A stretch of 64,000 bases of DNA from the NCBI GenBank assembly GCA_964057225.1, contig OZ059895.1, positions 18,228,001-18,292,000 of the forward strand, read 5' to 3'. The position numbers were made by a program, and so were the translations under genes. This document shows positions 1 through 64,000 of this stretch, piece by piece. Numbering within the stretch: position 1 is the first letter of the stretch; each line of letters begins with the position of its first letter. This stretch comes from Auanema rhodensis. Its lineage: Eukaryota; Animalia; Nematoda. The notes beneath the pieces are model-generated. The model was given only the letters and a program-made list of their open reading frames with translations, made no database searches and was not told where the DNA came from.

Positions 1-42
1 CTCCCATGCTAAGGGAGCGCTCTACTACTGAGCTATATCCCC
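1..42 (-). tRNA. tRNA-Ala(AGC), partial (cut by the window edge)
   Basis: Reverse complement GGGGATATAGCTCAGTAGTAGAGCGCTCCCTTAGCATGGGAG is the 5' part of the array tRNA. Confidence 0.9.
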
Positions 43-217
43 ACACATATACGTGTTTCAAGTTCTTTATTCACACCTACAGTACCTCGAGACTATAAAT
101 GAAATATTGGAGGTGAAACCAAGTGCTGTCTACGTTGTTTCAAATAGAAATTAATAGAATACTTTCTGTATATTGACTCTTGAAGCATATCTTAATGTCA
201 TTATCTTCTACATTTTC

Positions 218-227
218 AAAACAAAAA
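218..227 (-). terminator. Pol III oligo(dT) terminator (representative; present in each unit)
   Basis: Minus strand reads TTTTTGTTTT beginning 8 nt after the discriminator base. Confidence 0.85.
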
Positions 228-234
228 GGATTTC

Positions 235-306
235 TGGAGATATGGGGAATTGAACCCCAGCCCTCTCCCATGCTAAGGGAGCGCTCTACTACTGAGCTAT
301 ATCCCC
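235..306 (-). tRNA. tRNA-Ala(AGC), D-loop G18A variant
   Basis: Full cloverleaf, but the D-loop is AGTAGTA instead of AGTGGTA. Confidence 0.9.
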
Positions 307-1290
307 ACACATATACGTGTTTCAAGTTCTTTATTCACACCTACAGTACCTCGAGACTATAAATGAAATATTGGAGGTGAAACCAAGTGCTGTCTACGTT
401 GTTTCAAATAGAAATTAATAGAATACTTTCTGTATATTGACTCTTGAAGCATATCTTAATGTCATTATCTTCTACATTTTCAAAACAAAAAGGATTTCTG
501 GAGATATGGGGAATTGAACCCCAGCCCTCTCCCATGCTAAGGGAGCGCTCTACTACTGAGCTATATCCCCACACATATACGTGTTTCAAGTTCTTTATTC
601 ACACCTACAGTACCTCGAGACTATAAATGAAATATTGGAGGTGAAACCAAGTGCTGTCTACGTTGTTTCAAATAGAAATTAATAGAATACTTTCTGTATA
701 TTGACTCTTGAAGCATATCTTAATGTCATTATCTTCTACATTTTCAAAACAAAAAGGATTTCTGGAGATATGGGGAATTGAACCCCAGCCCTCTCCCATG
801 CTAAGGGAGCGCTCTACTACTGAGCTATATCCCCACACATATACGTGTTTCAAGTTCTTTATTCACACCTACAGTACCTCGAGACTATAAATGAAATATT
901 GGAGGTGAAACCAAGTGCTGTCTACGTTGTTTCAAATAGAAATTAATAGAATACTTTCTGTATATTGACTCTTGAAGCATATCTTAATGTCATTATCTTC
1001 TACATTTTCAAAACAAAAAGGATTTCTGGAGATATGGGGAATTGAACCCCAGCCCTCTCCCATGCTAAGGGAGCGCTCTACTACTGAGCTATATCCCCAC
1101 ACATATACGTGTTTCAAGTTCTTTATTCACACCTACAGTACCTCGAGACTATAAATGAAATATTGGAGGTGAAACCAAGTGCTGTCTACGTTGTTTCAAA
1201 TAGAAATTAATAGAATACTTTCTGTATATTGACTCTTGAAGCATATCTTAATGTCATTATCTTCTACATTTTCAAAACAAAAAGGATTTC

Positions 1291-1362
1291 TGGAGATATG
1301 GGGAATTGAACCCCAGCCCTCTCCCATGCTAAGGGAGCGCTCTACCACTGAGCTATATCCCC
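1291..1362 (-). tRNA. tRNA-Ala(AGC), consensus copy (representative of the majority class)
   Basis: GGGGATA TA GCTC AGTGGTA GAGC G CTCCC TTAGCAT GGGAG AGGGC TGGGG TTCAATT CCCCA TATCTCC A. It has a 7-bp acceptor stem with the G3:U70 Ala identity pair, A73, anticodon AGC, A and B boxes, and no encoded CCA. Very close to nematode tRNA-Ala(AGC) as I recall it. Confidence 0.97.
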
Positions 1363-4300
1363 ACACATATACGTGTTTCAAGTTCTTTATTCACACCTAC
1401 AGTACCTCGAGACTATAAATGAAATATTGGAGGTGAAACCAAGTGCTGTCTACGTTGTTTTAAATAGAAATTAATAGAATACTTTCTGTATATTGACTCT
1501 TGAAGCATATCTTAATGTCATTATCTTCTACATTTTCAAAACAAAAAGGATTTCTGGAGATATGGGGAATTGAACCCCAGCCCTCTCCCATGCTAAGGGA
1601 GCGCTCTACCACTGAGCTATATCCCCACACATATACGTGTTTCAAGTTCTTTATTCACACCTACAGTACCTCGAGACTATAAATGAAATATTGGAGGTGA
1701 AACCAAGTGCTGTCTACGTTGTTTCAAATAGAAATTAATAGAATACTTTCTGTATTATGACTCTTGAAGCATTTCTTAATGTCATCATCTTCTACATTTT
1801 CAAAACAAAAAGGATTTCTGGAGATATGGGGAATTGAACCCCAGCCCTCTCCCATGCTAAGGGAGCGCTCTACCACTGAGCTATATCCCCACACATGTAC
1901 GTGTTTCAAGTTCTTTATTCACACCTACAGTACCTCGAGACTATAAATGAAATATTGGAGGTGAAACCAAGTGCTGTCTACGTTGTTTCAAATAGAAATT
2001 AATAGAATACTTTCTGTATATTGACTCTTGAAGCATATCTTAATGTCATTATCTTCTACATTTTCAAAACAAAAAGGATTTCTGGAGATATGGGGAATTG
2101 AACCCCAGCCCTCTCCCATGCTAAGGGAGCGCTCTACCACTGAGCTATATCCCCACACATGTACGTGTTTCAAGTTCTTTATTCAAACCTACAGTACCTC
2201 GAGACTATAAATGAAATATTGGAGGTGAAACCAAGTGCTGTCTACGTTGTTTCAAATAGAAATTAATAGAATACTTCCTGTATTATGACGCTTGAAGCAT
2301 TTCTTAATGTCATTATCTTCTACATTTTCAAAACAAAAAGGATTTCTGGAGATATGGGGAATTGAACCCCAGCCCTCTCCCATGCTAAGGGAGCGCTCTA
2401 CTACTGAGCTATATCCCCACACATATACGTGTTTCATGTTCTTTATTCACACCTACAGTACCTCGAGACTATAAATGAAATATTGGAGGTGAAACCAAGT
2501 GCTGTCTACGTTGTTTCAAATAGAAATTAATAGAATACTTTCTGTATATTGACTCTTGAAGCATATCTTAATGTCATTATCTTCTACATTTTCAAAACAA
2601 AAAGGATTTCTGGAGATATGGGGAATTGAACCCCAGCCCTCTCCCATGCTAAGGGAGCGCTCTACCACTGAGCTATATCCCCACACATGTACGTGTTTCA
2701 AGTTCTTTATTCAAACCTACAGTACCTCGAGACTATAAATGAAATATTGGAGGTGAAACCAAGTGCTGTCTACGTTGTTTCAGATAGAAATTAATAGAAT
2801 ACTTTCTGTATTATGACTCTTGAAGCATTTCTTAATGTCATTATCTTCTACATTTTCAAAACAAAAAGGATTTCTGGAGATATGGGGAATTGAACCCCAG
2901 CCCTCTCCCATGCTAAGGGAGCGCTCTACCACTGAGCTATATCCCCACACATGTACGTGTTTCAAGTTCTTTATTCAAACCTACAGTACCTCGAGACTAT
3001 AAATGAAATATTGGAGGTGAAACCAAGTGCTGTCTACGTTGTTTCAAATAGAAATTAATAGAATACTTTCTGTATTATGACGCTTGAAGCATTTCTTAAT
3101 GTCATTATCTTCTACATTTTCAAAACAAAAAGGATTTCTGGAGATATGGGGAATTGAACCCCAGCCCTCTCCCATGCTAAGGGAGCGCTCTACCACTGAG
3201 CTATATCCCCACACATGTACGTGTTTCAAGTTCTTTATTCAAACCTACAGTACCTCGAGACTATAAATGAAATATTGGAGGTGAAACCAAGTGCTGTCTA
3301 CGTTGTTTCAAATAGAAATTAATAGAATACTTTCTGTATTATGACGCTTGAAGCACTTCTTAATGTCATTATCTTCTACATTTTCAAAACAAAAAGGATT
3401 TCTGGAGATATGGGGAATTGAACCCCAGCCCTCTCCCATGCTAAGGGAGCGCTCTACCACTGAGCTATATCCCCACACATGTACGTGTTTCAAGTTCTTT
3501 ATTCAAACCTACAGTACCTCGAGACTATAAATGAAATATTGGAGGTGAAACCAAGTGCTGTCTACGTTGTTTCAAATAGAAATTAATAGAATACTTCCTG
3601 TATTATGACGCTTGAAGCATTTCTTAATGTCATTATCTTCTACATTTTCAAAACAAAAAGGATTTCTGGAGATATGGGGAATTGAACCCCAGCCCTCTCC
3701 CATGCTAAGGGAGCGCTCTACTACTGAGCTATATCCCCACACATGTACGTGTCTCAAGTTCTTTATTCAAACCTACAGTACCTCGAGACTAAAAATGAAA
3801 TATTGGAGATGAAACCAAGTGCTGTCTACGTTGTTTTAAATAGAAATTAATAGAATACTTTCTGTATTATGACGCTTGAAGCATTTCCCAATGTCATTAT
3901 CTTCTACATTTTCAAAACAAAAAGGATTTCTGGAGATATGGGGAATTGAACCCCAGCCCTCTCCCATGCTAAGGGAGCGCTCTACCACTGAGCTATATCC
4001 CCACACATATACGTGTTTCAAGTTCTTTATTCACACCTACAGTACCTCGAGACTATAAATGAAATATTGGAGGTGAAACCAAGTGCTGTCTACGTTGTTT
4101 TAAATAGAAATTAATAGAATACTTTCTGTATTATGACTCTTGAAGCATTTCTTAATGTCATCATCTTCTACATTTTCAAAACAAAAAGGATTTCTGGAGA
4201 TATGGGGAATTGAACCCCAGCCCTCTCCCATGCTAAGGGAGCGCTCTACCACTGAGCTATATCCCCACACATGTACGTGTTTCAAGTTCTTTATTCACAC

Positions 4301-7300
4301 CTACAGTACCTCGAGACTATAAATGAAATATTGGAGGTGAAACCAAGTGCTGTCTACGTTGTTTCAAATAGAAATTAATAGAATACTTTCTGTATTATGA
4401 CGCTTGAAGCATTTCCCAATGTCATTATCTTCTACATTTTCAAAACAAAAAGGATTTCTGGAGATATGGGGAATTGAACCCCAGCGCTCTCCAATGCTAA
4501 GGGAGCGCTCTACCACTGAGCTATATCCCCACACATATACGTGTTTCAAGTTCTTTATTCACACCTACAGTACCTCGAGACTATAAATGAAATATTGGAG
4601 GTGAAATCAAGTGCTGTCTACGTTGTTTCAAATAGAAATTAATAGAATACTTTCTGTATTATGACGCTTGAAGCATTTCCCAATGTCATTATCTTCTACA
4701 TTTTCAAAACAAAAAGGATTTCTGGAGATATGGGGAATTGAACCCCAGCCCTCTCCCATGCTAAGGGAGCGCTCTACCACTGAGCTATATCCCCACAAAT
4801 ATACGTGTTTCAAGTTCTTTATTCACACCTACAGTACCTCGAGACTATAAATGAAATATTGGAGGTGAAATCAAGTGCTGTCTACGTTGCTTCAAATAGA
4901 AATTAATAGAATACTTTCTGTATTATGACGCTTGAAGCATTTCCCAATGTCATTATCTTCTACATTTTCAAAACAAAAAGGATTTCTGGAGATATGGGGA
5001 ATTGAACCACAGCCCTCTCCCATGCTAAGGGAGCGCTCTACCACTGAGCTATATCCCCACACATGTACGTGTTTCAAGTTCTTTATTCAAACCTTCAGTA
5101 CTTCGAGACTATAAATGAAATATTGGAGGTGAAATCAAGTGCTGTCTACGTTGTTTCAAATAGAAATTAATAGAATACTTTCTGTATTATGACGCTTGAA
5201 GCATTTCCCAATGTCATTATCTTCTACATTTTCAAAACAAAAAGGATTTCTGGAGATATGGGGAATTGAACCCCAGCCCTCTCCCATGCTAAAGGAGCGC
5301 TCCACCACTGAGCTATATCCCCACACATATACGTGTTTCAAGTTCTTTATTCACACCTACAGTACCTCGAGACTATAAATGAAATATTGGAGGTGAAATC
5401 AAGTGCTGTCTAAGTTGTTTCAGATAGAAATTAATAGAATACTTTCTGTATTATGACGCTTGAAGCATTTCTCAATGTCATTATCTTCTACATTTTCGAA
5501 ACAAAAAGGATTTCTGGAGATATGGGGAATTGAACCCCAGCCCTCTCCCATGCTAAGGGAGCGCTCTACCACTGAGCTATATCCCCACACATGTACGTGT
5601 TTCAAGTTCTTTATTCAAACCTTCAGTACTTCGAGACTATAAATGAAATATTGGAGGTTAAATCAAGTGCTGTCTACGTTGTTTCAAATAGAAATTAATA
5701 GAATACTTTCTGTATTATGACGCTTGAAGCATTTCCCAATGTCATTATCTTCTACATTTTCAAAACAAAAAGGATTTCTGGAGATATGGGGAATTGAACC
5801 CCAGCCCTCTCCCATGCTAAGGGAGCGCTCTACCACTGAGCTATATCCCCACACATGTACGTGTTTCAAGTTCTTTATTCACACCTACAGTACCTCGAGA
5901 CTATAAATGAAATATTGGAGGTGAAATCAAGTGCTGTCTACGTTGTTTCAAATAGAAATTAATAGAATACTTTCTGTAATATGACGCTTGAAGCATTTCT
6001 CAATGTCATTATCTTCTACATTTTCGAAACAAAAAGGATTTCTGGAGATATGGGGAATTGAACCCCAGCCCTCTCCCATGCTAAGGGAGCGCTCTACCAC
6101 TGAGCTATATCCCCACACATGTACGTGTTTCAAGTTCTTTATTCACACCTACAGTACCTCGAGACTATAAATGAAATATTGGAGGTGAAACCAAGTGCTG
6201 TCTACGTTGTTTCAAATAGAAATTAATAGAATACTTTCTGTATTATGACGCTTGAAGCATTTCCCAATGTCATTATCTTCTACATTTTCAAAACAAAAAG
6301 GATTTCTGGAGATATGGGGAATTGAACCCCAGCCCTCTCCCATGCTAAGGGAGCGCTCTACCACTGAGCTATATCCCCACACATGTACGTGTTTCAAGTT
6401 CTTTATTCAAACCTTCAGTACTTCGAGACTATAAATGAAATATTGGAGGTGAAACCAAGTGCTGTCTACGTTGTTTTAAATAGAAATTAATAGAATACTT
6501 TCTGTATTATGACGCTTGTAGCATTTCCCAATGTCATTATCTTCTACATTTTCAAAACAAAAAGGATTTCTGGAGATATGGGGAATTGAACCCCAGCCCT
6601 CTCCCATGCTAAGGGAGCGCTCTACCACTGAGCTATATCCCCACTCATGTACGTGTTTCAAGTTCTTTATTCAAACCTTCAGTACTTCGAGACTATAAAT
6701 GAAATATTGGAGGTTAAATCAAGTGCTGTCTACGTTGTTTCAAATAGAAATTAATAGAATACTTTCTGTATTATGACGCTTGAAGCATTTCCCAATGTCA
6801 TTATCTTCTACATTTTCAAAACAAAAAGGATTTCTGGAGATATGGGGAATTGAACCCCAGCCCTCTCCCATGCTAAGGGAGCGCTCTACCACTGAGCTAT
6901 ATCCCCACACATATACGTGTTTCAAGTTCTTTATTCACACCTACAGTACCTCGAGACTATAAATGAAATATTGGAGGTGAAATCAAGTGCTGTCTACGTT
7001 GTTTCAAATAGAAATTAATAGAATACTTTCTGTATTATGACGCTTGAAGCATTTCCCAATGTCATTATCTTCTACATTTTCAAAACAAAAAGGATTTCTG
7101 GAGATATGGGGAATTGAACCCCAGCCCTCTCCCATGCTAAGGGAGCGCTCTACCACTGAGCTATATCCCCACTCATGTACGTGTTTCAAGTTCTTTATTC
7201 AAACCTTCAGTACTTCGAGACTATAAATGAAATATTGGAGGTGAAATCAAGTGCTGTCTACGTTGTTTCAAATAGAAATTAATAGAATACTTTCTGTATT

Positions 7301-10300
7301 ATGACGCTTGAAGCATTTCTTAATGTCATTATCTTCTACATTTTCAAAACAAAAAGGATTTCTGGAGATATGGGGAATTGAACCCCAGCCCTCTCCCATG
7401 CTAAGGGAGCGCTCTACCACTGAGCTATATCCCCACACATGTACGTGTTTCAAGTTCTTTATTCAAACCTTCAGTACTTCGAGACTATAAATGAAATATT
7501 GGAGGTGAAATCAAGTGCTGTCTACGTTGTTTCAAATAGAAATTAATAGAATACTTTCTGTATTATGACGCTTGAAGCATTTCCCAATGTCATTATCTTC
7601 TACATTTTCAAAACAAAAAGGATTTCTGGAGATATGGGGAATTGAACCCCAGCCCTCTCCCATGCTAAGGGAGCGCTCTACCACTGAGCTATATCCCCAC
7701 ACATATACGTGTTTCAAGTTCTTTATTCACACCTACAGTACCTCGAGACTATAAATGAAATATTGGAGGTGAAATCAAGTGCTGTCTACGTTGTTTCAAA
7801 TAGAAATTAATAGAATACTTTCTGTATTATGACGCTTGAAGCATTTCCCAATGTCATTATCTTCTACATTTTCAAAACAAAAAGGATTTCTGGAGATATG
7901 GGGAATTGAACCCCAGCCCTCTCCCATGCTAAGGGAGCGCTCTACCACTGAGCTATATCCCCACACATATACGTGTTTCAAGTTCTTTATTCACACCTAC
8001 AGTACCTCGAGACTATAAATGAAATATTGGAGGTGAAATCAAGTGCTGTCTACGTTGTTTCAAATAGAAATTAATAGAATACTTTCTGTATTATGACGCT
8101 TGAAGCATTTCCCAATGTCATTATCTTCTACATTTTCAAAACAAAAAGGATTTCTGGAGATATGGGGAATTGAACCCCAGCCCTCTCCCATGCTAAGGGA
8201 GCGCTCTACCACTGAGCTATATCCCCACACATATACGTGTTTCAAGTTCTTTATTCACACCTACAGTACCTCGAGACTATAAATGAAATATTGGAGGTGA
8301 AATCAAGTGCTGTCTACGTTGTTTCAAATAGAAATTAATAGAATACTTTCTGTATTATGACGCTTGAAGCATTTCCCAATGTCATTATCTTCTACATTTT
8401 CAAAACAAAAAGGATTTCTGGAGATATGGGGAATTGAACCCCAGCCCTCTCCCATGCTAAGGGAGCGCTCTACCACTGAGCTATATCCCCACACATATAC
8501 GTGTTTCAAGTTCTTTATTCACACCTACAGTACCTCGAGACTATAAATGAAATATTGGAGGTGAAATCAAGTGCTGTCTACGTTGTTTCAAATAGAAATT
8601 AATAGAATACTTTCTGTATTATGACGCTTGAAGCATTTCCCAATGTCATTATCTTCTACATTTTCAAAACAAAAAGGATTTCTGGAGATATGGGGAATTG
8701 AACCCCAGCCCTCTCCCATGCTAAGGGAGCGCTCTACCACTGAGCTATATCCCCACACATGTACGTGTTTCAAGTTCTTTATTCAAACCTTCAGTACTTC
8801 GAGACTATAAATGAAATATTGGAGGTGAAATCAAGTGCTGTCTACGTTGTTTCAAATAGAAATTAATAGAATACTTTCTGTATTATGACGCTTGAAGCAT
8901 TTCCCAATGTCATTATCTTCTACATTTTCAAAACAAAAAGGATTTCTGGAGATATGGGGAATTGAACCCCAGCCCTCTCCCATGCTAAGGGAGCGCTCTA
9001 CCACTGAGCTATATCCCCACTCATGTACGTGTTTCAAGTTCTTTATTCAAACCTTCAGTACTTCGAGACTATAAATGAAATATTGGAGGTGAAATCAAGT
9101 GCTGTCTACGTTGTTTCAAATAGAAATTAATAGAATACTTTCTGTATTATGACGCTTGAAGCATTTCTTAATGTCATTATCTTCTACATTTTCAAAACAA
9201 AAAGGATTTCTGGAGATATGGGGAATTGAACCCCAGCCCTCTCCCATGCTAAGGGAGCGCTCTACCACTGAGATATATCCCCACACATGTACGTGTTTCA
9301 AGTTCTTTATTCAAACCTTCAGTACTTCGAGACTATAAATGAAATATTGGAGGTGAAATCAAGTGCTGTCTACGTTGTTTCAAATAGAAATTAATAGAAT
9401 ACTTTCTGTATTATGACGCTTGAAGCATTTCCCAATGTCATTATCTTCTACATTTTCAAAACAAAAAGGATTTCTGGAGATATGGGGAATTGAACCCCAG
9501 CCCTCTCCCATGCTAAGGGAGCGCTCTACCACTGAGCTATATCCCCACACATGTACGTGTTTCAAGTTCTTTATTCAAACCTTCAGTACTTCGAGACTAT
9601 AAATGAAATATTGGAGATGAAATCAAGTGCTGTCTACGTTGTTTCAAATAGAAATTAATAGAATACTTTCTGTATTATGACGCTTGAAGCATTTCCCAAT
9701 GTCATTATCTTCTACATTTTCAAAACAAAAAGGATTTCTGGAGATATGGGGAATTGAACCCCAGCCCTCTCCCATGCTAAGGGAGCGCTCTACCACTGAG
9801 CTATATCCCCACACATGTACGTGTTTCAAGTTCTTTATTCAAACCTTCAGTACTTCGAGACTATAAATGAAATATTGGAGATGAAATCAAGTGCTGTCTA
9901 CGTTGTTTCAAATAGAAATTAATAGAATACTTTCTGTATTATGACGCTTGAAGCATTTCTTAATGTCATTATCTTCTACATTTTCAAAACAAAAAGGATT
10001 TCTGGAGATATGGGGAATTGAACCCCAGCCCTCTCCCATGCTAAGGGAGCGCTCCACCACTGAGCTATATCCCCACACATGTACGTGTTTCAAGTTCTTT
10101 ATTCAAACCTACAGTACCTCGAGCCTATAAATGAAATATTGGAGGTGAAACCAAGTGCTGTCTACGTTGTTTCAAATAGAAATTAATAGAATACTTTCTG
10201 TTTTATGACGCTTGAAGCATTTCCCAATGTCATTATCTTCTACATTTTCAAAACAAAAAGGATTTCTGGAGATATGGGGAATTGAACCCCAGCCCTCTCC

Positions 10301-13300
10301 CATGCTAAGGGAGCGCTCTACCACTGAGCTATATCCCCACACATGTACGTGTTTCAAGTTCTTTATTCAAACCTACAGTACCTCGAGACTATAAATGAAA
10401 TATTGGAGGTGAAATCAAGTGCTGTCTACGTTGTTTCAAATAGAAATTAATAGAATACTTTCTGTATTATGACGCTTGAAGCATTTCCCAATGTCATTAT
10501 CTTCTACATTTTCAAAACAAAAAGGATTTCTGGAGATATGGGGAATTGAACCCCAGCCCTCTCCCATGCTAAGGGAGCGCTCTACCACTGAGCTATATCC
10601 CCACACATGTACGTGTTTCAAGTTCTTTATTCAAACCTTCAGTACTTCGAGACTATAAATGAAATATTGGAGATGAAACCAAGTGCTGTCTACGTTGTTT
10701 CAAATAGAAATTAATAGAATACTTTCTGTATTATGACGCTTGAAGCATTTCTTAATGTCATTATCTTCTACATTTTCAAAACAAAAAGGATTTCTGGAGA
10801 TATGGGGAATTGAACCCCAGCCCTCTCCCATGCTAAGGGAGCGCTCTACCACTGAGCTATATCCCCACACATGTACGTGTTTCAAGTTCTTTATTCAAAC
10901 CTTCAGTACTTCGAGACTATAAATGAAATATTGGAGGTGAAACCAAGTGCTGTCTACGTTGTTTCTAATAGAAATTAATAGAATACTTTCTGTATATTGA
11001 CTCTTGAAGCATATCTTAATGTCATTATCTTCTACATTTTCAAAACAAAAAGGATTTCTGGAGATATGGGGAATTGAACTCCAGCCCCCTCCCATGCTAA
11101 GGGAGCGCTCTACCACTGAGCTATATCCCCACACATGTACGTGTTTCAAGTTCTTTATTCAAACCTTCAGTACTTCGAGACTATAAATGAAATATTGGAG
11201 GTGAAACCAAGTGCTGTCTACGTTGTTTCTAATAGAAATTAATAGAATACTTTCTGTATATTGACTCTTGAAGCATATCTTAATGCCATTATCTTCTACA
11301 TTTTCAAAACAAAAATGATTTCTGGAGATATGGGGAATTGAACCCCAGCCCTCTCCCATGCTAAGGGAGCGCTCTACCACTGAGCTATATCCCCACACAT
11401 GTACGTGTTTCAAGTTCTTTATTCAAACCTACAGTACCTCGAGACTATAAATGAAATATTGGAGGTGAAATCAAGTGCTGTCTACGTTGTTTCAAATAAA
11501 AATTAATAGAATACATTCTGTATTATGACGCTTGAAGCATTTCCCAATGTCATTATCTTCTACATTTTCAAAACAAAAAGGATTTCTGGAGATATGGGGA
11601 ATTGAACCCCAGCCCTCTCCCATGCTAAGGGAGCGCTCTACCACTGAGCTATATCCCCACACATGTATGTGTTTCAAGTTCTTTATTCAAACCTACAGTA
11701 CCTCGAGACTATAAATGAAATATTGGAGGTGAAACCAAGTGCTGTCTAAGTTGTTTTAAATAGAAACTAATAGAATACTTTCTGTATTATGACGCTTGAA
11801 GCATTTCCAAATGTCATTATCTTCTACATTTAAAAAACAAAAAAGATTTCTGGAGATATGGGGAATTGAACCCCAGCCCTCTCCCATGCTAAGGGAGCGC
11901 TCTACCACTGAGCTATATCCCCACACATGTACGTGTTTCAAGTTCTTTATTCAAACCTTCAGTACTTCGAGACTGTAAATGAAATATTGGAGGTGAAACC
12001 AAGTGCTGTCTACGTTGTTTCAAATAGAAATTAATAGAATACTTTCTGAATATTGACTCATGAAGCATTTCTTAATGTCATTATCTTCTACATTTTCAAA
12101 ACAAAAAGGATTTCTGGAGATATGGGGAATTGAACCCCAGCCCTCTCCCATGCTAAGGGAGCGCTCTACCACTGAGATATATCCCCACACATGTACGTGT
12201 TTCAAGTTCTTTATTCAAACCTTCAGTACTTCGAGACTATAAATGAAATATTGGAGGTGAAATCAAGTGCTGTCTACGTTGTTTCAAATAGAAATTAATA
12301 GAATACTTTCTGTATTATGACGCTTGAAGCATTTCCCAATGTCATTATCTTCTACATTTTCAAAACAAAAAGGATTTCTGGAGATATGGGGAATTGAACC
12401 CCAGCCCTCTCCCATGCTAAGGGAGCGCTCTACCACTGAGCTATATCCCCACACATGTACGTGTTTCAAGTTCTTTATTCAAACCTTCAGTACTTCGAGA
12501 CTATAAATGAAATATTGGAGATGAAATCAAGTGCTGTCTACGTTGTTTCAAATAGAAATTAATAGAATACTTTCTGTATTATGACGCTTGAAGCATTTCT
12601 TAATGTCATTATCTTCTACATTTTCAAAACAAAAAGGATTTCTGGAGATATGGGGAATTGAACCCCAGCCCTCTCCCATGCTAAGGGAGCGCTCCACCAC
12701 TGAGCTATATCCCCACACATGTACGTGTTTCAAGTTCTTTATTCAAACCTACAGTACCTCGAGCCTATAAATGAAATATTGGAGGTGAAACCAAGTGCTG
12801 TCTACGTTGTTTCAAATAGAAATTAATAGAATACTTTCTGTTTTATGACGCTTGAAGCATTTCCCAATGTCATTATCTTCTACATTTTCAAAACAAAAAG
12901 GATTTCTGGAGATATGGGGAATTGAACCCCAGCCCTCTCCCATGCTAAGGGAGCGCTCTACCACTGAGCTATATCCCCACACATGTACGTGTTTCAAGTT
13001 CTTTATTCAAACCTACAGTACCTCGAGACTATAAATGAAATATTGGAGGTGAAATCAAGTGCTGTCTACGTTGTTTCAAATAGAAATTAATAGAATACTT
13101 TCTGTATTATGACGCTTGAAGCATTTCCCAATGTCATTATCTTCTACATTTTCAAAACAAAAAGGATTTCTGGAGATATGGGGAATTGAACCCCAGCCCT
13201 CTCCCATGCTAAGGGAGCGCTCTACCACTGAGCTATATCCCCACACATGTACGTGTTTCAAGTTCTTTATTCAAACCTTCAGTACTTCGAGACTATAAAT

Positions 13301-16300
13301 GAAATATTGGAGATGAAACCAAGTGCTGTCTACGTTGTTTCAAATAGAAATTAATAGAATACTTTCTGTATTATGACGCTTGAAGCATTTCTTAATGTCA
13401 TTATCTTCTACATTTTCAAAACAAAAAGGATTTCTGGAGATATGGGGAATTGAACCCCAGCCCTCTCCCATGCTAAGGGAGCGCTCTACCACTGAGCTAT
13501 ATCCCCACACATGTACGTGTTTCAAGTTCTTTATTCAAACCTTCAGTACTTCGAGACTATAAATGAAATATTGGAGGTGAAACCAAGTGCTGTCTACGTT
13601 GTTTCAAATAGAAATTAATAGAATACTTTCTGTATTATGACGCTTGAAGCATTTCTTAATGTCATTATCTTCTACATTTTCAAAACAAAAAGGATTTCTG
13701 GAGATATGGGGAATTGAACCCCAGCCCTCTCCCATGCTAAGGGAGCGCTCTACCACTGAGCTATATCCCCACACATGTACGTGTTTCAAGTTCTTTATTC
13801 AAACCTTCAGTACTTCGAGACTATAAATGAAATATTGGAGGTGAAACCAAGTGCTGTCTACGTTGTTTCTAATAGAAATTAATAGAATACTTTCTGTATA
13901 TTGACTCTTGAAGCATATCTTAATGCCATTATCTTCTACATTTTCAAAACAAAAATGATTTCTGGAGATATGGGGAATTGAACCCCAGCCCTCTCCCATG
14001 CTAAGGGAGCGCTCTACCACTGAGCTATATCCCCACACATGTACGTGTTTCAAGTTCTTTATTCAAACCTACAGTACCTCGAGACTATAAATGAAATATT
14101 GGAGGTGAAATCAAGTGCTGTCTACGTTGTTTCAAATAAAAATTAATAGAATACATTCTGTATTATGACGCTTGAAGCATTTCCCAATGTCATTATCTTC
14201 TACATTTTCAAAACAAAAAGGATTTCTGGAGATATGGGGAATTGAACCCCAGCCCTCTCCCATGCTAAGGGAGCGCTCTACCACTGAGCTATATCCCCAC
14301 ACATGTATGTGTTTCAAGTTCTTTATTCAAACCTACAGTACCTCGAGACTATAAATGAAATATTGGAGGTGAAACCAAGTGCTGTCTAAGTTGTTTTAAA
14401 TAGAAACTAATAGAATACTTTCTGTATTATGACGCTTGAAGCATTTCCAAATGTCATTATCTTCTACATTTAAAAAACAAAAAAGATTTCTGGAGATATG
14501 GGGAATTGAACCCCAGCCCTCTCCCATGCTAAGGGAGCGCTCTACCACTGAGCTATATCCCCACACATGTACGTGTTTCAAGTTCTTTATTCAAACCTTC
14601 AGTACTTCGAGACTGTAAATGAAATATTGGAGGTGAAACCAAGTGCTGTCTACGTTGTTTCAAATAGAAATTAATAGAATACTTTCTGAATATTGACTCA
14701 TGAAGCATTTCTTAATGTCATTATCTTCTACATTTTCAAAACAAAAAGGATTTCTGGAGATATGGGGAATTGAACCCCAGCCCTCTCCCATGCTAAGGGA
14801 GCGCTCTACCACTGAGATATATCCCCACACATGTACGTGTTTCAAGTTCTTTATTCAAACCTTCAGTACTTCGAGACTATAAATGAAATATTGGAGGTGA
14901 AATCAAGTGCTGTCTACGTTGTTTCAAATAGAAATTAATAGAATACTTTCTGTATTATGACGCTTGAAGCATTTCCCAATGTCATTATCTTCTACATTTT
15001 CAAAACAAAAAGGATTTCTGGAGATATGGGGAATTGAACCCCAGCCCTCTCCCATGCTAAGGGAGCGCTCTACCACTGAGCTATATCCCCACACATGTAC
15101 GTGTTTCAAGTTCTTTATTCAAACCTTCAGTACTTCGAGACTATAAATGAAATATTGGAGATGAAATCAAGTGCTGTCTACGTTGTTTCAAATAGAAATT
15201 AATAGAATACTTTCTGTATTATGACGCTTGAAGCATTTCTTAATGTCATTATCTTCTACATTTTCAAAACAAAAAGGATTTCTGGAGATATGGGGAATTG
15301 AACCCCAGCCCTCTCCCATGCTAAGGGAGCGCTCCACCACTGAGCTATATCCCCACACATGTACGTGTTTCAAGTTCTTTATTCAAACCTACAGTACCTC
15401 GAGCCTATAAATGAAATATTGGAGGTGAAACCAAGTGCTGTCTACGTTGTTTCAAATAGAAATTAATAGAATACTTTCTGTTTTATGACGCTTGAAGCAT
15501 TTCCCAATGTCATTATCTTCTACATTTTCAAAACAAAAAGGATTTCTGGAGATATGGGGAATTGAACCCCAGCCCTCTCCCATGCTAAGGGAGCGCTCTA
15601 CCACTGAGCTATATCCCCACACATGTACGTGTTTCAAGTTCTTTATTCAAACCTACAGTACCTCGAGACTATAAATGAAATATTGGAGGTGAAATCAAGT
15701 GCTGTCTACGTTGTTTCAAATAGAAATTAATAGAATACTTTCTGTATTATGACGCTTGAAGCATTTCCCAATGTCATTATCTTCTACATTTTCAAAACAA
15801 AAAGGATTTCTGGAGTTATGGGGAATTGAACCCCAGCCCTCTCCCATGCTAAGGGAGCGCTCTACCACTGAGCTATATCCCCACACATGTACGTGTTTCA
15901 AGTTCTTTATTCAAACCTTCAGTACTTCGAGACTATAAATGAAATATTGGAGATGAAACCAAGTGCTGTCTACGTTGTTTCAAATAGAAATTAATAGAAT
16001 ACTTTCTGTATTATGACGCTTGAAGCATTTCTTAATGTCATTATCTTCTACATTTTCAAAACAAAAAGGATTTCTGGAGATATGGGGAATTGAACCCCAG
16101 CCCTCTCCCATGCTAAGGGAGCGCTCTACCACTGAGCTATATCCCCACACATGTACGTGTTTCAAGTTCTTTATTCAAACCTTCAGTACTTCGAGACTAT
16201 AAATGAAATATTGGAGGTGAAACCAAGTGCTGTCTACGTTGTTTCAAATAGAAATTAATAGAATACTTTCTGTATTATGACGCTTGAAGCATTTCTTAAT

Positions 16301-17922
16301 GTCATTATCTTCTACATTTTCAAAACAAAAAGGATTTCTGGAGATATGGGGAATTGAACCCCAGCCCTCTCCCATGCTAAGGGAGCGCTCTACCACTGAG
16401 CTATATCCCCACACATGTACGTGTTTCAAGTTCTTTATTCAAACCTTCAGTACTTCGAGACTATAAATGAAATATTGGAGGTGAAACCAAGTGCTGTCTA
16501 CGTTGTTTCTAATAGAAATTAATAGAATACTTTCTGTATATTGACTCTTGAAGCATATCTTAATGTCATTATCTTCTACATTTTCAAAACAAAAAGGATT
16601 TCTGGAGATATGGGGAATTGAACTCCAGCCCCCTCCCATGCTAAGGGAGCGCTCTACCACTGAGCTATATCCCCACACATGTACGTGTTTCAAGTTCTTT
16701 ATTCAAACCTTCAGTACTTCGAGACTATAAATGAAATATTGGAGGTGAAACCAAGTGCTGTCTACGTTGTTTCTAATAGAAATTAATAGAATACTTTCTG
16801 TATATTGACTCTTGAAGCATATCTTAATGCCATTATCTTCTACATTTTCAAAACAAAAATGATTTCTGGAGATATGGGGAATTGAACCCCAGCCCTCTCC
16901 CATGCTAAGGGAGCGCTCTACCACTGAGCTATATCCCCACACATGTACGTGTTTCAAGTTCTTTATTCAAACCTACAGTACCTCGAGACTATAAATGAAA
17001 TATTGGAGGTGAAATCAAGTGCTGTCTACGTTGTTTCAAATAAAAATTAATAGAATACATTCTGTATTATGACGCTTGAAGCATTTCCCAATGTCATTAT
17101 CTTCTACATTTTCAAAACAAAAAGGATTTCTGGAGATATGGGGAATTGAACCCCAGCCCTCTCCCATGCTAAGGGAGCGCTCTACCACTGAGCTATATCC
17201 CCACACATGTATGTGTTTCAAGTTCTTTATTCAAACCTACAGTACCTCGAGACTATAAATGAAATATTGGAGGTGAAACCAAGTGCTGTCTAAGTTGTTT
17301 TAAATAGAAACTAATAGAATACTTTCTGTATTATGACGCTTGAAGCATTTCCAAATGTCATTATCTTCTACATTTAAAAAACAAAAAAGATTTCTGGAGA
17401 TATGGGGAATTGAACCCCAGCCCTCTCCCATGCTAAGGGAGCGCTCTACCACTGAGCTATATCCCCACACATGTACGTGTTTCAAGTTCTTTATTCAAAC
17501 CTTCAGTACTTCGAGACTGTAAATGAAATATTGGAGGTGAAACCAAGTGCTGTCTACGTTGTTTCAAATAGAAATTAATAGAATACTTTCTGAATATTGA
17601 CTCATGAAGCATTTCTTAATGTCATTATCTTCTACATTTTCAAAACAAAAAGGATTTCTGGAGATATGGGGAATTGAACCCCAGCCCTCTCCCATGCTAA
17701 GGGAGCGCTCTACCACTGAGCTATATCCCCACACATGTACGTGTTTCAAGTTCTTTATTCAAACCTTCAGTACTTCGAGACTATAAATGAAATATTGGAG
17801 GTGAAATCAAGTGCTGTCTACGTTGTTTCAAATAAAAATAAATAGAATACTTTCTGTATTATGACGCTTGAAGCTTTTCCAAATGTCATTATCTTCTACA
17901 TTTTCAAAACAAAAAGGATTTC

Positions 17923-17994
17923 TGGAGATATGGGGAATTGAACCCCAGACCTCTCCCATGCGAAGGGAGCGCTCTACCACTGAGCTATATCCCC
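17923..17994 (-). tRNA. tRNA-Ala(CGC), first of about 33 CGC copies in the array
   Basis: Plus strand cagacctctcccatgcgaaggg gives anticodon loop TTCGCAT and variable loop AGGTC. The rest matches the AGC copies. Confidence 0.93.
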
Positions 17995-20900
17995 ACACAT
18001 GTACGTGTTTCAATTTCTTTATTCAAACCTACAGTACCTCGAGACTATAAATGAAATATTGGAGATGAAACCAAGTGCTGTCTAAGTTGTTTCAGATAGA
18101 AATTAATAGAATACTTTCTGTATTATGACGCTTGAAGCATTTCTCAATGTCATTATCTTCTACATTTTCAAAACAAAAAGGATTTCTGGAGATATGGGGA
18201 ATTGAACCCCAGCCCCCTCCCATGCTAAGGGAGCGCTCTACCACTGAGCTATATCCCCACACATGTACGGGTTTCAATTTCTTTATTCAAACCTACAGTA
18301 CCTCGAGACTATAAATGAAATATTGGAGGTGAAACCAAGTGCTGTCTACGTTGTTTTAAATAAAAATCAATGGAATACTTTCTGTATTATGACGCTTGAA
18401 GCATTTCCCAATGTCATTATCTTCTACATTTTCAAAACAAAAAGGATTTCTGGAGATATGGGGAATTGAACCCCAGCCCTCTCCCATGCTAAGGGAGCGC
18501 TCTACCACTGAGCTATATCCCCACACATGTACGTGTTTCAAGTTCTTTATTCAAACCTACAGTACCTCGAGACTATAAATGAAATATTGGAGGTGAAATC
18601 AAGTGCTGTCTACGTTGTTTCAAATAGAAATTAATAGAATACTTTCTGTATTATGACGCTTGAAGCATTTCCCAATGTCATTATCTTCTACATTTTCAAA
18701 ACAAAAAGGATTTCTGGAGATATGGGGAATTGAACCCCAGCCCTCTCCCATGCTAAGGGAGCGCTCTACCACTGAGCTATATCCCCACACATGTACGTGT
18801 TTCAAGTTCTTTATTCAAACCTTCAGTACTTCGAGACTATAAATGAAATATTGGAGATGAAACCAAGTGCTGTCTAAGTTGTTTCAGATAGAAATTAATA
18901 GAATACTTTCTGTATTATGACGCTTGAAGCATTTCTTAATGTCATTATCTTCTACATTTTCAAAACAAAAAGGATTTCTGGAGATATGGGGAATTGAACC
19001 CCAGCCCTCTCCCATGCTAAGGGAGCGCTCTACCACTGAGCTATATCCCCACACATGTACGTGTTTCAAGTTCTTTATTCAAACCTTCAGTACTTCGAGA
19101 CTATAAATGAAATATTGGAGGTGAAACCAAGTGCTGTCTACGTTGTTTCAAATAGAAATTAATAGAATACTTTCTGTATTATGACGCTTGAAGCATTTCT
19201 TAATGTCATTATCTTCTACATTTTCAAAACAAAAAGGATTTCTGGAGATATGGGGAATTGAACCCCAGCCCTCTCCCATGCTAAGGGAGCGCTCTACCAC
19301 TGAGCTATATCCCCACACATGTACGTGTTTCAAGTTCTTTATTCAAACCTTCAGTACTTCGAGACTATAAATGAAATATTGGAGGTGAAACCAAGTGCTG
19401 TCTACGTTGTTTCTAATAGAAATTAATAGAATACTTTCTGTATATTGACTCTTGAAGCATATCTTAATGTCATTATCTTCTACATTTTCAAAACAAAAAG
19501 GATTTCTGGAGATATGGGGAATTGAACTCCAGCCCCCTCCCATGCTAAGGGAGCGCTCTACCACTGAGCTATATCCCCACACATGTACGTGTTTCAAGTT
19601 CTTTATTCAAACCTTCAGTACTTCGAGACTATAAATGAAATATTGGAGGTGAAACCAAGTGCTGTCTACGTTGTTTCTAATAGAAATTAATAGAATACTT
19701 TCTGTATATTGACTCTTGAAGCATATCTTAATGTCATTATCTTCTACATTTTCAAAACAAAAATGATTTCTGGAGATATGGGGAATTGAACCCCAGCCCT
19801 CTCCCATGCTAAGGGAGCGCTCTACCACTGAGCTATATCCCCACACATGTACGTGTTTCAAGTTCTTTATTCAAACCTACAGTACCTCGAGACTATAAAT
19901 GAAATATTGGAGGTGAAATCAAGTGCTGTCTACGTTGTTTCAAATAAAAATTAATAGAATACATTCTGTATTATGACGCTTGAAGCATTTCCCAATGTCA
20001 TTATCTTCTACATTTTCAAAACAAAAAGGATTTCTGGAGATATGGGGAATTGAACCCCAGCCCTCTCCCATGCTAAGGGAGCGCTCTACCACTGAGCTAT
20101 ATCCCCACACATGTATGTGTTTCAAGTTCTTTATTCAAACCTACAGTACCTCGAGACTATAAATGAAATATTGGAGGTGAAACCAAGTGCTGTCTAAGTT
20201 GTTTTAAATAGAAACTAATAGAATACTTTCTGTATTATGACGCTTGAAGCATTTCCAAATGTCATTATCTTCTACATTTAAAAAACAAAAAAGATTTCTG
20301 GAGATATGGGGAATTGAACCCCAGCCCTCTCCCATGCTAAGGGAGCGCTCTACCACTGAGCTATATCCCCACACATGTACGTGTTTCAAGTTCTTTATTC
20401 AAACCTTCAGTACTTCGAGACTGTAAATGAAATATTGGAGGTGAAACCAAGTGCTGTCTACGTTGTTTCAAATAGAAATTAATAGAATACTTTCTGAATA
20501 TTGACTCATGAAGCATTTCTTAATGTCATTATCTTCTACATTTTCAAAACAAAAAGGATTTCTGGAGATATGGGGAATTGAACCCCAGCCCTCTCCCATG
20601 CTAAGGGAGCGCTCTACCACTGAGCTATATCCCCACACATGTACGTGTTTCAAGTTCTTTATTCAAACCTTCAGTACTTCGAGACTATAAATGAAATATT
20701 GGAGGTGAAATCAAGTGCTGTCTACGTTGTTTCAAATAAAAATAAATAGAATACTTTCTGTATTATGACGCTTGAAGCTTTTCCAAATGTCATTATCTTC
20801 TACATTTTCAAAACAAAAAGGATTTCTGGAGATATGGGGAATTGAACCCCAGACCTCTCCCATGCGAAGGGAGCGCTCTACCACTGAGCTATATCCCCAC

Positions 20901-23900
20901 ACATGTACGTGTTTCAATTTCTTTATTCAAACCTACAGTACCTCGAGACTATAAATGAAATATTGGAGGTGAAACCAAGTGCTGTCTAAGTTGTTTCAGA
21001 TAGAAATTAATAGAATACTTTCTGTATTATGACGCTTGAAGCATTTCCAAATGTCATTATCTTCTACATTTTCAAAACAAAAAGGATTTCTGGAGATATG
21101 GGGAATTGAACCCCAGACCTCTCCCATGCGAAGGGAGCGCTCTACCACTGAGCTATATCCCCACACATGTACGTGTTTCAATTTCTTTATTCAAACCTAC
21201 AGTACCTCGAGACTATAAATGAAATATTGGAGATGAAACCAAGTGCTGTCTAAGTTGTTTCAGATAGAAATTAATAGAATACTTTCTGTATTATGACGCT
21301 TGAAGCATTTCTCAATGTCATTATCTTCTACATTTTCAAAACAAAAAGGATTTCTGGAGATATGGGGAATTGAACCCCAGCCCCCTCCCATGCTAAGGGA
21401 GCGCTCTACCACTGAGCTATATCCCCACACATGTACGTGTTTCAATTTCTTTATTCAAACCTTCAGTACTTCGAGACTATAAATGAAATATTGGAGGTGA
21501 AACCAAGTGCTGTCTACGTTGTTTCAAATAGAAATTAATAGAATACTTTCTGTATTATGACGCTTGAAGCATTTCTCAATGTCATTATCTTCTACATTTT
21601 CAAAACAAAAAGGATTTCTGGAGATATGGGGAATTGAACCCCAGCCCCCTCCCATGCTGAGGGAGCGCTCTACCACTGAGCTATATCCCCACACATGTAC
21701 GTGTTTCAAGTTCTTTATTCAAACCTTCAGTACTTCGAGACTATAAATGAAATATTGGAGGTGAAACCAAGTGCTGTCTACGTTGTTTCTAATAGAAATT
21801 AATAGAATACTTTCTGTATATTGACTCTTGAAGCATATCTTAATGTCATTATCTTCTACATTTTCAAAACAAAAATGATTTCTGGAGATATGGGGAATTG
21901 AACCCCAGCCCTCTCCCATGCTAAGGGAGCGCTCTACCACTGAGCTATATCCCCCACATGTACGTGTTTCAAGTTCTTTATTCAAACCTACAGTACCTCG
22001 AGACTATAAATGAAATATTGGAGGTGAAACCAAGTGCTGTCTACGTTGTTTCAAATAGAAATTAATAGAATACTTTCTGTATTATGACGCTTGAAGCATT
22101 TCCAAATGTCATTATCTTCTACATTTTCAAAACAAAAAGAATTTCTGGAGATATGGGGAATTGAACCCCAGCCCTCTCCCATGCTAAGGGAGCGCTCTAC
22201 CACTGAGCTATATCCCCACACATGTACGTGTTTCAAGTTCTTTATTCAAACCTTCAGTACTTCGAGACTATAAATGAAATATTGGAGATGAAACCAAGTG
22301 CTGTCTACGTTGTTTCAAATAGAAATTAATAGAATACTTTCTGTATTATGACGCTTGAAGCATTTCCAAATGTCATTATCTTCTACATTTTCAAAACAAA
22401 AAGGATTTCTGGAGATATGGGGAATTGAACCCCAGCCCTCTCCCATGCTAAGGGAGCGCTCTACCACTGAGCTATATCCCCACACATGTACGTGTTTCAA
22501 GTTCTTTATTCAAACCCACAGTACCTCGAGACTATAAATGAAATATTGGAGGTGAAATCAAGTGCTGTCTACGTTGTTTCAAATAAAAATTAATAGAATA
22601 CATTCTGTATTATGACGCTTGAAGCATTTCCCAATGTCATTATCTTCTACATTTTCAAAACAAAAAGGATTTCTGGAGATATGGGGAATTGAACCCCAGC
22701 CCTCTCCCATGCTAAGGGAGCGCTCTACCACTGAGCTATATCCCCACACATATACGTGTTTCAAGTTCTTTATTCAAACCTTCAGTACTTCGAGACTATA
22801 AATGAAATATTGGAGGTGAAATCAAGTGCTGTCTACGTTGTTTCAAATAGAAATTAATAGAATACTTTCTGTATTATGACGCTTGAAGCATTTCCAAATG
22901 TCATTATCTTCTACATTTAAAAAACAAAAAAGATTTCTGGAGATATGGGGAATTGAACCCCAGCCCTCTCCCATGCTAAGGGAGCGCTCTACCACTGAGC
23001 TATATCCCCACACATGTACGTGTTTCAAGTTCTTTATTCAAACCTTCAGTACTTCGAGACTGTAAATGAAATATTGGAGGTGAAACCAAGTGCTGTCTAC
23101 GTTGTTTCAAATAGAAATTAATAGAATACTTTCTGAATATTGACTCATGAAGCATTTCTTAATGTCATTATCTTCTACTATTTCAAAACAAAAAGGATTT
23201 CTGGAGATATGGGGAATTGAACCCCAGCCCTCTCCCATGCTAAGGGAGCGCTCTACCACTGAGCTATATCCCCACACATGTACGTGTTTCAAGTTCTTTA
23301 TTCAAACCTTCAGTACTTCGAGACTGTAAATGAAATATTGGAGGTGAAACCAAGTGCTGTCTACGTTGTTTCAAATAGAAATTAATAGAATACTTTCTGA
23401 ATATTGACTCATGAAGCATATCTTAATGTCATTATCTTCTACATTTTCAAAACAAAAAGGATTTCTGGAGATATGGGGAATTGAACCCCAGCCCTCTCCC
23501 ATGCTAAGGGAGCGCTCTACCACTGAGCTATATCCCCACACATGTACGTGTTTCAAGTTCTTTATTCAAACCTTCAGTACTTCGAGACTATAAATGAAAT
23601 ATTGGAGATGAAACCAAGTGCTGTCTACGTTGTTTCAAATAGAAATTAATAGAATACTTTCTGTATTATGACGCTTGAAGCATTTCCAAATGTCATTATC
23701 TTCTACATTTTCAAAACAAAAAGGATTTCTGGAGATATGGGGAATTGAACCCCAGCCCTCTCCCATGCTAAGGGAGCGCTCTACCACTGAGCTATATCCC
23801 CACACATGTACGTGTTTCAAGTTCTTTATTCAAACCTTCAGTACTTCGAGACTATAAATGAAATATTGGAGATGAAACCAAGTGCTGTCTACGTTGTTTC

Positions 23901-25966
23901 AAATAGAAATTAATAGAATACTTTCTGTATTATGACGCTTGAAGCATTTCCAAATGTCATTATCTTCTACATTTTCAAAACAAAAAGGATTTCTGGAGAT
24001 ATGGGGAATTGAACCCCAGCCCTCTCCCATGCTAAGGGAGCGCTCTACCACTGAGCTATATCCCCACACATGTACGTGTTTCAAGTTCTTTATTCAAACC
24101 TTCAGTACTTCGAGACTATAAATGAAATATTGGAGATGAAACCAAGTGCTGTCTACGTTGTTTCAAATAGAAATTAATAGAATACTTTCTGTATTATGAC
24201 GCTTGAAGCATTTCCAAATGTCATTATCTTCTACATTTTCAAAACAAAAAGGATTTCTGGAGATATGGGGAATTGAACCCCAGCCCTCTCCCATGCTAAG
24301 GGAGCGCTCTACCACTGAGCTATATCCCCACACATGTACGTGTTTCAAGTTCTTTATTCAAACCCACAGTACCTCGAGACTATAAATGAAATATTGGAGG
24401 TGAAATCAAGTGCTGTCTACGTTGTTTCAAATAAAAATTAATAGAATACATTCTGTATTATGACGCTTGAAGCATTTCCCAATGTCATTATCTTCTACAT
24501 TTTCAAAACAAAAAGGATTTCTGGAGATATGGGGAATTGAACCCCAGCCCTCTCCCATGCTAAGGGAGCGCTCTACCACTGAGCTATATCCCCACACATG
24601 TATGTGTTTCAAGTTCTTTATTCAAACCTACAGTACCTCGAGACTATAAATGAAATATTGGAGGTGAAACCAAGTGCTGTCTAAGTTGTTTTAAATAGAA
24701 ACTAATAGAATACTTTCTGTATTATGACGCTTGAAGCATTTCCAAATGTCATTATCTTCTACATTTAAAAAACAAAAAAGATTTCTGGAGATATGGGGAA
24801 TTGAACCCCAGCCCTCTCCCATGCTAAGGGAGCGCTCTACCACTGAGCTATATCCCCACACATGTACGTGTTTCAAGTTCTTTATTCAAACCTTCAGTAC
24901 TTCGAGACTGTAAATGAAATATTGGAGGTGAAACCAAGTGCTGTCTACGTTGTTTCAAATAGAAATTAATAGAATACTTTCTGAATATTGACTCATGAAG
25001 CATTTCTTAATGTCATTATCTTCTACATTTTCAAAACAAAAAGGATTTCTGGAGATATGGGGAATTGAACCCCAGCCCTCTCCCATGCTAAGGGAGCGCT
25101 CTACCACTGAGCTATATCCCCACACATGTACGTGTTTCAAGTTCTTTATTCAAACCTTCAGTACTTCGAGACTATAAATGAAATATTGGAGGTGAAACCA
25201 AGTGCTGTCTACGTTGTTTCAAATAGAAATTAATAGAATACTTTCTGTATTATGACGCTTGAAGCATTTCTTAATGTCATTATCTTCTACTATTTCAAAA
25301 CAAAAAGGATTTCTGGAGATATGGGGAATTGAACCCCAGCCCTCTCCCATGCTAAGGGAGCGCTCTACCACTGAGCTATATCCCCACACATATACGTGTT
25401 TCAAGTTCTTTATTCAAACCTTCAGTACTTCGAGACTATAAATGAAATATTGGAGGTGAAATCAAGTGCTGTCTACGTTGTTTCAAATAAAAATAAATAG
25501 AATACTTTCTGTATTATGACGCTTGAAGCATTTCTTAATGTCATTATCTTCTACTATTTCAAAACAAAAAGGATTTCTGGAGATATGGGGAATTGAACCC
25601 CAGCCCTCTCCCATGCTAAGGGAGCGCTCTACCACTGAGCTATATCCCCACACATGTACGTGTTTCAAGTTCTTTATTCAAACCTTCAGTACTTCGAGAC
25701 TATAAATGAAATATTGGAGATGAAACCAAGTGCTGTCTACGTTGTTTCAAATAGAAATTAATAGAATACTTTCTGTATTATGACGCTTGAAGCATTTCCA
25801 AATGTCATTATCTTCTACATTTTCAAAACAAAAAGGATTTCTGGAGATATGGGGAATTGAACCCCAGCCCTCTCCCATGCTAAGGGAGCGCTCTACCACT
25901 GAGCTATATCCCCACACATGTACGTGTTTCAAGTTCTTTATTCAAACCCACAGTACCTCGAGACTG

Positions 25967-26311
25967 CGTTCCATTCGGACTCCCCATATATGTAGCTGAA
26001 GGGTTAGAGCCAGACGACCAGAGGACCGAGGAATGGCTCCGCCTTCCCTCGTTCCCTTGGTCGGGAGTTCGCCTCTTAGCAAGCTCATGGACGGCTTGTA
26101 GTTTAGTCTTTATACTTATATTTATCTTATTGTATTGTATCTTTATCTTTGTATATTATTGTTGTAGTTTCATGCCAATAAATCTTTCTCTCTTTTATCT
26201 TATGATTGACCTTATGCTCTTTATTCCTTACCGCTACACCAAGGAATACTATGCGCGTCATAGTATAAACTACAATGGTTTATATTATCGACGCAGGAGC
26301 GTAACGGAACG
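25967..26311 (+). repeat. 5' LTR of element 1
   Basis: CGTTCC...GGAACG terminal inverted repeat; contains AATAAA; direct repeat of 29156-29500. Confidence 0.95.
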
Positions 26312-26332
26312 TGGAGGTTCCACCTCGAACTC
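26312..26332 (+). promoter_or_regulatory. Primer-binding site, tRNA-Gln type (13-nt match, 5-nt gap, then T-arm match)
   Basis: TGGAGGTTCCACC-TCGAACTC compared with the complement of the eukaryotic tRNA-Gln 3' end (TGGAGGTTCCACCGAGATTYGAACTC). Confidence 0.85.
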
Positions 26333-28041
26333 ATCTTTTGAAAAAAAAAATTTTTTTTTTATTGTAAAAGTCCATTTTTGCATTCTAAATTATAAATTCC
26401 TCCACTTGAAACAACAAAATGAAGGCGCCAATTTGTTTTAAGGTACAGATACAAGGGATCTCGCTTAAATGCGAGATAGGACCCATAAAATTTTTGCCCG
26501 CCGTCCTCAATTTAAAACCGTCTGAATGTCCACCCTTTTCTATATCGTATCTTGTACCGCTTCTCATGCCATTTTGAGGACGTTTGGATTGAAATAGAGG
26601 ACACTTTCGCCAAACGAGAAATTATAATTGTTCACATTTTTTTTGGGCATAGAGAAGTTTGATTATCGGAACAAAAATTTAAAAGACGCGTGCAATTGAT
26701 TATAGTTTGTATATTTTGTGGTCAGGACTAGAATTTTGAAAAATTATTATATTCAGACGTAAAAGATCATTTTACATATTATTTTGCGGGAAACCAAAAA
26801 CGGTTACATAAATTGAATATAAAAAGAGACCACACTAGTCCGAAAAAGCCTGGTAAATCTGCATTAAGACTTCTCAGCTCTTATTTGACAGTCAGGTCAA
26901 GTTGGCGGAAGCATAACTGCTACGGATTTTATCCCCGTAGATTATGTCACCTTCCTCAAATCATTTCGTTGTTTCAACTCATAAGATACCCCTTATCTCC
27001 TACAGTAATCCTAAGTAAATGGGAAATGTTTAAAAATAGACGTATTTTTCTCATTTTCAAAAAGAAATTCGCTTAGGAAAACGCACTTTTGCTTATTTTG
27101 ATCAAGAAAAAGGACAGCCTTTTCAATAACTCTCCTCAAACCTCATTAGCATGCACAATGTCGAAAACATTTTGAGCAAAACATGCTATTTAAGGGAAAA
27201 AGAATGAGGAAAAGATTGAAAACATAAGTCCATTTTCTTGACGAAAACAGAGCAAAGCGCATAAAAATAAAAACACAGAGTACAAGCTTTATTCAGTCAA
27301 AATCCCCACTTGAAAGCTAGCTGTCTCTCAAACTCTGCAACAAGAGAGATAGGCTCGTAACTGGGGGTGAGGTATTCGGGATACTCTCTCCCCAGTGAGG
27401 CCCTCAGCTGCAATCCAAGCGAAGAGCTATCATAACATACATAAATTTTAAACAAAATTTTACATTATAATTCATAGAATAAAGGCTGCCTCTCGGTATA
27501 CCATCTCCAGGGACTTCCTACAAGTCCACACGGGAGAGCGGCATAAGAATGCGCGCAGAGGTCACGGAGGCAGAGACGCCCTACGAGCTCAATCTCGGGC
27601 GCAATTTCCGCCATAGCGGAAAAATTAACGAGGCCCCTGCCCAAATAGAACATTTGCAGATCCTCAATAAACTAAAATAGCAAAAGAAAATACTGAAATT
27701 GACTAATGCACCAACCATTAATACTATATCAGGATGGGGCCTATAAGCCAATCTCTCTTCAGCATCATAAAAGACAATAACGTCATACAGCTTTTGCATG
27801 ACAAAGGTCATTCCAGTAGGCTAGACGCTCATTTTTATGAATTCTTAGCTCTCAAAAATAATAAAATCTAGCTTGGTAAACAAGAGAAAAAATTGGGACA
27901 AAAACATGATTGAAAGCTACTAGTGAAGAGAGAAATTAAAGGATGTACAAGCGGAAAGTGCAAGAGCGGATAAAAATAGTTTTTGAGAAAAGATAAACAC
28001 CATTAACTATAATAAGCTTACGGTAGATAGGCGGAGTCAGA

Positions 28042-28515
28042 TTGTTGGCCAAAATTTGGAAAACTCCCTCTCATTTACCCTCCGCATCGCCCAGCGAAGC
28101 ACGAAAATCCTATTGCTCCCGAATCTTTCTCTCTCCCAACACACATCTAAAAGAATCTTACGCACCTTACGTCAACATCCCACACGTAGCTCACCATTCT
28201 CGGGTTTTCCAAACCAAGAGTCCTATAAAGGTGGCCAAAAGATTCTCATCGGCTTTCCGAGCCCTTTACCCGTCCGATACCAACAGTGACGCTACTGTCG
28301 CAAGTCGTCGCAGAAGCCGTACCCGACTTCTTAGTGTTCAAATAGAAAAACCGCACCAACCAGCCGAGAAGCCGAAGTCGCAAGTCGACCAGTTTTATAC
28401 TCCCCGAGAAGGAACATATTCACCTTCTGACGACACCTACGAAGATCCGGACTTCATCATAGCCGACGACAGAAAAATTTTTTATATACATTCTTTTCTT
28501 TTCTGTAGATTGTAA
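28042..28515 (+). other. 157-codon open frame inside element 1; no recognisable domain, possibly a decayed coding remnant
   Basis: Longest frame in the element; non-ATG start; S/P/R-rich with an acidic tail; no gag/pol motif seen. Confidence 0.25.
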
Positions 28516-29144
28516 AATGAAAGTAACGGTGAATTAGAAAAATTTTGATGAGAGATTAAGAGAATAAACAACCAAAAATAAGGAATAAGTGAAAATATAA
28601 TATAAATAATAGGCTACCGTACTTCTTTACGATGATAGAGATAGTCTATCGCACTAAATTGAGCTCCATATGTATCTCCAAGAAGAGACGAAAATTGGCA
28701 GGCGCCTAAGCCACACCCCATCTGAGTGGTAGCCTCCATTAGTACTCAAGGATTCATTCAGAGAGACACATGAAGACGAAAACAATTAATAACTAAAAAT
28801 CTTTATCCCCATCATCATTAGGATACGAGTAACCATGCACGCAAAAAGTTGAATAATTCCTTATTATCTCACATAAATCTCAAATTCATGGAACAATTTT
28901 TTTTTATTACAGTACTACAATGACTAAATTTATTTTTCTAATCCTCCGTTACAAAATAACATAAAACCCATTATTGTATTCAAATTCTATCTTAATACCA
29001 TAAAGAAACCTATTAATACCATTTAAATATCTTTCTACATGTAGATTTTAAAACTTTTAATTTTAATTGTAAACTCCTAGACTCTGAAACTCAGCTACAT
29101 ATACACTAAAAACTCTTTATATCGCGCGGACGCGAAAAATCTTT

Positions 29145-29155
29145 GAAAAAGGGCA
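29145..29155 (+). promoter_or_regulatory. Polypurine tract of element 1
   Basis: GAAAAAGGGCA immediately before the 3' LTR, preceded by the small hairpin TCGCG-CGGA-CGCGA. Confidence 0.7.
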
Positions 29156-29500
29156 CGTTCCATTCGGACTCCCCATATATGTAGCTGAAGGGTTAGAGCC
29201 AGACGACCAGAGGACCGAGGAATGGCTCCGCCTTCCCTCGTTTCCTTGGTCGGGAGTTCGCCTCTTAGCAAGCTCATGGACGGCTTGTAGTTTAGTCTTT
29301 ATACTTATATTTATCTTATTGTATTGTATCTTTATCTTTGTATATTATTGTTGTAGTTTCATGCCAATAAATCTTTCTCTCTTTTATCTTATGATTGACC
29401 TTATGCTCTTTATTCCTTACCGCTACACCAAGGAATACTATGCGCGTCATAGTATAAACTACAATGGTTTATATTATCGACGCAGGAGCGTAACGGAACG
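29156..29500 (+). repeat. 3' LTR of element 1
   Basis: Matches 25967-26311 except for one C/T difference (gttcccttgg versus gtttccttgg). Confidence 0.95.
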
Positions 29501-32500
29501 ACTGTAAATGAAATATTGGAGGTGAAACCAAGTGCTGTCTACGTTGTTTCAAATAGAAATTAATAGAATACTTTCTGAATATTGACTCATGAAGCATTTC
29601 TTAATGTCATTATCTTCTACATTTTCAAAACAAAAAGGATTTCTGGAGATATGGGGAATTGAACCCCAGCCCTCTCCCATGCTAAGGGAGCGCTCTACCA
29701 CTGAGCTATATCCCCACACATGTACGTGTTTCAAGTTCTTTATTCAAACCTTCAGTACTTCGAGACTATAAATGAAATATTGGAGGTGAAACCAAGTGCT
29801 GTCTACGTTGTTTCAAATAGAAATTAATAGAATACTTTCTGTATTATGACGCTTGAAGCATTTCTTAATGTCATTATCTTCTACTATTTCAAAACAAAAA
29901 GGATTTCTGGAGATATGGGGAATTGAACCCCAGCCCTCTCCCATGCTAAGGGAGCGCTCTACCACTGAGCTATATCCCCACACATGTACGTGTTTCAAGT
30001 TCTTTATTCAAACCTTCAGTACTTCGAGACTATAAATGAAATATTGGAGGTGAAATCAAGTGCTGTCTACGTTGTTTCAAATAAAAATTAAAAGAATACT
30101 TTCTGTATTATGACGCTTGAAGCATTTCCCAATGTCATTATCTTCTACATTTTCAAAACAAAAAGGATTTCTGGAGATATGGGGAATTGAACCCCAGCCC
30201 TCGCCCATGCTAAGGGAGCGCTCTACCACTGAGCTATATCCCCACACATGTACGTGTTTCAAGTTCTTTATTCAAACCTACAGTACCTCGAGACTATAAA
30301 TGAAATATTGGAGGTGAAACGAAGTGCTGTCTACGTTGTTTCAAATAGAAATTAATAGAATACTTTCTGTATATTGACTCATGAAGCATTTCTTAATGTC
30401 ATTATCTTCTACATTTTCAAAACAAAAAGGATTTCTGGAGATATGGGGAATTGAACCCCAGCCCTCTCCCATGCTAAGGGAGCGCTCTTCCACTGAGCTA
30501 TATCCCCACACATGTACGTGTTTCAAGTTCTTTATTCAAACCTTCAGTACTTCGAGACTATAAATGAAATATTGGAGGTGAAACCAAGTGCTGTCTACGT
30601 TGTTTTAAATAGAAATTAAAAGAATACTTTCTGTATTATGACGCTTGAAGCATTTCCCAATGTCATTATCTTCTACATTTTCAAAACAAAAAGGATTTCT
30701 GGAGATATGGGGAATTGAACCCCAGCCCTCTCCCATGCTAAGGGAGCGCTCTACCACTGAGCTATATCCCCACACATCTACGTGTTTCAAGTTCTTTATT
30801 CAAACCTACAGTACCTCGAGACTATAAATGAAATATTGGAGGTGAAACCAAGTGCTGTCTACGTTGTTTTAAATAAAAATTAATGGAATACTTTCTGTAT
30901 ATTGACTCATGAAGCATTTCTTAATGTCATTATCTTCTACATTTTCAAAACAAAAAGGATTTCTGGAGATATGGGGAATTGAACCCCAGACCTCTCCCAT
31001 GCGAAGGGAGCGCTCTACCACTGAGCTATATCCCCACACATGTACGTGTTTCAATTTCTTTATTCAAACCTACAGTACCTCGAGACTATAAATGAAATAT
31101 TGGAGGTAAAACCAAGTGCTGTCTACGTTGTTTTAAATAAAAATTAATGGAATACTTTCTGTATATTGACTCATGAAGCATTTCTTAATGTCATTATCTT
31201 CTACATTTTCAAAACAAAAAGGATTTCTGGAGATATGGGGAATTGAACCCCAGCCCTCTCCCATGCGAAGGGAGCGCTCTACCACTGAGCTATATCCCCA
31301 CACATGTACGTGTTTCAATTTCTTTATTCAAACCTACAGTACCTCGAGACTATAAATGAAATATTGGAGGTGAAACCAAGTGCTGTCTACGTTGTTTCAA
31401 ATAGAAATTAATAGAATACTTTCTGTATTATGACGCTTGAAGCATTTCCAAATGTCATTATCTTCTACATTTTCAAAACAAAAAAGATTTCTGGAGATAT
31501 GGGGAATTGAACCCCAGCCCTCTCCCATGCTAAGGGAGCGCTCTACCACTGAGCTATATCCCCACACATGTACGTGTTTCAAGTTCTTTATTCAAACCTA
31601 CAGTACCTCCAGACTATAAATGAAATATTGGAGGTGAAACCAAGTGCTGTCTACGTTGTTTTAAATAAAAATTAATGGAATACTTTCTGTATATTGACTC
31701 ATGAAGCATTTCTTAATGTCATTATCTTCTACATTTTCAAAACAAAAAGGATTTCTGGAGATATGGGGAATTGAACCCCAGCCCTCTCCCATGCTAAGGG
31801 AGCGCTCTACCACTGAGCTATATCCCCACACATCTACGTGTTTCAAGTTCTTTATTCAAACCTACAGTACCTCGAGACTATAAATGAAATATTGGAGGTG
31901 AAACCAAGTGCTGTCTACGTTGTTTTAAATAAAAATTAATGGAATACTTTCTGTATATTGACTCATGAAGCATTTCTTAATGTCATTATCTTCTACATTT
32001 TCAAAACAAAAAGGATTTCTGGAGATATGGGGAATTGAACCCCAGACCTCTCCCATGCGAAGGGAGCGCTCTACCACTGAGCTATATCCCCACACATGTA
32101 CGTGTTTCAATTTCTTTATTCAAACCTACAGTACCTCGAGACTATAAATGAAATATTGGAGGTAAAACCAAGTGCTGTCTACGTTGTTTTAAATAAAAAT
32201 TAATGAAATACTTTCTGTATATTGACTCATGAAGCATTTCTTAATGTCATTATCTTCTACATTTTCAAAACAAAAAGGATTTCTGGAGATATGGGGAATT
32301 GAACCCCAGCCCTCTCCCATGCTAAGGGAGCGCTCTACCACTGAGCTATATCCCCACACATGTACGTGTTTCAAGTTCTTTATTCAAACCTACAGTACCT
32401 CGAGACTATAAATGAAATATTGGAGGTGAAACCAAGTGCTGTCTACGTTGTTTTAAATAAAAATTAATGGAATACTTTCTGTATATTGACTCATGAAGCA

Positions 32501-34090
32501 TTTCTTAATGTCATTATCTTCTACATTTTCAAAACAAAAAGGATTTCTGGAGATATGGGGAATTGAACCCCAGACCTCTCCCATGCGAAGGGAGCGCTCT
32601 ACCACTGAGCTATATCCCCACACATGTACGTGTTTCAATTTCTTTATTCAAACCTACAGTACCTCGAGACTATAAATGAATTATTGGAGGTGAAACCAAG
32701 TGCTGTCTACGTTGTTTTAAATAAAAATTAATGGAATACTTTCTGTATATTGACTCATGAAGCATTTCTTAATGTCATTATCTTCTACATTTTCAAAACA
32801 AAAAGGATTTCTGGAGATATGGGGAATTGAACCCCAGCCCTCTCCCATGCTAAGGGAGCGCTCTACCACTGAGCTATATCCCCACACATGTACGTGTTTC
32901 AAGTTCTTTATTCAAACCTACAGTACCTCGAGACTATAAATGAAATATTGGAAGTGAAACCAAGTGCTGTCTACGTTGTTTCAAATAGAAATTAATAGAA
33001 TACTTTCTGTATTATGACGCTTGAAGCATTTCCAAATGTCATTATCTTCTACATTTTCAAAACAAAAAAGATTTCTGGAGATATGGGGAATTGAACCCCA
33101 GCCCTCTCCCATGCTAAGGGAGCGCTCTACCACTGAGCTATATCCCCACACATGTACGTGTTTCAAGTTCTTTATTCAAACCTTCAGTACTTCGAGACTA
33201 TAAATGAAATATTGGAGGTGAAATCAAGTACTGTCTACGTTGTTTCAAATAGAAATTAATAGAATACTTTCTGTATTATGACGCTTGAAGCATTTCCCAA
33301 TGTCATTATCTTCTACATTTTCAAAACAAAAAGGATTTCTGGAGATATGGGGAATTGAACCCCAGCCCTCTCCCATGCTAAGGGAGCGCTCTACCACTGA
33401 GCTATATCCCCACACATGTACGTGTTTCAAGTTCTTTATTCAAACCTTCAGTACTTCGAGACTATAAATGAAATATTGGAGGTGAAACCAAGTGCTGTCT
33501 ACGTTGTTTTAAATAGAAATTAATAGAATACTTTCTGTATTATGACGCTTGAAGCATTTCCCAATGTCATTATCTTCTACATTTTCAAAACAAAAAGGAT
33601 TTCTGGAGATATGGGGAATTGAACCCCAGCCCTCTCCCATGCTAAGGGAGCGCTCTACCACTGAGCTATATCCCCACACATGTACGTGTTTCAAGTTCTT
33701 TATTCAAACCTTCAGTACTTCGAGACTATAAATGAAATATTGGAGGTGAAACCAAGTGCTGTCTACGTTGTTTTAAATAGAAATTAATAGAATACTTTCT
33801 GTATTATGACGCTTGAAGCATTTCCCAATGTCATTATCTTCTACATTTTCAAAACAAAAAGGATTTCTGGAGATATGGGGAATTGAACCCCAGCCCTCTC
33901 CCATGCTAAGGGAGCGCTCTACCACTGAGCTATATCCCCACACATGTACGTGTTTCAAGTTCTTTATTCAAACCTTCAGTACTTCGAGACTATAAATGAA
34001 ATATTGGAGGTTAAATCAAGTGCTGTCTACGTTGTTTCAAATAGAAATTAATAGAATACTTTCTGTATTATGACGCTTGAAGCATTTCCC
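29501..34090 (-). repeat. tRNA-Ala tandem array, block 2 (17 tRNA genes, 29644-29715 to 33868-33939; 4 are CGC)
   Basis: Same 264-bp unit, resuming in phase after the ACTG TSD. Confidence 0.97.
30964..31035 (-). tRNA. tRNA-Ala(CGC)
   Basis: Anticodon loop TTCGCAT, variable loop AGGTC. Confidence 0.92.
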
Positions 34091-34315
34091 CTGATATAAC
34101 CACTTTTTATGCTCGTAAGGAATACTATATAAGGTTTCCTTACGAGTCCTTTGGGCTGCGACTAGGAATCATTATGTAACTTTCATTATTGTAATTTGTA
34201 TACTTTATCATGAATAAACCTTTCTCTCTATACTCTTTATCATTTATATTTGGAAGAAAAGAAAGTAATTCCATGTGGTTACCCAGCCGGAACCCTGGAG
34301 AACCACCATGGAACG
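34090..34315 (+). repeat. Truncated 5' LTR of element 2 (first ~187 nt missing)
   Basis: The array breaks at agcatttccc and joins mid-LTR at ctgatataacc. Ends in GGAACG. Contains TATATAA and AATAAA. Confidence 0.92.
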
Positions 34316-34336
34316 TGGAGGTTCCACCGAGATTCG
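34316..34336 (+). promoter_or_regulatory. Primer-binding site complementary to the tRNA-Gln 3' end
   Basis: TGGAGGTTCCACCGAGATTCG is the complement of ...CGAATCTCGGTGGAACCT-CCA. There is no spacer after the LTR. Confidence 0.92.
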
Positions 34337-34930
34337 TCTATAACCGACGAATCTCTAAGAACCATATTTCGCTACATAAATTTAATTTTGTTGTCTTTCA
34401 TACATCTAATTAAAGAATTATATTTCGATTATGCTATATGAATTTAATTTGAAGTCTTTCTCTTCTTTATTTCATTCATTCAAAGAACTTTTTTTTGATT
34501 TTGATTCATAAATTAATACTGAAATCTTATATACATTTATTTAAAAAAATATATTTTGAAACAACTTAATTTTGAAATTTTATATTCATTCATTTAAAAG
34601 AAACATTTCGATTTTTATCCATATTCTAAGATCTTTCATTCATTTTTGAGGAAAAACTTTGTTTATAACTATCATAAATTAATTTGAAATTCTTTTATAT
34701 TTATTCATTTAAAGAAAGGTATTTCGATATTTTTTTTTCTGTCAATCTTTTCTTTTTCTGTTTTTTTTAATCAAAATCTATTCTATCTCTTATAAATTTT
34801 TGTTATAAAGTTTCAAACAATTTTTGAATCAAAAATGAATTAATTTCTTTTATGAATCATCACAAAATTCATTGTTTTATATATATTAAAATTCATTAAT
34901 TTCTATTCTATCCTTTAAAATGTATTACTC

Positions 34931-34933
<3 letters not shown>

Positions 34934-35024
<91 letters not shown>
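34934..35024. repeat. (TA)n microsatellite, about 45 units, in the leader of element 2
   Basis: Uninterrupted TA run. Confidence 0.98.
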
Positions 35025-35028
<4 letters not shown>

Positions 35029-35804
35029 GTACAAAACTATTCTATACTAGTCCTATATTCCTACTATATTCCTACTATATTCCTATTTTATTTTTCTTTT
35101 ATCTTCTTTTAAATTTTATCTTTTTCCCTCTCTTATTACTATTATTTTTTCTCTTCTTCCTAATATAACCCAGAAAACAGCCAAATAATTTTGAAATTTT
35201 TTATCTGAATCCCGAACCTAAGATTTACAATTTTGCATTTTGATCCTAAAAGTAGCCCGTGAGAAGCAATACCAGACTGTCTCGAGAACTGAGCGGAGGC
35301 AACCACTATTTTTGATATAAGACGTACGCATTCCTGATTTTGAAGATCCCTTTTTGGTCCTATTTTTGCAAATTTGAAAATTACGACAGAATTAGTCGAG
35401 AATGAAAGTGTTAGAGTGGTCTCACCATGAAAAATCAGGGGAGCAGAATTTCGTTAAGGGAGCGATTTCTGTGATTTTTCATAGGCAAGAGAAGTCTGGG
35501 AAAGTGAATGTACGAGGCCTGAGCACCTAATCTTGTCGAAAGACTGAAAGGGAATACTGCTTAGATCACCGTCGTATATTTCACGCCTATTCGAGAGATG
35601 GGAACTTGATCCTAGAAAGGGCGCACCGGTCACAGGCCCGTGTATGTACCCGATTGAGCAATTCTCCGTTAGAAGATTCGCTGCAGGCTGGCCCCCTAGC
35701 AAGCGTCACGCATACAACCCCATATTGCCTCTCACGTTGTATATATATTTTTATAAGTTTCGCATCGTTGGTATAATAATTTCCTTTCCAGGAAAACCAA
35801 CAAG

Positions 35805-36543
35805 ATGACGGACTCGAAGAGTAAAAATCCTCCGCAGGATAAAACAAATCCACAGAGCGCAGCCCCCCGGTAATGATACGCACGTCGAGCCAGTACTCGA
35901 GCAGAATCAAAGAAAGAGAGGACCTCCAAATGTTTATGAGCCGGACACGAAGCGCCGACCTACTGCTGCAAAGAAACCACCCGCTATACCGGGTACCCCC
36001 GCGAAAAAAAATAGGCACAACAGCTATCAAAACTTCTCGCCACGCTATTACTCTTAGTAAAATTAAAACGTCTATTAACAAACAAACTCCTAAACGCAAT
36101 TCTAACGTTATCAAAAGCTCTAGCTATGTTAGCACAAATACTTCCCCTTGTAAAGATTATTCTCAAATATCATTTTCATACCCAAATACTGCTATTCTTT
36201 CTTCTCCTCTTCCTCGAAATTCACCAAACTATCAGAGAAAATAGAAGAAAACGCAAGAAAAGAATTGTATGAGGAACGGAAGAAGGAGCCACCCACAATT
36301 AAGAAATGAAGTTCAGCACTTAAATTGGCATTGGGATTAGAAGATAATTCTCCTACAACGCCAGCAAAGCCTTATCATGTGCCGATAAGGTATCACAGCA
36401 CCATACCAGTAACAGAGCCGAAGAAGAGAGTTTCGAAGAGTCAGATCCCGGACCCAAACTTCGTGGCACCAACAGTACCAGTCATCCATAAGAAAAGACC
36501 GTCAACAGTTATTGGGACTACAAGTAAGATGCTAGAACAATAG
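35805..36543 (+). pseudogene. gag: Frameshifted, internally deleted gag of element 2
   Basis: ATG at 35805 (MTDSKSKNPP). Fragments NQRKRGPPN, PAIPGTP, TTAIKTSRHAI, ILSSPLPRNSP and EDNSP..YHVPIRYH align with the element 3 Gag N-terminus in different frames. Homology stops just before the capsid region. Confidence 0.85.
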
Positions 36544-36908
36544 TAAAAATCCATAATTTCTATATAAAAATCACAAAAAGTATAATACCATTTTCATAAT
36601 TTTCATCTAAACTTGAACCTATATATGATTTTTTTTTCTCATTTAAGTGATACATAAAATTCTACACAAATTATTGTACATTTTTATTTTTTCACTCTCA
36701 TAAAAATATTGTATCAATAACCAAAATTTCAAAATAAAATTATACATCATACTTGGAATCTTTCAAAAATCACTGCAAAGTTTTAATCAACAATCTTCAT
36801 CATTTTTTTTCACCTAACTGGTCAAAAAGGAGGCGACAAAAAGGAAGGAACAGACCGACCTAGTTTTAAAAAGGATAAAAAGGACAGAAAACAGTAACAA
36901 AGATAACA

Positions 36909-37511
36909 ATGTCCACCCAACTCCCTGAAGCCGTCGAAATTCCCCTCATGATGGCCAAAAAGAGATGGCTTTCAATTCAACTATTAGTAAGAGAATTGAA
37001 GCAGCTAGGCGCCAATACCATCGCCAACCGCCCCAGGAAAGAGAAGATCCTGAAAGAGTTAGTTCAAGGACTAACAAGAGCGAACACCAGTACTGAAACG
37101 CTCAAAATCCTATGTTACCAATACGACAAGGATCAACTGTCGGAGGTTGACCACTGCATAGGACCATGGACCAACACAGCAGGAGTCATCCGAGATGCCA
37201 TTGCTGAACTAAGGGACCAACTAGGTTATTCACCTAGTTGCGATTCACCAGAACAGCAGACACCAAACTGGATTATTGCTGAGACCCATTCGGCCTATCA
37301 AGAATGGAGCCTGCAACATTGCAGCGAACTGCCATCCACAGAGGCAAGAAAAAGCATTTTAAATGCTCTACAAATATTTCTGGCATCACCAGCAACCACC
37401 AAGGAAGAAATGGAAAGAAAAACGGATTTATGCAACAAGACTATGGATCTTCTCCACGACCTAGGATCATCACCATTACCAGAGATACACCAGTATTATG
37501 AAGAATACTAA
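36909..37511 (+). CDS. 200-aa accessory ORF of unknown function, upstream of the 3' LTR
   Basis: Uninterrupted ATG-to-stop ORF, GC-richer than its AT-rich flanks, helical-looking composition, in the position used by extra ORFs of LTR elements. Confidence 0.7.
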   Translation: MSTQLPEAVEIPLMMAKKRWLSIQLLVRELKQLGANTIANRPRKEKILKELVQGLTRANTSTETLKILCYQYDKDQLSEVDHCIGPWTNTAGVIRDAIAELRDQLGYSPSCDSPEQQTPNWIIAETHSAYQEWSLQHCSELPSTEARKSILNALQIFLASPATTKEEMERKTDLCNKTMDLLHDLGSSPLPEIHQYYEEY

Positions 37512-37714
37512 AAAGAACTTTTGAAAGATTCCCAGTATGATATATGATATATTATTTTGTAATTACATTGTTTTCCTTTATTTTTTTCTCATAAAATTGT
37601 TCTGTATTATCAGTATTCTTTTATTTTTTGAAACATTTCATACAACTTTCACATTTGCATGGAATTTCACTTTCTCGATGTAGCTGAGGTCAGCTACTTT
37701 TTCGATATTAGGCA

Positions 37715-38127
37715 TGTTCCATACGTGTCCTATAAGTAGAGCGATTGACAACGTCAATCGCTTATAAAACGGAACATTATAAAAACAAATAGCTGACGCT
37801 ACATTTGAGAAACAGGAATTCCATGCAACAATGAACGAACACTTTTTCATATTAAGTTTAATTAAAGAAAGCCCAATTCAAGCGGAACCAAGTTCCGCGA
37901 ACCTGATATAACCACTTTTTATGCTCGTAAGGAATACTATATAAGGTTTCCTTACGAATCCTTTGGGCTGCGACTAGGAATCATTATGTAACTTTTATTA
38001 TTGTAATTTGTATACTTTATCATGAATAAACCTTTCTCTCTATACTCTTTATCATTTATATTTGGAAGAAAAGAAAGTAATTCCATGTGGTTACCCAGCC
38101 GGAACCCTGGGGAACCACCATGGAACG
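37715..38127 (+). repeat. 3' LTR of element 2 (413 bp, TGTTCC...GGAACG)
   Basis: The start is defined by comparison with the element 3 terminus TGTTCCATACGTGTC. The end joins the array at gaggtgaaa. Confidence 0.92.
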
Positions 38128-39044
38128 GAGGTGAAACAAAGTGCTGTCTACGTTGTTTCATATAAAAATCAATGGAATACTTTCTGTATTATGACTCTTG
38201 AAGCATTTCTTAATGTCATTATCTTCTACATTTTCAAAACAAAAAGGATTTCTGGAGATATGGGGAATTGAACCCCAGCCCTCTCCCATGCTAAGGGAGC
38301 GCTCTACCACTGAGCTATATCCCCACACATGTACGTGTTTCAAGTTCTTTATTCAAACCTTCAGTACTTCGAGACTATAAATGAAATATTGGAGGTGAAA
38401 CCAAGTGCTGTCTACGTTGTTTCATATAAAAATCAATGGAATACTTTCTGTATTATGACTCTTGAAGAATTTCGTAATGTCATTATCTTCTACATTTTCA
38501 AAACAAAAAGGATTTCTGGAGATATGGGGAATTGAACCCCAGCCCTCTCCCATGCTAAGGGAGCGCTCTACCACTGAGCTATATCCCAACACATGTACGT
38601 GTTTCAATTTCTTTATTCAAACCTTCAGTACTTCGAGACTATAAATGAAATATAGGAGGTGAAACCAAGTGCTGTCTACGTTGTTTCATATAAAAGTCAA
38701 TGGAATACTTTCTGTATTATGACTCTTGAAGCATTTCTTAATGTCATTATCTTCTACATTTTCAAAACAAAAAGGATTTCTGGAGATATGGGGAATTGAA
38801 CCCCAGCCCTCTCCCATGCTAAGGGAGCGCTCTACCACTGAGCTATATCCCCACACATGTACGTGTTTCAATTTCTTTATTCAAACCTTCAGTACTTCGA
38901 GACTATAAATGAAATATTGGAGGTGAAACCAAGTGCTGTCTACGTTGTTTCATATAAAAATCAATGGAATACTTTCTGTATTATGACTCTTGAAGCATTT
39001 CTTAATGTCATTATCTTCTACATTTTCAAAACAAAAAGGATTTC

Positions 39045-39116
39045 TGGAGATATGGGGAATTGAACCCCAGACCTCTCCCATGCGAAGGGAGCGCTCTACC
39101 ACTGAGCTATATCCCC
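39045..39116 (-). tRNA. tRNA-Ala(CGC)
   Basis: Anticodon loop TTCGCAT, variable loop AGGTC. Confidence 0.92.
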
Positions 39117-42100
39117 ACACATGTACGTGTTTCAAGTTCTTTATTCAAACCTACAGTACCTCGAGACTATAAATGAAATATTGGAGGTGAAACCAAGTGC
39201 TGTCTACGTTGTTTCATATAAAAATCAATGGAATACTTTCTGTATTATGACTCTTGAAGCATTTCTTAATGTCATTATCTTCTACATTTCCAAAACAAAA
39301 AGGATTTCTGGAGATATGGGGAATTGAACCCCAGACCTCTCCCATGCGAAGGGAGCGCTCTACCACTGAGCTATATCCCCACACATGTACGTGTTTCAAG
39401 TTCTTTATTCAAACCTACAGTACCTCGAGTTTATAAATGAAATATTGGAGGTGAAACCAAGTGCTGTCTACGTTGTTTCATATAAAAATCAATGGAATAC
39501 TTTCTGTATTATGACTCTTGAAGCATTTCTTAATGTCATTATCTTCTACATTTTCAAAACAAAAGGATTTCTGGAGATATGGGGAATTGAACCCCAGCCC
39601 TCTCCCATGCTAAGGGAGCGCTCTACCACTGAGCTATATCCCCACACATGTACGTGTTTCAATTTCTTTATTCAAACCTACAGTACCTCGAGACTATAAA
39701 TGAAATATTGGAGGTGAAACAAAGTGCTGTCTACGTTGTTTCAATTGAAAATCAATGGGATACTTTCTGTATTATGACTATTGAAGCATTTCTTAATGTC
39801 ATTATCTTCTACATTTTCAAAACAAAAAGGATTTCTGGAGATATGGGGAATTGAACCCCAGCCCTCTCCCATGCTAAGGGAGCGCTCTACCACTGAGCTA
39901 TATCCCCACACATGTACGTGTTTCAAGTTCTTTATTCAAACCTTCAGTACTTCGAGACTATAAATGAAATATTGGAGGTGAAACAAAGTGCTGTCTACGT
40001 TGTTTCATATAAAAATCAATGGAATACTTTCTGTATTATGACTCTTGAAGCATTTCTTAATGTCATTATCTTCTACATTTTCAAAACAAAAAGGATTTCT
40101 GGAGATATGGGGAATTGAACCCCAGCCCTCTCCCATGCTAAGGGAGCGCTCTACCACTGAGCTATATCCCCACACATGTACGTGTTTCAAGTTCTTTATT
40201 CAAACCTACAGTACCTCGAGACTATAAATGAAATATTGGAGGTGAAACAAAGTGCTGTCTACGTTGTTTCAATTGAAAATCAATGGGATACTTTCTGTAT
40301 TATGACTATTGAAGCATTTCTTAATGTCATTATCTTCTACATTTTCAAAACAAAAAGGATTTCTGGAGATATGGGGAATTGAACCCCAGCCCTCTCCCAT
40401 GCTAAGGGAGCGCTCTACCACTGAGCTATATCCCCACACATGTACGTGTTTCAAGTTCTTTATTCAAACCTTCAGTACTTCGAGACTATAAATGAAATAT
40501 TGGAGGTGAAACCAAGTGCTGTCTACGTTGTTTCATATAAAAATCAATGGAATACTTTCTGTATTATGACTCTTGAAGCATTTCTTAATGTCATTATCTT
40601 CTACATTTTCAAAACAAAAAGGATTTCTGGAGATATGGGGAATTGAACCCCAGCCCTCTCCCATGCGAAGGGAGCGCTCTACCACTGAGCTATATCCCCA
40701 CACATGTACGTGTTTCAAGTTCTTTATTCAAACCTACAGTACCTCGAGACTATAAATGAAATATTGGAGGTGAAACCAAGTGCTGTCTACGTTGTTTCAT
40801 ATAAGAATCAATGGAATACTTTCTGTATTATGACTCTAGAAGCATTTCTTAATGTCATTATCTTCTACATTTTCAAAACAAAAAGGATTTCTGGAGATAT
40901 GGGGAATTGAACCCCAGACCTCTCCCATGCGAAGGGAGCGCTCTACCACTGAGCTATATCCCCACACATGTACGTGTTTCAAGTTCTTTATTCAAACCTA
41001 CAGTACCTCGAGACTATAAATGAAATATTGGAGGTGAAACCAAGTGCTGTCTACGTTGTTTCATATAAAAATCAATGGAATACTTTCTGTATTATGACTC
41101 TTGAAGCATTTCTTAATGTCATTATCTTCTACATTTCCAAAACAAAAAGGATTTCTGGAGATATGGGGAATTGAACCCCAGACCTCTCCCATGCGAAGGG
41201 AGCGCTCTACCACTGAGCTATATCCCCACACATGTACGTGTTTCAAGTTCTTTATTCAAACCTACAGTACCTCGAGTTTATAAATGAAATATTGGAGGTG
41301 AAACCAAGTGCTGTCTACGTTGTTTCATATAAAAATCAATGGAATACTTTCTGTATTATGACTCTTGAAGCATTTCTTAATGTCATTATCTTCTACATTT
41401 TCAAAACAAAAGGATTTCTGGAGATATGGGGAATTGAACCCCAGCCCTCTCCCATGCTAAGGGAGCGCTCTACCACTGAGCTATATCCCCACACATGTAC
41501 GTGTTTCAAGTTCTTTATTCAAACCTTCAGTACTTCGAGACTATAAATGAAATATTGGAGGTGAAACAAAGTGCTGTCTACGTTGTTTCATATAAAAATC
41601 AATGGAATACTTTCTGTATTATGACTCTTGAAGCATTTCTTAATGTCATTATCTTCTACATTTTCAAAACAAAAAGGATTTCTGGAGATATGGGGAATTG
41701 AACCCCAGCCCTCTCCCATGCTAAGGGAGCGCTCTACCACTGAGCTATATCCCCACACATGTACGTGTTTCAAGTTCTTTATTCAAACCTACAGTACCTC
41801 GAGACTATAAATGAAATATTGGAGGTGAAACAAAGTGCTGTCTACGTTGTTTCATATAAAAATCAATGGAATACTTTCTGTATTATGACTCTTGAAGCAT
41901 TTCTTAATGTCATTATCTTCTACATTTTCAAAACAAAAAGGATTTCTGGAGATATGGGGAATTGAACCCCAGCCCTCTCCCATGCTAAGGGAGCGCTCTA
42001 CCACTGAGCTATATCCCCACACATGTACGTGTTTCAAGTTCTTTATTCAAACCTACAGTACCTCGAGACTATAAATGAAATATTGGAGGTGAAACAAAGT

Positions 42101-45100
42101 GCTGTCTACGTTGTTTCATATAAAAATCAATGGAATACTTTCTGTATTATGACTCTTGAAGCATTTCTTAATGTCATTATCTTCTACATTTTCAAAACAA
42201 AAAGGATTTCTGGAGATATGGGGAATTGAACCCCAGCCCTCTCCCATGCTAAGGGAGCGCTCTACCACTGAGCTATATCCCCACACATGTACGTGTTTCA
42301 AGTTCTTTATTCAAACCTACAGTACCTCGAGACTATAAATGAAATATTGGAGGTGAAACAAAGTGCTGTCTACGTTGTTTCAATTGAAAATCAATGGGAT
42401 ACTTTCTGTATTATGCCTATTGAAGCATTTCTTAATGTCATTATCTCCTACATTTTCAAAACAAAAAGGATTTCTGGAGATATGGGGAATTGAACCCCAG
42501 CCCTCTCCCATGCTAAGGGAGCGCTCTACCACTGAGCTATATCCCCACACATGTACGTGTTTCAAGTTCTTTATTCAAACCTTCAGTACTTCGAGACTAT
42601 AAATGAAATATTGGAGGTGAAACCAAGTGCTGTCTACGTTGTTTTAAATAGAAATTAATAGAATACTTTCTGTATTATGACGCTTGAAGCATTTCCCAAT
42701 GTCATTATCTTCTACATTTTCAAAACAAAAAGGATTTCTGGAGATATGGGGAATTGAACCCCAGCCCTCTCCCATGCTAAGGGAGCGCTCTACCACTGAG
42801 CTATATCCCCACACATGTACGTGTTTCAAGTTCTTTATTCAAACCTACAGTACCTCGAGACTATAAATGAAATATTGGAGGTGAAACAAAGTGCTGTCTA
42901 CGTTGTTTCAATTGAAAATCAATGGAATACTTTCTGTATTATGACTCTTGAAGCATTTCTTAATGTCATTATCTTCTACATTTTCAAAACAAAAAGGATT
43001 TCTGGAGATATGGGGAATTGAACCCCAGACCTCTCCCATGCTAAGGGAGCGCTCTACCACTGAGCTATATCCCCACACATGTACGTGTTTCAATTTCTTT
43101 ATTCAAACCTTCAGTACTTCGAGACTATAAATGAAATATAGGAGGTGAAACCAAGTGCTGTCTACGTTGTTTCATATAAAAGTCAATGGAATACTTTCTG
43201 TATTATGACTCTTGAAGCATTTCTTAATGTCATTATCTTCTACATTTTCAAAACAAAAAGGATTTCTGGAGATATGGGGAATTGAACCCCAGCCCTCTCC
43301 CATGCTAAGGGAGCGCTCTACCACTGAGCTATATCCCCACACATGTACGTGTTTCAATTTCTTTATTCAAACCTTCAGTACTTCGAGACTATAAATGAAA
43401 TATTGGAGGTGAAACCAAGTGCTGTCTACGTTGTTTCATATAAAAATCAATGGAATACTTTCTGTATTATGACTCTTGAAGCATTTCTTAATGTCATTAT
43501 CTTCTACATTTTCAAAACAAAAAGGATTTCTGGAGATATGGGGAATTGAACCCCAGCCCTCTCCCATGCTAAGGGAGCGCTCTACCACTGAGCTATATCC
43601 CCACACATGTACGTGTTTCAATTTCTTTATTCAAACCTTCAGTACTTCGAGACTATAAATGAAATATAGGAAGTGAAACCAAGTGCTGTCTACGTTGTTT
43701 CATATAAAAGTCAATGGAATACTTTTTGTATTATGACTCTTGAAGCATTTCTTAATGTCATTATCTTCTACATTTTCAAAACAAAAAGGATTTCTGGAGA
43801 TATGGGGAATTGAACCCCAGCCCTCTCCCATGCTAAGGGAGCGCTCTACCACTGAGCTATATCCCCACACATGTACGTGTTTCAAGTTCTTTATTCAAAC
43901 CTACAGTACCTCGAGACTATAAATGAAATATTGGAGGTGAAACCAAGTGCTGTCTACGTTGTTTCATATAAAAATCAATGGAATACTTTCTGTATTATGA
44001 CTCTTGAAGCATTTCTTAATGTCATTATCTTCTACATTTTCAAAACAAAAAGGATTTCTGGAGATATGGGGAATTGAACCCCAGACCTCTCCCATGCGAA
44101 GGGAGCGCTCTACCACTGAGCTATATCCCCACACATGTACGTGTTTCAAGTTCTTTATTCAAACCTACAGTACCTCGAGACTATAAATGAAATATTGGAG
44201 GTGAAACCAAGTGCTGTCTACGTTGTTTCATATAAAAATCAATGGAATACTTTCTGTATTATGACTCTTGAAGCATTTCTTAATGTCATTATCTTCTACA
44301 TTTTCAAAGCAAAAAGGATTTCTGGAGATATGGGGAATTGAACCCCAGACCTCTCCCATGCGAAGGGAGCGCTCTACCACTGAGCCATATCCCCACACAT
44401 GTACGTGTTTCAATTTCTTTATTCAAACCTACAGTACCTCGAGACTATAAATGAAATATTGGAGGTGAAACAAAGTGCTGTCTACGTTGTTTCATATAAA
44501 AATCAATGGAATACTTTCTGTATTATGACTCTTGAAGCATTTCTTAATGTCATTATCTTCTACATTTTCAAAACAAAAAGGATTTCTGGAGATATGGGGA
44601 ATTGAACCCCAGCCCTCTCCCATGCTAAGGGACCGCTCTACCACTGAGCTATATCCCCACACATGTACGTGTTTCAAGTTCTTTATTCAAACCTACAGTA
44701 CCTCGAGACTATAAATGAAATATTGGAGGTGAAACAAAGTGCTGTCTACGTTGTTTCAATTGAAAATCAATGGGATACTTTCTGTATTATGACTATTGAA
44801 GCATTTCTTAATGTCATTATCTTCTACATTTTCAAAACAAAAAGGATTTCTGGAGATATGGGGAATTGAACCCCAGCCCTCTCCCATGCTAAGGGAGCGC
44901 TCTACCACTGAGCTATATCCCCACACATGTACGTGTTTCAAGTTCTTTATTCAAACCTTCAGTACTTCGAGACTATAAATGAAATATTGGAGGTGAAACC
45001 AAGTGCTGTCTACGTTGTTTCATATAAAAATCAATGGAATACTTTCTGTATTATGACTCTTGAAGCATTTCTTAATGTCATTATCTTCTACATTTTCAAA

Positions 45101-47489
45101 ACAAAAAGGATTTCTGGAGATATGGGGAATTGAACCCCAGACCTCTCCCATGCTAAGGGAGCGCTCTACCACTGAGCTATATCCCCACACATGTACGTGT
45201 TTCAATTTCTTTATTCAAACCTTCAGTACTTCGAGACTATAAATGAAATATAGGAGGTGAAACCAAGTGCTGTCTACGTTGTTTCATATAAAAATCAATG
45301 GAATACTTTCTGTATTATGACTCTTGAAGCATTTCTTAATGTCATTATCTTCTACATTTTCAAAACAAAAAGGATTTCTGGAGATATGGGGAATTGAACC
45401 CCAGCCCTCTCCCATGCTAAGGGAGCGCTCTACCACTGAGCTATATCCCCACACATGTACGTGTTTCAATTTCTTTATTCAAACCTTCAGTACTTCGAGA
45501 CTATAAATGAAATATTGGAGGTGAAACCAAGTGCTGTCTACGTTGTTTCATATAAAAATCAATGGAATACTTTCTGTATTATGACTCTTGAAGCATTTCT
45601 TAATGTCATTATCTTCTACATTTTCAAAACAAAAAGGATTTCTGGAGATATGGGGAATTGAACCCCAGACCTCTCCCATGCGAAGGGAGCGCTCTACCAC
45701 TGAGCTATATCCCCACACATGTACGTGTTTCAAGTTCTTTATTCAAACCTACAGTACCTCGAGACTATAAATGAAATATTGGAGGTGAAACCAAGTGCTG
45801 TCTACGTTGTTTCATATAAGAATCAATGGAATACTTTCTGTATTATGACTCTAGAAGCATTTCTTAATGTCATTATCTTCTACATTTCCAAAACAAAAAG
45901 GATTTCTGGAGATATGGGGAATTGAACCCCAGACCTCTCCCATGCGAAGGGAGCGCTCTACCACTGAGCTATATCCCCACACATGTACGTGTTTCAAGTT
46001 CTTTATTCAAACCTACAGTACCTCGAGACTATAAATGAAATATTGGAGGTGAAACCAAGTGCTGTCTACGTTGTTTCATATAAAAATCAATGGAATACTT
46101 TCTGTATTATGACTCTTGAAGCATTTCTTAATGTCATTATCTTCTACATTTTCAAAACAAAAGGATTTCTGGAGATATGGGGAATTGAACCCCAGCCCTC
46201 TCCCATGCTAAGGGAGCGCTCTACCACTGAGCTATATCCCCACACATGTACGTGTTTCAAGTTCTTTATTCAAACCTTCAGTACTTCGAGACTATAAATG
46301 AAATATTGGAGGTGAAACCAAGTGCTGTCTACGTTGTTTCATATAAAAATCAATGAAATACTTTCTGTATTATGACTCTTGAAGGATTTCTTAATGTCAT
46401 TATCTTCTACATTTTTAAAACAAAAAGGATTTCTGGAGATATGGGGAATTGAACCCCAGCCCTCTCCCATGCTAAGGGAGCGCTCTACCACTGAGCTATA
46501 TCCCCACACATGTACGTGTTTCAATTTCTTTATTCAAACCTTCAGTACTTCGAGACTATAAATGAAATATAGGAGGTGAAACAAAGTGCTGTCTACGTTG
46601 TTTCATATAAAACTCAATGGAATACTTTCTGTATTATGACTATTGAAGCATTTCTTAATGTCATTATCTTCTACTATTTCAAAACAAAAAGGATTTCTGG
46701 AGATATGGGGAATTGAACCCCAGCCCTCTCCCATGCTAAGGGAGCGCTCTACCACTGAGCTATATCCCCACACATGTACGTGTTTCAATTTCTTTATTCA
46801 AACCTACAGTACCTCGAGACTATAAATGAAATATTGGAGGTGAAACAAAGTGCTGTCTACGTTGTTTCATATGAAAATCAATGGAATACTTTCTGTATTA
46901 TGACTATTGAAGCATTTCTTAATGTCATTATCTTCTACTATTTCAAAACAAAAAGGATTTCTGGAGATATGGGGAATTGAACCCCAGCCCTCTCCCATGC
47001 TAAGGGAGCGCTCTACCACTGAGCTATATCCCCACACATGTACGTGTTTCAATTTCTTTATTCAAACCTTCAGTACCTCGAGACTATAAATGAAATATTG
47101 GAGGTGAAACAAAGTGCTGTCTACGTTGTTTCATATAAAACTCAATGGAATACTTTCTGTATTATGACTATTGAAGCATTTCTTAATGTCATTATCTTCT
47201 ACTATTTCAAAACAAAAAGGATTTCTGGAGATATGGGGAATTGAACCCCAGCCCTCTCCCATGCTAAGGGAGCGCTCTACCACTGAGCTATATCCCCACA
47301 CATGTACGTGTTTCAATTTCTTTATTCAAACCTACAGTACCTCGAGACTATAAATGAAATATTGGAGGTGAAACAAAGTGCTGTCTACGTTGTTTCATAT
47401 GAAAATCAATGGAATACTTTCTGTATTATGACTCTTGAAGCATTTCTTAATGTCATTATCTTCTACATTTTTAAAACAAAAAGGATTTC

Positions 47490-47560
47490 TGGAGATATGG
47501 GGAATTGAACCCCAGACCTCTCCATGCGAAGGGAGCGCTCTACCACTGAGCTATATCCCC
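47490..47560 (-). pseudogene. tRNA-Ala(CGC) copy with a 1-nt deletion in the anticodon stem
   Basis: cagacctctccatgcga versus the consensus cagacctctcccatgcga. Confidence 0.7.
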
Positions 47561-50500
47561 ACACATGTACGTGTTTCAATTTCTTTATTCAAACCTACAG
47601 TACCTCGAGACTACAAATGAAATATTGGAGGTGAAACAAAGTGCTGTCTACGTTGTTTCATATAAAAATCAATGGAATACTTTCTGTATTATGACTCTTG
47701 AAGCATTTCTTAATGTCATTATCTTCTACATTTTCAAAACAAAAAAGATTTCTGGAGATATGGGGAATTGAACCCCAGACCTCTCCCATGCGAAGGGAGC
47801 GCTCTACCACTGAGCTATATCCCCACACATGTACGTGTTTCAATTTCTTTATTCAAACCTTCAGTACTTCGAGACTATAAATGAAATATTGGAGGTGAAA
47901 CCAAGTGCTGTCTACGTTGTTTCATATAAAAATCAATGGAATACTTTCTGTATTATGACTCTTGAAGCATTTCTTAATGTCATTATCTTCTACATTTTCA
48001 AAACAAAAAGGATTTCTGGAGATATGGGGAATTGAACCCCAGACCTCTCCCATGCGAAGGGAGCGCTCTACCACTGAGCTATATCCCCACACATGTACTT
48101 GTTTCAAGTTCTTTAATCAAACCTACAGTACCTCGAGACTATAAATGAAATATTGGAGGTGAAACCAAGTGCTGTCTACGTTGTTTCATATAAAAATCAA
48201 TGGAATACTTTCTGTATTATGACTCTTGAAGCATTTCTTAATGTCATTATCTTCTACATTTTCAAAACAAAAAGGATTTCTGGAGATATGGGGAATTGAA
48301 CCCCAGCCCTCTCCCATGCTAAGGGAGCGCTCTACCACTGAGCTATATCCCCACACATGTACGTGTTTCAATTTCTTTATTCAAACCTACAGTACCTCGA
48401 GACTATAAATGAAATATTGGAGGTGAAACAAAGTGCTCTCTACGTTGTTTCATATAAAAATCAATGGAATACTTTCTGTATTATGACTCTTGAAGCATTT
48501 CTTAATGTCATTATCTTCTACATTTTCAAAACAAAAGGATTTCTGGAGATATGGGGAATTGAACCCCAGCCCTCTCCCATGCTAAGGGAGCGCTCTACCA
48601 CTGAGCTATATCCCCACACATGTACGTGTTTCAAGTTCTTTATTCAAACCTTCAGTACTTCGAGACTATAAATGAAATATTGGAGGTGAAACCAAGTGCT
48701 GTCTACGTTGTTTCATATAAAAATCAATGGAATACTTTCTGTATTATGACTCTTGAAGGATTTCTTAATGTCATTATCTTCTACATTTTCAAAACAAAAA
48801 GGATTTCTGGAGATATGGGGAATTGAACCCCAGCCCTCTCCCATGCTAAGGGAGCGCTCTACCACTGAGCTATATCCCCACACATGTACGTGTTTCAATT
48901 TCTTTATTCAAACCTACAGTACCTCGAGACTATAAATGAAATATTGGAGTTGAAACAAAGTGCTGTCTACGTTGTTTCATATGAAAATCAATGGAATACT
49001 TTCTGTATTATGACTCTTGAAGCATTTCTTAATGTCATTATCTTCTACATTTTTAAAACAAAAAGGATTTCTGGAGATATGGGGAATTGAACCCCAGACC
49101 TCTCCCATGCGAAGGGAGCGCTCTACCACTGAGCTATATCCCCACACATGTACGTGTTTCAATTTCTTTATTCAAACCTACAGTACCTCGAGACTACAAA
49201 TGAAATATTGGAGGTGAAACAAAGTGCTGTCTACGTTGTTTCATATAAAAATCAATGGAATACTTTCTGTATTATGACTCTTGAAGCATTTCTTAATGTC
49301 ATTATCTTCTACATTTTCAAAACAAAAAAGATTTCTGGAGATATGGGGAATTGAACCCCAGACCTCTCCCATGCGAAGGGAGCGCTCTACCACTGAGCTA
49401 TATCCCCACACATGTACGTGTTTCAATTTCTTTATTCAAACCTTCAGTACTTCGAGACTATAAATGAAATATTGGAGGTGAAACCAAGTGCTGTCTACGT
49501 TGTTTCATATAAAAATCAATGGAATACTTTCTGTATTATGACTCTTGAAGCATTTCTTAATGTCATTATCTTCTACATTTTCAAAACAAAAAGGATTTCT
49601 GGAGATATGGGGAATTGAACCCCAGACCTCTCCCATGCGAAGGGAGCGCTCTACCACTGAGCTATATCCCCACACATGTACTTGTTTCAAGTTCTTTAAT
49701 CAAACCTACAGTACCTCGAGACTATAAATGAAATATTGGAGGTGAAACCAAGTGCTGTCTACGTTGTTTCATATAAAAATCAATGGAATACTTTCTGTAT
49801 TATGACTCTTGAAGCATTTCTTAATGTCATTATCTTCTACATTTTCAAAACAAAAAGGATTTCTGGAGATATGGGGAATTGAACCCCAGCCCTCTCCCAT
49901 GCTAAGGGAGCGCTCTACCACTGAGCTATATCCCCACACATGTACGTGTTTCAATTTCTTTATTCAAACCTACAGTACCTCGAGACTATAAATGAAATAT
50001 TGGAGGTGAAACAAAGTGCTCTCTACGTTGTTTCATATAAAAATCAATGGAATACTTTCTGTATTATGACTCTTGAAGCATTTCTTAATGTCATTATCTT
50101 CTACATTTTTAAAACAAAAAGGATTTCTGGAGATATGGGGAATTGAACCCCAGCCCTCTCCCATGCTAAGGGAGCGCTCTACCACTGAGCTATATCCCCA
50201 CACATGTACGTGTTTCAATTTCTTTATTCAAACCTTCAGTACTTCGAGACTATAAATGAAATATTGGAGGTGAAACCAAGTGCTGTCTACGTTGTTTCAT
50301 ATAAAAATCAATGGAATACTTTCTGTATTATGACTCTTGAAGCATTTCTTAATGTCATTATCTTCTACATTTTCAAAACAAAAAGGATTTCTGGAGATAT
50401 GGGGAATTGAACCCCAGACCTCTCCCATGCGAAGGGAGCGCTCTACCACTGAGCTATATCCCCACACATGTACTTGTTTCAAGTTCTTTAATCAAACCTA

Positions 50501-53500
50501 CAGTACCTCGAGACTATAAATGAAATATTGGAGGTGAAACCAAGTGCTGTCTACGTTGTTTCATATAAAAATCAATGGAATACTTTCTGTATTATGACTC
50601 TTGAAGCATTTCTTAATGTCATTATCTTCTACATTTTCAAAACAAAAAGGATTTCTGGAGATATGGGGAATTGAACCCCAGCCCTCTCCCATGCTAAGGG
50701 AGCGCTCTACCACTGAGCTATATCCCCACACATGTACGTGTTTCAATTTCTTTATTCAAACCTACAGTACCTCGAGACTATAAATGAAATATTGGAGGTG
50801 AAACAAAGTGCTCTCTACGTTGTTTCATATAAAAATCAATGGAATACTTTCTGTATTATGACTCTTGAAGCATTTCTTAATGTCATTATCTTCTACATTT
50901 TTAAAACAAAAAGGATTTCTGGAGATATGGGGAATTGAACCCCAGCCCTCTCCCATGCTAAGGGAGCGCTCTACCACTGAGCTATATCCCCACACATGTA
51001 CGTGTTTCAATTTCTTTATTCAAACCTTCAGTACTTCGAGACTATAAATGAAATATTGGAGGTGAAACCAAGTGCTGTCTACGTTGTTTCATATAAAAAT
51101 CAATGGAATACTTTCTGTATTATGACTCTTGAAGCATTTCTTAATGTCATTATCTTCTACATTTTCAAAACAAAAAGGATTTCTGGAGATATGGGGAATT
51201 GAACCCCAGACCTCTCCCATGCGAAGGGAGCGCTCTACCACTGAGCTATATCCCCACACATGTACGTGTTTCAAGTTCTTTATTCAAACCTACAGTACCT
51301 CGAGACTATAAATGAAATATTGGAGGTGAAACCAAGTGCTGTCTACGTTGTTTCATATAAAAATCAATGGAATACTTTCTGTATTATGACTCTTGAAGCA
51401 TTTCTTAATGTCAATATCTTCTACATTTTCAAAACAAAAAGGATTTCTGGAGATATGGGGAATTGAACCCCAGACCTCTCCCATGCGAAGGGAGCGCTCT
51501 ACCACTGAGCTATATCCCCACACATGTACGTGTTTCAAGTTCTTTATTCAAACCTACAGTACCTCGAGACTATAAATGAAATATTGGAGGTGAAATTAAG
51601 TGCTGTCTACGTTGTTTCAAATAGAAATTAATAGAATACTTTCTGTATTATGACGCTTGAAGCATTTCTTAATGTCATTATCTTCTACATTTTCAAAACA
51701 AAAAGGATTTCTGGAGATATGGGGAATTGAACCCCAGACCTCTCCCATGCGAAGGGAGCGCTCTACCACTGAGCTATATCCCCACACATGTACGTGTTTC
51801 AAGTTCTTTATTCAAACCTACAGTACGTCGAGACTATAAATGAAATTTTGGAGGTGAAACAAAGTGCTGTCTACGTTGTTTCAATAGAAAATCAATGGAA
51901 TACTTTCTGTATTATGACTCTTGAAGCATTTCTTAATGTCATTATCTTCTACATTTTCAAAACAAAAAGGATTTCTGGAGATATGGGGAATTGAACCCCA
52001 GACCTCTCCCATGCGAAGGGAGCGCTCTACCACTGAGCTATATCCCCACACATGTACGTGTTTCAAGTTCTTTATTCAAACCTACAGTACCTCGAGACTA
52101 TAAATGAAATATTGGAGGTGAAACAAAGTGCTGTCTACGTTGTTTCATATAAAAATCAATGGAATACTTTCTGTATTATGACTCTTGAAGCATTTCTTAA
52201 TGTCATTATCTTCTACATTTTCAAAACAAAAAGGATTTCTGGAGATATGGGGAATTGAACCCCAGCCCTCTCCCATGCTAAGGGAGCGCTCTACCACTGA
52301 GCTATATCCCCACACATGTACGTGTTTCAAGTTCTTTATTCAAACCTTCAGTACCTCGAGACTATAAATGAAATATTGGAGGTGAAACAAAGTGCTGTCT
52401 ACGTTGTTTCATATAAAAATCAATGGAATACTTTCTGTATTATGACTATTGAAGCATTTCTTAATGTCATTATCTTCTACATTTTCAAAACAAAAAGGAT
52501 TTCTGGAGATATGGGGAATTGAACCCCAGCCCTCTCCCATGCTAAGGGAGCGCTCTACCACTGAGCTATATCCCCACACATGTACGTGTTTCAAGTTCTT
52601 TATTCAAACCTTCAGTACCTCGAGACTATAAATGAAATATTGGAGGTGAAACAAAGTGCTGTCTACGTTGTTTCATATAAAAATCAATGGAATACTTTCT
52701 GTATTATGACTATTGAAGCATTTCTTAATGTCATTATCTTCTACATTTTCAAAACAAAAAGGATTTCTGGAGATATGGGGAATTGAACCCCAGCCCTCTC
52801 CCATGCTAAGGGAGCGCTCTACCACTGAGCTATATCCCCACACATGTACGTGTTTCCAGTTCTTTATTGAAACCTACAGTACTTCGAGACTATAAATGAA
52901 ATATTGGAGGTGAAACCAAGTGCTGTCTACGTTGTTTCAATTGAAAATCAATGGGATACTTTCTGTATTATGACTCTTGAAGCATTTCTTAATGTCATTA
53001 TCTTCTACATTTTCAAAACAAAAAGGATTTCTGGAGATATGGGGAATTGAACCCCAGCCCTCTCCCATGCTAAGGGAGCGTTCTACCACTGAGCTATATC
53101 CCCACACATGTACGTGTTTCAAGTTCTTTATTCAAACCTTCAGTACCTCGAGACTATAAATGAAATATTGGAGGTGAAACAAAGTGCTGTCTACGTTGTT
53201 TCATATAAAAATCAATGGAATACTTTCTGTATTATGACTATTGAAGCATTTCTTAATGTCATTATCTTCTACATTTTCAAAACAAAAAGGATTTCTGGAG
53301 ATATGGGGAATTGAACCCCAGCCCTCTCCCATGCTAAGGGAGCGCTCTACCACTGAGCTATATCCCCACACATGTACGTGTTTCAAGTTCTTTATTCAAA
53401 CCTTCAGTACCTCGAGACTATAAATGAAATATTGGAGGTGAAACAAAGTGCTGTCTACGTTGTTTCATATAAAAATCAATGGAATACTTTCTGTATTATG

Positions 53501-56500
53501 ACTATTGAAGCATTTCTTAATGTCATTATCTTCTACATTTTCAAAACAAAAAGGATTTCTGGAGATATGGGGAATTGAACCCCAGCCCTCTCCCATGCTA
53601 AGGGAGCGCTCTACCACTGAGCTATATCCCCACACATGTACGTGTTTCCAGTTCTTTATTGAAACCTACAGTACTTCGAGACTATAAATGAAATATTGGA
53701 GGTGAAACCAAGTGCTGTCTACGTTGTTTCAATTGAAAATCAATGGGATACTTTCTGTATTATGACTCTTGAAGCATTTCTTAATGTCATTATCTTCTAC
53801 ATTTTTAAAACAAAAACGATTTCTGGAGATATGGGGAATTGAACCCCAGCCCTCTCCCATGCTAAGGGAGCGCTCTACCACTGAGCTATATCCCCACACA
53901 TGTACGTGTTTCAAGTTCTTTATTCAAACCTTCAGTACCTCGAGACTATAAATGAAATATTGGAGGTGAAACCAAGTGCTGTCTACGTTGTTTCATATAA
54001 AAATCAATGTAATACTTTCTGTATTATGACTCTTGCAGCATTTCTTAATGTCATTATCTTCTACATTTTTAAAACAAAAAGGATTTCTGGAGATATGGGG
54101 AATTGAACCCCAGCCCTCTCCCATGCTAAGGGAGCGCTCTACCACTGAGCTATATCCCCACACATGTACGTGTTTCAAGTTCTTTATTCAAACCTACAGT
54201 ACCTCGAGACTATAAATGAAATATTGGAGGTGAAACAAAGTGCTGTCTACGTTGTTTCATATAAAAATCAATGGAATACTTTCTGTATTATGACTCTTGA
54301 AGCATTTCTTAATGTCATTATCTTCTACATTTTCAAAACAAAAAGGATTTCTGGAGATATGGGGAATTGAACCCCAGCCCTCTCCCATGCTAAGGGAGCG
54401 CTCTACCACTGAGCTATATCCCCACACATGTACGTGTTTCAAGTTCTTTATTCAAACCTACAGTACCTCGAGACTATAAATGAAATATTGGAGGTGAAAC
54501 AAAGTGCTGTCTACGTTGTTTCATATAAAAATCAATGGAATACTTTCTGTATTATGACTCTTGAAGCATTTCTTAATGTCATTATCTTCTACATTTTCAA
54601 AACAAAAAGGATTTCTGGAGATATGGGGAATTGAACCCCAGCCCTCTCCCATGCTAAGGGAGCGCTCTACCACTGAGCTATATCCCCACACATGTACGTG
54701 TTTCAAGTTCTTTATTCAAACCTACAGTACCTCGAGACTATAAATGAAATATTGGAGGTGAAACAAAGTGCTGTCTACGTTGTTTCATATAAAAATCAAT
54801 GGAATACTTTCTGTATTATGACTCTTGAAGCATTTCTTAATGTCATTATCTTCTACATTTTCAAAACAAAAAGGATTTCTGGAGATATGGGGAATTGAAC
54901 CCCAGCCCTCTCCCATGCTAAGGGAGCGCTCTACCACTGAGCTATATCCCCACACATGTACGTGTTTCAATTTCTTTATTCAAACCTACAGTACCTCGAG
55001 ACTACAAATGAAAAATTGGAGGTGAAACAAAGTGCTGTCTACGTTGTTTCATATAAAAATCAATGGAATACTTTCTGTATTATGACTCTTGAAGCATTTC
55101 TTAATGTCATTATCTTCTACATTTTCAAAACAAAAAGGATTTCTGGAGATATAGGGAATTGAACCCCAGACCTCTCCCATGCGAAGGGAGCGCTCTACCA
55201 CTGAGCTATATCCCCACACATGTACGTGTTTCAAGTTCTTTATTCAAACCTACAGTACCTCGAGACTATAAATGAAATTTTGGAGGTGAAACAAAGTGCT
55301 GTCTACGTTGTTTCAATAGAAAATCAATGGAATACTTTCTGTATTATGACTCTTGAAGCATTTCTTAATGTCATTATCTTCTACATTTTCAAAACAAAAA
55401 GGATTTCTGGAGATATGGGGATTTGAACCCCAGACCTCTCCCATGCGAAGGGAGCGCTCTACCACTGAGCTATATCCCCACACATGTACGTGTTTCCAGT
55501 TCTTTATTCAAACCTACAGTACCTCGAGACTATAAATGAAATATTGGAGGTGAAACAAAGTGCTGTCTACGTTGTTTCATATAAAAATCAATGGAATACT
55601 TTCTGTATTATGACTATTGAAGCATTTCTTAATGTCATTATCTTCTACATTTTCAAAACAAAAAGGATTTCTGGAGATATGGGGAATTGAACCCCAGCCC
55701 TCTCCCATGCTAAGGGAGCGCTCTACCACTGAGCTATATCCCCACACATGTACGTGTTTCAAGTTCTTTATTCAAACCTTCAGTACCTCGAGACTATAAA
55801 TGAAATATTGGAGGTGAAACAAAGTGCTGTCTACGTTGTTTCATATAAAAATCAATGGAATACTTTCTGTATTATGACTATTGAAGCATTTCTTAATGTC
55901 ATTATCTTCTACATTTTCAAAACAAAAAGGATTTCTGGAGATATGGGGAATTGAACCCCAGCCCTCTCCCATGCTAAGGGAGCGCTCTACCACTGAGCTA
56001 TATCCCCACACATGTACGTGTTTCCAGTTCTTTATTGAAACCTACAGTACTTCGAGACTATAAATGAAATATTGGAGGTGAAACCAAGTGCTGTCTACGT
56101 TGTTTCAATTGAAAATCAATGGGATACTTTCTGTATTATGACTCTTGAAGCATTTCTTAATGTCATTATCTTCTACATTTTTAAAACAAAAACGATTTCT
56201 GGAGATATGGGGAATTGAACCCCAGCCCTCTCCCATGCTAAGGGAGCGCTCTACCACTGAGCTATATCCCCACACATGCACGTGTTTCAAGTTCTTTATT
56301 CAAACCTTCAGTACCTCGAGACTATAAATGAAATATTGGAGGTGAAACCAAGTGCTGTCTACGTTGTTTCATATAAAAATCAATGTAATACTTTCTGTAT
56401 TATGACTCTTGAAGCATTTCTTAATGTCATTATCTTCTACATTTTTAAAACAAAAAGGATTTCTGGAGATATGGGGAATTGAACCCCAGCCCTCTCCCAT

Positions 56501-58983
56501 GCTAAGGGAGCGCTCTACCACTGAGCTATATCCCCACACATGTACGTGTTTCAAGTTCTTTATTCAAACCTTCAGTACCTCGAGACTATAAATGAAATAT
56601 TGGAGGTAAAACCAAGTGCTGTCTACGTTGTTTCATATAAAAATCAATGGAATACTTTCTGTATTATGACTATTGAAGCATTTCTTAATGTCATTATCTT
56701 CTACATTTTCAAAACAAAAAGGATTTCTGGAGATATGGGGAATTGAACCCCAGCCCTCTCCCATGCTAAGGGAGCGCTCTACCACTGAGCTATATCCCCA
56801 CACATGTACGTGTTTCCAGTTCTTTATTGAAACCTACAGTACTTCGAGACTATAAATGAAATATTGGAGGTGAAACCAAGTGCTGTCTACGTTGTTTCAA
56901 TTGAAAATCAATGGGATACTTTCTGTATTATGACTCTTGAAGCATTTCTTAATGTCATTATCTTCTACATTTTTAAAACAAAAACGATTTCTGGAGATAT
57001 GGGGAATTGAACCCCAGCCCTCTCCCATGCTAAGGGAGCGCTCTACCACTGAGCTATATCCCCACACATGTACGTGTTTCAAGTTCTTTATTCAAACCTT
57101 CAGTACCTCGAGACTATAAATGAAATATTGGAGGTGAAACCAAGTGCTGTCTACGTTGTTTCATATAAAAATCAATGTAATACTTTCTGTATTATGACTC
57201 TTGAAGCATTTCTTAATGTCATTATCTTCTACATTTTTAAAACAAAAAGGATTTCTGGAGATATGGGGAATTGAACCCCAGCCCTCTCCCATGCTAAGGG
57301 AGCGCTCTACCACTGAGCTATATCCCCACACATGTACGTGTTTCAAGTTCTTTATTCAAACCTTCAGTACCTCGAGACTATAAATGAAATATTGGAGGTA
57401 AAACCAAGTGCTGTCTACGTTGTTTCAATTGAAAATCAATAGAATACTCTCTGTATTATGACTCTTGAAGCATTTCTTAATGTCATTATCTTCTACATTT
57501 TTAAAACAAAAAGGATTTCTGGAGATATGGGGAATTGAACCCCAGCCCTCTCCCATGCTAAGGGAGCGCTCTACCACTGAGCTATATCCCCACACATGTA
57601 CGTGTTTCAAGTTCTTTATTCAAACCTTCAGTACTTCGAGACTATAAATGAAATATTGGAGGTGAAACCAAGTGCTGTCTACGTTGTTTCATATAAAAAT
57701 CAATGTAATACTTTCTGTATTATGACTCTTGAAGCATTTCTTAATGTCATTATCTTCTACATTTTCAAAACAAAAAAGATTTCTGGAGATATGGGGAATT
57801 GAACCCCAGACCTCTCCCATGCTAAGGGAGCGCTCTACCACTGAGCTATATCACCACACATGTACGTGTTTCAAGTTCTTTATTCAAACCTTCAGTACCT
57901 CGAGACTATAAATGAAATATTGGAGGTGAAACCAAGTGCTGTCTACGTTGTTTCATATAAAAATCAATGTAATACTTTCTGTATTATGACTCTTGAAGCA
58001 TTTCTTAATGTCATTATCTTCTACATTTTTAAAACAAAAAGGATTTCTGGAGATATGGGGAATTGAACCCCAGCCCTCTCCCATGCTAAGGGAGCGCTCT
58101 ACCACTGAGCTATATCCCCACACATGTACGTGTTTCAAGTTCTTTATTCAAACCTTCAGTACTTCGAGACTATAAATGAAATATTGGAGGTGAAACCAAG
58201 TGCTGTCTACGTTGTTTCATATAAAAATCAATGTAATACTTTCTGTATTATGACTCTTGAAGCATTTCTTAATGTCATTATCTTCTACATTTTCAAAACA
58301 AAAAAGATTTCTGGAGATATGGGGAATTGAACCCCAGACCTCTCCCATGCGAAGGGAGCGCTCTACCACTGAGCTATATCCCCACACATGTACGTGTTTC
58401 AATTTCTTTATTCAAACCTACAGTACCTCGAGACTATAAATGAAATATTGGAGGTGAAACCAAGTGCTGTCTACGTTGTTTCAATTGAAAATCAATGGGA
58501 TACTTTCTGTATTATGACTCTTGAAGCATTTCTTAATGTCATTATCTTCTACATTTTCAAAACAAAAAGGATTTCTGGAGATATGGGGAATTGAACCCCA
58601 GCCCTCTCCCATGCTAAGGGAGCGCTCTACCACTGAGCTATATCCCCACACATGTACGTGTTTCAAGTTCTTTATTCAAACCTTCAGTACTTCGAGACTA
58701 TAAATGAAATATTGGAGGTGAAACCAAGTGCTGTCTACGTTATTTCAGATAGAAAATAATAGAATAATCTCTGTATTATGACGCTTGAAGCATTTTCCAA
58801 TGTCGTCATTTTCTACATTTTCAAAACAAAAAAGATTTCTGGAGATATGGGGAATTGAACCCCAGCCCTCTCCCATGCTAAGGGAGCGCTCTACCACTGA
58901 GCTATATCCCCACACATGTACGTGTTTCTAGTTCTTTATTGAAACCTACAGTACTTCGAGACTATAAATGAAAAATTGGAGGT

Positions 58984-59392
58984 CGTTCCATGGTGGTTCC
59001 CCAGGGTTCCGGCTGGGTAACCACATGGAATTATTTTCTTTTCTTCCAAATATAAATGATAAAGAGTATAGAGAGAAAGGTTTATTCATGATAAAGTATA
59101 CAAATTACAATAATAAAAGTTACATAATGATTCCTAGTCGCAGCCCAAAGGACTCGTAAGGAAACCTTATATAGTATTCCTTACGAGCATAAAAAGTGGT
59201 TATATCAGGTCCGCGGAACTTGGTTCCGCTTGAATTGGGCTTTCTTTAATTAAACTTAATATGAAAAAGTGTTCGTTCATTGTTGCATTGAATTCCTGTT
59301 TCTCAAATGTAGCGTCAGCTATTTGTTTTTATAATGTTCCGTTTTATAAGCGATTGACGTTGTCAATCGCTCTACTTATAGGACACGTATGG
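58984..59392 (-). repeat. 3' LTR of element 3 (about 99% identical to the element 2 LTR; lacks its first 4 nt)
   Basis: Reverse complement matches 37719-38127 with about 4 mismatches. Confidence 0.93.
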
Positions 59393-61148
59393 CTCCTCGT
59401 TTGCCAATGCAGAGTTGATAGGTGTTATCTGCCTGGCAAGGTATCATAGATAGGGCGATGACGGATAAGAATAGCGGTATGAACGGAAGTGTCTTCTTTG
59501 TTTTGACTGTTCCCTTTTCTACTTTGTTAACGTGAAAACGGACGCTGGGGCTTCTTGTGCGATCTCTGTGCCTGTTATGTGGTCCATATGAAGTGCTGCG
59601 ATTTCGTTGTTGAAATCCGCGATCAGGACAGTTTCCGCGGTTGTATCGGTCGTTTCCTCTGTGCTCCTGTCGATCGTTCCTTCTGCTATCATATCGATCG
59701 TTTCCTCTGCTGTTGTATCGATCATTGTATCTATCGTACCGTTGGGGGCTACGATAATTGTTGTATCCTCGTTGATATCCATTGTTTCTGTTATCCTGTC
59801 TGAAGTTGTGACGGTTATTTTGTCGATCCTCTTGGTATCTTGGTGAGCGGTATCCTCCTCTTCTTTGATTCCATTGCTCTTGTGGTTGTTGTGGTCTTGA
59901 TTGATTTCCATAGAATGTTATTGATTGGTGTGTTTGTGATCCGTCATAGATTTTCTCCTGTTGTGATGCTCTCATGTGGTTTATGAGACCATTATTAATC
60001 TCTAGTTGTTCCACGTCTTTAATCAAGTTGTTGACCAAGAGCGAAGGATCCTCGTCAGCTTCCACAGTTTCGGCAATAGTCACGGCTGCATCAAAGGTGA
60101 TAGGGCTGCGGTTATTGACATGTGTTCTTAAAGTCTTTCGTAGTCCTCCTAAGAATGAAACTCGTAGTATTCTTTCATCGGCTGTCGAGTCCATGTTGCA
60201 TGATTCATAGGCAAGGTTTCTGCAGCGTTGAGCGAAATTTTGTACCGTTTCGTGCTCTCCTTGTTTCAAATGAGTGAGTTTTGTGAATGCTGCATCTCTC
60301 TTTTCTGGAGGTTGTAATTTCTCCGATAGTATGCGTTTGACGTGGTTCCATCCCTGGCGTAAGTCTTCTGCTGGTATAGTTCGAAGAGCTTCAGCGGCTC
60401 TATCCGTTCCGAGAAGTAGATAGAGATGGGAAAGTCTCTCGGCAATAGGGACTTGAAGGGCATCGAAATATCCTTCTAGTCTTTGCATGTAGAGGTTGAA
60501 TGGAACCGATCCATCATAAAGCGTAGGTTTGTGATGGCGAATAGAAACGTTGTGGGCTCTTGCAATAGGAGAGTTGTCTTGCTCCATCTGCTCTGCCATT
60601 TGAGGGCGACTTCTCTGCTCTGTAACATTCGAAGTCAAATTTACGTTATTGTCTGACGAAGAAGAGACAGGAGACAGAGAGTGCCCGTGCAAAGATTGAT
60701 CAGTGGAAGAGGGAGAGTTTCTAGGAATAGGAGAGGTGAGGATTTCCGCATTTGCGGTTTGAACAAGGCGTTGAGGAGAAGTGTGATTTGGAGGACAAGT
60801 GTTAGTGCCGGTATTAACAACTGTTTTTGGAGAGTGAGAAGAGCGTTTGGGCGTAGATTTACTGGATGATGTTTTATTCTTATTCAAGCTAATTGCATGC
60901 CTAGTAGTTTTAATAGCAGTAGTATAAAGTTTCTTAGCAGTTAGCGGTGTACCCGGAATAGGGGGTAATTTCTTTGATTTCGCGTTCGTTTTCGGATATT
61001 TCGCATCTGGTCGGAATGCATCCGGTGGTCCTCTTTTTCTTTGGTTTCTATGCAGTGCTGCTTCCACTGTCTGAGTTTTCTCTGCGCTATTCGTAGCATT
61101 TTGGGCAATATTTCCCGGCGGAGGATTTTGATTCGCTGCGTCAGCCAT
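59376..61148 (-). CDS. gag: Gag-like polyprotein (590 aa), truncated by fusion to the 3' LTR
   Basis: Capsid-like KPTLYDGSVPFNLYMQRLEGYF; major-homology-like LKQGEHETVQNFAQRCRNLA; FLGGLR...PITFDAAVTIAETVE; R/N/D/Y-rich basic tail. The last residues (IRVL*) come from LTR sequence. No protease, RT or integrase motif. Confidence 0.88.
   Translation of the reverse strand: MADAANQNPPPGNIAQNATNSAEKTQTVEAALHRNQRKRGPPDAFRPDAKYPKTNAKSKKLPPIPGTPLTAKKLYTTAIKTTRHAISLNKNKTSSSKSTPKRSSHSPKTVVNTGTNTCPPNHTSPQRLVQTANAEILTSPIPRNSPSSTDQSLHGHSLSPVSSSSDNNVNLTSNVTEQRSRPQMAEQMEQDNSPIARAHNVSIRHHKPTLYDGSVPFNLYMQRLEGYFDALQVPIAERLSHLYLLLGTDRAAEALRTIPAEDLRQGWNHVKRILSEKLQPPEKRDAAFTKLTHLKQGEHETVQNFAQRCRNLAYESCNMDSTADERILRVSFLGGLRKTLRTHVNNRSPITFDAAVTIAETVEADEDPSLLVNNLIKDVEQLEINNGLINHMRASQQEKIYDGSQTHQSITFYGNQSRPQQPQEQWNQRRGGYRSPRYQEDRQNNRHNFRQDNRNNGYQRGYNNYRSPQRYDRYNDRYNSRGNDRYDSRRNDRQEHRGNDRYNRGNCPDRGFQQRNRSTSYGPHNRHRDRTRSPSVRFHVNKVEKGTVKTKKTLPFIPLFLSVIALSMIPCQADNTYQLCIGKRGAIRVL
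59641..59735 (-). repeat. Degenerate 24-nt (8-aa) coding minisatellite in the Gag tail
   Basis: NDRYNSRG-NDRYDSRR-NDRQEHRG-NDRYNRGN. Confidence 0.8.
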
Positions 61149-62253
61149 CTTTGTTGGTTTCCTGGAAGGAAATTATTAACCAACAAAGACTGAGCTTATA
61201 TTATACAAAACGTAAGAGACAATATGGGGTTGGTATGCGCGACTCCTGTTCCTGTCAGGGGGCCAGCCTGCAGCGGGTCTCTAGTCGGAGAATAGCCTGG
61301 TCAGGTTCATACACGAGTCCGCAACTACGTGTGACCTTTAGTAAAGGACCAAGTTCTTATCTCTCGAAGAGGCATGAGATATGAGACAGTGGTCTGTGTA
61401 TTGCTCCTTTTCAGTCATGGACAAGATCAGGTACACAGGCTTCTCATACTCACTTTTCCAGACTTCTCTTACCTAAGCAAACCCCCAAAAGACGTTCCCT
61501 TTTAACGTTACTTCTGTTCCCCTGGGTCTTGCTAGGTGGGACCACTCAACTTCAAAATATTCTTTAATTCTCATATGGGACCAAAAAGGGTTAATTTCAA
61601 ATGATTGCGCGTCTTATATCAAAAAGTGTACGCCTCCGCGCGATGTCCCGAGAATGTCTGGTATTGTTTCTTACGGGGCTTTCTCATAAAAATGCGTTAG
61701 ATATCAAGAATAGTGGTTTTGTTTATGAATCAATGTTTTCAGAATGATTTATGAATAGATTTTCAAAATTAGCTTGTGATAAGAAGTTTTCAAGATGACT
61801 TATGGGTAAGTGTTGCAATATGAATAAATGTCTTTAAGATATTTCATGAATTGATAGTTTTTAATATTATTCGTGGTTAAATATTTTAATATGCTTGTTC
61901 CAAAAAGAGTTTTTATGCATTATATGCTTTTAACATACAGGAAAGTAGAGGAATAAAGTAGGAATATAGATTGTAATAGATAATATGTATAAGACATTTT
62001 TTTCAAATAGATATATCAGAAATGATGTTAGAAGAATGATATTTAGAGATAAATTCGAATTACTAGATTAAATTGAAGTTTTTGTTTTAGATACAAAATT
62101 GACTTGAAAGTTTGAAATATTAAATTAAATTAGAATTTTGGATATGAAATCAAGATAAATTTTTAGAGTAGAAATAGATTTCAAAGAAAGAGAAAGTAAT
62201 TTAAAGGTGAGAAAAGTAGCGGCAATGGTCCATAGAGATTCGTCCCTTATAGA

Positions 62254-62274
62254 CGAATCTCGGTGGAACCTCCA
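62254..62274 (-). promoter_or_regulatory. Primer-binding site, tRNA-Gln
   Basis: Minus strand TGGAGGTTCCACCGAGATTCG, identical to the element 2 PBS and abutting the LTR. Confidence 0.92.
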
Positions 62275-62613
62275 CGTTCCATATTGGTTCCTAGGGTTCC
62301 GGCTAGGTAACCATATGGACTTTAATAGTGTGAATGCCATTGTAAAAGTAACAGAGAGTAGAGAAAAAGAAGTTTATTCAGAATATGGAAATACAATTAT
62401 AAAAGCAAAATACAATAATCAAATAAATGAAACTACATGTTATGAGAAAGCCAACCTAGTTGCTTTCTCAGGGGTTTATATAGCAAAATATTAATTACAA
62501 ATATAATTGAATTTATACCAAAAGTAGTTCAGGTCTAGTTTCTTATTGAATTCTATTAACCAAAAGTCGGTTGACGTTGTCAACCGCCTTCTTTATAAGA
62601 CACGTATGGAACA
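62275..62613 (-). repeat. 5' LTR of element 3 (339 bp, a diverged LTR subtype)
   Basis: Begins TGTTCCATACGTGTC and ends GGAACG. Shares the termini, U3 hairpin, TATATAA, AATAAA and U5 motif with the element 2 LTR, but the body differs. Confidence 0.9.
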
Positions 62614-64000
62614 AGGTAAAACCAAGTGCATTATGACGCTTGAAGCATTTTCCAATGTCGTCATTTTCTACATTTTCAAAACAAAAAAGATTTCTGGAGA
62701 TATGGGGAATTGAACCCCAGCCCTCTCCCATGCGAAGGGAGCGCTCTACCTTTGAGCTATATCCCCACACATGTACGTGTTTCAAGTTCTTTATTCAAAC
62801 CTACAGTACTTCGAGACTATAAATGAAAAATTGGAGGTAAAACCAAGTGCATTATGACGCTTGAAGCATTTTCCAATGTCGTCATTTTCTACATTTTCAA
62901 AACAAAAAAGATTTCTGGAGATATGGGGAATTGAACCCCAGCCCTCTCCCATGCTAAGGGAGCGCTCTACCACTGAGCTATATCCCCACACATGTACGTG
63001 TTTCCAGTTCTTTATTGAAACCTACAGTACTTCGAGACTATAAATGAAATATTGGAGGTAAAACTAAGTGCTGTCTACGTTGTTTCAATTGAAAATCAAT
63101 GGGATACTTTCTGTATTATGACGCTTGAAGCATTTTCCAATGTGGTAGTCTTCTACATTTTCAAAACAAAAAGGATTTCTGGAGATATGGGGAATTGAAC
63201 CCCAGCCCTCTCCCATGCGAAGGGAGCGCTCTACCTTTGAGCTATATCCCCACACATGTACGTGTTTCAAGTTCTTTATTCAAACCTACAGTACTTCGAG
63301 ACTATAAATGAAAAATTGGAGGTAAAACCAAGTGCATTATGACGCTTGAAGCATTTTCCAATGTCGTCATTTTCTACATTTTCAAAACAAAAAAGATTTC
63401 TGGAGATATGGGGAATTGAACCCCAGCCCTCTCCCATGCTAAGGGAGCGCTCTACCACTGAGCTATATCCCCACACATGTACGTGTTTCCAGTTCTTTAT
63501 TGAAACCTACAGTACTTCGAGACTATAAATGAAATATTGGAGGTAAAACTAAGTGCTGTCTACGTTGTTTCAATTGAAAATCAATGGGATACTTTCTGTA
63601 TTATGACGCTTGAAGCATTTTCCAATGTGGTAGTCTTCTACATTTTCAAAACAAAAAAGATTTCTGGAGATATGGGGAATTGAACCCCAGCCCTCTCCCA
63701 TGCTAAGGGAGCGCTCTACCACTGAGCTATATCCCCACACATGTACGTGTTTCCAGTTCTTTATTGAAACCTACAGTACTTCGAGACTATAAATGAAATA
63801 TTGGAGGTAAAACCAAGTGCTGTCTACGTTGTTTCAATTGAAAATCAATGGGATACTTTCTGTATTATGACTCTTGAAGCATTTCTTAATGTCATTATCT
63901 TCTACATTTTCAAAACAAAAAGGATTTCTGGAGATATGGGGAATTGAACCCCAGCCCTCTCCCATGCGAAGGGAGCGCTCTACCACTGAGCTATATCCCC
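62614..64000 (-). repeat. tRNA-Ala tandem array, block 4 (6 tRNA genes; mixed 221-bp and 264-bp units; 3 are CGC)
   Basis: tRNAs begin at plus-strand positions 62695, 62916, 63180, 63401, 63665 and 63929. The short units lack 43 bp of spacer. Confidence 0.95.

Follow-up and report, generated by a model that had tools for sequence, protein, structure and literature searches.

Three Related LTR Retrotransposons at Neighboring Positions in the Spacer of a Tandem tRNA-Ala Array

Results

The tRNA-Ala array

The window (the whole 64,000-nucleotide stretch of DNA analyzed) is a single head-to-tail array of tRNA-Ala genes on the minus strand, about 200 in all (ARAGORN: 200, AGC/CGC). The genes are spaced 264 bp apart (ARAGORN), the unit consisting of a 72-nt gene, as delimited by Rfam (e.g., 25842-25913), and a 192-bp spacer. 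TRF finds the 264-bp period across positions 1-58983, and a sub-array in which units of 221 and 264 bp alternate runs from about 62614 on. A periodicity scan of the window found only three large breaks in the array, each an LTR element (E1, E2, and E3). The tRNA-Ala genes look functional, judging from their scores on Rfam (69-71 bits) and from the G3:U70 pair, the A and B boxes, and the T-run terminator evident on direct reading. Counting upstream from nucleotide 1 of the tRNA, AT content within the spacer peaks in a TATA-like 15-mer at -52 to -66. Array variants differ between the two sides of an element.

1-64000, minus strand: tandem tRNA-Ala (AGC/CGC) array (ARAGORN, TRF, periodicity scan, Rfam)
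25842-25913, minus strand: tRNA-Ala gene with E1 upstream (Rfam, 69.5 bits)
58840-58911, minus strand: tRNA-Ala gene with E3 upstream (ARAGORN)

Three LTR elements

E1 has two LTRs and a target site duplication (TSD).

25967-29500, plus strand: E1, family A, nonautonomous LTR element of 3534 bp (LTR pair and TSD)
25963-25966 (left) and 29501-29504 (right): TSD of E1, ACTG, at -50 to -53 from tRNA nt 1 (25913)
25967-26311, plus strand: 5' LTR, 345 bp, 344/345 identical to the 3' LTR
26312-26324, plus strand: primer binding site (PBS), TGGAGGTTCCACC, complementary to the 3' end of tRNA-Gln
29145-29153, plus strand: purine tract, GAAAAAGGG, ending 2 nt (CA) before the 3' LTR
29156-29500, plus strand: 3' LTR, 344/345 identical to the 5' LTR

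An ORF and similarity search of E1 found nothing similar to gag or pol, the longest ORF being at most 157 aa. The element sits in a minority variant of the array unit, one with ACTG, carried by 8 of 195 units.

E2 is truncated at its 5' end.

34090-38127, plus strand: E2, family B, 5'-truncated LTR element (LTR and array comparison)
34006-34088: array segment left of E2, repeating 38127-38209 right of E2 at 90% identity
34090-34315, plus strand: 5' LTR remnant, last 226 of 413 bp, without the first 186 bp
34316-34336, plus strand: PBS of 21 nt, tRNA-Gln primer site
35884-36226, plus strand: gag remnant (tblastn against E3 gag)
36909-37511, plus strand: intact ORF of 200 aa, matched by nothing in family and homologue searches
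37715-38127, plus strand: full 3' LTR, family B, followed by GAGG
38128-38131: GAGG at the right junction, unit phase -68 to -71

The gag remnant corresponds to about aa 28-146 of E3 gag (53-59% identity, over two reading frames), and in the same tblastn comparison the capsid domain is absent from it. The purine tract is weak. At the left junction (34089/34090), the LTR remnant meets the array at phase -149. We rejected this as an integration junction: 186 bp of the LTR are missing, the phase is wrong, and 83 bp of array occur on both sides of E2 (34006-34088 and 38127-38209), so that the left flank is out of phase. The left end reflects a later deletion, in which 186 bp of LTR were lost along with the target tRNA. 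E2 therefore yields one junction only, the tRNA downstream of its insertion being gone.

E3 carries the only intact gag among the three.

58984-62613, minus strand: E3, gag-only LTR element with unlike LTRs (PBS, gag, TSD)
58980-58983 (left) and 62614-62617 (right): TSD of E3, AGGT, at -69 to -72 from tRNA nt 1 (58911)
58984-59392, minus strand: 3' LTR, family B type, 405/409 identical to the E2 3' LTR, without the first 4 nt
59376-61148, minus strand: gag ORF, 590 aa, with a Retrotrans_gag domain at aa 248-337
62254-62274, minus strand: PBS, tRNA-Gln, 21 nt (sequence match)
62275-62613, minus strand: 5' LTR, family C, 339 bp, about 80% similar to family B, at the ends only

The final codons of the gag ORF extend into the LTR, and an ORF and similarity search of the element found no pol after it. 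Since PBS and gag lie on the minus strand, E3 is oriented opposite to E1 and E2. Its two LTRs belong to different families (C at the 5' end, B type at the 3' end); a later exchange of LTRs at the DNA level has reshaped the element.

Clade and relatives

With 345-bp LTRs flanked by ACTG in E1, flanking AGGT in E3, and a 413-bp 3' LTR with a 226-bp remnant of its partner in E2, the three are real LTR-retrotransposon insertions and independent events. An identity of 98.7-99.7% within LTR pairs marks the insertions as young. The LTRs of families A, B, and C begin and end alike, (T/C)GTTCCAT...GGAACG, and directly after each 5' LTR comes the PBS TGGAGGTTCCACC(GAGATTCG), matching the 3' end of tRNA-Gln; a 19-mer spanning the LTR end and PBS is identical in all three families. 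The use of tRNA-Gln as primer has been described (PMC7744096). Common termini, a common primer site, and TSDs of 4 bp show that the three LTR types form one clade.

No ORF or similarity corresponding to pol (PR-RT-RNaseH-IN), integrase included, was found in E1, E2, or E3, which are thus nonautonomous derivatives, assigned to Ty3/gypsy from gag alone. The E3 gag ORF matches PF03732 at 27.3 bits (cutoff 24.1) and has 93 distant relatives, of which one or more is a gag-PR-RT-RH-IN polyprotein; a relative matches Ty3_capsid. The nearest named relative comes from a Caenorhabditis assembly, and this, with the gypsy-type gag and the 4-bp TSDs, makes an animal host plausible. The protein and DNA collections searched contained no further copies of families A, B, or C and no autonomous partner. 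They did contain one related LTR, in a metagenome contig (L003). It shares its termini and PBS with families A, B, and C, its target is TTTA, and the flanking sequence is unrelated to the array. Rfam finds nothing inside E1-E3 (E1 and E2 scanned at the gathering threshold only), and the LTRs carry no tRNA-like sequence.

The earlier note had proposed a tRNA-gene-targeted LTR family. The proposal stands insofar as the insertions are real and independent, belong to one clade, and cluster narrowly in the spacer, but no tRNA gene lies within 12.9 kb of the related LTR in L003. Nor was there a tRNA gene close to the distant gag relatives retrieved.

Positions of the junctions

The insertions had been described as lying close together upstream of tRNA-Ala, and they do: the junctions fall at -50 to -72, and the sites spread over no more than 19 bp of the unit. 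Individual positions also agree with those first given, for E1 (both copies of ACTG, measured from nt 1 at 25913), for E2 (GAGG following a right LTR that ends at 38127), and for E3 (both copies of AGGT, the opposite orientation being evident from its PBS and gag). As claimed, no junction of E1-E3 lies in a tRNA or its T-run terminator. As for offsets by family, that of -50 rests on a single copy of family A, and that of -70 on two or three junctions for families B and C.

The clustering is nominally unusual. Under a model of uniform insertion, applied post hoc to n=3, the chance that three independent sites fall within 19 bp is p=0.016 over all 264 positions, 0.031 over the 192 of the spacer, and 0.058 over 140. 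The E2 and E3 events are 1 bp apart (p about 0.011), with the third site 18 bp off. Perhaps integration was nearly random, the array acting as a large neutral sink and the clustering a coincidence. The pattern was indeed spotted after the fact, p rises to about 0.06 if insertion is permitted in only some 140 bp of the spacer, and LTR sequence takes up eleven of the window's 64 kb, which is ordinary for many eukaryotic genomes. Still, two events within 1 bp and a third 18 bp away remain unusual, and all come from one clade; we consider coincidence unlikely.

The elements do not share one nucleotide site in one orientation: ACTG (-50) contrasts with GAGG/AGGT (-68 to -72), and both orientations occur. 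This bears on the idea that the elements home to the spacer as Dewa does, recognizing a DNA motif of the unit rather than Pol III machinery. E2 and E3 do lie within one 5-bp stretch, GAGGT, E1 chose the rare ACTG variant, and animal tRNA arrays have spacer-specific elements (PMC3706591). Yet the orientations are opposite, family A uses a different sequence from B/C, the L003 relative lies in unrelated sequence, and the elements described as strictly sequence-specific are, with few exceptions, non-LTR elements and Dada (PMC3706591). Homing of this kind seems very improbable.

Discussion

Our preferred reading, with a probability of roughly 0.4, is that three recent, independent, nonautonomous insertions of Ty3/gypsy type came to similar positions owing, most simply, to local properties of the unit. 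An integrase from an unseen autonomous relative would mobilize E1-E3 in trans, making a 4-bp staggered cut, and the array would tolerate the insertions because any single unit is dispensable. The cuts of E1 (-50 to -53) and of E2 and E3 (-68 to -72) bracket the AT-rich tract, whose edges may be what determines the site, perhaps reinforced by phased chromatin; the rare ACTG variant at E1 hints that local sequence matters there. Later, at the DNA level, E2 was reshaped by the deletion on its left and E3 by the LTR exchange. Against this reading, the argument from the AT tract is post hoc, and the targets (ACTG, GAGG, ACCT, and TTTA in L003) have no common motif. The clustering (p about 0.016-0.06) is equally expected from a tether to Pol III, one clade supplies all transposable element insertions in 64 kb, and E2 and E3 lie in opposite orientations 1 bp apart, at a site without palindromic symmetry, which position-based targeting fits better.

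In such targeting, placed by the earlier note just outside the TFIIIB footprint, the autonomous partner's integrase would dock on TFIIIB, TFIIIC, or some subunit of Pol III at active tRNA genes. The cut would fall a short way upstream of the complex, near -50 for A or -70 for B/C, in either orientation. Every scorable junction lies upstream of the gene within -50 to -72 (p 0.016-0.058 against uniform insertion), the symmetry argument just given applies, three related families are the sole transposable elements in the array, the genes look functional, and there are precedents in Ty3, Ty1, DGLT-A, and TRE5-A (PMC5911963, PMC5006619). On the other hand, there are three cases at a single locus, the window contains no integrase, the L003 relative lies away from tRNA genes, and the sites bracket an AT-rich tract. 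Moreover, in an array of near-identical units, distance to the tRNA cannot be told apart at all from primary sequence or nucleosome phase, and positions -50/-70 upstream of one gene are equally +142/+122 downstream of the next. The prior is also low, reviews (PMC5911963, PMC5006619, PMC3706591) mentioning no animal tRNA-targeted LTR family. We therefore regard Pol III-directed integration as rather unlikely. Equally doubtful is the broader proposition that this tRNA-Gln-primed, gypsy-type clade with 4-bp TSDs is the first Pol III-tethered LTR lineage beyond yeasts and dictyostelids, possibly an animal one, inserting about 50 or 70 bp upstream in either orientation with giant arrays as safe harbor.

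Known systems offer partial parallels. Ty3 of Saccharomyces cerevisiae (Metaviridae) is like E1-E3 in being of Ty3/gypsy type (Retrotrans_gag in E3 gag, Ty3_capsid in a relative). Acting through TFIIIB, it places its cut where Pol III starts, within a few bp of the gene; its TSDs are 5 bp long and its primer is initiator tRNA-Met. E1-E3 differ, with their sites at -50 and -70, 4-bp TSDs, tRNA-Gln primer, and no integrase. Ty3 inserts upstream of tRNA genes in both orientations and leaves the genes undisrupted (PMC5911963). The dictyostelid Ty3/gypsy elements DGLT-A and Skipper-2 are LTR elements with narrow windows of distance to tRNA genes, about 13-33 bp upstream and about 100 bp downstream, respectively, but across many dispersed genes (PMC5006619) rather than one array. 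Dictyostelium TRE5-A matches the offset of E1, inserting about 50 bp upstream of tRNA genes (PMC3159450, PMC5006619), but it is a non-LTR element that works by a different mechanism, target-primed reverse transcription. Ty1 (Pseudoviridae) also inserts on the upstream side of Pol III genes. Nucleosomes and contact between integrase and AC40 direct it to sites beyond the TFIIIB footprint (PMC7459421), but it belongs to the copia superfamily, with a broad periodic window (up to about 750 bp) and 5-bp TSDs. Among animal elements of tRNA arrays or genes are Dada DNA transposons and zebrafish Dewa, a non-LTR element of the Tx1 clade that occupies the spacer of tandem tRNA-Leu genes (PMC3706591); these recognize sequence and are not LTR elements. 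The nonautonomous LTR elements LARD/TRIM and Helenus likewise lack pol and are mobilized in trans, with 4-bp TSDs in animal examples (PMC10886601), but differ from E1-E3, which are 3.5-4 kb long and whose LTRs are free of tRNA-like sequence.

Three cases inside one repeat hint at tRNA-directed integration but cannot prove it, and the earlier note was right to call n=3 suggestive only. If targeting by Pol III were true, an LTR element would have acquired tRNA-gene targeting independently once more, in a lineage with no case described in the reviews (PMC5911963, PMC5006619, PMC3706591) and with offsets (-50 and -70) unlike those of Ty3 or DGLT-A. Such targeting would also provide a natural integrase targeting module for safe-harbor delivery. 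E1-E3 furnish a precisely delimited LTR probe for each of the three families (A, B, and C), and the locus illustrates cleanly the colonization of a tRNA satellite by LTR elements, complete with LTR exchange, deletion of units, and array variants specific to a flank.

The array and its interruptions

Three young, non-autonomous gypsy-type LTR elements, all of one previously unsampled clade, interrupt the tandem tRNA-Ala array. ARAGORN finds 200 tRNA-Ala genes in the window, every one on the minus strand and spaced at 264 bp, with anticodons AGC and CGC. Tandem Repeats Finder describes a single 264-bp array at 1-58983 and, at the right end of the window, a sub-array in which 221- and 264-bp units alternate with a period of 485 bp. 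The genes are 72 nt long, and complete ones score 61-71 bits in Rfam (e.g., 25842-25913). Direct reading reveals a G3:U70 pair, discriminator A, and both A and B boxes, with a T5 run a few nucleotides past the 3' end, and by these features of their sequence the genes look functional. GC content is about 37% across the whole window. We do not regard the contig as human. In a scan of 264-bp self-identity, the large interruptions number only three, the remaining anomalies being 1-bp indels or the 221-bp variant. The observation of three LTR insertions in the array is real and well described.

LTR elements in the array (target-site duplications, TSDs, are counted upstream from tRNA nt 1)
25967-29500, plus strand: element E1, LTR pair with TSD
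25963-25966 and 29501-29504: E1 TSD ACTG, at -50 to -53 from nt 1 (25913) of the tRNA gene to the left
34090-38127, plus strand: element E2, full 3' LTR and partial 5' LTR
58984-62613, minus strand: element E3, LTRs with TSD
58980-58983 and 62614-62617: E3 TSD AGGT, at -69 to -72 from nt 1 at 58911

The array itself is heterogeneous. AGC and CGC genes are intermixed in higher-order repeat patterns, such as a motif of roughly 10 units on the left side of E1. The anticodon loop is defective in one unit (47489-47561), and a few repeats measure 263 bp. Unit variants are unlike on either side of elements (34006-38209; 58650-64000), the GAAACAAAG variant is confined to the array right of E2, and the alternating 221/264-bp sub-array starts one unit left of E3.

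One clade with three LTR types

The LTRs fall into families A (E1), B (E2), and C (the 5' LTR and body of E3), which are one clade with three LTR types. Family A has almost no sequence similarity to B or C. All three LTR types start with (T/C)GTTCCAT and end with GGAACG, an identical primer-binding site (PBS) directly follows the LTR, and the duplications are 4 bp throughout, the typical length for gypsy-like elements of animals (PMC10886601). Families B and C are sisters: their leaders and gag N-termini are about 75% identical, their LTR ends about 80%.

Of the 21 positions of the primer site, 20 agree with the reverse primer used on mammalian tRNA-Gln(CTG) (PMC7744096). The reverse complement of the family B LTR end holds GTTCCATGGTG, nt 2-12 of tRNA-Gln (34296-34336, 38103-38127, 58984-59010), and this end adjoins a PBS complementary to the 3' end of that tRNA-Gln, so the terminal inverted repeat of the LTR mirrors the acceptor stem of the primer. 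A U5/PBS hairpin folds no better than shuffled sequence, and Rfam detects no small-RNA-like sequence inside the elements.

Structure and history of the elements

The LTRs of E1, of which the 5' copy occupies 25967-26311, are 345 bp each and identical at 344 of 345 positions. Directly 3' of its 5' LTR lies TGGAGGTTCCACC, and GAAAAAGGG precedes the 3' LTR with 2 nt (CA) between. Its longest ORF is at most 157 aa, and nothing in the element matches Pfam or resembles the E3 gag. The unit that received E1 carries a minority ACTG variant (8 of 195 units), the other seven instances of which lie in the 14 kb to the left (11969-24904). The variant replaces the usual ACTA, turning TATAAAT into TGTAAAT.

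E2 retains a complete 3' LTR of 413 bp (37715-38127) and only the final 226 bp of its 5' LTR. At the right junction, the LTR end abuts GAGG at unit phase -68 to -71. At the left junction, LTR position 187 meets the array at phase -149; a stretch of 83 bp of array occurs on either side of E2. This is explained most simply by a later deletion of 368 bp or more, comprising 186 bp of LTR and no less than 182 bp of array. Lost with it were the LTR start, the left TSD made at insertion, and the tRNA gene downstream of the insertion point. Within E2, a remnant of the gag N-terminus is divided over two reading frames. An intact 200-aa ORF (36909-37511, plus strand) has no Pfam family, no detectable homologue, and no record in an exact-protein look-up; it could be a captured gene, an accessory gene, or a chance ORF. 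The leader contains a (TA)47 microsatellite (34934-35028).

In E3, gag is 590 aa long and includes a Retrotrans_gag domain, and pol is absent. The element's 3' LTR (58984-59392) is identical to the E2 LTR at 405 of 409 positions, the first 4 nt missing, while its 5' LTR (62275-62613), unlike the 3' one, is of family C. The gag ORF extends past the junction and terminates inside the family B LTR (59376-59392); the join is 4 nt in from the LTR start, beside a purine-rich stretch. Reverse transcription copies both LTRs from the same parts of the template. This scheme of retroviral replication rules out template switching as the source of the unlike LTRs, which must therefore stem from exchange at the level of DNA after integration. 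Unlike LTRs would also result if two separate insertions at one and the same position had been joined by unequal crossing-over, but the left and right flanks of E3 together restore one rare unit variant otherwise present only in the right-hand sub-array. Because of this, a single insertion followed by LTR exchange is the simplest history, and two insertions a less simple one. With E3 taken as a single insertion, the independent events number three.

Relatives elsewhere

Close relatives of the E3 gag, sought with the whole ORF and with its core region, are absent from a word-indexed set of 5.8 billion proteins. An exhaustive search of representative proteins gave 93 distant matches at no more than 37% identity, of the Ty3/gypsy gag kind and including one complete gag-PR-RT-RH-IN polyprotein. 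The sole match from a named genome adjoins a DUF1280 gene in NCBI assembly GCA_000149515.1, which we take to be from Caenorhabditis. Taken with the 4-bp TSD, this match makes an animal host plausible. A distant gag relative in that assembly (P0009, on DS268445.1, 10001-16742, contig L006 of those fetched here) is annotated as a single 1726-aa product in which gag and RNase H are combined with a glycoprotein-B/fusion-like stretch, an arrangement suggestive of a gypsy-like element with an envelope gene in a nematode assembly. Exact-protein look-ups of the E3 gag and of the two commonest array ORFs returned no record, and a gag search of viral contigs found no match.

A 19-mer that spans the LTR end and the PBS and is common to all three families was sought in metagenome, viral, and prokaryote-genome collections, giving one genuine related LTR and two other matches. 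The related LTR occupies 9673-10085 of a eukaryote-like metagenome contig (L003, Ga0126342_10016451). It starts with TGTTCCATAC and ends with GGAACG; next come the same tRNA-Gln PBS and then a 10-bp minisatellite. LTR termini are therefore conserved across hosts. The contig holds no second LTR, and ARAGORN finds no tRNA in its 12.9 kb. The other two are chance matches in prokaryote-type, high-GC sequence, one reading as a coding region (L004) and one in a Thermocatellispora contig (L005).

Contigs of distant gag relatives were also fetched (L001, L002, and L006-L009). The four that were scanned (L001, L002, L006, and L007) contain no tRNA genes, and the primer site is absent from the two checked for it (L001 and L002). 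These tRNA-free relatives count against tRNA targeting throughout the clade, though weakly, since they are distant and few.

What sets the recurrent position?

An earlier note proposed Pol III-targeted integration from three junctions upstream of tRNA-Ala genes, and its coordinates are all correct: ACTG at -50 to -53 for E1, GAGG at -68 to -71 for the right end of E2, and AGGT at -69 to -72, in the opposite orientation, for E3. By simulation, three sites fall within a 19-bp span with p = 0.016 if all 264 unit positions are permissive, 0.031 if 192 are (spacer only), and 0.058 if 140 are; for two events within 1 bp, p is about 0.011. The clustering is suggestive, but the comparison is post hoc and n=3; coincidence is judged rather unlikely.

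Several observations favor targeting by position. E2 and E3 are inserted 1 bp apart and point in opposite directions, and their target lacks dyad symmetry; no motif is shared among the four targets ACTG, GAGG, ACCT, and TTTA (the last from L003); and every TE insertion in the 64 kb comes from this single clade. Homing to a specific sequence of this spacer is hard to credit. Tethering by Pol III is conceivable but rather doubtful. The array units are nearly identical, so that distance from the tRNA, primary sequence, and phased chromatin are one and the same variable. In a head-to-tail array, sites at -50 and -70, upstream of one gene, lie at the same time downstream of its neighbour, at +142 and +122, and some elements do target tRNA genes about 100 bp on the downstream side (PMC5006619). 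The reviews consulted mention tRNA-directed LTR elements for yeasts and dictyostelids only (PMC5911963, PMC5006619), and for animal tRNA arrays or genes a review mentions only non-LTR (Dewa) and DNA (Dada) elements (PMC3706591).

The most AT-rich 15-mer of the spacer, -52 to -66, includes TATAAAT; E1 cuts at its proximal edge, E2 and E3 at its distal edge. Cuts at the edges of the tract would be explicable by local DNA flexibility or by a TBP-containing complex bound there. The leading account, with a probability of about 0.4, is that the recurrent position reflects a preference for local features of DNA or chromatin in a satellite that tolerates insertions.

After E1, E2, and E3 had inserted into spacer sequence of this giant tRNA-Ala array, deletion and LTR exchange modified the set. 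Within the array, the insertions may be barriers to homogenisation, or they may be markers of recombination joints.
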